Part shown: one piece after another, positions 1 to 64,000 of the stretch
Position numbering within the stretch: position 1 is the stretch's first letter
Layout of the letters: each line of letters starts with the position of its first letter
From: Owenia fusiformis
Taxonomy: Eukaryota
Assembly: GCA_903813345.2 (NCBI GenBank)
Contig: CAIIXF020000001.1
Location: forward strand, 2,542,001-2,606,000
DNA: 64,000 nt
Direction: 5' to 3'
Position numbers and translations under genes: made by a program
Notes under the pieces: model-generated
Databases searched by the model: none
What the model saw: the letters and a program-made list of their open reading frames with translations, nothing else
What the model was told of the DNA's origin: nothing

Positions 1-1444
1 TCAAGGTCTAAGATTTGACCTTCGATGACCTTTTCAAGTTTTAATATTTATTAGTATTTAACAGTTTAAACACAAACAAATGATAGAACCCACTAGAAAA
101 ATAGTTAACTGTTATCTACACAAGCCATTTGCAAAGTGAATGAGGCATTGACATGCAAAATGTCACACTACCTACCATTTGTTACAGACACTAAACACTG
201 AATGCAGAATGCCAACCACCAGATGCCACCCCAAAATAAGTTGAAGACCATAACTAACTTCCGATAGTAAAAATGACACCAAAAATTATTTTATTCAAAG
301 TAAATTATTTTATTACCCATTTCACTGTATCACAATAAACACACTAAACAATAATAAAAATTAGATAGAATATATACCTCTTTATTCAACATATTCAATA
401 TTCGCCACTTTTAAAATATAAAGAGTAAAGGAATGTATTATGCATATTTTAATAAAATATCACATTATTATATCAGCATACACGATAACATTATACCTCA
501 TATTCTTACTCAATTTTTCACATCCCTTATGTTTAGTAGGTGAATACTGTAAAAGTAGGAGTGCAAACATTTTTTTTTGAAAAGTTACATCTTAAAGACT
601 TGCTTTTTCAACTAGTGTTAAGGAAACAAAAAGTAAATAATAGGAGGAGGACCTTTTTTAAGCTTAAGTTCTATCCTTTCCTAATAAGGCCAAGCATATT
701 TTTATTCAATAAATGTTTAGTTACACTTAGACCCACAACAGAAGATTTAATCATTTAAAATAAAATCTGGATGTTCTCAGTTCTAGTATAGCTATTAAAT
801 TACCCTTCCTCTAGTTATCTAGCTATCTAGATCATATGCTATGTATGAAAACTACTGAGTTACTCCCTGCTGAAGGACAAGGGCACAGCCGATGCTTCCA
901 CTCTGTTGTGTGTCTAAGTGGTTATGGGACATGAACACTAATAATAAATACATTTACATGAATAATCACTTCCCTAGACCAACACATACAGTAAAACCTG
1001 TATATACAAACATCTCTCTGATCTGAATACCTCTCAATGTAAGATATTTTCTCTGATTGACTTAAATGTTTATAAAGCCTTGAAATGTGAACATCAAATA
1101 ATCTGAACACTTTTGGCCAGTCTCAGAGCCTTTGAAGATGCAATATTGAGATATTCCCTATTTATACAAAAAAAAACTGGATTTTAGTTTGCTCATTTAA
1201 GTGGACTATTTTTCAATGGATTTGAATCTGAGCTTTGCTATTTCAAGTACATGTACAAGCGCTTTGAATGAGTTAAATAGTCATCATAACACCAGGAAAA
1301 AGTTTGCAATTTTTTCAGTTAATAAATACTTCAACCCATAAAAATGATTGAGTAATGTACACAAGTCTTTTTTTACAAAACAAAGTCTGTGAGTTACGTA
1401 AAGAGACTTTATGGATGCCATGTATTTGAACTCCTTTAGGACCT

Positions 1445-2977
1445 CTACCCATCATTACTTTCACTTTCATCATCACTGAAATTAATCTGTGAAGGCAAGG
1501 ACATAAAATTCATTAGACTCATGCCGCCACTAGGCTGGCTTGACCTACTGGCCTCTTGGAGTCGCCTCTGTACCTCTAAACCAAGCCTGTCTGACTCTTC
1601 ATGGATATTCTCATTGAGTTCCTGAAAGCGTTGCAATATGGAACCAAACGCAGGATTGGTGATGACTGCTGGATTTAGACCTGGTATGTTGGGAAGTGGA
1701 GCCTGAATGAGTGTGCTAGTGTCCGTTTCCATTGGGGTTTCAATTTCCCTTTCCACAGGGGTTTCAGGCTCCACTTGGGCTTCTTTTTCAATTGGGCTTT
1801 CAATGGCTTTAGTAAAGTGGGTTGGTGGATTTTCTTTCGTCTCAATTGGTTCTGACTTTATGGATGGCGAAATACTTTCAGATGACTGTATCTCAGTGCC
1901 TAATAAGGAATGTGGAGTGGGTTTGGCAACAAGATTGGGTAAGCCTGGTTTTGGAATGAGGGTAGGCATTCTGGTGGGCGGTTTATTGGTGGAGGGTTGA
2001 GACGAGACTATGTTCGAAGCCTGTGAGGTGCCTGTTGACTGGACCATTTGGAACTGTAGGGGCATTCGTGCTGGTAAAACTGCTGGCTGACATTGTTGCA
2101 CAGGAACTGCTACAAAAGGTTGTGACTGACCTGGTAAAGTTCCCACTGGAACAAGGATCATATTGCTACCTGGTTTCAATGGTAGAGGCGGGGCAACTTG
2201 TCTGATTGGAGCAGACATTTGGATCTGTGTTTGCACCTGGGTAGGACTACGAGCTACACTGGCACCGATTAATGGGGCAAGTTGTCTGATTGGAGCAGGC
2301 ACTTGGGTCTGTGTTGCCACCTGGGTAGAACTAGGAGCTACGCTGACAGGAAGTGATGGGGCAACATTTTTCTGATTAATTGGAGTAAAATTAGGCGTGG
2401 TGTTTGAGTGGACCAGCCTGGTCTCACCAACAACTGAAGCCTCTGATAAAAGAATGGTTTCTGGCAACTTGGATGTTGACTCGTTTGATTGGATAACTAT
2501 TGGCGATTTAGTCGATTCACCAGATTTTTGATCCTCAGTCTGTTGCTTCATACAGTAGGTAGTTTCTTTGGCTGCCTTATCAAGAGATCTCATTGCATCT
2601 ATGGTGCTCCCATGAAACAAAGGTATTCCTTCTGTACGGACATTCTGATTCTCAAAGAAACGTATCAGGTCCACATAATGTGCCCTAAGATTTTTTCTCA
2701 GACGTTTATCCGTATCACGATCATACGAAGTCTTATGCAGTCTAAATTCAATGGCATATTTTAGAGTGTTTAGTACATATTCAATGTGTTGTATCAGCTT
2801 TGGTAAAAGTTCATATTCGGGCCTTGTTGATAATTGTATCTTTAACCTCTGGACTAAATCCATGGATTCTGGACTGTAGATTTGGTGAACAATCTGGTTG
2901 TGTGTCTCTGTTAAACAGTTTTGTATGTGCCATGCAAGAGATCCTGGAAGCAAACAAACCTCAATGGTTTCAGTCAT
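1445..2977 (-). CDS. 510-aa ORF of unknown function: helical-looking N-terminal ~140 aa, then a long Pro/Gln/Thr/Ser-rich low-complexity region; probably a terminal exon
   Basis: Uninterrupted 1533-nt ORF in AT-rich DNA. A branch-like CTAAT, a pyrimidine tract and candidate acceptors (TAG ending 2982; GAG ending 2995) lie just upstream of the ATG. Minus-strand AATAAA signals lie downstream (e.g. 701-706). No family recognised. Confidence 0.8.
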   Translation of the reverse strand: MTETIEVCLLPGSLAWHIQNCLTETHNQIVHQIYSPESMDLVQRLKIQLSTRPEYELLPKLIQHIEYVLNTLKYAIEFRLHKTSYDRDTDKRLRKNLRAHYVDLIRFFENQNVRTEGIPLFHGSTIDAMRSLDKAAKETTYCMKQQTEDQKSGESTKSPIVIQSNESTSKLPETILLSEASVVGETRLVHSNTTPNFTPINQKNVAPSLPVSVAPSSTQVATQTQVPAPIRQLAPLIGASVARSPTQVQTQIQMSAPIRQVAPPLPLKPGSNMILVPVGTLPGQSQPFVAVPVQQCQPAVLPARMPLQFQMVQSTGTSQASNIVSSQPSTNKPPTRMPTLIPKPGLPNLVAKPTPHSLLGTEIQSSESISPSIKSEPIETKENPPTHFTKAIESPIEKEAQVEPETPVEREIETPMETDTSTLIQAPLPNIPGLNPAVITNPAFGSILQRFQELNENIHEESDRLGLEVQRRLQEASRSSQPSGGMSLMNFMSLPSQINFSDDESESNDG

Positions 2978-3689
2978 TCTCCTAGATAACCAAACTCAGG
3001 AGAAAATTAGTAATTTGCATTCTACATTCCTAAATACCCAATTATACACACTATTTTCAAATATCAAATCTCATTTCTAACGAAAACAAATATTTGGATG
3101 CATTTCGTAGAATAATGGGGTCACTGCACATAACCCCTATCTAAGCCTATCTTGCTTAAAACTCTTAAATATTCTTCAAAGTATAATTTGACATTGAATT
3201 AGTTATTGTAAACCTAAAAATAATCTGTTCTGGACATATGGGTTATTATTCATTTTGTAATTGATGTTTTTATGAACATCAATTACAAAATGACAAATAA
3301 ATAAATAAATGGCCCCTTTGGGATGAAAGGGTTAATACTTATTTTTGCATTCACCAAAAATTCAAATTAAATTCTGATTCTAAAAACTGTCACTCTCAGC
3401 TTTCCAATGGTGTATCAGAACCTTAGTGCAGGTGAAGTCATTTATTTGACCCTCGTTTGCTCTACTATAAGGATCTTACCTCCAAAAGTTGAATTACAAT
3501 GCTTGGCCTCCATGATGGCATCCAACAGAGCTTGGTTATGTGTCTGCAACAAATATCATGAACTTCAAAAGTATGTCTGACTTAACCTCAACGAGAGCAA
3601 CAGAAACTCCACAGAGAAGCAAATCCCAACGAACAAAACATGTTTTGGTAAATAGTGGCCTCTTGATAATTTCTTCTTGAATAGAGCTC

Positions 3690-4845
3690 CCTTGTCCCAA
3701 TGTCCCCAGGTATCAGCATAAAGAATCTGAACCAAATCTGTCCACTGGTATTTGAGTTATGAAGGATTACATTTTTTATGGTGGCAATTTTGAGTTTTCA
3801 AAGATTAGATTTTTTACCAAAAATGGCAGCTATTTTGAAATTCAGCTTTCATCTTCAAATTTATTCTTGGGTAGAGTTCCTTTATCTCTAGAGCTCTCTA
3901 GGCATCAACATAAAGAATCTGAACCAAATCTGTCCACTGGACTGCAATTTTGAAATTCAACTGTCATCTTGAAAATTTATTCTCAAGCAGAGTTCCTTTA
4001 TCCCTAGGCATCAGCATATAAAATTTGAGTTATCAAAGGGTACATTTTTCATTAAAAAAATGGTGGACAATTTTAAGTAATCAAAGATTATGTTTTTCTA
4101 ATGAAAAATGGTGGCCATTTTGAAATTTGGTAGCCCTCTTGCATGACCAGAGCTCATTTGTCCATCTACTGATAATTGGATTCTCAAAGATTACAGTTTT
4201 TACAAAAAATGGTAGCCAGTTTGAAATTCAGCTGCCATCTTGAAAATTCCTTTGCGGCCAGATTTCCTGTGTCCCTAGGCATCAGCATATAAAATTTGAA
4301 CCAAATCCATCAACTAGTATATGAATTATCAAACATTCGAACATGACTGTATTCACGCCTTCTATAAACTGTAAACAAAGTCAACATTTCATCCGGGGTA
4401 TATTCACGATCAATACCCCTGGTAATACGTGTAATGTGTGACGTCATAACGGTGGATCATAGTAATGGTGGACCATCGAAACATTTTGGTGAGTTTTCAT
4501 GTACGAATCGTAATATAAACCTCAGAGCAGGGGTTATTTTGTCGAATACATCCCTTAGAGCTAAGCACAAAAGCTTTCGAACGCCTCACTGCCTAGGCCT
4601 GCGGGGTGTATTCGACAATATTACCCCTGCTTTTCAGTCTATATTTCTTAATTACATTTTTTTATGAAAAATGGCAACCATTTTAAATTGAGGGGACATA
4701 TTGAAAATTCCTTCTCGAGCAGAGGTTCTACACCCATAAGGCATAAGCCTATAAAATTTAAAATGAATTTGTCAACAAACAGCAAATGGACAGATGGACA
4801 GCTTTCCTATATCCCCCTTGAACTTCGTTCGGTGGGATAATAAGG
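3690..4845 (+). mobile_element. Helentron/HINE-like non-autonomous element with degenerate internal repeats
   Basis: Repeated core (gaatctgaaccaaatctgtccactgg; gccattttgaaatt), a ggacagatggacag microsatellite and a terminal hairpin ccccttgaacttcgttcggtgggataa. The reverse complement of this end recurs at ~48281-48310. The family assignment is inferred. Confidence 0.5.
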
Positions 4846-5277
4846 TCAATATATATACATGTACTATGAATAAATTTATAGCTAGTCTTTAACTAACTGA
4901 TGAAGAACAGAAAACAACAACACTATAAATCTTGTGAATTTGTGAATTCTAACATATACAGAATGTTGGATAAACATTAGATGGCTAGAATCAAATGTCA
5001 GTTTAACTTGGAAAAATTTAAGAACACTGAGCAATTTTTTTGTTGCTATTGAAATTACATGAAAATGTTGAAATTTTCAATACAACATTATACTTTCTTT
5101 TAAAACTAGGCCCATGAGCGAAAAATGATTAAAACTATGCATTAGGATCAATGGAAATGACTCGCTGGAAGTTGTCAGGAAAATATTCGAAGTAACTTTA
5201 ATTCGAGCATAATCAAAAGAATTACAAGAAGGACATTTTTGAGACACCCTGTGGTCACAAACCAATTAGTTGGAAGA

Positions 5278-8200
5278 TCAGTTGCATTTTTTGATTACCT
5301 TGTACCAATCCTTTATGTTTGGTTGAATAGCTTTCACATCAGTTTTGTTGTCCTTAAGAATACTGCATGCTATGGTGCCCAATAGGGGATGTTCAAGGGC
5401 AGCATGCTTCTGCATCTCTCCTGGGTCATTGAGGCAAACCTTACACATGTTGCACACATACAGGATCTTATTCTTCAGGTGCATTTCCCTGGAATATAAT
5501 TGGACAGTAAACATGTTGCACACATACAGGATCTTATTCTTCAGGTGCATTTCCCTGGAATATAATTGAACAGTTTACATGTTGCACACGTACAGGATCT
5601 TATTCTTCAGGTGCATTTCCCTGGAATATAATTGGACAGTAAACATGTTGCACACATACAGGATCTTATTCTTCAGGTGCATTTCCCTGGAATATAATTG
5701 GACAGTTTACATGTTGCACACGTACAGGATCTTATTCTTCAGGTGCATTTCCCTGGAATATAATTGGACAGTTTACATGTTGCCCACGTACGGGATCTTA
5801 TTCTTCAGGTGCATTTCCCTAGAATATAATTGGACAGTTTACATGTTGCGCACATACAGGATCTTATTCTTCAGGTGCATTTCCCTGGAATATAATTGGA
5901 CAGTTTACATGTTGCCCACATACGGGATCTTATTCTTCAGGTGCATTTCCCTAGAATATAATTGGACAGTTTACATGTTGCGCACATACAGGATCTTATT
6001 CTTCAGGTGCATTTCCCTGGAATATAATTGGACAGTTTACATGTTGTGCACATACAGGATCTTATTCTTCAGGTGCATTTCCCTAGAATATAATTGGACA
6101 GTTTACATGTTGCGCACATACAGGATCTTATTCTTCAGGTGCATTTCCCTAGAATATAATTGGACAGTTTACATGTTGCGCACATACAGGATCTTATTCT
6201 TCAGGTGCATTTCCCTGGAATATAATTGGACAGTTTACATGTTGTGCACATACAGGATCTTATTCTTCAGGTGCATCTCCCTGGAATATAATTGAACAGT
6301 TTACATGTTGCACACATACAGGATCTTACTCTTCAGGTGCATCTCCCTAGAACACAATTGTACAGTTTACATTACCTAGATTTAAACCTGTTTAGTTCAC
6401 AGCGTGCAATAATAAAGGACATTGTTCATCATGTGCATCTCCTTAAAATACTATAGTACAGTTCACATGTAACATTCATATTAAAAAGAATTAATCAAAA
6501 AATAAAATAATATAAAAGACCTTAAATTTATTGTACAGTTCACATGCTGCAACAATACTGGACATTGTTCTTCTTATTTTCTAATTTGTGTAACATAACC
6601 AACTTGTTCTTAGAGGCTTCAAAATAAAGATTTTCAGAAAAACCAGTGGCAACATTGACTTGTAAATTTAAGAGCATGGGTTCTATCATTTATTTTGTTC
6701 CTACTACTTACTAATTTGTTTAAACTTAAAGAATATACATAGACATTTATAAGGTGTTCATTGTTGGCGCCCACTATACATAGAGGTTTATGCTATTTAC
6801 ATACCTGTGTTGGAGAAAGAGCTTGGGCTTGGTATAGAACCTCTGGCAGACTGGGCACACATATAGATGGCGCTCTGTGCTATGTTTCACTGCCTCAGCA
6901 GAACTACAGAAGGTTTCACAACATATCTTACACACAAAATGGTTGTCAGTGGTGTTACCATTAACAATTGCATCTTTTGCCTTACGTTTTGTCTGTTTCG
7001 TATTCAAATTACAATCATATCTATGAGAATCTAATAGGGCCATCTCACAAAAAGTATTTTCAAGACTAAATTGTTTTGAACGTTGAATTTTTACTGCGCA
7101 TGAGTTCTTAACACCAACATTTGTGACAGTAGAAAGATGGTGTTCTTGGACCGCTTTTGCATTTGGAAATACCATATCACATAGAGTACACACACATTTT
7201 GTCTCAGTTTTGCCACACAACTGACGATGTAACAATAACCCATAATTATTGTAGCACCATTTGTCACATGTTTTACAGTTGAATGTTTTTTGATCATGGT
7301 GATAAGAATGCTGTTTGAACTGTTTTTCATTTTCGTGAACTAACCCACATTGAGTGCAGTACTTTTTATTCCGTTTGAACTTGCATACCAACCTGTGAGT
7401 GTACCATATGTGTCCCGTATCCGCTTGTCTACTACCTGCTCCACATACTCTGCAGAATGCCTTACAATACACAGCGCAATCGTTGACCCAATGCTTCACA
7501 ATACTCTCCTCTGAAGTAAAAGCAACTGAACAACACGGACACTTCTGGAACACATTACGGCTATTGTCAGTTGTAATATGTCCATTAGACTGAGAGTTCA
7601 TCTCTTTGACAGGTTCTTTTGATTTTGGCTCTTCCTCATCATTTTCGCCTGGTTGCTTGTCAAGAGAATCATCCTCTACATCCTTCAGAGAGTATGGAGT
7701 AGATATAAGACAAAGAGCCTTGCCTTCTGGGGCATCTGCATCATAATTGCAATCTACATCTATAGGCTCATCTTTGACGGTTATGGTGTCAATAGGTTCA
7801 TCTTTGATGGTTATGATATCAATGGGTTCATCTTTCACTGTAACTGTATTCTCATCAGTAGATTGAGTCTTGCCTGCAAGAACATGAGATTCAGATACCT
7901 TGTTTGAAGGCATCATTTGTTCATCAATATTTTCTACTGCTTCTCCCATTGCCTTTAACTTCGCTTCAAAGTCGTCTTCTTCATCATTTTGTATTTCACT
8001 AAAGCACTTACTGTATGATTCTGGTGCAGATATTTTGAATTTCATAAGCAGGTCTTTTCCTTCATCTTCACTCAATAAACAGACTTCATTATCTGGGATC
8101 TTTTTTCCCCATGCAAATTCTCCAACATGAATGAATTTATCTTTTGATTTTTCCATTTCATCGTCCTTTTCTGTTTTAACAGAATGATTTGCATAACACA

Positions 8201-11200
8201 GCCTTTCGTGTACTTCCTTAAATCTTTTGTTTTTACAGGGGAAAAGACAGTGTTTGCAAGACACGGATTTATCTTTTTCACATTGTAACTTGTGAGCATC
8301 TAGTTCACATTTGTGCTGAAACACTGTAAAACATTCGAAACAAGTATGTAATTTCCCATCAAGTTTAGATTGGCATTCTATTTCGTGGTGCATAAAGGGT
8401 TTCTTACCATTCTTGACATCAAACTGAATCGCACAACCTCTACATCTTTTCTTTGCATGCTCTTTCAGACACGAACAATGATGTTGTCTGAGCTTGCTAT
8501 AGGGCTTCACAAAATAACAGTTGATACATCTCAGGCCTACGCTTCCATCAGGTTTTACATTCGAATACTTCCCACTGGTGATTCCATTTCCACAAAATAA
8601 ACATGGCCAAGTTTCTCCAAGGCAAGATATGCACTTATCAATATTTGGTAATAGTTTAGCCTCAGTCGTTTTTATATAATGTTCTGTCGTGCAATTTGAG
8701 CTCTCACATTTTGTATATAGCTTTCCCTTAATATACTTTAACCTATTTTTTCCTTCACATGTGACTTGGATTTGAGACCTCGACTTTTGGACAGATTTTT
8801 TGTCACAGTTATCCAGATGCTTCTTAGCCATTTCTTTAGATTTAAAAGTCTGCTTGCAATACATGCATATAACATGAAATACACTGGCTACACAATCATC
8901 CTCATGGTGGAGCCATTGATAAGCATTCACCAACTGAAAAGCACAGAGCTGACATTTCATTTGATCTGTAGAACATTCAACAGTGTGTTCCTCAAGATGC
9001 TTTTGGGTACGAAGGAGCCTTTCACAAAGAAAGCACTCATATCTTGGTGTCTCTAAACACCCAACCTCATGCTCATCAAGTTCTTTCTGGCTTGGAAAAG
9101 CATCTCCACATCTCGTGCAGACAACAAGACCATCAGTGTCCAAGCTGCACACAACACAGTGCTTATTATAAGCATTCTCCTTGGAAGGTAAAAACAGTGT
9201 CATACAAACTCTACACCCAACAACTTTTGATGCTGGGACACAAGATGACTTTTGATGTTCGAGGAATGCCTGCTGAGGAAATGATTTCCCACAGCCAATG
9301 CATAAATGTAAATTTCCATCAACAACTTCAACATCATTATCTCCCTTCATATCTAGATTTCCTTTTGGTTGTGCATGTTTTTTCTGAATAAGGCTAACTG
9401 TACTAGTTTTCCTAGCAGCATCTGTTGAAGTTGAAGTTCCATCAGCAGGCTTTGGAATGATCATGGTTGGAGTTACACGCTTGGTATGTGCTGAATTAGT
9501 TTTAGGTAAAGAGGATATGACACGAGAAGTTGTAGACTGCTGGCCCAAAATTGATGAGGAAATATTGTTAACTAATGGCATAACTTCACTTTTTCCTACA
9601 ACATTTATCTGTGGATTTGTGTTCCCAGTTGAAGCAGATATTTGAAGTATTTTAACTGTATCATTAGTTATGGGTCCCATTTTTGGTAATTGCAGAGTTA
9701 TAGGCCCATTTATATTTCCCTTCACCACCAAGGCAGCAACAGTTTGACTTCCAGGAGTGACCGATTCTGAAGTATTCACTTTTGACTGTAAACTCAAAGG
9801 TTTCGACTGGCCAAGTTGACTGTTTGGTGAATGCTGAAGTTCACACCTCTTCATATGCTTCTTTAGTTGCTGTTTAAAAAAGATTCTGTTACAATGTTGA
9901 CATTTCACCCTTGAAGACTGCTTATTGTCATTGCCTCCGTACAGATTTCCCTCTTTGCACTGCATTTGATGGTGGCCTAAACACAATGGATTGTAGTAGA
10001 TGTAGCCACAAAACTTACAAGGGTACATTTTATTATCTTGAACATGTTTAGTTCTCATCTTACAGTTAGCCCAATGCTTGTGCACAAATTCATCAAGAAA
10101 GACAGTCTTACACAGCATGCATTTTAATCTTAGTGGATTTGCGTTATAATCTAAGACTGCTACGTTTCTAAATATCCAGCAGTCTTTCTCATGTTCAGCG
10201 AGTAGACGTGGAGTTGGGTAGACTCTGGTCTTTGAGCAATGGCAACAAAAGACTGTTTCTCCAGTTTTCCCATGTAATGATCCACAGCGTCCTTCATGAC
10301 TCAAAACATGATGAGGCTCTGTGAACTTTCTGTTACAAAATCTGCAATCTATCCACTTTATGTTTGCACTCTCTCTTTGACTAATTAGCTCAAGTTCATG
10401 ATCTGTAACCGAAAGAGCTGTATTGACTACATTCAACATTTCTTCACAAGCATTCTCATCCATTAAATCATCCACAATTACTACATCATTAGATTTTCCA
10501 TCTAATCTTGGCTTTTTATTTCTTGAACTAGCTTTATTTGGACTTCTTTTCCTAGATACTTTACTTATTTCAAAATCTGGATCATCCCTGATATCATCAG
10601 CTTGCCCTGGTTTAATAAGGTCATCTGAGTCTGCAGTATCACTAGAATAATTATAATCAGGATCTTCATCTTCATTTGTTACGTTATCTTCTGTTATTGT
10701 CTCATTATCATCATTCTCAGTATCATTCATGTCACCCAATCTTCTACACCCAAACTTCTGATGACTTTTGAAAGTGGTGATTCTCCCAAAGGACTTGCCA
10801 CACTCACATTTAAATCTTTCCTCGTTTTCATTAATCTTCGCTTTTTCATTGACCATTTTTGTATTAGTTGAATCCTCAGTATTTTGTTTAATATTATAAT
10901 TGCTAGGTGAGGATTTGTCTGTCGCCCTTTTCAAAGCAGCATGTGGTAGACTAGGGCAAGTGGTCAATTTAATACTATGGTCCTCCATGGATGGCTTACA
11001 TATCGCTTCAGTGGGTTTAAATCTAGGTCCGCATGGAGTCTTTTGAATATCAGAAAACATGGTATGTTTGAGTGGAGTATTGTCTTTAGCTGTAAGAGTT
11101 CTGGGGCCACAAGTCTTTTCTCTAGCAACTTGAGGAAGTATTTTATATTTATGTTTGAGTCCTTCTTTAGATGGCTCTTTATCTTTTTTCGCTCCCAGTA

Positions 11201-12158
11201 TTCCTCTTGTTACATTATATCTTGTTTCATCAACTGGTAACACAGGGGCATTGGTCTTGGCATCGAATATTTGAGAACTTCTTTTCACCCTTTCATTTGG
11301 TAAATCTGGAATGTTAAGTTTGAAGGATAACTCTTCACTATCATTCTCATCAATCTCCTTTTTTATAACCACTTCATCGGGCTCAGCCTTGACAGCGGCA
11401 TAACATATTTCATTTTTGTTATCTTCCATGGTGTCAGAAGGAGATACGACACATAAAGGTCCTTCACACATTTCCATATGTCTGTGGACTTGGAGTATGT
11501 TCACAAATTTTGCTGAACATTCACACTCATATATGTAATGTGTTTTTCTCAAAGTTGGTGACAATTTTCCATATTTCCCAGTACAATCTACTCTGTGATT
11601 ATAAAATGATGTCATATTCGCGAAGAGTAGTTTGCATGCACATTTAATTGTTGGCCCATTGTAAAATATTTGATTTCTATTGACATCCTGATCAATACTA
11701 TTTCTGCTCTTTGTTCTTGGAGCCGTATTATCATCATTAGCATCCACTTGATTCAAATTGATCTTATCTGCATTTGCACAATCAACAATTCCATCAGTAC
11801 CACCATTGTGAAATAGTTTCAAATTATCAGTAATAGCATGGACACAACTTACTACATGTTGCTCCCAATCCTTTTGATTTGTAAATATTTCAGTTGAATT
11901 ACATCTACTTGAACATTTCAATTCACCATTCATAGATTTCAATGTGGCAAAGTTGACACTAGCTACATCATTAACTACCTTAGGTGTAAGAACTATGGGG
12001 CAAAAGATGCAAGAATGATTCTTCGTGACTGAAACACATGACTGACAAGAATTATTAGAATTTAAAACACCACTTTCACCTTTCCCACATGTGTGACATA
12101 TGTTACCCTTCTGTATAATGCCATCCAAGCCTGGGTCCCTGGCACATTGTTTTGCCAT
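5278..12158 (-). CDS. Large multi-zinc-finger protein (many CX2C..HX3C fingers plus C-terminal C2H2 fingers); exons 12158-6805 and 5488-5278, 3' end uncertain
   Basis: 1794-aa ORF with dozens of CxxC...H motifs. Donor CAG|GTATGT after 6805 joins acceptor TTCCAG|G at 5488 in phase. This completes a split finger, CPVCQRFYTKPKLFLQHR-EMH, followed by YVCNMCKVCLNDPGEMQKHAALEH. An acceptor-like TTTATAG ending at 12186 suggests an upstream exon. Confidence 0.88.
5445..6372. repeat. 66-bp tandem array (~14 copies) duplicating the splice acceptor and first 44 nt of the zinc-finger gene's next exon
   Basis: Unit acatgttgcacacatacaggatcttattcttcaggtgcatttccctggaatataattggacagt(aa/tt), starting at 5445, 5511 ... 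6303. The reverse complement contains ...tatattccag|GGAAATGCAC. Confidence 0.95.
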
Positions 12159-12505
12159 TATGGATGCCTGGTACAGGTAATGTCCCTATAAATAGATATA
12201 TATGTTTAAACATACTACTGACGAAATATACCAATACGCGATAACGTTTAATTTCGTTCAGTTTAGCAACCTCTCGTTTGAAGAGCTCTCATGTATGGTA
12301 CAACTTCATCTACATCCGGGTTCTTTCCCATTGGATTACACAGGGGTGCTATTTTCAATGCCGCACTGCGGCTCTATTAAACATTTATGTAGAGTTTCAT
12401 TTGCACAAACGATAGGTATGTATGTAATTAAGATATATGACAAAGCAATTTGAGCTATAATCCCCAAATCCGAAGTAATGTGTAGTTAAAAATGCCGTCC
12501 AATTC

Positions 12506-12519
12506 CAGTGACGTCACTG
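12506..12519. promoter_or_regulatory. Palindromic CRE site (CAGTGACGTCACTG) in the CpG-enriched region upstream of the zinc-finger gene
   Basis: Perfect 14-bp palindrome containing TGACGTCA, ~350 bp upstream of the ATG; CCAAT nearby (~12694). Confidence 0.45.
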
Positions 12520-14240
12520 ATATACCAGAAATTGCTCAGACGCCATCGAATATCGAAAAATATAAATAATGTTACTTTGAATCTCCGATTATCTTTCTGA
12601 TTATTGAATAGATTGGATTATATAACTATGCTTGAGGGCTGATGGAAGATCAGAAGCTGAGAAACGTTCAGAGTAATCGACTCGTTCGGCGGGCCAATGA
12701 AAATTTGTCCCTTCCAAAGCGATGCATCATGGGAGATATTTATGTAAATTACCACCTGAACTCTTATCGCGAATAGGAGTATTACAATGGATAGACAATG
12801 TAAATGCTGGAAGCATATTATCTTTAAAAATCAGAATTTAGGACAAAACTTACATTCTCCGAAGCATTTTAGCAAGTTTCTTGAGATCCCTAGGTATCAA
12901 TGCATTTGGATGTAAATTAAGAACTAATTCTTTTCAAAAATTATTGAATTTTTCACCATACACATTTCTTTACATGAAGTCATATTCCTTTTATAAGACA
13001 ACATTAAGTGTAACAATGCAATGAACTAACTCAAAATCTGACATCTAAAAGAGAGAAAGCGCAATAGCACTTGGAATTTACTCTCAACTTGCCCATCCCT
13101 TCTAATCCCTATATAGTTGAGATTCTCAAAATTTCACACCAATTGTCTTTGATTTTTTTGATGAGTTACAACGGGATAAAATCCCAGTGACATTTCACCC
13201 CATGCCCTGAACTAAATGTGTTTTGTCATCCTGTGTGCTTTCTTGACAAAACATACCCACATAGCAAAAGAAATCATACATTTAACACATGATTACCTGT
13301 TATCTATTGAAGGTATCTTTGTTAAGCATATGTGGAACTCATAGCTTTTCCAGTCATTAGGCGTCACAATATAACATACTTTGTGTGTCAGTCACCAAGG
13401 ATTGAGTATAAACCTGAAATATATTTAAATAAATAAAATACATGAGATCAATAAACAAATGTTAAAAATATTTTGATTCTTGTGCATACTTTAAATATAT
13501 ATCTTATGAATCATGAAATTAAGTGAATTTTTTCCATACTGTATACAGCATTCTAGCTCAACTCAAACCATTATGTCATCTATTAAACTATCAATATAGC
13601 AAGTCATCTGTTGGCGTGTAATATGCAGGCACAATCAAACAACATTTCTAGAATAAGAAACTTTTCAGCCATATCAATTCATTGGGATTGTTCATATCCA
13701 AAAAGCCTCTACCAAGATAGATAGATGGTCTAAACTTCACTTTAGTACTTCAACATACATGTATAAATAATATCCTTGTTGATCTTGAAAGTCAGGTTTA
13801 ACATATTTTCAATGAAACTTTAACTGTAAGGGTCAAGTTATCAATTTCAATCCAAGGAGTCCAGTTATCACCTTGACAACCGTTTAACTAGTGACCTAGG
13901 CTTGAGTTTCTTATTGGTTATATTATGGAATGCAGTTATGTGAAATAGCGTCTTTGGATTGGCTGGAATCAGATATACCTTGCCTAGCTATATGTGAATC
14001 TGAAATTATTTCAAATGTAGTGGTGCAATTTTCTATATATTGGCAGCTCAGAAATAATGAGTAATGGTTGGATAAATTGTTTGAATTGAAAAAAAAACAC
14101 TGTCTTATTAAGGCAAAAAATCATAAAAACCTGTGAAAATAGATCCAAGGTGATAACTCATTTAGATCACAGGGTTACCAATATTTTGATGACACTTTAT
14201 TTTCTAAAAAAGAAAAAGGCCTACTCATCTTCCAATAACC

Positions 14241-15433
14241 CAGATGCGAGTAGAAATAATCTTGATTTACAAAATTCAGTCAAAGTAATATCATATTTGA
14301 AATCTACATGTAAAATTACATCTAGAAATGTGGTTTTAAAAAGTGGTTATCAACTTTGAAAAATTAATTTTCTTTGAAAATGTGACTTCTAGCTCGGGGA
14401 GATTCCCCATAGACCCCATGCTATAAAATCACGAAAAATGAAATAACTTTTCTTTTAGTGGACAGATAATATTTTGCTTTACTGGACATATTTTCATTAG
14501 TATAAGTATCAGACACATAAGGGTTACCGTATTCTCTGTAATTAGCGCCCAGGGCGTTTAGAAAATTGAAAATACATTATTTAGACCATTCTAATAAGCG
14601 CCCATGTATGAAAGAAATCAGAAATCCCGAGGAATTTCATGTATGGCAATTTTTCTTGACAAGAATGCATTTTCTTCAACATATTTTTATAATAATATGA
14701 CAAGTGCTGTTATTGGAGAGAATACGGTAAAGATCGCTTAGACAATATTGACAGTGGTTGAAGACCCGTCTATGTCTAATTTATTTCCGGCACGCCCACT
14801 TTGTCATTATCGCCGATTACCTTCAATATTTCCACTAGAGACTGCTGGATATCGATCTAAAGTTATACATTATTTCTAATTTGATGAGAGATCATCATTA
14901 TTCGTGCAAAAGCCGTGTAAAAGTCGAGAAACATTAAAAAGAAACCAGAAAGTTCATGACCTTGACATGCGCAGAACATCTGCGCAGTAGCTTTTGAAAT
15001 TTCTGAATGCCGATAAAGAACAATTCCTTCATTCATTATGGACTATTTGGAGACAATATTAGCATGGTATGGTGTGGGAAGCACCCATCGATAGATATGT
15101 ATCGAGAGGATGCATAGAATTACAAAACGCGTCGTGTTTACAGCAGTTTTAGGGTAAGTACTCTATTATCGCCCGCTCCTGGATTTTGAGAAATATTTTT
15201 TTCCTGATATATTCTTCAATTCTTGTTGATTCCTCGATGTTTCTTGAACTTTGTGAAGCGGGGTGGGCGCTTATTAGAGAGTGGGCGGTAATTACAGAGA
15301 ATACGGTATATGAAAATTGAGCCACTTAAATTGATAATATTCAAGTTTAAGGGAACTTTCTTATATACCTGCCATGTTAATTGACCCGAATCAGCCACCT
15401 GGTGGTGAAACTGGTAACTACTTACTCGCATTT
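14241..15433. mobile_element. MITE with CAGATGCGAGTA termini, hosting a nested Tc1/mariner-like MITE; second copy at ~20743-21167 in reverse orientation
   Basis: Terminal inverted motifs cagatgcgagta / tactcgcatttg; the body matches 20743-21167 as a reverse complement. Confidence 0.7.
14527..15306. mobile_element. Tc1/mariner-like MITE, TA target duplication
   Basis: TIRs ccgtattctctgtaatta / taattacagagaatacgg, flanked by TA on both sides. The empty site is visible in the host's second copy (~20863-20880). Confidence 0.85.
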
Positions 15434-15871
15434 GGGTAATTGCAAACATACTGTTAATCTCGAGTTTTGTGTCCATTATAGGTTCTCTTCAACATGTTCA
15501 TGAAGAATAATTTGACTGAATTTAGCAACCTGACCCATACAAAACCCGTAGCACTACCTTGTTCTATATTTTCAGCCATATTTTTCAGAGGCCTAAAAAT
15601 GTATTGACGTAAAAATCAAGAAACAAAATACAAGCTTTGGAGGGCATCTTACTTTCTGCTAGTTAGACCTTGATATATATTATGGTATTGAAAAGGTTAA
15701 ATTTTTGAGATATAAATGAATCTTATAAAACTCATATCTTTCCACAATTTAGAGTAACCCTGTATTATCATAGCTCCACATTATTACTACTAGACTGTAA
15801 TACACTTTTTTCTAAGTTTCTAAACAACATTTGAAAACCAAGCTACAATTCATTTTTAATTTCCTCAATAC

Positions 15872-16266
15872 TAGAGTCCATTTCACTGGTTCATTTCGTC
15901 AGTAGAACGGCAAAAATAAGAAATTGGGAGACCATTGTGCAATAATATATGGAAAAGTATTTTCATAATGTACATGAATGACATTTGTTTATTTCAGATT
16001 TTTTAGTTTTTTGTGCAATAAGCCTGTGCCGTCTTGTAATTTGAAGAATTTCAGCCATGTTAATCTTATTGAAAATAACATGGCAGAGAAACATCCAAAT
16101 ATAAGAGGCCACACACTTTATAAGCCAAACTAGAAGCAATCCAAGATATACAAATGTCATTCATGTACATTATGAATATACCTTTCCATATATTATTGCA
16201 CAATGGTCTCCCAATTTCTTATTTTTGCCGTTCTACTGACGAAATGAACCAGTGAAATGGACTCTA
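15872..16266. mobile_element. ~395-bp MITE with ~110-bp TIRs (TAGAGTCCATTTCAC...), copy 1
   Basis: Long near-perfect TIRs; a near-identical copy in opposite orientation lies at 43773-44167. No clear TSD. Confidence 0.85.
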
Positions 16267-16589
16267 GCTTGATGCAACAAGGGGCAACAAGGATGGGTTA
16301 CCTGAGACTAACATATGTAAAATGAATAGAAACCAAGGAAATATATAGAGGTTATTTACTAGGAGGGATTCAATATGGGTTTTATTCCGAGGGACAATAT
16401 GATATTTCCTAAAGGCCAGGAAATGCTGATGTTTCAAGAAAATGGCTGCCTTTTCAATTTTCCAAACTTGTTCTCCAACTCACTTACCAAAGAAGACAAT
16501 GTTATGATATTTTCCTGAAAAAAGCAAGGAAAAGCACACATGCCTCCATACTTTATTTTGTACCAGAAAAAAAATATATATAAAAAAAC

Positions 16590-18047
16590 AAAATGATATA
16601 TAATAGAACAATTGTCAACAACCCTGGCTCGAGATATAACCATTTATGTGACATGAGGGTCAAAAAACACCTTTTCAATTTTCATCGATTTTGCGAACAA
16701 TAGCCTATTTCTACCAAATTTTACTGTTCAGTTAAAAATTGCAACATTGTCATGAGTCTTTCATAATTGGATATTATATATTGTTTTCATTCAGTTTTTG
16801 AACCATTCATGCTCAATAAACATGTGTATGCTTATAAAACAAATTAGTTTCTTCTTAAGTCTGTCCAAATATGGCTCAATAGACCCACCCCCCGGACCAA
16901 TCCTCTGATCGGATTATTCGCTAAAGACGCGAAAGCCTTTGGTATAATTGATGGATCTCTGTGGAAGTACTGTTGAACTCGTAATTATTCATTCTTTCAG
17001 TTTGTCTACATCCCTGATAGGCTAGTGATCTTCATAGACCAACTGTTCTAAATGCCCCAAGTACTATACATGTTATCAACAGGATAGACTCTGTATATCA
17101 GTAAGCAAGAATAGGTACATTTGCGATAAAAGGCTCCTCAAATCGAGATGACATTTTTCTGAAAGGGTAGTGGTGTCCACTCGGAGTTTCCAAAAAAGGA
17201 AAGACCGTACAGGCCCTGTTTTTGTTGAACCAGGAGCAAAAATATACTCTGAATGTTAATGACATGAGGTGTTAAAAAGGACTCCTCAAGGATATAAAAA
17301 ACATGTGAAAGAAATTTCATTTTCTGATAGGAAAGTGCTTCATCACACAGGTCCAATGCTACCCTGGAGTTTTTGGAGATTCGAAATGACACCAACTCTA
17401 GCCCGGACAAATGGCTTACTGACAGTCCAGATGCCAATAATGTTGATTACCACACCTGGGGGCATCTAGAACAGTTGTTATTTAAAGATACCCAGCCTAT
17501 CAGGGATGTAGAGGAACTAAAAGAAAGAATAATAAATAGCAGTTGAATGGTACTTCCGCATACATCCATCAATTATGCCATCAACCAATGGCTTCTGCTT
17601 CTTAAGCGAATAATCTGATCAGAGGATGGGTCCGGGGGATGGGTCTATTGAGCCATATTTGGACATACTGAAGAAGAAATTAATTTGTTTTATAAGCATA
17701 CACATGTTTATTGAGCATGAATGGTTCAAAAACTGAATGAAAACAATATATAATATCCAATTATGAAAGACTCATGAAAATGTTGCAATTTTTAACTGAA
17801 CAGTAAAAGGTAGAAATAGGCTTTTGTTCGCAAAATTGATGAAAATTGAAAAGGTGTTTTTTGACCCCCATGTCACATAATTGGTTATATTTCTATATGG
17901 AGTTATTGAAAATGGTGCTGTTATATATCATTTTGTTGCAAATTAAATTATCTTTAAAATGATATATCATTGCTGGTGTACCTGTTAGAAAATAAAAATT
18001 TATCAGGACTAATGGCTAGGGGGGTGGTTTTTTTGGCCCACCCTGTA
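16590..18047. mobile_element. Fold-back Tc1/mariner-like MITE, inserted into a Kolobok-like MITE remnant
   Basis: ~490-bp inverted arms (~16590-17080 vs ~17450-17930); right end ...tttttggcccaccctg|TA. The flanks match the 26765-27168 family. Confidence 0.65.
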
Positions 18048-18160
18048 TATATCTTGAAAATAACATGTGCAGATATAACAATTTTTCAGAAATGTTTTCT
18101 TTCCACCAGTGCCTTTTATATATATGTGGTAGTTTAATCTTTCTAACATAATATAGAAAA

Positions 18161-19506
18161 CGGAGTGGCTCCAGGACCGACAATTGTCGGTACTGGAGAT
18201 TGTCCAGGGCTATTTGCTTGGGTACCGACAATTGTCGGCACTCTATCGTCACCTAGTAGTGCCAGATAGAGAACCGACAATTGTCGGTACGCAAGTGGCT
18301 GCTACGTGTTTTTGCTAGAGAGCCGACAATTTCATAAATAAATCCACTACTTTTACTTTGAGATTAACCCTATCACTGGTAGCGCAGTGGTTAGCGAGCA
18401 CGACTCAAACACACTCGGTCCCGAGTTCGAATCCTGGCAGGACCTACTTTTTTTTGAGGGGGGGGGGGGCATAGTGCTTCTTTTGCAGTATTTATTTCAA
18501 CAAAAAAAGATTCAACTTCCATCAAAATTGTCGTACAAGCTTCAATTAAAAAACATTTTAAAGCTCTTTTCTTGTTCTATCTAATGGGTCGATATATACA
18601 GTTAGGGGAGGGGAAGCTTTCGCCCCCGTTGCTCTCTACCCTTACTACGCCATTGCACAGAAGAAATATCTCATTTGGAATATATCACGGTTTACTTTGC
18701 GTTTGGTAGCTCTCTCATGCGAGATGGAATCGTGGCCATTAACTAAGGGAGCCAAATGCAACTTCCATCAAAAATTGTGCTATAAGGTATGAGTACCGTA
18801 ATCCAACACCAAATTCGAAAATTCATAACAATACTTTGCACATATGGCGTTCGTGACCAACTATGAAACGCTTACCCCCCCCATAGTGTTATATATCAAA
18901 ATGCACCTGTCCATATAGGGGTTCGATTGACCTACATCAAATTATAGGGAGTCCGGTTACTTTTTGAGATATCAGCGTCCGTTTATTGTAACTCGCGTTT
19001 GCTACCACTTCCTCAATTCTGATATGACGGGCAAACGCGTAGTAAACATGCTCACGTTCGGAACTATTTTGACCTACATCGCTATTTTCGTAGTTCAAAT
19101 GTAAGTTGAACTCCTCTTTATTTTGATACCAAATAGTGGCATACTAGGTACCCTAGAAGCCAACTATGGGTTATTTAGAACGATACCACAGGTTTTTAAA
19201 TGGACTATATAGGGGTCATACCTTTTGGCGGATGGATATGGAACCTCATACCATAAGCTTCAAATAAAAAACATTCTAGCTATTTTCTAGTGGGTTTTGC
19301 ACTTTTTCCCAAAATATCCGTATGATATCTGAAATATCCCCCGCGTATTGCGCATGCGCTAGAAAATTCCAAAATCATTATTTGTCGGTCCTCTAGCGTG
19401 TAAACACAGCATATCTCCCGTACCGACAATTTATTTGTCGGTCCTCTAGCGTGCCACCATATCAGAGTCTAGAGTACCGACAATTGTCGGTACTCTAGCC
19501 TTTACG
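18161..19506 (+). mobile_element. MULE/Mutator-like non-autonomous element (9-bp TSD) with an internal tRNA-like Pol III cassette, copy 1
   Basis: TSD TATAGAAAA (18152-18160 / 19507-19515); imperfect TIRs containing the palindrome ACCGACAATTGTCGGT; second copy at 27593-30167. Confidence 0.85.
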
Positions 19507-19912
19507 TATAGAAAAAGTATTTAATGATTTTGCACTTACCAAGAGATCAAAAGATGGGGCTCTGCATGTGATTCCAATTCTTATTCACTTTGTACATAAT
19601 CTCCCATATTGTAGATACATGTACATCTGAAAATCATCAATTTTGAGAACATAAAATCCAACAATAATTTCAATCATCTATATCACAGTGTTTTGTGTAT
19701 ATATAAAGTAGATACTAGTTAATGAATACATGTACACAAGTTGGTAGCAATGTGCACCTATGCAGAACTGGTAGTAGTGATAACACCACATGAGATGACT
19801 ATGGCTAATCAGCCATGCTAGGCAATGCATGTTATCAGGTAATCACAATGATAAACTGCAGATTTTCCTATGGTTAAATTAGCCCTATTCACATGTCAGC
19901 ATGTTGATGATT

Positions 19913-20400
19913 CAGGCCTGTCAACTGTCCCGCAATTTGCGTATTTGTCACGCATTTGCTGAAGAATTTGAAGTCACGCCAGTTTTTTTTGCGTGACAGA
20001 AAATGTCACGCAAATACGCATTTTACCTGGTAATTGTCACGCAAAAATATTTCTGTAGAAAATTTTTCAAAATATGTTGACGATACAGCAAAAATACGAA
20101 CGTCGGAAAAAACCGAACGCAATTTGTTCGGATTTGTCACACGAATCCCGTATGTGTCACGCATGTCAATTGAAAATTTTCGTACCTACCCCCCCCCCCC
20201 CCCCGTTGACGACATCGCGAGTGTAGTGAGCGCGAAAAATTGAGGTGTCCAAAATTTGATTAAATGCAATAAAATTGAAAACAAGGTGCTCAAATTGTGG
20301 CCAAGATGTTCAGATTTGGACCAAGGTGTCCAAAATTTGAACAAAGGTGTTCAACATTTGCAAGTCACTCATGTTAGGTGTCCCCAAGTTGACAGGCCTG
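19913..20400. mobile_element. hAT-like MITE, TIR CAGGCCTGTCAACT, 6-bp TSD ATGATT
   Basis: Perfect 14-bp TIRs; ATGATT at 19907-19912 and 20401-20406; internal repeated gtcacgc motifs. Confidence 0.8.
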
Positions 20401-20577
20401 ATGATTGAGCATACTTTTTCCCATGCACATAAAATGTTAAGTTTCTTTGACTGGCCCATTTGGTTTTGTATTCATGCAAAGCAACCAAGTATGTCCACAA
20501 ATACAACATCACAAATCATATCATTTTTTGATGTTACCATAGTTACCAGTTATCTGGTTAATTTTATCCAATATTAA

Positions 20578-21300
20578 GGTACAGCTGGAAAATAACATTT
20601 TGGGAAAAAATTGCTACACCTGCACATGTTGTTTTCTGGTACAAAATTAAGTATGAAGGCATGTGTGTATCTCCTTCCTTTTTTTCAGGAAAGTATCATT
20701 ACACTGTCTACTTTTACTAAACTTGGAAACAGGTCAATAACGCAGATGCGAGTAGGTAGTTTCCAGATTCACCACCAGGTGGCTCGTTCGGGTCAGATAG
20801 CATGGCGGGTATAGTAGAAAGTTCCCTTTAACTTAAATTACATCTATTTGCGTGGTTCAATTTTCATATAACCCTTATGTATCTAATAGTTATGTAAATT
20901 AAAATATGTCCAGTAAAAGAAAATGTTATCTGTCCAATACAAGAAAAGATAATTCACTTTTTGTGATTTTGTAACGTGGGGTCTATGGGGAATCAACCCG
21001 AACAAGAAGTCACATTTTCAAAAAAAAAAACATTTTCAAAGTTGATAGACAATTTTCGAAACCATACTTCTAGATGTCCTTTTACATGCAGATTTCAAAT
21101 ATGACATCGCTTTGACTGAATTTTGAATATTTAATGACGTAAATCAAGATTATTTCTACTCGCATCTAGTCTATTGTAGCTCCTGTGTTGTCTGGAAACT
21201 TCAAAAGAAAATTTGGAAAAATAGAAAGTGTGAAATATCAGAATTTCCTGGAGTACCCATTGAACTCTTACCAGATTTACTAAAAGAAGACAATGTAATA
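20578..21300. mobile_element. Truncated Kolobok-like MITE (TTAA|GGTACAGCTGG family) carrying a nested CAGATGCGAGTA MITE (20743-21167)
   Basis: Left end identical to the 26765 element; interrupted by the 14241-family element. Confidence 0.65.
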
Positions 21301-21654
21301 TGAAATATGAAATATAGCATTGTACCATATTCAATATGAAACACATCACTATACAATATGTTGGCTGATCCATACTAAAGTTAGCCCAAAGCAATTTGAG
21401 TTGATAGGCGTTACTGCACACACCAAATGGACTTCCTTGTCTCATCATTTCAATTCATATTTACTGCCTATTGATGTAGAAAATGATCAGTGAAGCAAAC
21501 CGAATTGGCATGAATTCAATGTGACCACATCCCACCTATTGAATAAGTAGGTACTTATATCTATATCTATAATTCTGGAAGAAGGATAGTCCTGTATAAT
21601 CCAGATACTTAAAGGTTAAAACAGGGATGGACCGTATGAGTATTAACTCATGAA

Positions 21655-22049
21655 CAAAGGACGATTCTCGGTTTGGAGAACGAAGTTCATCAATCTAAAT
21701 GAGCATTATCCCTGCTTCGGACAAATTTGATTTTTTTACATAATATAGATTTGAATGTCTTCTTTTGAATAGTCATAATTTAATTTGGGTAATATTTCTA
21801 GATTTTTCGCAAAAAAATATCAGCGCAGTACACTGATGAACTTCTTTCCCCAAATCGAGACTTGTATTTTATTGAATCGGTCTATTTGAGCATTATCCCT
21901 GCTTCAGACCAATTTGTAATTTTTACATCTTGTAGATTTAATTGTCCTCTTTTGAATATTTATAGTTTAATTTGGGTAATATTTCTATATTTTTCATGAA
22001 AATTTTTTTAGCCCAGGAGGCTGTTCTCCAAACCGAGAATCGTCCTTTG
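21655..22049. mobile_element. MITE with 27-bp TIRs (CAAAGGACGATTCTCGGTTTGGAGAAC) and an internal direct duplication
   Basis: Perfect TIRs; the tgagcattatccctgcttc block occurs twice internally. Confidence 0.75.
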
Positions 22050-22070
22050 AAAGTAGATTTCATATCTTAA

Positions 22071-23352
22071 GGTAGAAGTTCAATGTCTATTCCGAAGTCA
22101 GTTCACACGTTCCTAATACCAAAAATGAGAACTATATACAACATCGATATTTGTTCATTTGAAAAATCTCGCTTTGCTGTTCAAATGCAGCATGGCGCGA
22201 TCCAGATTAAGACGCAAAGCATCACTAATACTGTATTAAACCCTGAGAGACCGGATACGAAACACCGCAGAATCCATGACACACTAATGCTGTCATTATA
22301 TAAAATGGAATAATAATATTTTACCACAGATTCATATTATTCTATATTTTATTTTTTCTCAAGATACGGACAGTGAATTCTTTTGAAACACTTTTGTATT
22401 CTCATAGAATAATCAGAAAATCTGAATTGTGTAGTTTTAAAAAAAATAAACAAGAATTTCGTATTGTTGAGAACAATGTTAAAGGATAGGTATCGATATG
22501 GAGAACTGAATTCAACAATGTTTTTCTCTTAAACCAATCATTGAAAACATTCTGTAAAAAAACATGGTATTTTATGTAATGTTGACTAATTGACAACAAT
22601 TTAATGCGAAAATTATTTAGAAATATTTTATATAACTGTTTTTGTTAACATTTTTTGATTTTTAGTGCAATTGTTTTTGCTCCTTTCTACCAATTCTTGA
22701 GAATGAAATAAAATGTCTTTCCGAACCTTGTTGGAACAAAATAGCATATACAACATGTTTTTAGACCTCTCAATATTAAAGTTATACAAAGGAATTTTGG
22801 GTTGATTTTCAAAAAGTATTCAAAAAATTAAAATAAAATCCCCCAAAATAAATAAAAATCAAGAAAAACCTTTTATTTCATTAACAAGATACTTTTTTAA
22901 AATCAACCAAAATTTCCTTTGTACAATTACAATATTGAGAGACCTAAACATGTTGTGTTTATGTCGTTTTGTTCCAATGAGGTTCGGAAAGATGTTTAAT
23001 TTCACTCTGGAAACGTGATACCAAGAACAAAACAAGTGTTTGATGTGTTTTTTAAAACAATATAGATGAACGTATGTATATATATAAATTATATTGTTAC
23101 CATTCAAAAGATGGCTATTAAATTGACAATTTGTAAGATTTTCAGAAATTTTTGATGACTGGTTTAAGAGAAACGTGTGTTAAAAAAGTTTGCCATATCG
23201 ATACCCATTCTTTAAACATTTTCCAGAAATAACTAAACAGTCAATCTTCCTAATTTTCACATATTTTGTTATTCATCAGTATATCTTTCACCTTGATTTT
23301 TTAAAGAAAATCTGAATTGAAAAGAAAAGTTGGTCAACATTGAAGTTCTACC
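22071..23352. mobile_element. Kolobok-like MITE (TTAA|GGTAGAAGTTCAATG) with a nested AAAGGATAGGTATCGATATGG-family MITE (~22481-23213)
   Basis: TIR ggtagaagttcaatgt / acattgaagttctacc. The inner element has a reverse-orientation relative at ~46240-47256. Confidence 0.65.
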
Positions 23353-23679
23353 TTACATGTAACAACACTGTCATGATTCTAAAGGGGCAACAAGGTATGT
23401 GAGAAAATTCAAAAATTTTACTTTTTCTGAGCTATCAGGGCAACTAAACATCTGACATACCTTTTTTCTTAAAATGTATGGATAGACTATCAATTTCAGC
23501 ATTAAGAAGTGTAAATTCAGTTCAAAGTTTCTATGTTATGAAGCTACCAAATAGTGTAAATGTATATATTTTCAGACTATGTAGAACTCTATATGCAAAC
23601 TACATAACAGCATTGCTAAGCATAGTTAATCCCATTGAATGACTATGGCTGCTATTTTTGGAAATGGCCACCTATACAT

Positions 23680-24400
23680 TGAAGGTCAATCTGTTTTGGC
23701 CTAAAGAAGGTCATTGAAGGTCAAATCTCGAATCTACTGTCAGATTTGAACTTTTGAGAACTTGTAAATTCTCAAATTGGTCAATTTGAAGCAAGTTGAA
23801 AAAAGACCTTTTTTGACATCGGAAAAATACCTTTTTTGAAATTCAGAAGCTCATTGAAGGTCAAATCCTTTTTGACATTGACAAGATCATTGAAGGTCAA
23901 ATCTCAAATTTATAGTCAAATTTGAACCTTTGAGAACTTGTAGATGATTTTGAAAAAAGAAATTGGTCAATTTGAAGCAAGTTGAAAAAATACCTTTTGA
24001 CCTTTTTTGACCCTGAGATGTTCATTGAAGGTCATATCTCAAATTTATTGTTAGATTTGAACTTTTGAGATCTTGTAGATTCTCAAATTGGTCAATTTGA
24101 AGAAAGTTGAAAAAATACCTCTTTTGACCCGAGAAAAATAACTTTTTTGAAGTTCAGAAGCTCATTGAAGGTCAAATCTTTTTTGACCTTGACAAGGTCA
24201 TTGAAGGTCAAATCTCAAATCTATAGTCAGATTTTAACTTTGTGAGAACTTGTACATGATTTTGAAAAAAGAAATTGGTCAATTTGAACCAAGTTGAAAA
24301 AATACATTTTTTTACCCTGAGACGCTCATTGAAGGTCAAATCTCAAATTTTAAGTCAGATTTGAACTTCTGAGAACTTATTGTAGATGATGTTGAAAAAA
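23680..24400. repeat. Degenerate satellite-like GAAGGTCAAATCT/GACCTT repeat block; relatives at 1-40 and ~36540-37080 (reverse)
   Basis: Recurring cattgaaggtcaaatctcaaat...aattggtcaatttgaagcaagttgaaaaa units. Confidence 0.7.
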
Positions 24401-24505
24401 ATTTAGCTTGAAACTTATAGGCAATAATATAGCACACGATGGTTTGATGGAAATTTCCCAGTACACAGCCCCAGTCACGCTTTCGCACCTGACCATGATT
24501 AGACC

Positions 24506-24580
24506 TAACCAAACCCGTCTGGCCCAGTTATCTACTCTACGACGTCAGGAGTAGATAACTGGGCCAGACGGGTTTGGTTA
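24506..24580. mobile_element. 75-bp perfect-hairpin micro-MITE with 9-bp TSD GATTAGACC
   Basis: 32-bp perfect inverted repeat taaccaaacccgtctggcccagttatctactc with an 11-nt loop; GATTAGACC at 24497-24505 and 24581-24589. Confidence 0.8.
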
Positions 24581-25256
24581 GATTAGACCTATCAGTAAGC
24601 ATGTACCAAGGATGCAACACGCCTGTGTGTAACCTTGCACCATACTATGGATTGATCAATCAAAATAGTCAGCAGCAGCACCATCTATCTTATAAAATAT
24701 AGACTTGTATGTGTAGTTTAACATTGGTGTGGTAATCGAAACCTGACAAACCTAGTGAACCAAAAACATAAACTCATCCAATCATGGCGTAGTTCAATAC
24801 AAATGTAGGTCAAAATATCATTCGATAACATTTACACTTCAGAGATTCAAAGTTTAATCTTACCTCTGGAAAATTGAAAAACAAATGCTGATAACATTAC
24901 ACTTCAAAAGTTTTATGGTACTTATTGTACAAAAAGTGACAAAGTAACAAAAATACTCACATTCAAAATGTATATGCAGTCTTGCGGAATACGAAGCTTT
25001 CTGAATGAACTGATCCGAGAGGGGACATAGGATTGACTTACTTTATTAATCACCTTTTTGCTTTATAGACAGACAGGAAAATACAAACGTTGAAAGGTTT
25101 AAAAGTTTTTTTGTTCATAAATAGTCACACTAGGTAGTTGAATTCAAAAAATAATTATATAATTACATAATCAATGAAACGTGTTCTTAGTTCAAAGGTC
25201 AACTTCGTCCAACCTTCATCCCCTTCTAACAAGTAGCAACTATTTTTCTTTTCGAC

Positions 25257-28200
25257 ATGGCAGCAGAAGCGATATCAAAAGGTAAGCTTGTTATTTTGTT
25301 CAAATATGTCTCTCCAGCACAGTTTATAGAGACAAAACGTCCATTAGTTTAAGTCTAGTGTGCTTGTGTTACTACGAGTTACCGGTCCACTGGCATCGAA
25401 ACAGATAGTAGATAGTTGTCCCTGAAAAGAAATAAACAAGTCTCAGTGACTCAGTCTGAGTCTCTGAGTGTTAGCCTAGGACTAGCCTAGATCTAGTCCA
25501 ACAAGTTAAACACAGTCTTGATCATTGGGCTAATTTTTACCTGACATATCAACATGCTATCTACTGCAAGACTAACGCCTGGCATAACCGTTACCATGTT
25601 ATTCAGTGTTTTTAAGTAGCACAAGGATCCTGCCTTACCTTCTTCTAAGGCGACTGTATCGTGGCCTTCCAGTAAAGATATATTCCTGCATGAACAACTG
25701 GTCATGTCGTAATCATAAAATTTGAAATCATATGTCCGCCATTTTTCCACATCACAATTTGAATTCTCGAAATCGTTGTTCCCTCTTCAAAAGAGGAGAC
25801 GCGAAAATCTTTCCTTATAAGGTCAAACTATTTCCCATGATGCAGTTCGCGGAGGAACAAATTTATACTTCCTTGTTTTCCCTCATAGGTTTAACATGGG
25901 GATTTTCACACCTATTTTTCAAACGATATATTCGTTCATATTCCCGTACGAGAGTACAGAAAAAATTATTAGAAACGATTGATCTCTTATTAATCTTAAT
26001 GTAACAGCTATTTTTTTCATTGTATTGATTCATAGCGTGGTATAAAACGACGATTGAAAAGTGAGAAAATATTCCGGAAGAGAAGGTCACGTGATCAGTT
26101 GACAAGTCGCCATATTGGAAAAAACAATTCCATTCGACTTTCAATACTTTCATGCCAATCTTACCGCATTACAAACTGCAACATCGATGCAACAACTGAA
26201 TAAAAGTATTCATCTTCAAATCATATTATAGAGTTACGTTAAAAACCCACAGACAACTGAGCAGTTGACCAAAGAAGACGCGTCGCTAATATCTAGGTCA
26301 ATCTGTTCTGTGGTCCGAAAGCAAATCTATAGTACTCGTTTCCGAATTTTGTTGTTCATTGTACAATCTTTTATTGATTAAACTTGGTATACTGACTATT
26401 AAAGCAATGACAAAGAAGAATACTTCCGATGGTGTCATTGTTTTATTTAGCGTGCGGTTGTAAAAACAAAATTGCGTAATTAGTTTGATTTAGAACTTTC
26501 GGGTCACGCAAATAGCTACGCGAAATGCATAGTGGGAGAATATTGACCAATCAAATTTTGTCCTTTTTGAGTGCTTTTTTAGAACATATTTGCGAACGTT
26601 CTGATTCAAAGAGCGAACCGCGAAAGGGAGAATTGCAAGTTTTAGTCTTATTACCTCACCAAAAATTCCAAAACACACATAAAGTGATCAGTGTATTAGT
26701 TCACATTCAACCTTTTGGATCGCTAACTTAGAATTTACAGCCAGTTACTAATGTCAGACGTTAAGGTACAGCTGGAAAGTAACATTTTGGTAAAAAATTG
26801 CTATACCTGCACATGTTATTTTCTGGTACAAAATAAAGTATGAAGGCATGTATCAATTTCCTTGCTTTTTTCAGGAAAGTATCATTACATTGTCTTCTTT
26901 TAGAATATCTGGTAGGCGTTCAAAGGGAACTCCAGGGAATTCTGATATTTCACACTTCCTGTTTTTCCAAATTTTCTTTCAAAGTTTCCAGACAACACAG
27001 GAGCTACCATTGACCTGTTTCCAGGTTTACTAAAAGTAGACAGTGTAATGATACTTTCCTGAAAAAAGCAAGGAAATACACACATGCCTTCATACTTAAT
27101 TATGTACCAGAAAATAACATGTGCAGGTATAGCAATTTTTTACCAAAATGTTACTTTCCAGGTGAACCTTAACGACATTTCGTCCAGTTTTCGAACATCG
27201 CCATTTTTCTTGGAGCCATTTTGTTTTAAATTTAGACGAAATCCTGATGAAATCATGTCATATCTCATCAAGGAGCCGAGCGGGGTCCGTTTTGATTAAT
27301 GATTTATTTATCCGGCAATTTTTAAAATATTCAATAAATTTATGACAAGGCGGCCAGCTTTTTTCAAATGGAGTTCACAGTATCCCAGATGAAATCCCCT
27401 CTAGCCAAGTATTGGCTAGAGACTCGAGTAAATCCTACCATGACCGTGGTAGTGTTATCGTAAAAGCCTGGTATTACCGCGACAATGCTGTATTATATTG
27501 CAATGCCTGCCATGAAAGTGGTAGTGTAATCGTGTAAGCCTGGCGCGACCGTAACTTTTATATGACATTCATGTTTCGTCCGTTATTTTTTACGGAGTGG
27601 CTCCAGGACCGACAATTGTCGGTACTGGAGACTGTCCAGGGGTATTTGCTGGGGTACCGACAATTGTCGGCACTCTATCGTCACCTAGTAGTGTCAGATA
27701 GAGAACCGACAATTGTCGGTACGCAAGTTGCTGCTACGTGTTTTTGCTAGAGAGCCGACAATTTCATAAATAAATGCACTACTGTTAATTTCAGGAATAA
27801 CCTCATCTCTGGTAGTCTAGTGGTTAGCGAGCACGACTCGAACACACTCGGGCTCGAGTTCGAATCCCGGCAGGACCTACTTTTTTCTTTTGAGGGGGGG
27901 GCATAGTGCTTCTTTTGCAGTATGGAATCGTACAGGCATTAACTTGTAGTGAGCCATAATTTATTTCGACAAAAATTGATTCAACTTCCATCAAAATTGT
28001 CCTACAAGCTTCAATTAAAAAACATTTTAAAGCTCTTTTCTTGTTCTATCTAATGGGTCGATATATACAATTAGGGGAGGGGATGCTTTCGCCCCCGTCG
28101 ACCTCTACCTTTACTACGCCATGGCACAGGAGAAATATCTCATTAGGAATATATCACTGTTTACTTTGCGTTTGGTAGCTCTCTCATGCGAGATGGAATC

Positions 28201-31200
28201 GTGGCCATTAACTAAGGGAGCCAAATGCAACTTCCATCAAAAATTGTGCTATAAGGTATGAGTACCGTAATCCAACACCAAATTCGAAAATTCATAACAA
28301 TACTTTGCACATATGGCGTTCGTGACCAACTATGAAACGCTTACCCCCCATAGTGTTATATATCAAAATGCACCTGTCCATATAGGGGTTCGATTGACCT
28401 ACATCAAATTATAGGGAGTCAGGTTACTTTTTGAGATATCAGCGTCCGTTTATTGTAACTCGCGTTTGCTACCACTTCCTCAATTCTGATATGACGGGCA
28501 AACGCGTAGTAAACATGCTCATGTTCGGAACTATTTTGACCTACATCGCTATTTTCGTAATTCAAATGAAAGTTGAACTCCTCTTTATTTTGATACCAAA
28601 TAGTGGCATACTAGGTACCCTAGAAGCCAACTATGGGTTATTTAGAACGATACCACAGGTTTTTAAATGGACTATATAGGGGTCATACCTTTTGGCGGAT
28701 GGATATGGAACCTCATACCATACGATAAGCTCTAGATAAAAAACATTCTAGCTATTTTCTTCTATCTAATGGGTAGCAAACGCCCCTTTCTACGCCTGAT
28801 CGGCTCAGGAGAAATATCCTGTCTGTTTAGAATATATATAGCCGTTTACTCTGCATTAATAGCTCTCTAACGTCTTACTTGTTCATGTTTTTTATTGGGT
28901 TTTCAACGTTTACTACCATTCCCTGTTCCCGGGCTACCATTTTTTGACTGGGTTTGGTAATCCCCGGGTAACCGGGGCTAATGCCCTCCCCGGGTTTTGC
29001 ACTTGTTCCCAAAATATCCGTATGATATCTGAAATATCCCCCCGCGCATTGCGCATGCGCCAGAAAATTCGAAAATCAATATTTGTCGGTCCTCTAGCGT
29101 GTAAACACAGCATATCTCCCGTACCGACAATTTATTTGTCGGTCCTCTAGCGTGCCACCACATCAGAGTCTAGAGTACCGACAATTGCAACTTCCATCAA
29201 AAATTGTGCTATAAGGTATGAGTACCGTAATCCAACACCAAATTCGAAAATTCATAACAATACTTTGCACATATGGCGTTCGTGACCAACTATGAAACGC
29301 TTACCCCCCATAGTGTTATATATCAAAATGCACCTGTCCATATAGGGGTTCGATTGACCTACATCAAATTATAGGGAGTCAGGTTACTTTTTGAGATATC
29401 AGCGTCCGTTTATTGTAACTCGCGTTTGCTACCACTTCCTCAATTCTGATATGACGGGCAAACGCGTAGTAAACATGCTCATGTTCGGAACTATTTTGAC
29501 CTACATCGCTATTTTCGTAATTCAAATGAAAGTTGAACTCCTCTTTATTTTGATACCAAATAGTGGCATACTAGGTACCCTAGAAGCCAACTATGGGTTA
29601 TTTAGAACGATACCACAGGTTTTTAAATGGACTATATAGGGGTCATACCTTTTGGCGGATGGATATGGAACCTCATACCATACGATAAGCTCTAGATAAA
29701 AAACATTCTAGCTATTTTCTTCTATCTAATGGGTAGCAAACGCCCCTTTCTACGCCTGATCGGCTCAGGAGAAATATCCTGTCTGTTTAGAATATATATA
29801 GCCGTTTACTCTGCATTAATAGCTCTCTAACGTCTTACTTGTTCATGTTTTTTATTGGGTTTTCAACGTTTACTACCATTCCCTGTTCCCGGGCTACCAT
29901 TTTTTGACTGGGTTTGGTAATCCCCGGGTAACCGGGGCTAATGCCCTCCCCGGGTTTTGCACTTGTTCCCAAAATATCCGTATGATATCTGAAATATCCC
30001 CCCGCGCATTGCGCATGCGCCAGAAAATTCGAAAATCAATATTTGTCGGTCCTCTAGCGTGTAAACACAGCATATCTCCCGTACCGACAATTTATTTGTC
30101 GGTCCTCTAGCGTGCCACCACATCAGAGTCTAGAGTACCGACAATTGTCGGTACTCTAGCCTTTACGTATTTTTTAGGGATTTACCTTATTAATTGATCA
30201 TTATAGAAAGTATGTTCTTTCGAATCGAATCTTCTTGAATAAGAGTAGAGATATGGTTTGTTCGCAAATTATTTAGGAGTTAAAAGTAGGGTTTCGTTGT
30301 GAAATTTATACACAATTTTAGTAGTCTTGATTTACATATTTAAAGTAGTTAAACACGAGGAAAACTGTCATTATGGTGTTCTCATGCTACTTTAAATGTT
30401 ATTTAATACAACCACGGTCATGAGAGGCCTTGCAACTATTGTCACGGTCATATCAGGCTTTAAGCTTACCACGGCCATGACAGGCTTTAACATTGTCACG
30501 GTCATGATAGGCCTTGCAATCATTATGACGTTCATATCAGGCTTTAACATTACCACAGTCATGACAGGCCTTACAAGCATTGTCACGGTCATATCAGGCT
30601 TTAACATTATCACGGTCATGACAGGCCTTGCAATATAATACAGCGTTGTCACAGTTATACCAGGCTTACACGATAACACTACCACGGTCATGGCAGGCAT
30701 TGCAATATAATACTGCATTGTCGCGGTTATACAAGGCTTTCACGATAACACTACCACGGTCATGGCAGGATCCTTGGGCTACTTAAAAACACTGAATAAC
30801 ATGGTGACAGTCACGCCAGGCGTTAGTCTTGCAGTAGATAGGGTCTCGACATATCTTTTGGCCTGCTATTTGGTGCATCTTCCGCCAAGTACGCAGAAAA
30901 TTATGGTGGTGCATTTTCGACAAGCACTTGCAATTCATTCATGATTTTGATATGATGAGATCAACAAGCAAACATACATAGTGCCTGAAAAACATATATA
31001 AATATCGAGCTTGATTTTGTATCTATACATGTTCCCAATTATCCTGTGCCATGACTATAATCCTGAGAACATCTCAATCTTTTGCCTGTACGATTACAAC
31101 ATGGGAGAATTTTCTACGGCTCTTACACTTAAGATACCTACTTCAATAGATTCCTGGGTATTTTAGGATTCTTTTCGTGTAGTTGAATCCACAATTATCT

Positions 31201-34200
31201 GGGTTTATCGGCAGAACAGGAACATTTTTCTTTTTTATCGAGAGAGCTGATTCCATCACTTCTTAAGATGGAGGTTGGATCTAAAAGGGGATTCCCCGTT
31301 TGACTGGCCCGGAAGTACCAATAAATGGAGAAATTTGACGGTTGAAAAAAGTTAAATATTGCAATCAAAAACAAAAATTTCTTCGTTCTGCCTATAAACC
31401 AAGATAATTGTGGATCTCATTCAGTCTGTTGGAAACATACTAGGGCCTATACATATATACTTTATGAATAAAACATTATCCCATGTCCTTCTGTGTCCTT
31501 GATGATGTATATTTTCAAAAGTATCGGAGATGGCTTTGGAAATAGTCATTCCAGGTAACATTGAAATGGCAAAACGTGTCAGTAGATAAACTGCCATTAA
31601 CGACAATGACGAAATGTTGACAAGTACTTAATACACTAAACAAAACGGTAGCAAATAGCCTGGTATGCAGGAACAGTAGGTTTGCAATGAATAATTACTT
31701 TGCATACATTCATGCGCTATATGAATCAGTCAGATAAGATACATGTTAATAATTATCAATTTATTAGATAACAATTTGGTTTCGTTGCCAACAATTTTTT
31801 TAGCGACGCACATGGCCAATGAAAAAAATTCAATTTAGAAATTGGTAAGAATAGCCTCCTTTTTTGGCTCACACAGTGAGCCTATGGGATCGACCAGCCA
31901 TCCATTGGTCCATCCGTTGGTCCGTCCATCCATCCGTCAACATTGGCCGTACAAATTAAAAATTGCTTTTCGGATTGAGTCATATCCACATTCATTTTAT
32001 GCATATCCATAATGCTTATTTGACCTATCATCGTCATTTCCCAAGTTCACCCGGTTTCCGAGATATTGCTGATTTTGACGTCAAAAAGTCAAATTTTCTG
32101 TAAATATGAAGGTTCTACACTGTGTGAGCACAGGACCGTGGGTCCTTTATTTAAATGAACATTTAGCGCCAAAATGTTACATGGAACCATCAATCGTTTG
32201 ATGCTCTAGGTGTTTTTGTATTATTGTTAAATATCTGTCGCATATTATCAAGGAAAATTGGTTTCAGCTGATCCAAAATTTGCAGTGCATGAATATATAG
32301 CATGGCAGTTAAACCCAATCTAGCACCGAGAAAATTCAGAAAAATATATTAAGTCGGATTTGGGTTTGTGAACTAAGTCCCTGTTAATTTAGCTATACTA
32401 AGAAGCACAATGAGCAGCAATTATCCCGATATACTACTGTACTCCAACTCATATTTGAAGCTATTATATTTGTGACTTCTTCAAAATTGTCCAGCCTCTT
32501 TTTTAATTTCTTTGATCAAAATCTTTTAGGACCCACAATAAATTTAATAAAACAGTACCTTCCTTCCTACCTTTTATCGCCAAGCACTGGGCAGAAATAT
32601 TGTATATACTCAGTGAAATAAATTCCCCAGAATTTCGCTACTATTATATTTTGCAGATTAAAACTATTGGAATTTTGTGGCTATTATATATGACAAATTT
32701 TTCAAAACTCATGAAAAGCGCAAATATAGCAGCACACAAAAATGTCCAGGAGTACAGTATATTATTTTCCTTCTCAGCACCATGAACAAAATCCCCAGAG
32801 AAATGTAATGACATCACATGTTGTAAGTTGTGTAATATGTGTTCAAATAGTGAGGAATTAATTTGTGTATGGGGCTTTTGAGACATAAGTTCCAGATTCA
32901 GAAGCCTTACTTTCATTTATTGTGTTTCTCTAGATGAAGGACTTCTACTAGCCTGACCAAGACTACTAGTGCCATCTATATTTCTATCTGTATAGAAATT
33001 CCTCTTTTATCAAAGTTTCTACCGACGCAAATCACATTTTCACATTATTATAATGCAACATTTATATTTATTCTTCAATGATCAAGACCAGCTTAATGTT
33101 TTTCAGATGTTGGTGAAATTTACTCCAGATTGTTCGACCATAAACCTGTGATACAGGGTGAGATCAACTATTTCATCAAAGAGTTTGAGGTAAGTCAGTG
33201 TGATACAGTGTGAGATCAACTATTTCATCGAGGAGTTTGAGGTAAGTCAGTGTGATACAGGGTGAGATCAACTATTTCATCAAAGAGTTTGAGGTAAGTC
33301 AGTGTGATACAGGGTGAGATCAACTATTTCATCAAAGAGTTTGAGGTAAGTCAGTGTGATACAGTGTGAGATCAACTATTTCATCAAAGAGTTTGAGGTA
33401 AGTCAGTGTGATACAGGGTGAGATCAACTATTTCATCAAGGAGTTTGAGGTAAGTCAGTGTGATACAGGGTGAGATCAACTATTTCATCAAGGAGTTTGA
33501 GGTAAGTCAGTGTGATACAGGGTGAGATCAACTATTTCATCAAGGAGTTTGAGCTAAGTCAGTGTGATACAGTGTGAGATCAACTATTTCATCGAGGAGT
33601 TTGAGGTAAGTCAGTGTGATACAGGGTGAGATCAACTATTTCATCAAAGAGTTTGAGGTAAGTCAGTGTGATACAGGGTGAGATCAACTATTTCATCAAA
33701 GAGTTTGAGGTAAGTCAGTGTGATACAGGGTGAGATCAACTATTTCATCAAAGAGTTTGAGGTAAGTCAGTGTGATACAGGGTGAGATCAACTATTTCAT
33801 CAAAGAGTTTGAGGTAAGTCAGTGTGATACAGTGTGAGATCAACTATTTCATCAAAGAGTTTGAGGTAAGTCAGTGTGATACAGGGTGAGATCAACTATT
33901 TCATCAAGGAGTTTGAGGTAAGTCAGTGTGATACAGGGTGAGATCAACTATTTCATCAAGGAGTTTGAGGTAAGTCAGTGTGATACAGGTTGAGATCAAC
34001 TATTTCATCAGAGTTTGAGGTAAGTCAGTGTGATACAGGGTGAGATCAACTATTTCATCAAGGAGTTTGAGGTAAGTCAGTGTGATACAGGTTGAGATCA
34101 ACTATTTCATCAAAGAGTTTGAGGTAAGTCAGTGTGATACAGGGTGAGATTAACTATTTCATCAGAGTTTGAGGTAAGTCAGTGTGATACAGGGTGAGAT

Positions 34201-37200
34201 CAACTATTTCATCAAGGAGTTTGAGGTAAGTCAGTGTGATACAGGGTGAGATCAACTATTTCATCAAGGAGTTTGAGGTAAGTCAGTGTGATACAGGGTG
34301 AGATCAACTATTTCATCAAGGAGTTTGAGGTAAGTCAGTGTGATACAGGGTGAGATCAACTATTTCATCAAGGAGTTTGAGGTAAGTCAGTGTGATACAG
34401 GGTGAGATCAACTATTTCATCAAAGAGTTTGAGGTAAGTCAGTGTGATACAGGGTGAGATCAACTATTTCATCAAGGAGTTTGAGGTAAGTCAGTGTGAT
34501 ACAGGGTGAGATCAACTATTTCATCAAGGAGTTTGAGGTAAGTCAGTGTGATACAGGGTGAGATCAACTATTTCATCAAAGAGTTTGAGGTAAGTCAGTG
34601 TGATACAGTGTGAGATCAACTATTTCATCAAGGAGTTTGAGGTAAGTCAGTGTGATACAGGGTGAGATCAACTATTTCATCAAGGAGTTTGAGGTAAGTC
34701 AGTGTGATACAGGGTGAGATCAACTATTTCATCAAGGAGTTTGAGCTAAGTCAGTGTGATACAGGGTGAGATCAACTATTTCATCAAGGAGTTTGAGCTA
34801 AGTCAGTGTGATACAGGGTGAGATCAACTATTTCATCAAAGAGTTTTGGGTATCAGTTGTAGCTATGTCAATCTACAAATCTTCATTTAGCAGTATATCC
34901 CAATGTCTATTTACACATAGAGGCTACTGATTTCTGAGTTGTAATATCCTGTTTGAGGTCAGATGAAGACACATCAGTCATTATAATGTGTCTTCAGACT
35001 GATTGACATGTTTTGAAATGCTTAAGGAGGTCTGCACAATAAACTTATCTTTGGAAATAATTCTCAAAGGAATGTGATATATCATTCAGATCTTTAAAGT
35101 TTGAAGCACCCTGGGACCCTTCTGGTAACTCAAAGGATGAGTAGCAGCCCCCCATGGCAGCAGCAGCACCTAATCATGAGTTGCCAAGGGTCTCTGTTTC
35201 CTGCAAGTGCTTTCAAAGGCCAAATACTTAGATATTGACATTTGACCTTGATATGACCTTGACCAATATAACATTGACCTTGACCTCAGGTCACTTAATC
35301 AAGGGTCGCCATGGGTCACACGAGTCCCCAGGGTCTTAAATTGCAAATACCTAGATATAGACAGACCATTGACCCTGGAATGACCTTGACATCAGTTCAC
35401 CTAATCATGGGTTGTCAGGGGTCATAGCAGCTCCCAAATTCCTTAAGTCACCAAATACTTAGACATTGACCTCTGACCTTGAGATGACCTTGCCCTCAGG
35501 TCACCTAATCATTGGTTGCTAAGGATAACAGCAGTCCAAAAGATCTTAAATCACCAAATACCTATATATTGACTTTTGACCTAGGAATGACCTTGACCTC
35601 AGGTCACCTAATCAAATCATGGGTCACCAAGAGCACAACAACCCCCAAATGTATTAAAACGCAAATACCAAGATATTGACCTTTGACCTTGAGATGACCT
35701 TGACCCTTAAACATTAACCTTGACCTCAGGTCACCTTATCATTGGTCGCAAAGGGTAACAGGAAGCTCAACGACCTTATATCACCAAATACCAAGATAAT
35801 AACCTTTGACCTTATAATAATCTGACCGATAAAGTTGACCTTGATGTGTCGTCAAGGCAGGGTCACAGACAGGCAGACAGACCACTAATGCTTTACAGTA
35901 AGAAGAAGAATATACATAGACATTGGAATATTTCTAAATGAACCGATTTGTTGTATGACATAAATATCTAATATCAAAGAAGCAGAGACTAGCAAAAATG
36001 TAATGAAGGTAAAGAATGGTAAATGGATGAATTTACTCGATAATTGATAAACAAGGGTGATAAAGAAATAAAGTTATTTTCCTTATGTCTACATTAATTG
36101 GTATTTTTTATGGTATAAGCTTCTTATGACTGATATAGTATATAGTATATTCAGAAATCTGGAGGAAGTCAAGGAAATCTTGATGCTAAACAGGGAAAGT
36201 GAGAAAGAATGAAATTTGATGTATTGAAGTGATGAAGTTTCCATTTATGACATTCTGTCTCACTTGAACTTGTATTCTTTGAATTTCATGCATTTGAATT
36301 TGAATTATCATCTTGTGCTTCAGGAAAAGAGACAAGATCGAGAGGTAGAAAGGCTCCATAAGATGGCATATCACATGGAAGAACTGAACAATAAGGTTAT
36401 GCCCGAGTGCCACAATAACATGGAAAAATACCTTGGTGATATTGAAGCAAAAAGTAAGCATGACAGTTTAATAACGTAACATGCAACATGACCAAATTCT
36501 TACAACTTCCAATAACTTAACAAATACTTTTAGGCTGACTTTGATTTTTTTCAAAATCATCTACAAGCTTTCTGAAGTTCAAATCTGTCTTTAGATTTGA
36601 CCTTCAATGACATTCTCAAGGTCAAAAAGTTCAAAAATGTATTTTTTAACTTGCTTCAAATTGACCAGATTTGATCTTCTTTTTTCAAAATCATCTACAA
36701 GTTTTCAGAAGCACAAATCTGACTTTAGATTTAAGATTTAACCTCCAATGACCTTCTCAAGGTCAAAAAGGTAGTTTTTCAACTTGCTTCATATTGACTG
36801 TATTTTCTTTCAAAATCATGTACAAGTTCTCATACAAGTTCAAATTTGACCTTAACTCTAGATTTGAGATTTGACTTTCAATGACCTTGTAAGGTAAAAC
36901 AGCTCTTCTTTCAAATTGACCAATTTTTTCAAAATCATGTAGAAGTTTTTAGAAATTCAAATCTTATTTTTAGATTTCAGATTTGACCTTCAATGACCTT
37001 CTCAAGGTCAACTTGCCTCAAATTGACAATATTTTTTACGAAATCATGTACAAGTTCTCAGAAGTTCAAATCTCACTTAGATTGAACTCATAATATTGTG
37101 AGCAGCTGGGTGGTGACATTTTGTCATGTTAATGCCTTGTTCTTGATATCATATTCGTATTTTTATCGAAGTATTTAAAAAATTAGAGTAAATTCCATGA

Positions 37201-38069
37201 ACCATTCTGTATTTGTAAATTTTTGGTATGAGTAGTTATCTCATGTAGAAATTCTATTAATTTCAAAGTATTACAACATTTCTGTACATACTGGGAATCA
37301 TAAAATTAAGATTACACTGGACGAAGTCCTGACTGGTGAATATCATTTGATATTCAGTGGAAGTGGAAAAAGCGATATCTATGGAATACGGAGAATATTC
37401 CACAGATATCACTTTTTTCCACGGATTTGAAAACTCACGCCAATGGAACGTGCATTGTTACATGGTTACATGTTATATGCTTACATGGTGATTTCATGAT
37501 GTCACAAATATGGAAATGATTAATGTTTTGGCTATAGTTCAGACAAATAAAACTGAATGTTGTGAAATGCTTTGGAAGGTGAACTATGGGATGATTTGAC
37601 CTCAACTATGGGATAATTTGAACATCCTATGATTTTTTCGTGATATCATTTTAATCCACTCTTTAATATCAATATCTGCACTCATTTGCTACGCTCACTC
37701 GTCCAGATATTGATATCAACTCTTGGATAAAAATGGTATCCCTCAAAATCATAGGATATCCTATACTTATTTTTTTTGAGGAATATGACAGTAATATAAT
37801 AATCTAATATATTTCTAGTAAAGGCTGCAACCTATATGTGCAACAAAGTGACTGAAAAAGAGGCTGCATTGAACTCTGATGAGTTGTTGAAGTCCTCGAG
37901 AGCTGCAAGGGTTAAGGAGTGGTCTGAATTCATAGAAGAGATGTGCGAGAAGAGTAAAGCAGTGGATGATAACCACGAAGAACAAGCTCAAAAACTATTG
38001 AATCATTACAAAGAACTAGAGGAGAATTTACATATTGTGCCATCACCCTATGGAACCCCATCAAAGTGA
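25257..38069 (+). CDS. BLOC1S5: Biogenesis of lysosome-related organelles complex 1 subunit 5 (Muted), 162 aa; exons 25257-25281, 33107-33189, 36324-36453, 37819-38069
   Basis: All junctions are GT-AG and in phase (489 nt). The product MAAEAISKDVGEIYSRLFDHKPVIQGEINYFIKEFEEKRQDREV... matches the remembered human motif KDLGEIHSRLLDHRPVIQGETRYFVKEFEEKR. AATAAA at 38457-38466. Confidence 0.93.
25635..27431 (+). mobile_element. Asymmetric-ended element (TTACCTTCTTCTAAGGC...GGCTAGAGACTCGAGTAA) with 8-bp TSD
   Basis: Flanked by ATCCTGCC / ATCCTACC; splits the host TIR arm; both termini recur fused at 41635-41673. Confidence 0.75.
26765..27168. mobile_element. Kolobok-like MITE, TTAA TSD, long TIRs
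   Basis: TTAA|GGTACAGCTGGAAAGTAACATTTT ... AAAATGTTACTTTCCAGGTGAACC|TTAA; ~135-bp inverted arms. Confidence 0.85.
27593..30167 (+). mobile_element. MULE-like non-autonomous element, copy 2, with an internal 960-bp tandem duplication
   Basis: TSD TATTTTTTA (27584-27592 / 30168-30176); co-linear with 18161-19506; 28226-29185 is repeated at 29186-30145. Confidence 0.88.
30405..30775. repeat. ~27-30-bp minisatellite (cacggtcatgacaggc...) in the right arm of the composite element
   Basis: Repeated acggtcat(g/a)...caggc(c/t)tt units; inverted counterpart at 27439-27560. Confidence 0.8.
31861..32148. mobile_element. Short HINE/Helentron-like element
   Basis: Hairpin gctcacacagtgagc, a (ccat/ccgt) microsatellite, subterminal gtgtgagc and an end hairpin ggaccgtgggtcc, in a T-rich context. 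Confidence 0.5.
33148..34850 (+). repeat. 52-bp tandem array (~33 copies) duplicating the last 42 nt of BLOC1S5 exon 2 plus its splice donor
   Basis: Unit gtgatacagggtgagatcaactatttcatcaa(a/g)gagtttgag|gtaagtcagt; the first unit is the real exon end. Confidence 0.97.
35150..35890. repeat. GACCTTGACC-rich degenerate repeat element (HINE-like)
   Basis: Recurring caaatac(c/t)tagatattgacc..gaccttgacctcaggtcacctaatca units ending in a cagacaggcagacag microsatellite. Confidence 0.55.
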
Positions 38070-38210
38070 GAATTTACATATTGTGCCATCACCCTATGGA
38101 ACCCCAACAAAGTGAGAATTTACATATTGTGCCATCACCCTATGGAACCCCAACAAAGTGAGAATTTACATATTGTGACATCTCCCTATGGAACCCCATC
38201 AAAGTGAGAA
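38022..38210 (+). repeat. 46-bp tandem repeat (x4) spanning the last 15 codons and the stop codon of BLOC1S5
   Basis: Unit gagaatttacatattgtgccatcaccctatggaaccccatcaaagt at 38022, 38068, 38114 and 38160; TGA is formed at each unit junction. Confidence 0.95.
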
Positions 38211-38994
38211 GAGGAAAGGATATTCATTTCTTCTTATTTGGTTTGTAATTCAAAAAGAAGTATAGGTATTCAAATATTTTTTTTTAGTATTTAAGATTGT
38301 TGTACTAGATCACAAGGTACATGATGCTTTGTAAATGTATGAATGTTGATAGCATTCCAATGCTAATGAATTGATGAATATTTGTGTTAATATTCAGTAA
38401 ATATTTTAATGCTTAATATAATGTCAATATGGTATATGTTCTGTATATATGAAAGGAATAAATAAAGTGCAATATTATGTAATTTTTAAAATTAATTTGT
38501 TGTATTATACATGTAATTTTTATTTAAATCTTTATTAAACTTTCAGTCACCATTCATTCACTTTTCCTAGGAAGTACTTTCTGTATACTCTACATATACA
38601 ATATTACTGTCAATTGTATAAACTCATATCACATGGTGAGCTATTGTAATCGCCCACTTATCTGTTCATCTGTCTATCCAACGGTGTGTCAACACATTAG
38701 TCTTATATTCTTATTCTCCAGTTTTGAAATGCGTCTATATAGTTTTCTGACCATCTTTGTTTGATGTTCACTGGAGAATCAGATTGAATCTTCTGATTTT
38801 AACCGTCAATTTCATATTAAAACTTGCAAAACAATATGTTTAACAATGAGGAATATGACAAATTCTGGCTTCGAGTGTAAAAGTCATTTTTTAGATTGGG
38901 AGATGATGTTTCCATGAATAATTCAAATGTCTCGATCAGAGCAATAGAACTAAACCATTTTGGTTGATTTAATTCTGACCATATATGAGCTGAG

Positions 38995-39516
38995 CACAGG
39001 GTACGTAACAAATTAAACGTGACAGTTGAACGCGCGGGATACGGTACAATACTAGGGTGATGAAATGTGAGCAAACAGATGTTTTCATCGTTTCGGAAAG
39101 ATGTGGTCTAGTTTCTAGATATTTTTATATGTAAATATTTGTAACATCCGAGACAGTGATCTTGACGGTGAATTTCATAGCTAAACCTATACAAGCTCCG
39201 AATTTGGTATACGGTATAACGCGCGATAATGGTAAGGTACAACACAAGGAATTGTGATTTGCGTTATACCATATCTTACCTGCTTATACCATACACTACA
39301 TTCTTGGTTTGTGTAGGTTTAACTATGAAATTCACCGTTGAGTTCACTGTCTAGTATATTTCTACAGATATTCACATATAAAAATAGAAATTACACCAGA
39401 TCTTTCTGAAACGATGAAAACATGTTTGCTCAAATTTCATCACCCTCGTGTTGTACCGTACCCCGACCATACCCCGCGCGTTCAACTGTCACGCTTAATT
39501 TGGTACGTACCCTGTG
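38995..39516. mobile_element. Fold-back MITE with CACAGGG termini (Transib- or CACTA-like)
   Basis: Almost wholly palindromic; TIR cacagggtacgta(a/c)caaattaa(a/g)cgtgacagttgaacgcgcggg; TSD not clean. Confidence 0.8.
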
Positions 39517-40703
39517 ATGAATGCATGATTGAAACTGGACATGCTGGAGAGACATTGTGATTCTAGTTAATTTCAGCATGATTCACACTGGTGAGACAAT
39601 ATTTCTTTGATTAATCTGGATGTCTTGATAAGATTTCACATTGGTGATTTGTAAAATTGGATAAATCTGTATTACCTGTATCATTTACTCTGTAGAAATG
39701 TTAAGATTTTAAAGATTTTTAATGACGTCTTAGTTACGCATGATTCACAACGGAAGGTTCACACGGGGTGCACCCCCCTCCTCATAACCAATAAAATTAA
39801 TAATTAACGAGAAGGAGGAAGAAAATAGCTTTAAAATGTTTTTTATTTGAAGCTTCTAGCTCAATTTTGAAGGAAGTTGCATCAATATTTGTAAAATCCA
39901 AAATAAATCTTATTTTATTGGCTGGTTTATGCCACAAGCGCACCCCCTGACTGCCGATTTGCGTGCCTTCGCGCGTCTGGGTGGATGCGCCACATACTAT
40001 ATTCTAGTAAATTGCTTATCTGTGCAACTTTAATTTTTACAGATAATTTGGCGACCATTTTGATCTTTTTTGATAAAACCTTTTTACTATATTTATTGCT
40101 GTGTTTAATAAATTGTTCTGGCATGAGAAATTAGGTTTCATTGGAAAAAACTAACAGATTTGATTTTAAAAAGTTAATAGGGAGTCCAAAATGTGATAAA
40201 ACGATGTAATAGACATGAAAAGGATCTCTAAAAGTGTAGGGTATCTGCGCCGTTTTAAGTACCTACGTTTTCGAACTAGTTTCCAAAAAAAACTGTAAAT
40301 GAATGATTCATTTGGCCATTGCGTTGGGTGGTTTATTTGTCCGAGATAAAGCAGCATAAAACTAGTTCGAAATTCTTGATATTTTTAAGGGGAATATCAT
40401 GCTTGGGTCATTCCCAAAAGTAGACGTTCCCAATTCAATTAGTGTTTCTGATAGTGCTGGAAATGACATCTTGAGAGATCATAGCCTCCTATCAAAATGA
40501 TGTTTCGGGGAATAGTAACGTCCAGAAAAGATCCACACTGGTGAGATATAATTTGAACATATCTGCTATCACAATTAAAACGTTTGGTTACAACCAGATG
40601 TTGGAAATCAAGGATTGCTAGTCTCATACTGCACCTTTTTTCAAACTTGTTCCATTCAAAGCATTATAAAATTGCCTCTCTGTTGTAACATTATTTTGTT
40701 ATA

Positions 40704-41609
40704 CAGGGTGTTCAAAAAAAACGCAACCCAAGGAAATCGCTATATCTTGGAAAATACTCATCAAATTATGTTTATATTTTCAGGAAAGAAAGAAGAGACT
40801 GTATGTATAGCTCCTGTTGTTAGTTAGTTGTAAAACATGATGTCTTGGACATTTGCTCAAAAAACAGTTGTACTAGCAAAATACGAAAAACGTGAATAGA
40901 AAATCACTATATCTTGGAAAATACTAATTCAATAATGTTCATTTTTTTCAGGAAAAGAAAGAAGAGACTGTGTATGTATAGCTCCTGTTGTCAGTAAGTT
41001 GTAAAACATGATGCCTTGGACACCTGCTCATATGACAGTTGTTCTAGGAAAACATGAAAACGCAGTCAAAGGTGACTGCCACAGCAATAAAACCAAAAAA
41101 TAACTTTCTAACCATGGTGTTTTGGCACTTCAGATTTGGCACAAATTATCCTCATTCAATGTGTGGTGAATTTGTGGAGTTTCATCAAAATCACTCCAGG
41201 GACTTTACAGTCATGGTCAAAATGCCTTCTTAAGTCTCCCTGAACCAGGGCGTTTGACTGCGATTTGAAAGCATTTCAACCATTAATGTAAAGTTCCTGA
41301 AGTGATTTTAATTTCACTCTGCAGATTTACCATACAGTGAATGAAGATGATTTGTGCCAAATTTGAAGAGCCAAAACACTATGGTTAGAAAGTTATTTAA
41401 TTTTTTTGAGGTTGCAGTCACCCCGGACTGCGTTTTTCGTATTTTCCTAGTACAACTGTCTTTTGAGCAGGTGTCTAAGGTATCATGTTTTACAACTAAC
41501 CATTTACAGGAGCTATACATACACAGTCTCTTCTTTATTTCCTGAAAATATAAACGTAATTGAACCAGTATTTTTCAAGATATAGCGATTTCTTTTTTTG
41601 AACACCCTG
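40704..41609. mobile_element. Tc1/mariner-like MITE (TA TSD) nested in an older TIR element (~40590-41870)
   Basis: TA|CAGGGTGTTCAAAAAAA ... TTTTTTTGAACACCCTG|TA; outer inverted arms at 40590-40662 and 41793-41868. Confidence 0.85.
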
Positions 41610-41634
41610 TACTTAGTCACACTTCCAGCGCGGG

Positions 41635-41673
41635 TTACTCGAGTCTCTAGCCAGTGGCCTTAGAAGAAGGTAA
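41635..41673 (-). mobile_element. 39-bp minimal derivative of the 25635-27431 element, perfect 8-bp TSD AGCGCGGG
   Basis: The reverse complement TTACCTTCTTCTAAGGCCAC-TGGCTAGAGACTCGAGTAA equals both ends of the long copy fused; TSD at 41627-41634 and 41674-41681. Confidence 0.8.
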
Positions 41674-42202
41674 AGCGCGGGCATTTTGGTCCCCAGCTGT
41701 GAGAAGGACTTCTAACAGCTGGGGACCAAAGCGCTTCTAAAACGAGGGACTTTACAATAAAGCAATACACCGACTGAAAGGCAATTTCGTTTTGCTTTGA
41801 ATGGAACAAGTTTGAAGAAAAACGGTGCAGTAGAAGACTAGCAATGCCTGATTTTCAAACATATGGTAGGTCAAAAATTATTCAAATTAACAGCCGAAGT
41901 TAGTACCGCGCGATGTTACTAAACAAAATGACATTCCTCCAGAATCCCTTTACAATCCATAATTGCAAACAAATTAAAACTGGTCAACTTTTATTACAAA
42001 TAAAGTATATTACAAAGTTTGATTATGAAAATTGAATTCCTAAATGAACTGCATCACAAACTGCATCATTTATTTAGTGTAAGTGTTCATTCACATATTG
42101 ATCAAAATCCGACCATTTACTGTCTTTTAACTTTTATGGATACATCAAAAGATTAGTAGAAGTTCCAGTATATACAGTCACAAGTCCCATTGCTTCGATT
42201 AG

Positions 42203-44281
42203 CTAACGCTTTCCTGCATTCGTGCCACATTCAGCTTTGCAGTCTATTTCACGGACAAAATTATTTCGGTTTCCCCTGCACCCTCCGTAAGTGAACTTGG
42301 TACATTTGGTGCCGTCCCAATAGTATCTGGTATACGCAGCCTTACATGGCCCTACTGTCATTGGTAGGGAACAAATATTTGCGTTGCCTTCTGTGCCTGA
42401 AACAATTGACAAGTCAGATTTTAATTGTTATATAGGTGTTAGCTGCTCAAGTACAGGGTGGGACAAAATTGTAACCCCTGAAACAAATGTTAATAACCCA
42501 GTCATCCAGCATGAGTTTTACCTTATATTTGGCATAATTCCACCAAGTTTCACTGGTCTACTCCAAATAGTCATATCCTCGTATGGCCATTAACAAAACG
42601 TGCTCCAAATGCCGAAACATGCCAAAATATGAACCCCTAGAATTTTATCTTTTGGGATATTTCATAGATAATATCTACAGTTACAACCATAGAAGCATCA
42701 GAGAGTTGAAACAACAGATTAGAAGGAAAGAGAGAGAGCCATCACACAAGATATCTGTGAGTGTGTATCCCCTGATGCGTTCAATTTGTCTCTTGAGACT
42801 AGACCGCATTTTGACTAAATGCATGTTTTGTTAAGGTGCCATGGAAGTTAACAGGAAATGACAAAACAGGAAGTGACAAAGCCATGCTGGATTTTGATGA
42901 CCGGGAACACAACGGAAATGGTCAGAATGACCATAAACATGATGAAATAACCTTTTCAGCCCTCTGAAAATGTGACTGAAAAACAGCTAAGAGCAGGTGC
43001 TCAGGAAAGGTCAGTGTACAGAATCTTTCGATTTTTTCAGAAAACGTGTCCAACATATTGCTCTAAATGATACAATCTTTGAAATTTTAAAAAATTGTCT
43101 GAAACAATAATGGCTGTAGTAAAAAGGTAAATCGATCGATTTTCAATTCAGTTTTTTTTCATTTTTTTCTTTTTCTAAGAATGATATCAAATTTTTTTAA
43201 ATTGTATCATTTTAAGCAATATATTGGGCGGATTTTCTGAAAAAATCAAAAGATTCTGTTCAGTGACCTTTCCTGAGCACCTACTCTTAGCTGTTTTTCA
43301 GTCACATTTTCAGAGGGCTGAAAAGGTTATTTCATCAAGTTTATGGTCATTCTGACCATTTCCGTTGTGTTCCCGGTCATGTAAATGATATGTGGAACTA
43401 GTTAAACTGACTGGAGGTCCAAACAGAACTCTGTTATCTTGGTTCAAAAAAATTTCAAAATCCAGCATGGCTTTGTCACTTCCTGTTTTGTCATTTCCTG
43501 TTAACTTCCATAGCACCTTAAATGGCCACAAAATCGTATCCATTTGGCACAGTCCAATAAACATTGAACAAGGTTCAGGATAACATTTTGGCCCATCCTG
43601 TAAATCACTGGCTGAACAAAAATATAATAGGTATTACAAAAAGGCCCCGTGTTTGTTCCCCGGGTCCTCAACTTTGTATTGGTATGAGTGTAGTCTATAT
43701 CCAAACGACTGAATTTCCTGAGAATATTTTGATTCCATATTTCAAAGAAATTTCAGACTAGAGGATATAGTCTAGAGTCCATTTCACTGGTTCATTTCGT
43801 CAGTAGAACGGCAAAAATAAGAAATTGGGAGACCATTGTGCAATAATATATGGAAAAGTATATTCATAATGTACATGAATGACATTTGTATATCTTGGAT
43901 TGCTTCTAGTTTGGCTTATAAAGTGTGTGGCCTCTTATATTTGGATGTTTCTCTGCCATGTTATTTTCAATAAGATTAACATGGCTGAAATTCTTCAAAT
44001 TACAAGACGGCACAGGCTTATTGCACAAAAAACTAAAAAATCTGAAATAAACAAATGTCATTCATGTACATTATGAATATACTTTTCCATATATTATTGC
44101 ACAATGGTCTCCCAATTTCTTATTTTTGCCGTTCTACTGACGAAATGAAGCTGTGAAATGGACTCTATAGGAACTGAAAGTAACATTTATTGCACTGTGT
44201 AAAACGGTTTATCATATTATTCTTACCTGATATATGTGCAAAAACTAACATGGCCAACAAAATAACATTCAGCCTCAACAT
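42203..44281 (-). CDS. Secreted single-domain Kunitz/BPTI-type serine protease inhibitor, 82 aa; exons 44281-44227 and 42396-42203
   Basis: Exon 1 encodes the signal peptide MLRLNVILLAMLVFAHIS and ends at G|GTAAGA. Exon 2 (after TTTCAG, phase 1) encodes a six-Cys Kunitz motif, ICSLPMTVGPCKA...FTYGGCRGNRNNF...C...C. Minus-strand AATAAA at 41990-41995. Confidence 0.93.
42454..43600. mobile_element. Tc1/mariner-like MITE in the Kunitz intron
   Basis: TA|CAGGGTGGGACAAAAT ... ATTTTGGCCCATCCTG|TA; large internal inverted repeat (~42830-43520). Confidence 0.8.
43773..44167. mobile_element. ~395-bp TAGAGTCCATTTCAC MITE, copy 2
   Basis: Near-identical reverse complement of 15872-16266. Confidence 0.85.
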
Positions 44282-44721
44282 CTTGGTTATCCTTGGTGGG
44301 AAAATATTGGTCGTTTCGTTATCACTTTGTGTTACCTTTTCTTCTACGTCTGAATCTTTTCTGCGTTCGTAATCTCTTGATTATTCGCCTGTCCATAGAG
44401 CGTGAATAAGTATTTGAGTAGACTACATTTTATACCTACATGTAATACTAATACCCGATGGGCTTCGTTTTTGGAAGCGTCGTAATTTACGATTTGGTAG
44501 ACAATGGACAAAATAGTTTTCCCCGAATCCTAAGTTACGATCGTACCGAAAACAACCACATTTGAGAAAAACGCGTCACATTTCTAGTGTCCTCGTGATG
44601 GGATAATAACGCTCATAAGCTCACACCGGTGAGCTATTGTATTTTACAATCAAAACCAGTCACAGTTGAATTCCTCGCTTCATTGAATGCAGTCGCTACT
44701 GATCACGCAGATACTTTGTAA

Positions 44722-44866
44722 TGCCGTGGTCACATTTTCTCCGATTTTTATTACTACTGCGTCCGGCCGATTGAGTGTTTTGTTCAAAATTGTATTCAAT
44801 TTTGAACAAAATACTCATCGGCCGGGCACCGGTGCTGAAAATCGGAGCAAATCAGTGACCACGGCA
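44722..44866. mobile_element. PIF/Harbinger-like hairpin MITE (TAA TSD) between the divergent Kunitz and protease starts
   Basis: TAA|TGCCGTGGTCAC ... GTGACCACGGCA|TAA; nearly fully palindromic. Confidence 0.75.
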
Positions 44867-45499
44867 TAAGCGGGCTAGCTCTGAACGGGCCTTGAACGTG
44901 GTGACGTTTCGACCATTGAACTTTTGTTCTTTTCGGTTGATTGACTGCGTAAAGCTATCCCCAAATCCTATTAGTCGTAATAGTCATTAAACTAAAGACG
45001 ATTCCACGAAACATCGAACATCTTTCTTAGTGGTCGGAATTCAATAGCTCTATCGATAAACATCCACATGACCGTCATATTTTATCGCACAACCTTGGAA
45101 TATGCTATTCGACATCATATTATGAAACGCGCTTCGAAAACTCAAAATCTATTCTGAAGCCGACGCCGGGTGCATTCCATGATCGCTCTTGAAAAATGCA
45201 AAACAAATAAGTAGATTAAAAAACATAAGCAGATTCAAAAACAAAAATAGATGAGATCATCTTGTAAGCTTCTCAGCTCTTCGTCTCGACCATGCACTAT
45301 AAAAGCGTCAACGACTAAACAAAGCTGGTTGATACGCGCAGTCAAGAAAGCTGTTCTAAAACGTTTCTAACATCAGACGTCAAGAGGGGAGAATAAATAT
45401 CACCTCGAATAAATGATATTACAGAACATTCAAACGCAACAGGGACAATCGGATCGTCAATACTGAGGACCTATCGCCAGACCCACTGACATATACGTC

Positions 45500-48400
45500 A
45501 TGGTCTCGTCGCACATCTTTATTGGAGCGTTCTTATTCACGATCTCTATTGTTTTAGGCATTTCCAATGCCAATGGTTCTGCCGGTAGGTTTTCAGGTTT
45601 TATTTAGCTTTATTGTAACCTGGGTATTACAGTATGACTTTGAATAAAATGGACCGATTCATTTGAATATTCTCTCATTTTATTTACATTTCAAATAATA
45701 TCTAAACATTTATGTAACACGCCCGGTGATTGTACAAAAATGATGGTGGGGGGATTAGGCGATTTCAAAAAATAAGTTATTTTTTCAAGAGAAAATTTAC
45801 AACTGAATTGCCAATTGAATAGGCGCAATGCATGGCAAAATATGTTAGGTCATCTAGTATTTCTTTTGAATTGATGCCCTTCTAAGATATGAGATCTATT
45901 AAAAAAGGCGCATCATCACCAACGTGCAATAGTCAATGTTTTTGCTATAAATCGGGCAGCAATGGTCTACACGACCTGTAATAAATAGGTATAAGGGACG
46001 TTATTATCACAATACTAATGACATTGCTCACTTTTTAAAGATAGTTTCCATGCGTTATACAAAAAATAAAAAAAATAAATGATCCCTCCAAATTTGTTGA
46101 GCTTTCTTGCAGAAATCGCCTAATCCCCCCTCCATCATTTTTGTACGATCACCGGGCGTGTGTAAGTTCAAACAAAGTTAGTTTTAGTTGCAAAACGTTT
46201 GGATATTTTGAATTGCTTGTGGTTTGCAATTATGGCCAACAAAAGATTGGTATCGATATGGTAACTTTTTGAACACACGTTTCTCTTAAAGGTCAGGGTG
46301 TATGATGGGAAATTTTCTGCATTCCTCAATTGAGTCGCATGTTATTTTTCAAACAGGAATCACCCCTTCCCCACATTTTCTTTATTTTCCAGTTTTGCAC
46401 AAAGAGTGCACCTATGTGCCTAGAAAAGACTTGTGAGAAGAACGTTTTGATAAAGTGTATAAAAAACAAGAAAATTCAGTGGAAAAAATTCTGAAAATGC
46501 AGAAAAAGGGATGCAGAAAATTCCCCATCATGCACCGGCCTGAAATTAACCAGTCATCAAAGAATTCTGAAAAAAAATTCTGAAAATTTTACACATCGTC
46601 AATTTAATGGTCATCTTTTGAATGGTGACAATATAATTTGAAAAAAATATATACTTTTCTCTGTATTGTTTTAGAAAACACATTAGACACTTATTTTGTT
46701 TTTGGTAACATATGTTTGGAATGAAATGAAACATCTATCCGAACCTCATTGGAAAAACAAAAAACGACAGAAACACAACTTGTTTAGGTCTCTCAATATT
46801 GTAATTGTACAAAGCAAAGTTTGGTTGATTTTTAAAAAGTATCTTGTTAATGAAATAAGAGGTTTTCTTAATTTTTATCCATTTTGTGGGGTTTTGTTTT
46901 AATTTTTTGAACATTTTTTTTGTAAAATCAACCTAAATATCCTTTGTATAGGCTAACTACGTATAATATTGAGAGGTCTAAGAAAATGTTGTATATGCTA
47001 TTTTGTTAAAGGTTCGGAAAGACATGTTATTTCATTCTCAAGAATTGGTAGAAAGGAACAAAAAACAATAGCACTAAAAAAACATTTTTAACCAAAACAG
47101 TTATATAGAATATATATAGATACCTTTCACATTAGATTGTTGCATTACATTGTCAACATTACATAAAGGACCGTGTTTTTATAGATCATTTTCAATAATT
47201 AGTTTAAGAGAAAAAAATTGTTGAATTCCGTTCACCATATCGATATCTATCCTTTGTGGATTCTTGTACTTTGATGCTTCTCTAACATGTTTTTTATCTG
47301 AAATATACAAATGTTTTTCATGTAGGCATAATAAATGAATGATTTTTTTCTCATGAACTATTGTACTGTCCTTTGTTATTTTTCAGATTTGATTGATTGA
47401 CGCGTTATTAATGGCGTTAACAATTGCCACATTTTCTTCACTTTCAGACAATGTATGTTCATCCCTCATGGTTCTCAAGAACGCTGGAACATTTTCATCA
47501 CCTGTAGGGAGTGATGGACAATACCTAAGTGGTCTTAAATGCGCATGGTCAATTACAGTACAACCAGATCACGTAAGTCCGTGTAGTGTGCACTACGTTC
47601 TTGTATTATACTATAGGATCAGTGATTCCTCTACTCATGAGGAGGTTATGCGATATGCGTTTTTCAGAGATCTTGTACGTGGAGATGTAATACGATGACC
47701 CTTACTCAAATATTACTTTTGCCTCTCATTTCGATTTTCCAGGGACCAAATTTCAACTATCTTGTATAGGATAATTCAACAGGTTCACGTACAAGTTCTC
47801 TTAGAAATGTGTACCTTTCTCTTTCCCTTCACCAATAGAGAAGGTGTATTTGTATCAGTGGTGCATCCAGAATCTTGTGTTAGGTAAGGCGCAACAATTG
47901 GCTGGGAGTCATCTTCGTCAAGGAACTAGACCTGGCGCACGGGACAATATTGTCAAACTGAGTTGACGAAGGCTCACCATTTGCGACGTTTAGAGTTTTT
48001 ACTATTCATTTAGGCAATTTTAATAGATTCGTAACTTCTGATCTGTAACCATTTGTGCGATTTTGTCAACTTGTTAATAGCTATCAAAAATCATGCTCTC
48101 TTAATAATTGGATTAGAATTGATGTTACATCTTAATCCGCGATAATATATTGTCTATTGTATATAGCATCTAATTCCAAAGATTATAATTTAATCGCTTT
48201 AAATAAGCTTCAACGATTACTTTAATTTTCCTAAGTAATTAGATAACGAGCTTAGAAAGTGATTACTAGGCCTCCCTTTTCTTATCCCACCGAACAAAGT
48301 TCAGGAGGACATAGAGTACATGTCTGTTCGTCCGTCCGCCCATCCGTCCATCCACCCGACCGCCGAGAAACAACACAAATATCGTCGGTCCGATATTGTT

Positions 48401-51400
48401 ATATATTTATTTGCATAGGCTGTATGTACCTGTTTATTGTAGGCTGTATATTTTGAAAGTGGCCGATGGGTTCAGTGTTGCTTTCACAGTATTTTTATCA
48501 TGTAAAAACATATTATCTAAGTTTTACATAATGCATGAAATTATTCATAATGTTAATTTTCTCCAAAATACATTTTGACTTTTACTTGCTATTCTACGTT
48601 TTTAGCTGTGAGTTGTAACTTGAAAATCAGAAGAGCAATTTTGTTGATTATTTATCATCAGTGTCAAGATTTAGGGACAAAAATTTATGTCATTTTTAAG
48701 TAAAGCTTTTTTTCTTTACAATGACGAGTTGAGAAATTTAAAAACATCCAACTTACTGAACTTTTAAACTTTTAAGGCATGTATTTTCAAAAAGCTTTAC
48801 ATTGGCGATATTCCATTACATTCTTGGACTTTGATTATTTTACGATTGAAAGTTGTGAACTTTTAATGCAGGCATTTTCAAAAAGCTTTACATTGGCCAT
48901 ATTCCTTTACATTCTTGGACTTAGAATATTTCACGAAGCAACGTTGTGAACTTTTAATGCAGGCATTTTCAAAAAGCTTTACATTGGCCATATTCCTTTA
49001 CATTCTTGGACTTAGAATATTTTATGATATATAGAAGTGTAATTTATGGCATGCATTTTCAAAAAGCTTTACATTGGCCATTTTCCCTTACATTCTTAGA
49101 CTTAGAATATTTTACGATCTGAAGAGGTGAACTTTTACAGCATGCATTTTCAAAAAGCTTTACATTGGCAGTTGGGTTAAATCTCAGTTAAATCTTGACA
49201 TATATATTATTTATGAATAGATAGTTGGAAGCATGACTGTCATGACACTGGAAAAGTAGTTGAACAATTTAGTTGTTCATTTATATGTTGATACTTTGAA
49301 GCATGACACTTTTTTGACTAGTTTAATGCTTCCAAAGGAGTAATAAAAATTCAGAAAATGACCTACCCTTGGCGTAATAATTCAAACGATGCATTTGTAA
49401 ATATTTAATTGTTTACAATCTCTTATCAGTTGTTTTTAACTCTAAGCCGATTTCAGTATTGGATTAATATTTGATATTTATCTATAGGTTATCCAACTGA
49501 CGTTTTCAAAGTTTGACTTGGAACAGTCGTTGAACTGTGAAGATGGTGACTACATCATTGTTTACAACGGCGAGAGTTCGCAAAGTGATACACTGGCAAC
49601 AATCTGTGGGGAGAATGCAAAACCAATTTTCTCAACGACTTCCAAAATGATTGTGGAGTTTATCTCAAATGATAAGATTGAGCGCTCTGGGTTTACAGCC
49701 AGTTTTAAAACAGTTGATCAATCAGGTATGCAAAAGTATAGTATAATTAAAGAAGAGGAGGACATACTCTAGAATTCACAGATGAACATACTACAGAAAT
49801 ATAAAGATGATCCTCTAGAGGTTCATCTTTAAGGGGAAGGTTCATCTATGAATTTAGAGGTATCACCCTTTCTATAGTAAACGACAAACAAGATCATCCA
49901 GTGGAAATCTCACCAGAAAAGGCCAAAAGATAAAACCCATATATGTCTCTCATTACAGAACTGGATGTCTTTCATATAAGCTTAGCGTTATATAAAAAAA
50001 TCAAAAAGAATTACAACAAAGATTCATTGCTTTCATTTAAAAAAGAAATCTTGCTACGCTGATGGATGAATACATAGCTTCCTTAATCCACGAGCAATAT
50101 TGTTATCATATGATTCTGATTCAAATATTCTGTTCCAGCTGCCGCTTGCGCTGGTGGAAGAGGTCCTCTTAAACTGACAGACACTAAAGGTTCAATCAGA
50201 TCACCGGGATATGATGGTAACAACATATATCCCCCTAATGTCATGTGCCAATGGCTCATCGAGGCAAATGAAGGAATGGTAAGTTATGATGGTACATTTT
50301 GAGTATACTTTAGGTTTCCAGACCTCCATTGATATACAATGTATCTAAAACCAAATTGAAAGTATAACTACTAAGAGTGCAATTTTTACAAAAAAACTAT
50401 GTTTACAGGAGATTGAACTTACAGCCGATAGATTTGCACTTGAAGAATCCAGAGGTTGTAACCACGACCATGTTGACATCTTTGATGGGTCTGAACCCGT
50501 GTTATCTAAACTACTAGGGAAATATTGTGGCATCCATGCTCAAATTGAACTCGACCATGCACCTACTTCAAACATGATGCTTATCACATTTATATCAAAC
50601 AATAATGTTGGCGGACTTGGATTTCGTTTTGGATACAGTATGTATCCCACGACTATGTCAAGTAAGTATAACCACATATGGGAAATCTTTCACCATGTTC
50701 TCTGCTGCATCTCATTTGGGTATTTACACTAATATTTGTATTATGGATTTAACTTTTCAAGGAATAATCTCTGTGACTTCATTTTCTAGCCCATGGCTTT
50801 CATGGTTTCTCACATCTTTCAGGGTCGAAACAGAATGGTGTCAGAGCTTTCTCAAATCTTCCTGGTTGTGGAGTGCCTGCTATCAGAGATGAAGCGAGGA
50901 TAGTTGGTGGTGTTGAAGTCACTCCCCATAGTTGGCCATGGACTGTCATGCTAGTAGACTCTAGTGGTAATGCATATTCACAATTCTGTGCTGGTACCTT
51001 AGTGAGGAACAACTGGGTTGTCACTGCAGCTCATTGTATTGGAAGGTTTGTATTCAATGCCCTATTTAATTGGATACGCATACTCTTCTTTCTCTCCTAC
51101 TCCTGAAATAACAGTTCAGTAACAATCTTTTGATGTATCATAGAACCTTTAAACTAAAAAGTACAAAAATATTGCGAAGGTCTTTGCATTTATATGAATG
51201 TACTTGTTATGATATTGTATACAATATTAAATGTTGTTTTCAGTACTTCACCATATTCACTAAAGGTTAGGCTTGGTGAACACAGTAAAGGGGCTACTCA
51301 CGATGGAGGCTATGTGGTAGATGTTGCAGAAATCATTAAACATGAGAAATATTTAAGTGCAACTAGTGGATATGATTTAGCAATGTTGAGGCTTGCAGAA

Positions 51401-54400
51401 CCTCAACAGCTGAATGATAATGTTCAAACTGCTTGTATTGTACAAGAAGATATTCTTGATGGTCCTGATTATAACTGTGTTGCCACTGGATGGGGTACAT
51501 TGTCATGTGAGTTATTGTGGCTTCTTTTTTAATGTCATTGCATACTCTTACATGTAAAACAACATTCTTCTCTCTATTCTCATTACTACTGCTAAATTCA
51601 TTTGAAAAATCATGTATTACCCCACTTCATGTATTACACTTTTATTTATCTTTCTTAAATACCCATGGGCAATGGGACACAAGTCTATCTTATTATTTGC
51701 TATATTAAATATATGATCGTAACAAAATTCCAGTTCAAGGGAGTTCATCTGAGGTTCTCATGAAAGTTGGTTTGCCTATTCTTCCAAGACAACAATGCTC
51801 TGAGGCATATGGGAATTTCTTCACTGACACCATGATATGTGCTGGTTTTATGGAAGGTGGAAAAGATTCATGTCAGGTAGGTTTTTGAATGCTGATAAAA
51901 CTTTTGTTCATATGTCCATATTTGGAATGCTATTATACATAAACTTATATACTATACTGTATGTAGCCTCAATTAGTGTTAATTAATTGTATATTTCATA
52001 TTTCATTGCAGGGTGACTCAGGAGGCCCATTGGTGTGTCAGTCATCATCATCCCCCTCTGCACCTTGGTATCTTACTGGTATAGTCAGCTTTGGCAACGA
52101 ATGTGCAAGTCCCGGGTATCCTGGTGTCTACACACGAATAGCAAATAATGAGATTCAAAGCTGGATCATGGATAGATTGACTGATCAGCCAGCGCCAACA
52201 GTTGATCCAAATGATCCATGCTCAAATATTGTTGAATTTACTGAATCCACTGGTGTCATCAAGACAAATGGTTATCCCAATAATTATGATAGTAATTTAG
52301 AATGTAGGTGGTTGATAAGAGGCTCAGCAAACCAGGTTTGTTATTATATATTAGTCATCATATTACGTTATGTTTTAGACTGATATAAATATGGCAAACT
52401 ATGGTAGAATTTATTATTTTCTCTCAGTCCAAGACACGTAAAAGAGATTGATTGCACGGCCATCTTCATTTCAAAATTAATCATATCGTCCTTTAGCCTG
52501 TGCAAATTACACTTTCTTTAGAAGATTGTATGCTGAGTGACACAATCACTTGATAATGATTTAGAAAAAAACTGGATCAGTCGTCAGATCATCATTCATT
52601 TTTACAGAATGTAAGGCTGGAGTTTACTGCCTTCGACATAGAAGATGATGGTGACTGTGGATATGACTCTGTGAGTCTGTTTAGTTCAAATGCAGCAGAT
52701 GAAGCAAACAAACTGGGAAGCCTCTGTGGTAACTCAGTAAATCCTTCAGTTTATACATCTACTGGGAGTAACATGTTTGTTCTGTTCAAGTCAGATGATA
52801 GTCTTGTGAAATCTGGTTTCCGAGCTGAATATACTCTTGTTGCAAGTAAGTACATAAAATATTTATGAATGTGTATAAGTATGACATGTATATTGCACTA
52901 ATATAAAAATGTTAAAAGATTTATTGTATCAGACAACATTTTAACCCTAGCTGTACATTTTACGACCCTTGATAGCAAGTTGCTGCTACGGCCCAGCTGT
53001 AGTGGCTTAAGCCTTTATAGCTCAGTTGGTAGAGCATCAGACTTTGGATCCAGGGGTCCTAGGTACGATTCCCACACGCGGCATTGAATTTAGCACACTT
53101 TCTTTCAATTTCTTTATCTGGCTTGTTACACTATGCTTGTTAGTTAGTTATTCATGGGGCATTCGTTACATTGAACCTAGGACCCCTGGATCCATTACAT
53201 ACACATAGGTTTTAGGCCAATATAAAGATGGCAGCAGTGGTACTATTTTATTATGTAAGTCAAGGAGGCCGATTAGCTCCCAGGATCCAAACTCGATATT
53301 TTCAAACAATGAAATTGTCGAAATTTCGTTATTTTCTGATTCAAATCAATATCTCAATCATTTCTTGTGAGTTTTGTAATTTTTCCTTTGGAAATTAGAC
53401 TAAAATTCATGATTCAAATGTTGAAATGAACAAATTGGTAGCTTTTTAAATTCGAATTTGTAATCATGACATGCCCATATATGGCAAAAATATTGATGTT
53501 GTACTCTGGGAGCCAATCCTTATTGATGCAAAACATTCATTGCTCTGCCATCTTTATTTGAAAATAATTCCTATGGCCCTTTAGCCTATGTTTTAACATC
53601 TGATTCCTTAATCCTGGTGCTTGTGTTTTAGATGGACCCTCCCCCACTTCAGACCCAACACAACCACCTTCAACTGGTCAATGTGGCAGTCCAGCCATTG
53701 CACCCAATTTACCAAACACAGTCCGTGGCTTTGAAGATTCTGTCAGTAAGGTGGTTAATGGAGAGGATGCTGTACCTCATAGTTGGCCCTGGCAGGTTAT
53801 GCTCACTACATTGAATGGAAGACACTTCTGTGGAGGAAGTTTATTGAATAATTACTGGGTCATCACAGCTGCTCACTGCTCAGTCAAGTTGGTATATCTA
53901 CATAGATTTAAGGCAGAGATAAAGATGGCAGCTGTGTTAGAATTTTATTCCATAATATGTAAAATTGATTGCACTGCCATCTTTATTTGGAAATTGTTTC
54001 TATTGCTCCAGCCAATATTACTATTAGGGTAATTCTAATAATTTCTGATATCCTACTGCCAGAAATATATTCTTCATGCAATCTCTCATATGTGTGGAAT
54101 TCCATGAGGTTATGGAAATGATTGAAAATGAAATGTGATATTTTAAAATTTCCTAGACTTTTTGTGTGAAATTTCATTGTTGTCACTCGTCTAGTTTAGG
54201 AGATATAGGTGTTGCCTTCTGGTCTCCTTCTTTTAGGTCACCCTGTATTGATAAATTAAATGTAATCTTCTCATGGTTCCCTCAATATCCACGCATGATA
54301 TTGCTGACTGACTCAAAATCTTGTTTCTTTCTGATGTGCTACTACTTCTAACCAATTCACAACTTTGAACCATTTTCAATTTTATAGTCAACGAGAAGAT

Positions 54401-57400
54401 CAGGTGTTTGTTAGAGTAGGAGAACATAGCAAAGATGCTTCAGAGCCAAGCCAAAGGAACTATGCTATCAACAGATTTGTCATACATCAACAGTACATCA
54501 GCAGAACCCTCAACAATGATATTGCTCTATGGAGGCTTGAGGAACCTGTACAGATGTCAGATGAAGTGAGTTCAGTATGCTTGCCTGACACAGGGGATGT
54601 CCCACCTGGCACATTCTGTATGCTCACTGGATGGGGAACTATTATAGGTACAGTGGTAGAATTTTATTTTAGAAGATAATATGAAAATAGATTGATTGTA
54701 CCGCCATCTTTATTTAAAGATAACCTTTATTGACATTGAGCCTATGAATGGAATCTTTAGTTTTTATTAGCTTCCAAAATAGTTTTCTTTGATTTAATCA
54801 GAGGGTGGAGCTACTGCAAGAATTCTCCAACAGACAGATCTTCCAATTGTAAGTACGCAGGAGTGCAATCAAGCGGACTGGTATGATGGAGATATTAAGC
54901 CTGGAATGGTTTGTGCTGGCCATGAGGAAGGAGGAACAGGTTCTTGCCATGTAAGTGAGAACAACTAGAGACCAGAAATCCTCAGTCCATTATTCTCTTA
55001 CTATGACATCAATATCTCTATGGTTACATAAGTTGATTTAGGAATTCTTTAACATTTTACGAAGTTTCTGTAAATAGCTCTGAATTCCTTTTAAAAAATC
55101 ATGGATATCAACTTAATGCTAACAATTATTATATGCTTATATGCAGGGAGATAGTGGTGGCCCCTTGGTGTGCAGATATCCTGATTCCAGCTGGGAGCTT
55201 TATGGTATTGTAAGCTGGGGAGCAGTATGTGCTGGGGCCAAAACTCCTGGAGTATTTGTCAGAGTGCCTTACTACATGGATTGGATTAATCCAAGACTGA
55301 CATGTAAGTATTTGTTCTTGTGATTTTACAAGGTTTTGGGCAGATTTAAAGATGGCAGCAGAGGTCGTATTTTATTAAAAAGAAGATAATGTTAATTAGA
55401 TCAATCGCACTATCATCTTTATTAAAAATTATTTCTATTAATCAAGCCTATGTGATTTTGGTTCTCAAAAAAGTTAAGACATTATTAGCTTTAGTAATGT
55501 ACTCCTTGGAAATCCTCAGCTTATTTAATTATGTTCTCTATTTAGTACCAGCCCTGCCCCCTCTCCCCGAGGCTTGCAGTAGCCAAGTTATTGTGTCTAC
55601 AACAGAAGACCTTGTCTTCCCACGATACTACGACTCTCCCAATGAAGATGACATGTACAGGAACCAGCTGACTTGTGAATGGTTAATACAGGCACCACCT
55701 GGAGAGGTATATGCATGTTCCGTGTTTCAATGTTTTTTCATTGTCTTTCATATCAGGCACTATCAGGCACTATCAGGCACTATCAGGCACTATCAGGCCT
55801 CAGGTTGGGCCGGGCTGTAATGTCAATCTTCTAGCTTGGATGATACCATGAGTACAAGTGAAAAAATAAACATTATAATACTGAATCAAGTGTATATGTT
55901 TCTTGTTAATATATTGCTTAACCATTCTGTGATGATTTATGGTTCATGGTTCAAGGGCTAATGATTAACAAATTAGCCAATCAATTAATCTATCAACAGG
56001 AATAGAATGTAATCTTCCAAAATTACAACTTTATTGCTTCAAGTGAATATGTAAGTCCCCTGGGGTTGAACTAGACAAAATTATCATCTTTCAATTGCAA
56101 TTCAATAATTAAATTTCAATATATGGAGGAAATAAGTTCTAACTTGTATACACTGCCCGGGCAACGATACTCAACGGTGAACAACACCACAAACGAGCGT
56201 TCGATTTGCTAAACGATATGCGTCACCCTTTAATGACCTGATTGGCTTTCATGATCTTTAGCCTTGGAATTATTGTATCCTTTGATATTTTCTTCACAAT
56301 AATTCAAAGAGCAGATGTGAAACTGTGCAATACTTTTTTTAGTGATAAGACTGAATTTTCTTTGCAGAATGTTATATTTAGCATCTACAGTCTCTCTGTT
56401 GAATATCACGAGCAATGTTATTTTGACTCCGTAAGTCTTTATGATGGTTCATCAGAGCAAAATACACAATTAGGAAAACACTGTGGCACTTCACCTCCAC
56501 GCACAAAAACGTCGACAGGAAGGAACATGCTAGTAGTGTTTAAGTCAGATGGGTCTATAGGAGGACGAGGCTTCAAAGCATCAATATCTTTTACTGGTGA
56601 GAAATATTCCAATCCAATTTTTTACCTTAAAAATTATTCATATTTGATGTTTTATTGATGCAGCATGTACATTAATAAAGTATTCTATTTTAAAGGGTCT
56701 TTTCATGATAAAACATTATAATTGGAGCAGGATCCTTTAAATCTTAAATTAAAATTGTCTTTTGGAAAATTTTGACATGTCTCTCTCACCATGTTCATTT
56801 TTTGATATTTTGAACTAGTGGTGTTGTATTGGTTTCAGATGATACAGGAACAACAACGGCCCCTGTAACAACAACAGCCCCTGTTACAACAACAGCCCCT
56901 ATAACAACAACAGCCACTGTAACAGAACCCCCAGTCACCAGTCCATCCACCACAGATTCCCCAGTTACTAACCCACCTAGTACAGGTTTCAAAGACTCCT
57001 GTTTGCGCATACACAATTTGAAGAGAGCCCTTCATGAGGACACACCTAATGTGATATACTCCGACACACTTGCAGTTTCTGCCCAAACATGGGCAAATCA
57101 CCTAGCTGCTACTGATAGCTTTGAACACTCAAGTGCTGACAATTATGGAGAGAATTTATATCGCTCTTCGAGTACTCAGCCATTAACTCCTGATTATTGT
57201 TCAACGGCAACTTCAATGTGGTAAGAACAGTTTTTTGTATGGGAATTTGAGGTATAGAAAGTACTAACTAGAGTACTGCCTCGTAATGCCAGGTCTACTT
57301 TATCTTATGCCATTGTGTGATTCATACAGTTTTACACTTAGATATCAGGAATATGCAAAATGACACATTTCATTTAGGTACTGAATAACAATTAGTTTTT

Positions 57401-60400
57401 GTCTTTACCCAAAGTATTTTTGAAAGGGGTATACTGTATAAATCAACTGATTTCAAATAATATGACTCATATTAATTCACACAGTTATACTTCCAGGTAT
57501 GATGAAATAAACCAGTATGACTACAATAACCCAGGATTTAGTGGAAACACAGGTCATTTTACACAGGTAAGTACAATAAAATAGAGTTTCAATTCATCAT
57601 AACTATTTAATTTAAGCTAGTGTAGTACTAATAAGTTAAATAAACTTGCAGTCATCAGGGTGTGGTATCAGGCCTATTGGTGATATATGAATGTTAATCT
57701 CTTATATGGTTGAAATAATCAGGATTTTTTTGGCCATGGTGCATCATTAGGATTTTAGACATGCTGGTCAAAGATGAACTATGGGCCAGTAGCAATGTAA
57801 TTTTTCTATACATGCTAAAAAGTAAATTGCACCTTGTTTTTGTCTTGCTGTAGGTTGTTTGGGCAAGCACATTGGAGATTGGATGTGGAGAAACCATATA
57901 CACTACACCTGATGGTAGTTGGAACAGAGTTGTGCTGGTTTGTCAGTACAGTCCACCTGGAAACTATGGGAACCAATTCACCAGTAATGTTAAACCACTT
58001 CTTTCAGGTGATTCCTAGCTTTTGTTATACAATTTTATACACAATTTTGTTATTCAATTTTACAATGTTTGCATTAATATTCCTCATTGACATTGAGTGT
58101 AAAGGCTGATCAACTATTGTGTGGTCCTTGGAATAACTCCTTTAATCTTCTAACAATCTTACTATACTGTTACACTTGTAAGTATATATCCTGACATTTA
58201 CTACATCTACAAAGGATGAGTCTGGGAATGAGTCTGGGTATCGACTTAGAAAATATTGAAAATTGTTATGTCTGAAAAACCAACTCAATCACACATATTA
58301 TTAAACTTCAATATCTTATCCTTCTTCTGAGAGTACAAAAATATCAATTTTTATCACAATTAATGAAAAATATTGGCATCAAAGACAGTGCATATCACTT
58401 TGTCAGAATTGAAAAAAAATCAATGGCAAATATTAAATGAATTATTTATACAAAGGGTTTAAAACATATCCTCCAAAACATTGCTTACTTTCTTTGTATT
58501 ATGACATTGAATGGCATTTCTGGATAAGTGAATTGGTGTTTATCTGGGTAATCAAGGGATTATAGTCACTCAAAGTTACTGAGCATCCAGTTTTGAGACT
58601 TCAATTGTGTTAGTGAAGTTACACATATTTCAGTCAAATTCATGCTGAGCACAACATTCCGGTTTCAATTTTATAATCTCTATACATGACCCTGGTGATG
58701 AAGAGTCAGAATCAGTCAAAAAACCTAAACCGGAAAACTGTGCTCATTGTGAAAACTAAAAGTGAAGCAACTTTTTTCTGATATTTCTTACATCAAATGG
58801 CAGCCATCTTGTTTTTTCCCCTTCAAATTAAACTGGCGGGAAATTCAAAAATTTGAAAAAAATTTTAATCCTTAAATATATTTCAAAAATATGATTTTCT
58901 TTTAAATTCTTCATGGGTCTTAAGTTATTTCTTCTTTGCAAGTCATACATGTTGCCATTGATGTTTTTATTCTATGATAATGACTACTTTTTTTTGTTAA
59001 GATACTTATTCTGACTCTCAGCAGGGGGTTAATTATGCATCAAAACTCGTGAAAAAGTAAATAAACTTATCAAATATAACTAGGACAGTAATAAAAAACA
59101 TATTTAACATACATTTGACTGAGGGACCAAAAGGTCCCTATATCTTGGCACTGGTAGTTTTAAGAATATAGTATTTTGTTATTAATAGTGCCAAAGCCAG
59201 AATCTTGATTTATGCAAGGCAAATTACTACTAGATATACATGTAGTAAGGCCAATAAGAGTGCTTAAGTATTATTCAAAAACTATGTTGATAGTTACTGT
59301 AAAATTTTTATGAGGAATCTGCACCCTAATTGAGATCATTTTACCAACTAATTCATTTCAATTTCAAAATCTGATACAACCAAACTACAGCATCAATTTT
59401 TATAAACCAGTAAAATGTTGATATCGTCTTTTTCATCATGTTCATTTAGTTGATATTTTGAACATGTTGTATTGGTTTCAGGTGATACAGGAACAACAAC
59501 AGCCCCTGTAACAGAACCCCCAGTCACCAGTCCATCCACCACAGATTCTCCAGTTACTAATCCACCTACTACAGGTTTCAAAGACTCCTGTTTGCGCATA
59601 CACAATTTGAAGAGAGCCCTTCATGAGGACACACCTAATGTGATATACTCAGACACACTTGCAGTTTCTGCCCAAACATGGGCAAATCACCTAGCTGCTA
59701 CTGATAGCTTTGAACACTCAAGTGCTGACAATTATGGAGAGAATTTATATCGCTCTTCGAGTACTCAGCCATTAACTCCTGATTATTGTTCAACGGCAAC
59801 TTCAAAATGGTAAGAACAGTTTTTGTTTGGCAGTTTGAGGTATAGAAAGAACTAACTAGAGTACTGCCTCGTAATGCCAGCTCTACTTCATCTTATTCCA
59901 TTGAGTGATTCATACAGTTTTACACTTAGATATCAGGAATATGCAAAATGACACATTTCATTTAGGTACCAAATAACAATTTGTTTTTGTTTTTTCCCAC
60001 AGTATTTTTGAAAGGGGTATACTGTATAAATCAACTGATTTCAAATAATATGTAAAACTCGCATTAATTCACACAATTATACTTTTAGGTATGATGAAAT
60101 AAACCAGTATGACTACAATAACCCAGGTTTTAGTGGAAACACAGGTCATTTTACACAGGTAAGTACAATAAAATAGAGTTTCAATTCATCATAACTACAT
60201 AATTTTAGCTATTGTAGTACTAGATTAGTAAGTTAGATAAACTTGCAGTCATCAGGGTGTGGTATCAGACCTGTTTGTGATATTTGAATGTTAATCTCCT
60301 ATATGTTTTCAAATAATCATCTAATTCATATTAAAACTCCTTCATTCTTGTCATCTGGGCTGGTACTGTAATTGCACCATTGTTACTATGCTTCCTAGTT

Positions 60401-62043
60401 CATGAGTAAGTTTGAAAACATAATTGCCCAATTTAACCTATTGACATGCAGTCCATTGCCCAAAAGGCAACTCATTTTCCAAGTTCATTACCAAGATTGT
60501 AACTGATTGCCAGTCAGGCAACTGTGGGTCTAAACCTTGTCATTGTGTTCCTTTATTACTGTTAGGCTATAATGTTGAATGTAACTGATTAGACACTGTC
60601 TGTGTCATCACTCATGATTCTTTTGGCCAGTGTGCATCATAAAAATTTTAGACATGCAGGTCAAAGATGAACTATGGGCCAGTAGCATTGTAATTTTTCT
60701 ATACATGCTGAAAAGTAAATTGCACCTTGTTTTTGTCTTGCTGTAGGTTGTTTGGGCAAGCACTTTGGAGATTGGATGTGGAGAAGCCATATACACGACA
60801 CCTGATGGTAGTTGGAACAGAGTTGTGGTGGTTTGTCAGTACAGTCCACCTGGAAACTATGGCAACCAATTCATCAATAATGTTAAACCACTTCTTCCAG
60901 GTGAATCCTAGCTTTTGTTATTATTATACAATTTTGGAATACAATGTTTGAATTAGTATTCCTCCTTGACAGGAGTTCAAAAGTTGATCAACTATTGTGT
61001 GGTCCTTGGAATAACTCCTTTAAACTTCTAACAATCTTACTATACTGTTACACTTGTAAGTACATATCATGACATTTACGACTTCTAAAAATTTTGTCCC
61101 TATATTTTGGCACTGGTGTATAGTTTTAAGAATACAGTATTTTGATTATTAATAGTGCCAAAGCCAGAATCTTGATTTACACAAGGCAAATTACTACTAG
61201 TAAGGCCAATAAAACTGGTTAGGTTTTATTTGAAAACTATGTTCAATATGTTACTGTAAAACGTTGGTGAGAGATCTGCATACTGATTGAGATCATTTTA
61301 ACTAATTCATTTCAGTTTCAAAATTTGATACAACTAAACCACAGCAAAAACCAAAACTGGTTAATACAATTTTTATAAAACCAGCCGTATAACATTGATT
61401 TATTTTTGTTTCAGTTGAAACATGTGGAGTTGGCATTGTGCCCAATGGCAGAATAGTTGGAGGATCTGATGCAGTGCCGTACAGCTGGCCCTGGATGGCG
61501 ATGCTGACCACTGACTGGGGATCACAATTTTGTGGCGGAACTCTCATTGATAGGAATTGGGTGATAACGGCTGCTCATTGTACATCTGGGTAAATATATA
61601 ACTGCATACTAGATGTTTCAGTCTTTTTGACATCCTTGTATGCTTAGTCTTCCCTGCGTTCAGACCAATGGAAGCCAGGTAAATGAAGATGTCTTGGAAG
61701 GTTCTGCCCATGATACCAAAGTCTTAAAATCACATTGACCCTCATATTATTAACAATATTATTCTAATACCCTAAAATTGTTTCAGAATGGACCCCTGGG
61801 ATGTGATTATAAGACTAGGTGAATACTCGAAGACAGATGATGAACCCCTGACGCAAGTAATTCCTGTCATTCAAATCATTAATCACCCTGAGTATGACCC
61901 TGAAACCACAAACAATGATATATCCTTGCTGAGACTTGGAGATCCAGCTGAGCTGAATGGTTATGTTGAGAAGGCATGTCTTCCTGCAGCAGAGCCTGAA
62001 CCAGGACGTGAATGTGTCGTAACTGGTTGGGGTACCACTGAAG
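45500..62043 (+). CDS. Ovochymase-like secreted polyprotease, 3'-partial (>=1611 aa): SP-CUB-CUB-Tryp1-CUB-Tryp2-CUB-Thr-rich-CAP-Thr-rich-CAP-Tryp3
   Basis: 24 in-phase GT-AG exons: 45500-45584, 47448-47572, 49488-49725, 50139-50278, 50409-50661, 50823-51045, 51244-51506, 51734-51876, 52012-52335, 52608-52845, 53632-53887, 54388-54647, 54802-54950, 55147-55303, 55546-55706, 56368-56596, 56839-57220, 57497-57566, 57854-58007, 59482-59809, 60089-60158, 60747-60900, 61415-61589, 61787-62043. Protease motifs: R|IVGG, K|VVNG, TAAHC, DLAML/DIALW/DISLL, GDSGGP. CUB motifs: CxWxI, FxSD..GF. CAP motifs: HNxxRAx[22 protein letters not shown]. Confidence 0.9.
45718..46160. mobile_element. Transib-like MITE (CAC termini, 5-bp TSD TGTAA) in protease intron 1
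   Basis: TGTAA|CACGCCCGGTGAT(T/C)GTACAAAAATGATGG ... CGGGCGTG|TGTAA; ~48-bp TIRs. Confidence 0.8.
46240..47256. mobile_element. CAAAGGAT..ATCGATATGG-family MITE with a nested TTAA-flanked insertion (~46290-46545)
   Basis: Reverse-complement relative of ~22481-23213, which lacks the insert at tctcttaa|accagtcatc. Confidence 0.7.
48770..49170. repeat. ~91-bp intronic tandem repeat (~4.5 copies)
   Basis: Recurring gcattttcaaaaagctttacattggccatattcctttacattcttggacttag. Confidence 0.85.
53011..53083 (+). pseudogene. Degenerate tRNA-Lys-like sequence (pseudo-tRNA or SINE head)
   Basis: GCC...ATAGCTCAGTTGGTAGAGCATCAGACTTT closely follows the eukaryotic tRNA-Lys(TTT) 5' half. The anticodon stem, T-loop (GGTACGATT) and acceptor stem are damaged. 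Confidence 0.6.
55751..55798. repeat. 10-bp minisatellite (TATCAGGCAC) x5
   Basis: Read directly from the sequence. Confidence 0.9.
56790..61345 (+). repeat. Recent intragenic tandem duplication of the three-exon Thr-rich+CAP module, including introns
   Basis: ~56790-59400 vs ~59435-61345: exons near-identical, introns alignable apart from copy-specific indels. Confidence 0.9.
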
Positions 62044-64000
62044 GTAATGTTGCAATTGTGTTGTAATTGGTTGGGGTACCACTGAAGGTAATATTGCAGT
62101 TGTGTTGTAACTGGTTGGGGTACCACTGAAGGTAATGTTGCAATTGTGTTGTAATTGGTTGGGGTACCACTGAAGGTAATATTGCAGTTGTGTTGTAACT
62201 GGTTGGGGTACCACTGAAGGTAATATTGCAGTTGTGTTGTAACTGGTTAGGGTACCACTGAAAGTAATGTTGCAGTTGTGTTGTAACTGGTTGGGGTACC
62301 ACTGAAGGTAATGTTGCAATTGTGTTGTAATTGGTCGGGGTACCACTGAAGGTAATATTGCAGTTGTGTTGTAACTGGTTGGGGTACCACTGAAGGTAAT
62401 ATTGCAGTTGTGTTGTAACTGGTTGGGGTACCACTGAAGGTTATTTTGCAATTGTGTTGTAACTGGTTGGGTTACCACTGAAGGTAATATTGCAGTTGTG
62501 TTGTAACTGGTTAGGGTACCACTGAAAGTAATGTTGCAGTTGTGTTGTAACTGGTTGGGGTACCACTGAAGGTAATGTTGCAATTGTGTTGTAATTGGTT
62601 GGGGTACCACTGAAGGTAATATTGCAGTTGTGTTGTAACTGGTTGGGGTACCACTGAAGGTAATATTGCAGTTGTGTTGTAACTGGTTGGGGTACCACTG
62701 AAGGTTATTTTGCAATTGTGTTGTAACTGGTTGGGGTACCACTGAAGGTAATATTGCAGTTGTGTTGTAACTGGTTAGGGTACCACTGAAAGTAATGTTG
62801 CAGTTGTGTTGTAATTGGTTAGGGTACCATAGAAGGTAATTTTGCACTTGTGTTGTAACTGGTTGGGGTACCACTGAAGCTAGTATTGCAGTTGTGTTGT
62901 AACTGGTTGGGGTTTGACTGAAGGTAATATTGCAATTGTGTTTTAATTGGTTTGAGTACCACAGAAGGTAATGTTGCAATTGTGTTGTAATTGGTTAGGG
63001 TACCACCGGAGGTAATTTTGCAATTGTGTTGTAAGTGGATGGGGTTTGACTGAAGGTAATATTACAATTGTGTTGTAACTGGTTGGGGTTTGACTGAAGG
63101 TAATATTGCAATTGTGTTGTAATTGGTTAGGGTACCACTGAATGTAATATTGCAATTGTGTTTTAATTGGTTGGGGTACCACAGAAGGTAATATTGCAAT
63201 TTTTTTTAACTGGTTGGAGTACCACTGAATAGTCCATTTGTCATCCCTATACATCCAATAGTGAACCTAGAAATTGTTAAAAGTACGATGTTTTATGGTC
63301 GATTTATGATAATAAGAGTTTTCTGAAGTGATTTAACTGGCTTGGGCAAAAAATTATATAGGCTGATTAGGGAGGGGTGCAATCGTTTAACATGGCGTTG
63401 ACTATTGACTTAGTGTTGGGATACCACCATATACCTGGTATGTTACCATGGTAATAGATACAAAATTTTTCCCCAAAGTTATTTTTTTGGCAACCCAGCT
63501 AAATCACTCCCATAATCCCTAAAGATAGTATTTACACAGAAAAACATCATACTTTTAAATATTTATACGTTCAGAAAATGACAAATGGACTAGAAGGTAA
63601 TGTTGCAATTGTGTTTTAATTGGTTGGGGTACCACTGAAGGTAATGTTGCAATTGTGTTTTAATTGGTTGGGGTACCACAGAAGGTCATGTTGCAATTGT
63701 GTTGTAATTGGTTGGGGTACCACAGAAGGTAATGTTGCAATTGTGTTTTAATTGGTTGGGGTACCACAGAAGGTAATGTTGCAATTGTGTTGTTATTGGT
63801 TGGGGTACCACAGAAGGTAATGTTGCAATTGTGTTTTAATTGGTTGGGGTACCACAGAAGGTAATGTTGCAATTGTGTTGTAATTGGTTGGGGTACCACA
63901 GAAGGTAATGTTACAATTGTGTTTTAATTGGTTGGGGTACCACAGAAGGCAATGTTGCAATTGTGTTTTAATTGGTTGGGGTACCACAGAAGGTAATGTT
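62013..64000 (+). repeat. 44-bp tandem array (>=36 copies, runs off the window) duplicating the end of protease exon 24 plus its splice donor
   Basis: Unit tgtgttgtaactggttggggtaccactgaag|gtaat(g/a)ttgca(a/g)t; 264-bp higher-order periodicity. Confidence 0.97.
63230..63592. mobile_element. MITE with TAGTCCATTTGTCAT TIRs and 3-bp TSD GAA (Academ-like), inserted in the 44-bp array
   Basis: accact-GAA|TAGTCCATTTGTCAT ... ATGACAAATGGACTA|GAA-ggtaat; every neighbouring unit shows the empty site. Confidence 0.85.

Follow-up and report, generated by a model that had tools for sequence, protein, structure and literature searches.

Why should the longest tandem arrays of a genome region lie across exon boundaries? 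In a 64-kb stretch of the genome of the annelid Owenia fusiformis (hereafter the window), three long arrays have a repeat unit straddling a splice junction, and a fourth array straddles a stop codon. A sequence-only reading of this region had offered three explanations: a mutational mechanism linked to RNA-processing boundaries, a system of decoy splice sites acting through NMD, and a neutral process in which exon-overlapping duplications survive only with their extra copies in an intron or UTR. The neutral explanation fits best. We consider the arrays to be probably (at roughly 0.7) mirage-type minisatellites, i.e. boundary-spanning duplications that were amplified by unequal exchange and are tolerated on the non-coding side of the boundary.

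Array anatomy and host genes

Tandem arrays were called with TRF across the window. The three long arrays that had been singled out before were the top three by score: array 2 (52 bp, 32.8 copies, 33147-34846, score 3190, 97% matches); array 3 (44 bp, 27.7 copies, 62013-63229, score 1888, with 9.3 further copies at 63592-64000, score 762); and array 1 (66 bp, 14.1 copies, 5445-6372, score 1632). The highest TRF score of an unrelated array in the window was 582, and none of the non-coding arrays called there exceeded 7.6 copies. The arrays and the features associated with them are as follows.

5445-6372, minus strand: array 1, 14 copies of a 66-bp unit at the 3' splice site of an exon of a C2H2 zinc-finger gene
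6412-6573 (6412-6470 and 6530-6573), minus strand: two decayed relic copies of array 1, past its distal end
33147-34866, plus strand: array 2, 33 copies of a 52-bp unit at a BLOC1S5 donor
38022-38210, plus strand: array 4, 4.1 copies of a 46-bp unit at the BLOC1S5 stop codon
62013-64000, plus strand: array 3, at least 37 copies of a 44-bp unit at a donor of a CUB-trypsin protease gene, running past the window end
63230-63592, no strand assigned: insertion of 363 bp with 15-bp terminal inverted repeats, within copy 28 of array 3, with GAA on each side

The unit of array 1 consists of 22 intron and 44 exon bases and that of array 3 of 31 exon and 13 intron bases, both as read earlier. The array 2 unit does straddle the donor, with a split of 43 exon and 9 intron bases in the register used here instead of the 42 and 10 given before. 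The claim that a fourth array spans a stop codon was also correct (TGA at 38067-38069): its unit comprises the final 45 coding bases and the T of TGA, and the additional copies lie in the 3' UTR. The units were said to share no sequence, and we likewise detected no convincing similarity among them. Five of the six pairwise local scores were below the shuffle maxima, and only the comparison of arrays 3 and 4 equalled the maximum of 200 shuffles; a motif common to all units was rejected on these grounds.

Splice signals are present in most copies. All 14 copies of array 1 keep AG (CAG in nine, TAG in five). The donor GAG/GTAAGT is intact in 29 of the 32 full copies of array 2, the other three (copies 8, 31, and 32) having G>C at position +1, while the last copy, 33, is degenerate. 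A variant with a 2-base deletion occurs in copies 17 and 20. GT was found in 33 of the 35 scored copies of array 3, and the authentic 9-mer in 25 of 35. The two relics of array 1 gave local scores of 43 and 36, whereas 100 shuffles reached 33 at most. Inspection of the array 2 unit by eye revealed no recursive-splicing sites; an acceptor followed directly by GT was present only weakly, in copies 17 and 19.

The following exons adjoin the arrays.

5299-5488, minus strand: authentic exon of the zinc-finger gene, from mapping of protein P0003; the exon-adjacent unit takes its exon part from the first 44 bases (5445-5488)
6805-12158, minus strand: upstream coding part of the zinc-finger gene, with the last donor after 6805
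33107-33189, plus strand: exon 2 of BLOC1S5 (Muted); its final 43 bases supply the exon part of unit 1 in array 2
36324-36453, plus strand: exon 3 of BLOC1S5, splice partner of the first-copy donor
37819-38069, plus strand: last coding exon of BLOC1S5, with the TGA at 38067-38069
61787-62043, plus strand: trypsin-domain exon, positions 43-130 of the Pfam Trypsin profile; its final 31 bases supply the exon part of unit 1 in array 3

The exon-adjacent copy had been taken for the canonical site. It is the one used by the annotated Owenia fusiformis proteins in both genes for which such a protein was found. Namely, the C2H2 protein (P0003) connects the minus-strand donor after 6805 with 5488, the acceptor next to the exon, and the BLOC1S5 protein (P0001) joins the first-copy donor of exon 2 to exon 3 at 36324. 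The annotation of the zinc-finger gene also removes an internal stretch at about 7238-6942. No annotated Owenia protein was found for the array 3 protease, the single match being a beetle protein with 36% identity. The array 3 exon is supported by its Pfam Trypsin match, which ends at profile position 130; those of two paralogous exons in the window end at 129, and all three exons have a phase-1 donor at the identical codon position. No new intron was recognized at these junctions: the position of the array 3 trypsin intron is common to the two paralogous exons, and the proteins of the zinc-finger gene and BLOC1S5 join the exon-adjacent site of a pre-existing intron.

The earlier observation that nearly all other sites lead to a premature stop agrees with the translations. 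Twelve of the 13 alternative acceptors in array 1 yield an in-frame TAA and one yields an in-frame insertion of 22 residues; every alternative donor in arrays 2 and 3 is followed by a stop within 8 codons.

Origin and growth of the arrays

We favour ordinary minisatellite birth followed by unequal exchange. A segment of 44-66 bp would by chance have covered an exon boundary already in place, which was a 3' splice site in one case, a 5' splice site in two, and a stop codon in the fourth, and would have been duplicated in tandem. Slippage between short direct repeats, or unequal exchange between them, is the probable cause. Further unequal exchange, involving both single units and multi-unit blocks, would then have amplified the duplication. 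The arrays would persist, nearly neutrally, because the extra copies sit on the non-coding side of the boundary. Splicing would keep to the site nearest the rest of the exon, an exon-definition or 'first site' behaviour that was demonstrated experimentally for the human F7 intron 7 VNTR, and the other sites would therefore be silent or nearly so. This selection filter, together with use of the exon-nearest site, would account for the arrays that survive.

Microhomology was found at the ends of two arrays. In array 4, GAGAA occurs at the start of the unit and directly after the array; in array 1, ATGT..AA is present twice, once at exon position 41 and once 22 bases ahead of the acceptor. At array 2 the microhomology amounts to no more than about 3 bases; array 3 has its distal end beyond the window. 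Duplication of blocks is visible in the copies themselves. The first 18 copies of array 3 form a higher-order repeat of six units (matching sets 1/7/13, 6/12/18, and 10/16), copies 2-8 of array 2 are similar to copies 9-16, and the mean distance between copies of array 1 is lowest at lag 2. The arrays thus combine internal concerted evolution, evident as higher-order repeats, with diverged edges, such as the degenerate last copy of array 2 and the relics of array 1. The proposed growth from the exon edge is not supported, since multi-unit blocks were duplicated inside arrays 2 and 3.

The selection filter finds support in the remaining arrays. Three arrays of the window lie wholly within coding exons, and each of their periods (84, 30, and 18 bp) is divisible by three; these in-frame periods and the array at the stop codon are what such a filter would leave.

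It is not obvious how a purely neutral process would explain that all three of the arrays that exceed the others of the window in size and homogeneity span junctions. A mutational process coupled to RNA-processing boundaries, founding or expanding arrays at spliced junctions during transcription or splicing, would do so. Of the 11 window arrays with at least three copies, the three largest, and only these, span a splice junction. The nominal binomial P value of 0.016-0.034 comes from a post hoc test with an assumed estimate of 60-80 junctions in the window. Several amphioxus genes likewise carry such arrays, the origin of which is described as unclear (PMC3087553). Divergence between copies had been claimed to increase away from the exon, which holds for array 1 (Spearman rho 0.68, p 0.011) and array 3 (0.40, p 0.018) and does not reach significance in array 2 (0.25); the distal relics of array 1 are decayed. 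Such a polarity is, however, also expected if selection holds the copy at the exon-side end while the far end decays. Moreover, array 4 lies at a stop codon, where no RNA processing takes place, the three in-frame arrays are located inside exons, and the blocks were duplicated in array interiors and not at the exon edge. The units have no motif in common, nor do they agree in GC skew on the coding strand (0.04, 0.40, 0.40, and -0.26). Among 18 places probed in all, one of them off target (the array 1 acceptor), the other junctions carried no low-copy duplicates. We therefore regard a boundary-coupled mutational process as unlikely. An origin through R-loops or GC skew was rejected in view of the inconsistent unit skews.

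Use of the repeated splice sites

Alternative splicing is known to be coupled to NMD by way of poison exons and poison sites. The decoy explanation applies this principle to the arrays: splice sites of variable copy number would send part of the pre-mRNA into transcripts carrying premature stops, and NMD of these would tune the output. Usable sites are indeed present in most copies (AG in all 14 of array 1, a perfect donor in 29 of 32 of array 2, GT in 33 of the 35 scored in array 3), and nearly every alternative site brings a premature stop, a feature that these sites would have in common with NMD-coupled poison sites.

Three raw Owenia fusiformis RNA runs and one DNA run, X1, were placed on positions 25000-33700, so that the read data concern array 2 only. 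Between 16 and 22 sense-direction RNA reads cover position 33129 in exon 2 of BLOC1S5. Mean RNA depth inside the array (33439-33700) was 1.71, 0.39, and 0.05 in the three runs. RNA depth falls after the first donor, to a calculated 0.2-9% of exon depth within the array; these values are depths and not junction counts, and NMD would hide products of the downstream donors. Intron 1 of BLOC1S5 gives transposon-derived reads in the placed runs.

A slight RNA depth is left inside the BLOC1S5 array in two of the three runs, which would be compatible with some use of the decoys, but multiply placed spliced reads or unspliced RNA can explain it. The splice motifs show no extra conservation. In array 3, 7 of 9 site positions are variable, compared with 15 of 35 other positions of the unit; in array 1, the respective figures are 3 of 12 and 9 of 54. 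The copies of arrays 1 and 2 are 95-97% alike according to TRF. They are young and homogenised, and the retention of their sites therefore requires no selection. The array sites are recent copies, in contrast to the conserved elements of NMD poison systems. The identical pseudo-sites of F7 are silent (PMC1557585) and no aberrant mRNAs arise from the amphioxus mirages (PMC3087553, PMC3902484). Neither substantial use in BLOC1S5 RNA depth nor conservation of sites was seen, and regulation through NMD thus gains no positive support from these data; we judge it quite improbable. The Owenia arrays look like a tolerated by-product of tandem duplication rather than a regulatory device. The extra sites of arrays 1 and 3 would presumably be silent as well.

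Array 2 is multi-copy in DNA reads: the word depth in run X1 is 76 next to the array and 944 within it. Over-expansion of the repeats during assembly is very improbable: the depth of array 2, about 8-12 times that of its flanks, is lower than expected for 33 copies if all words are common, but its words are multi-copy in run X1 (which may derive from the assembled sample and is hence not independent proof of the array), a contig bears the 2-base deletion variant of copies 17 and 20, the copies display structured variants and higher-order repeats, and array 3 contains a transposon-like insertion.

Known systems and significance

Arrays at splice junctions are already described: they include the 'mirages' of amphioxus (PMC3087553, PMC3902484) and the VNTR in intron 7 of F7 (PMC1557585). 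Our search of the literature yielded no report of splice-junction minisatellites in annelids. The founding paper on mirages is reportedly that of Canestro et al. 2002.

The amphioxus mirages reside in Adh3, troponin C, the globins BflGb6 and BflGb9, and PGBD5, and they leave regular splicing undisturbed (PMC3087553, PMC3902484). They resemble the Owenia arrays in several respects. The tandem unit spans the exon-intron boundary, at 5' and 3' boundaries alike; AG or GT is present in most copies; the authentic copy is contiguous with the exon; and the cluster edges escape homogenisation. Regular splicing is retained in amphioxus and may be so in Owenia, where the annotated proteins of two genes use the canonical sites and RNA depth falls after the first BLOC1S5 donor. 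Unit lengths overlap (10-160 bp in amphioxus, 44-66 bp in Owenia). The two systems differ in their hosts, a cephalochordate and an annelid, and in copy number: 14, 33, and at least 37 copies in Owenia versus 3-6 units reported for BflGb6. Unlike amphioxus, Owenia has a stop-codon-spanning array beside those at splice junctions. Length polymorphism and somatic instability are on record for the Adh3 mirage.

The 37-bp VNTR in intron 7 of human F7 offers a mechanism for tolerance, since only the most upstream of its identical donors is used (PMC1557585). Its authentic donor sits in the first unit and is followed by identical donors downstream, an arrangement shared with arrays 2 and 3. The host genes of F7 and array 3 both encode trypsin-family proteases. 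The number of sites is 5-9 in F7 versus 33 and at least 37 in Owenia. Site choice was determined with minigenes in F7 (PMC1557585), whereas in Owenia it is deduced from annotation and RNA depth. Array 1, located at an acceptor, has no counterpart in F7; its functional site is the last of the 14 that the polymerase reaches.

It was also proposed that introns may be gained, or may slide, with mirages as the raw material. Both processes are attributed to tandem duplication across AG/GT (the Rogers model, PMC3087553; PMC3265369; PMC2812944). The intron-gain model and the Owenia arrays have in common that an internal tandem duplication copies splice signals and that duplicated exon sequence turns intronic. 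In Owenia, however, the introns are pre-existing, no new intron or exon arises, and there are many copies instead of a single duplication.

Knowledge of the amphioxus mirages goes back to 2002, and their origin was still called unclear in the globin paper of 2010 (PMC3087553). One wider proposal is that large homogeneous minisatellites at splice junctions are in excess throughout the Owenia genome, as in amphioxus, produced by junction-associated founding or expansion in distant marine invertebrates. We regard this as rather doubtful. If it were true, the junction process could be mutational or one of selection for multiple U1 or U2AF binding sites, and copy number could modulate productive splicing. 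The window belongs to a 62-Mb annotated sequence and RNA-seq data are public; enrichment, site use, and the effect of copy number are therefore testable genome-wide. Splice-junction arrays are a pitfall in gene prediction and read mapping, and they are also natural experiments on the choice of one splice site out of dozens of identical ones. The presence of three large cases in 64 kb of an annelid genome suggests that mirages are not restricted to cephalochordates.

Tandem arrays in the window

A TRF run over the window, which contains no N and has a G+C content of about 36%, returned 35 rows. The arrays of interest are the following:

5445-6372, in a minus-strand gene: array 1, at an acceptor of a zinc-finger gene; 66 bp, 14.1 copies, score 1632
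33147-34846: array 2, at a donor of BLOC1S5; 52 bp, 32.8 copies, 97% matches, score 3190
38022-38210: array 4, at the stop codon of BLOC1S5; 46 bp, 4.1 copies
62013-63229, plus strand: array 3, first part, at a donor of a protease gene; 44 bp, 27.7 copies, score 1888
63592-64000, plus strand: array 3, continuation beyond the window end; 9.3 copies, score 762

Arrays 2, 3, and 1 have the three highest TRF scores in the window; the best unrelated array scores 582. Eleven distinct arrays have three or more copies: three run across a splice junction, one across a stop codon, one (18-bp period) lies within a coding exon, and six are non-coding. The junction arrays also have the most copies, with at most 7.6 in any non-coding array. 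These ranks and the unit anatomy bear out the sequence-only reading, which held that the three longest arrays each straddle an exon/intron boundary. Its statement that the genes concerned are unrelated agrees with the Pfam and protein matches, namely a zinc-finger gene, BLOC1S5, and a CUB/trypsin/CAP region.

Tandem arrays within coding exons occur at 2190-2365, 7758-7835, and 56849-56924. Their periods (84, 30, and 18 bp) are all multiples of three and yield repeated peptides of 28, 10, and 6 residues.

Unit structure and host genes

The minus-strand gene at 1448-12158 matches the Owenia C2H2-type protein P0003 (2205 residues). Read in the direction of the gene, every one of the 14 units of array 1 has 19 intron bases up to the acceptor AG, the first 44 exon bases, and 3 linker bases; unit-by-unit reading confirmed the earlier division into 22 intron and 44 exon bases. 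The acceptor AG is kept in all 14 units (9 CAG, 5 TAG). In P0003 the upstream exon, with its donor after 6805, is spliced to the exon-adjacent acceptor at 5488, which was thus correctly named as canonical. Alternative acceptors had been said to give almost exclusively premature stops; 12 of 13 lead to an in-frame TAA, and the one nearest the exon adds 22 residues in frame (open frame 5278-5574, minus strand). The motif ATGT..AA ends the sequence directly upstream of the most distal unit and is the same as exon positions 41-48, as would be left by an initial duplication through slippage between two short direct repeats spaced 66 bp apart. Two decayed unit relics lie past the distal end (scores 43 and 36 vs. 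a shuffle maximum of 33). Units 2 and 4 (5573-5510 and 5705-5640) finish in TTA instead of AAA. This change does away with the in-frame TAA and also creates a TTTAC resembling a branch point, some 20 bases 5' of the following acceptor, the authentic one included.

The last coding exon of BLOC1S5, beside array 4, has a Pfam Muted match (3.4e-10) and retrieves P0001 (162 residues, 99% identity), labelled in its source as an unnamed protein product of the annelid Owenia fusiformis and BLOC1S5 homologue. Mapping of P0001 gave the following exons:

25257-25281: BLOC1S5 exon 1
33107-33189: BLOC1S5 exon 2
36324-36453: BLOC1S5 exon 3
37819-38069: BLOC1S5 last coding exon

Array 2 comprises 33 units. 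They straddle the donor as claimed, but divide into 43 exon and 9 intron bases, not 42 and 10. GAG/GTAAGT is kept in 29 of 32 full units, with C at +1 in units 8, 31, and 32; unit 33 is degenerate. P0001 joins the first donor to exon 3, and the frame continued from any later donor has TGA as its eighth codon, so that the canonical role of the exon-adjacent donor and the premature stops from the others both stand. The variant order of units 2-8 recurs in units 9-16, which indicates an internal duplication of some seven units as one block. The unit of array 4 straddles the stop codon, as had been noticed: it contains the last 45 coding bases and the first base (T) of TGA, each unit junction restores the stop codon, and all extra copies lie within the 3' UTR. 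GAGAA at the unit start is found again directly past the array end and is a microhomology.

Intron 1 of BLOC1S5 contains high-copy, transcribed repeats at 25582-32274. There, summed word depth in the DNA read run X1 is 1e5-7e5 (vs. about 50-80 for unique sequence), and RNA reads come from both directions. The intron also contains a stretch duplicated in tandem almost without change, at a period of about 960 bp, as seen from pairs of identical open frames (28398-28679 = 29358-29639; 28863-29150 = 29823-30110).

On the plus strand, CUB, trypsin, and CAP domains are encoded between about 49.5 kb and the end of the window. Array 3 has at least 37 units of, as stated before, 31 exon and 13 intron bases. 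The Pfam Trypsin match of its exon (6.9e-18) extends to profile position 130, and those of two paralogous exons in the window to position 129. In each of the three, a phase-1 donor follows a GWG motif at an identical codon position; the first-copy donor therefore represents the conserved intron position of the family. A protein search found no annotated Owenia protein for this exon, and the next exon downstream lies beyond the window. Among 35 scored units (the interrupted unit 28 and the cut last unit were excluded), GT is present in 33 and the authentic 9-mer in 25. Read-through covers 7 codons before TAA (open frame 61776-62066), in line with the premature stops proposed for the non-authentic donors. 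Variants are shared by units 1, 7, and 13, by units 6, 12, and 18, and by units 10 and 16; this pattern amounts to a higher-order repeat of six units. A 363-bp insertion (63230-63592) interrupts unit 28; it has perfect 15-bp terminal inverted repeats and GAA on each flank, and looks like a non-autonomous DNA transposon. The array is thus old enough to have been struck by a mobile element.

Among the domain exons at about 49500-64000 are three trypsin domains that share one exon layout, as well as two sets of CAP exons that are almost identical (at 56814-57224 and at 59454-59813). The minus strand carries an exon for a Kunitz/BPTI domain at 42203-42427. At 40734-41060, a 171-bp unit is repeated 1.9 times; it contains an exon-like block preceded by acceptor-like TTTTCAG and followed by GTAAGT.

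Read coverage of array 2

Three raw RNA-seq runs with the same species label were compared with the stretch 25000-33700, which includes the first 10.6 units of array 2. In the gene's direction, 20, 16, and 22 reads cover place 33129, within the non-repeated portion of exon 2. Depth averages 3.64, 2.66, and 4.84 at 33148-33438, a bin that takes in the last 42 exon bases, and 1.71, 0.39, and 0.05 deep in the array (33439-33700); upstream intron bins have at most 0.69. By our arithmetic, depth within the array is 0.2-9% of exon depth, and NMD would lower products of downstream donors further. Spliced reads beginning within the repeated portion of the exon fit several copies and can explain the residual depth.

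Summed X1 word depth is 76 next to the array and climbs to 944 within it, and a contig likewise carries the 2-base deletion variant found in units 17 and 20. The array is therefore multi-copy in reads, though X1 may come from the assembled sample. At 33129, the RNA runs read G in 20/20, 15/16, and 13/22 cases in the gene's direction, while the window and X1 have A. The simplest explanation is that individuals differ at this site, RNA editing being the other conceivable cause.

Origin of the arrays and known counterparts

The arrays are most likely the joint outcome of ordinary minisatellite birth and growth, a coding filter, and tolerance through the exon-nearest splice site. Minisatellites would be born by slippage at short direct repeats and enlarged by unequal exchange. 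An array that touches coding sequence would be observed only when it keeps the frame or extends into non-coding sequence, and would be tolerated because the exon-nearest splice site is chosen. The neutral survival filter named in the sequence-only reading is thus retained.

A mutational process linked to splice junctions is an unlikely alternative, kept alive by the local excess and large size of the junction arrays. With 60-80 junctions assumed in the window, as estimated from two mapped proteins and domain-bearing frames, a random 54-bp founder unit covers a junction with p of about 0.05-0.07. The probability of at least 3 of 11 arrays spanning a junction is then 0.016-0.034, a post hoc value for a single window, which suggests but does not establish an excess over chance. 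No nearby duplicates were found at the non-array boundaries among 18 boundaries probed in the window.

Copies furthest from the exon had been described as most degraded. Edit distance to the exon-adjacent copy does rise with distance in arrays 1 (rho 0.68, p 0.011) and 3 (rho 0.40, p 0.018), but no such rise was found in array 2 (rho 0.25). No decayed unit relics flank arrays 2 and 4. Such a gradient is usual for tandem arrays, whose end copies escape homogenisation. Here, selection would preserve the copy next to the exon, so that only the far end decays. The same edge pattern is described for amphioxus globin clusters in passages of PMC3087553.

Still less probable is a regulatory role of the extra splice sites. 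Variable positions among copies amount to 7/9 in the donor vs. 15/35 elsewhere in array 3, and to 3/12 in the acceptor vs. 9/54 elsewhere in array 1; splice sites are therefore kept no better than their surroundings. This variability argues against the maintained decoys that the sequence-only reading had put forward as one option, and is at most a weak hint that the extra sites are eroding.

No description of arrays of this kind came up in full-text searching for Owenia fusiformis and tandem repeats, and passages of the Owenia genome paper deal with assembly and RNA-seq-guided annotation (PMC9977687). The literature on tandem duplication and intron gain offers general models. No report of mirage-type arrays in annelids was found in the literature searched. 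Full-text searching under the name mirage turned up relevant papers on amphioxus alone; one further candidate carried the word in an unrelated reference. A human counterpart is the 37-bp minisatellite of F7 intron 7, the first unit of which straddles the donor of exon 7; according to the passages of PMC1557585, its 5-9 identical donors are functional, yet the most upstream alone is used. In amphioxus, minisatellites with units of 10-160 bp spanning an exon-intron boundary are known as mirages (Canestro et al., 2002, as cited by PMC3087553 and PMC3902484). Passages of these two papers describe them as length-unstable and as leaving regular splicing undisturbed, call their mechanism unclear, and propose them as an origin of new introns (PMC3087553, PMC3902484). 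The observation of such arrays in Owenia stands, and the kind of element is already known.

Follow-up and report, generated by a model that had tools for sequence, protein, structure and literature searches.

The BLOC1S5 locus

The window, by which we mean the whole 64-kb (64,000-nucleotide) stretch of Owenia fusiformis DNA analysed here, carries the gene BLOC1S5, the second coding exon of which ends inside the first unit of a 52-bp minisatellite (Table 1). When joined, the four coding exons reproduce letter for letter P0001, a protein of 162 aa that the database records under the name Owenia fusiformis. This bears out two points of the initial annotation, namely the identity of the gene and the exon 2 boundary at 33189. 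The exon ending at that boundary matches the Pfam family Muted (PF14942; E 3.7e-14); the match extends over three exons, and all matches above the cut-off lie at this locus, which makes it a single gene. No solved structure was matched by the sequence of P0001. Coding exon 2 (83 nt) and exon 3 (130 nt) have the same sizes as in human BLOC1S5. The worm protein (162 aa) differs from its family in having a shorter N-terminus, while intron 1 resembles that of the human gene in being in phase 1, human exon 2 starting at c.113 according to the accessible part of PMC8533863. A candidate exon 1 at 31530–31554 was rejected: it has zero RNA depth in all three runs, and P0001 begins differently.

Table 1. 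Features of the BLOC1S5 locus (positions in the window)
Feature	Position	Strand	Evidence or remark
BLOC1S5 coding exon 1, ATG to donor AAG|GTAAGC	25257..25281	+	translates into the N-terminus of P0001; joined exons equal P0001
BLOC1S5 coding exon 2 (83 nt), with array unit 1 as its final 43 nt (33147-33189)	33107..33189	+	PF14942; RNA depth
52-bp minisatellite, 32.8 copies, 43 nt of exon end plus GTAAGTCAG	33147..34846	+	TRF; unit split
Genuine donor GAG|GTAAGT	33190..33195	+	only donor yielding the 162-aa protein; RNA depth drops behind it
First in-frame TGA on read-through (43-aa product)	33211..33213	+	translation
28 intact pseudo-donors, last cut at 34693|34694	33242..34699	+	26/28 with CAG 33 nt upstream
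Array end lacking donors: units 31 and 32 (GAGCTAAG) and decayed unit 33	34703..34860	+	sequence
BLOC1S5 exon 3, 130 nt	36324..36453	+	PF14942; boundaries from sequence and P0001
BLOC1S5 last coding exon, to the stop codon	37819..38069	+	PF14942; 100% identical to P0001
Second array in BLOC1S5, 46 bp x 4.1	38022..38210	+	final codons, stop codon included, copied into the 3' region

Anatomy of the array

TRF describes the minisatellite with a period of 52, 97% matches and a score of 3190, and splitting at unit starts gives 33 units, i.e., 30 of 52 bp, two of 50 bp (units 17 and 20) and a partial last one. The earlier estimate of about 33 tandem copies is thus confirmed, and so is the array itself, although its span, first given as 33148 to 34850, starts at 33147 and ends by TRF at 34846. 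Each unit is composed of the last 43 nt of coding exon 2 and nine intron nucleotides. The description of 52-bp units that all repeat the same codons holds for the length of 30 of them, but not for the two 50-bp units, and among the 30 full units the Gly codon is altered in six and Lys is replaced by Glu in two.

There are 29 intact GAG|GTAAGT donors, the genuine one and 28 copies, the latter in 28 of the 32 later units, in fair agreement with the roughly 30 decoys proposed originally; outside the array, the motif has no site in the window on either strand. The three dead donors are replaced by GAGCTAAG (units 8, 31 and 32), and the last unit has a decayed donor, TGG|GTATCA, so that the reported few altered donors and degenerate terminal unit were seen correctly. 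The 30 full units differ from one another at a mean of 1.17 positions. They fall, with the others, into ten distinct types in a patterned order, the variant block of units 2–8 recurring as units 9–16; the interior is homogenised, while the edge, where the last donor has decayed, is divergent. In assembly G000 the array is single-locus, all 14 of 14 matches lying here.

Ten unit types in a patterned order argue against an assembly artefact with one or few real copies, a reading that we find hardly credible. It may draw on the fact that no contig spans the array, but contig depth in one other DNA run, X5, is raised over it (summed depths of 897 and 526 in array bins vs 39–104 in four bins of 32783–33066, values that do not represent copy number), and RNA reads are present beyond donor 1. 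The short contigs of X5 suggest many array copies.

Coding outcome of the later donors

Within intron 2, which is 3134 nt long, read-through to any of the 28 later intact donors leads to a 43-aa frame; because the 52-nt unit shifts the frame, the premature stop is independent of the variant found in unit 2. The original statement that every later donor brings a premature stop is therefore correct for read-through (28 of 28), but it fails where a cassette is formed: in 26 of the 28 later intact units, a CAG lies exactly 33 nt before the donor, making a potential in-frame cassette of 11 codons (phase 0-0, frame open to 173 aa). Each unit's CAG|G acceptor and donor could accordingly supply one or more 33-nt micro-exons, and hence a 173-aa protein with an 11-residue duplication. 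In addition to the regular CAG spacing and the open frame, this reading is favored by an acceptor score of 3.3 bits, close to the 3.8 bits of the genuine last-exon acceptor under the same crude matrix, and by a published model in which mirage units are exonised (PMC3087553, accessible part). The acceptors of exons 2 and 3 nevertheless score higher (6.6 and 9.7 bits), the CAG has several AGs just upstream and lacks a pyrimidine tract, P0001 is without the insertion, and no supporting joint occurs among the 15 listed of 26. We consider such micro-exons very improbable.

In a ratchet point for recursive splicing, a donor comes immediately after a strong acceptor rich in pyrimidines, within a very long intron. 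The array units were rejected as such points, since the acceptor score of the AG that precedes each GT is −2.6 bits (self-trained matrix) and the intron is 3.1 kb. RNA structure hiding the later donors was also rejected, region 33107–33350 folding no better than shuffles (z +0.51).

RNA depth across the array

RNA depth was obtained from three raw runs under the Owenia fusiformis label (X21, X22 and X23, in this order below), over a stretch that left out exons 1 and 3. In exon 2, at 33129, the depth is 21, 16 and 22, in sense reads. Just past the first donor, in bin 33209–33270, it is 4.29, 0.95 and 1.29; this bin can collect collapsed reads from all array units, so that these depths are upper bounds. 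They correspond to at most 20%, 6% and 6% of exon depth for molecules extending past donor 1, in steady-state RNA, which hides products removed by nonsense-mediated decay (NMD). When spread over the array, the same signal is about 1%, 0.3% and 0.3% per base. The intron 1 bin adjoining exon 2 has a depth of 0–0.39. Among the 24 loose read ends listed (437 further entries exist), none lies at 33189. A33129G is present in 21/21, 15/16 and 13/22 reads, by which the RNA animals differ from the assembly; the length of the array in those animals is therefore not given by the assembly. The profile, which consists of depth and not of exon 2–exon 3 junction reads, fits dominant use of the first donor.

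The same data bear on the idea of a leaky rheostat, in which the second or later donors would feed NMD and the dose of BLOC1S5 would be tuned by how long the array is or by how many of its donors are intact. Sense reads past donor 1 occur in all three runs, in X21 at as much as 20% of the depth in the exon; all 29 intact donors are identical and, at 12.1 bits, top every GT site sampled (generic matrix). Moreover, in human 6-16 and CBS two pseudo-sites, the proximal ones, are used (PMC1557585, accessible part). On the other hand, an unspliced intron signal of ~0.3–1%, with 32 units collapsing on one bin, explains the depth; the intron 1 bin shows 0–0.39. Nothing points to selection on the number of copies, and the frequency of arrays of this kind is compatible with chance. 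A rheostat is, in our opinion, improbable. We give equally little credence to the broader proposition that the array is splice-active, its donors sending to NMD a fraction of BLOC1S5 RNA that depends on copy number, or its CAG..GT pairs supplying in-frame 11-codon micro-exons. If true, the array would act as a splice rheostat found in nature and as a source of new exons, and the genome of this annelid might contain a thousand or more like it.

Arrays at exon borders in the genome

The window, which was chosen for having such an array, contains two further splice-border arrays and one array at a stop codon. In 920 kb sampled, 50 strict arrays cover 4.6% of the sequence, and splice sites are spanned by 3 of the 38 scorable arrays, against a chance expectation of 1.3–2.3 (P 0.14–0.40); preferential targeting of exon borders is thus not shown. 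Because the self-trained splice matrices drifted, the enrichment test used the generic matrix; the coding model, built from 59 kb in 41 long frames, is a weak one.

Tandem arrays may still arise preferentially at exon borders in this genome, for example where homology ends between divergent haplotypes in recombination repair, or through a splicing-linked process. The additional arrays of the window are in line with this, as are the 8 of 38 sampled arrays, vs an expected 3.8 (p 0.03), that lie above the 90th percentile for random units matched to them, and two more arrays that begin at a donor or 7 nt after it (L015, L042); furthermore, 3 of 38 is a floor, because Pfam detects only some exons. 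However, the excess fades to 4/38 above the 95th percentile (p 0.12) and 1/38 above the 98th (p 0.54), the rank test gives p 0.18, the relaxed set has 14/122 above the 90th percentile (p 0.34), some top scorers are repeats within long reading frames, the observed 3/38 lies near expectation, and the window was selected because of its array. We regard targeted origin as doubtful, although clearly less so than the rival readings above. It concerns how arrays arise and is compatible with neutrality.

Discussion

The array is, in all probability, an exon-border minisatellite, or "mirage", and most likely neutral. The 28 look-alike donors seem to be largely ignored. In the mechanism that we propose, 52 nt that include the exon 2 donor, with sequence on either side of it, would have been duplicated in tandem and the array then expanded and homogenised via unequal exchange or slippage, as the variant pattern suggests. 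The first copy would preserve the exon and its donor, all later copies falling inside intron 2. By analogy with human F7, for which this was shown experimentally, the spliceosome would define the 83-nt exon from the single strong upstream acceptor and take the first donor met. Read-through products, which meet a stop after 21 nt and thus far ahead of the later junctions, would presumably be removed by NMD. The array would persist because its cost is small. Minisatellites abound in this genome, and some of them land on splice sites by chance. Two observations sit uneasily with neutral first-donor use: the pseudo-donors are of near-perfect consensus, and run X21 permits up to 20% read-through.

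That a conserved gene tolerates such decoys had been presented as a surprise. It loses this character, as the same anatomy is known from five human genes and from lancelets (PMC1557585; PMC3087553; PMC3902484; accessible parts) and is met again in the window and in genome regions that were not selected for it, no more often than chance can explain. Both the anatomy and the first-donor rule are already published, and the Owenia BLOC1S5 array adds an annelid case; no papers on such arrays in Owenia fusiformis were found in the open-access literature. The single locus matters little, its value being that of one of many natural test cases. Extrapolated to the whole genome, the 3 arrays found in 920 kb correspond to about 1,600 (Poisson 95% range 340–4,800). 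Such a number would extend the lancelet habit to an annelid, and both first-donor scanning and the gain of introns or exons from these repeats could then be tested across a genome. Gene prediction and the mapping of short reads can also be misled by boundary-spanning arrays.

Comparison with known systems

Human donor-spanning minisatellites are described, in the accessible part of PMC1557585, for F7 IVS7 (37 bp x 5–9), interferon-inducible 6-16 (25 pseudo-sites), CBS IVS13 (15–20), LMNB2 (100 bp x 10–15) and PDGF intron 4 (81 bp x 16–18). For UPF3A, a further candidate among human VNTR cases, the literature search found no paper. As in Owenia, the first monomer lies over the exon-intron boundary and the intron repeats one and the same donor. 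The donor farthest upstream is the dominant one in the human genes, and the RNA depth would fit this for Owenia as well. The exon part of the unit amounts to 4 of 37 nt in F7, vs 43 of 52 nt in Owenia. Likewise, the F7 donor is weak (CV 74), and there perfect pseudo-sites competed with a weak authentic site (PMC1557585, accessible part), whereas the Owenia donors are near-consensus. The Owenia array further differs from the human cases, so far as that text describes them, in having 28 intact copies of which every read-through product stops early. Earthworm metallothionein has intronic repeats, boundary spanning not being stated in the accessible part of PMC12783039; that of PMC10078293 had no bearing on the Owenia array.

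Lancelet mirages (Adh3, with 10–72 bp units, troponin C, globins BflGb6 and BflGb9, and PGBD5; PMC3087553 and PMC3902484, accessible parts) occur in a cephalochordate and not an annelid, and the globin cases, with 3–6 copies, have fewer than the Owenia array. In both lineages, the exon-intron boundary is repeated in tandem, the splice signal is kept in many but not all copies, and several loci occur per genome. Normal mRNA is made from the lancelet genes, and the RNA depth would fit this for Owenia. The signs of turnover in the Owenia array, i.e., low unit divergence, a repeated variant block and a decayed edge unit, are those reported for lancelet mirages (PMC3087553, accessible part), in which the interior likewise evolves in concert and the edge units are excluded.

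Results

The 52-bp minisatellite at the border of exon 2 and intron 2 of BLOC1S5 comprises 33 units (30 of 52 bp, 2 of 50 bp and a partial one at the end) of 10 distinct types. The repeat unit consists of the final 43 nt of exon 2 and the 9 nt that open intron 2; about 1.66 kb of the 3.13-kb intron is array. The array accounts for all 29 occurrences of GAG/GTAAGT in the window; GAGCTAAG stands in its place in units 8, 31 and 32, and the donor of the last unit has decayed. The initial annotation had described the repeat, its changed donors and its degenerate last unit correctly. Its assignment to BLOC1S5, with exon 2 ending at 33189, is also borne out: the frame ending there matches Pfam Muted (E 3.7e-14), and the joined coding exons equal exactly P0001, a 162-aa database protein labelled Owenia fusiformis. 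A genome search with the Muted family placed the remaining exons downstream and gave no second Muted locus over the cut-off; P0001 shares 100% identity with the last exon and was the one hit among 118 candidates. Since P0001 probably derives from gene prediction on similar DNA, it does not serve as independent proof of the junction.

Among the 30 full units the mean difference is 1.17 nt, spread over five columns; units 9-16 repeat the variant order of units 2-8; and in the terminal unit the exon part equals the exon sequence exactly, the intron part being decayed. This pattern suggests unequal exchange with a homogenised interior. The array is confined to one locus, where all 14 matches of a genome DNA search with 33050-33250 fell. 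In X5, a DNA contig run, summed depth over array bins is 897 and 526 vs 39-104 in four nearby bins; these values are not copy number, and they fit many copies. That the array is an artefact is, in our opinion, scarcely credible.

Arrays and other features in the window and in sampled loci (L) of the genome assembly
Feature	Location	Strand	Remarks
BLOC1S5 coding exons	25257-25281, 33107-33189, 36324-36453, 37819-38069
BLOC1S5 donor array	33147-34846		52 bp x 32.8, 97% matches (Tandem Repeats Finder)
Tandem duplication, intron 1	~28200-30100		two near-exact copies, ~960 bp
Dispersed repeats, intron 1	31150-31430, 31860-32210		the latter strand-biased
46-bp x 4 array	38022-38210		copies last BLOC1S5 codons and stop; border repeat without splice site
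Donor array behind trypsin-domain exon (61787-62043)	62013-63229 and 63592-64000, on into L009:1-360		44 bp; copies exon end and donor
Acceptor-side array	5445-6372	minus	66 bp x 14; acceptor motif kept in 14/14 units
Two-copy 171-bp duplication	40734-41060		acceptor-like T-rich CAG in each copy; tested frame without Pfam match
CUB/trypsin protease and CAP-domain exon cluster	47393-64000 and L009		Thr-rich linkers; duplicated block, ~56800-58100 vs 59400-60950
Scramblase donor array	L038:4783-6829 (C1 near 60.0 Mb)		110 bp x 18.6; Pfam E 1.9e-20
TRPM-like acceptor array	L051:6255-7281		94 bp x 11; E 6.3e-5, below curated cut-off
PQ-loop gene donor array	L072:2690-2830		47 bp x 3; Pfam hits in next exons
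Glycosyltransferase intron-start array	L042:2508-2805		starts 7 nt past donor
AAA-ATPase gene intron-start array	L015:9278-9790		GTATGT 16x; starts at donor; not among the 38 scored
145-bp tandem array	L019:1-9852 (C2 near 10.0 Mb)		long; tRNA-derived look by eye

The claim that every downstream donor yields a stop stands for read-through and would fail for a spliced-in cassette. Since a TGA lies 21 nt past the genuine donor (donor 1), use of any of the 28 intact donors downstream would result in an identical 43-aa frame. A stop with two later junctions downstream is an expected target of NMD, as is predicted here for the read-through RNA. On the other hand, a CAG 33 nt upstream of the donor in 26 of the 28 intact copies makes an 11-codon in-frame cassette possible (173 aa). 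The cassette acceptor has no pyrimidine tract and scores 3.3 bits, vs 6.6, 9.7 and 3.8 for genuine BLOC1S5 acceptors (crude generic matrix); the units acting as a ladder of micro-exons is judged very improbable. Most units also carry a second donor-like site, AGG/GTGAGA, found in the genuine exon as well (33158).

Reads from three raw RNA runs (~6, 6 and 12% of each) and the DNA contig run were placed on 31150-33270, an interval extending through exon 2 into the array for two and a half units and ending before exon 3. RNA depth at 33129 is 21, 16 and 22; every first mate there maps to the minus strand, the usual signature of plus-strand RNA in stranded libraries. Depth is 0, 0.39 and 0 in the intron bin just 5' of exon 2, and a low 4.29, 0.95 and 1.29 in bin 33209-33270. 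Molecules using later donors must cover the array start, so the depth of this bin sets a ceiling for them of roughly 20%, 6% and 6%; should the reads stem from unspliced RNA spread over all units, the level would be ~1%, 0.3% and 0.3% per base. Such steady-state depth leaves leakage into NMD products hidden, and a leaky rheostat working through the predicted NMD target is unlikely in our judgement. The RNA animals carry another allele at 33129 (21/21, 15/16 and 13/22 reads), and their array may therefore differ. Loose read ends at 33189 were absent among the 24 listed (437 further), which transposon-like reads crowd; 15 of 26 read joints were listed. Hundreds of RNA reads originating elsewhere pile up on the dispersed intron 1 repeats. 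The 244 nt from the start of exon 2 (33107-33350) have no better fold than shuffled sequences (z +0.51), giving no sign of a masking structure.

Two further splice-border arrays lie in the window. The trypsin array is split by a 360-bp unrelated insert. The unit of the 66-bp array is 22 codons long, with frames that remain open over many units; the genuine exon of this array extends to ~5298 and lies downstream of an open frame of 1803 codons (6777-12185).

The unselected estimate used 92 10-kb pieces of the assembly (920 kb), ten adjoining the window and ten contiguous on C2; L097 (Ns) and L089 (overlapping L056) were dropped. With a period of 20-300, three or more copies and 85% or more matches as thresholds, 50 arrays were counted, covering 4.6% of the sequence; 38 were scored, leaving out those <400 nt from either end of a locus and repeats sharing a period inside one locus. 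The Pfam scan covered frames crossing array edges in L009-L088 plus neighbouring frames of five loci; arrays in L090-L102, except L094, were judged by exon score only. Three of the 38 (L038, L051, L072) span a splice site and exon sequence, which extrapolates to ~1,600 genome-wide (340-4,800). With 26,966 genes, a figure from excerpts of PMC9977687, and 5-9 introns per gene assumed, chance would give 1.3-2.3 (P of at least 3, 0.14-0.40). Against length-matched random units, 8 of the 38 exceed the 90th percentile of exon score (p 0.03), 4 the 95th (p 0.12) and 1 the 98th (p 0.54), with a rank test p of 0.18; in a relaxed set, 14 of 122 exceed the 90th (p 0.34). These figures do not show targeting of exon borders. 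How such arrays start is a separate question, and we consider a targeted origin less likely than not. In L038, the "intron" portion of the unit is similar to exon sequence lying upstream, and a different donor, GTGAGC, closes the last unit; what is now the foremost donor may thus have arisen through the duplication itself.

Discussion

The array would have expanded by unequal exchange; the choice of donor 1 may rest on exon definition or on scanning in the 5'-to-3' direction, NMD would clean up the products, and the array would persist through near-neutrality. We consider this combined reading probable, neutrality of the array being most likely.

In excerpts of PMC1557585, the first monomer spans the donor in the human F7, 6-16, CBS, LMNB2 and PDGF minisatellites. 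The F7 pseudo-sites are shown there to be functional, yet unused while an upstream site works, only perfect-consensus ones having competed; two pseudo-sites are used in 6-16 and CBS. Lancelet "mirages", minisatellites spanning exon-intron boundaries, leave splicing undisturbed, and unit exonisation is proposed as a route of intron gain, according to excerpts of PMC3087553 and PMC3902484. The open-access literature yielded no description pairing Owenia fusiformis or annelids with minisatellites or mirages. The BLOC1S5 array shows four of six listed features of boundary-spanning minisatellites, dominance of the authentic site being partly tested, and probably works like the human and lancelet cases; it differs from them in being mostly exonic, with near-consensus donors and an annelid host. 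The boundary-spanning arrangement is already known from human and lancelet genes, to which BLOC1S5 adds an annelid case.
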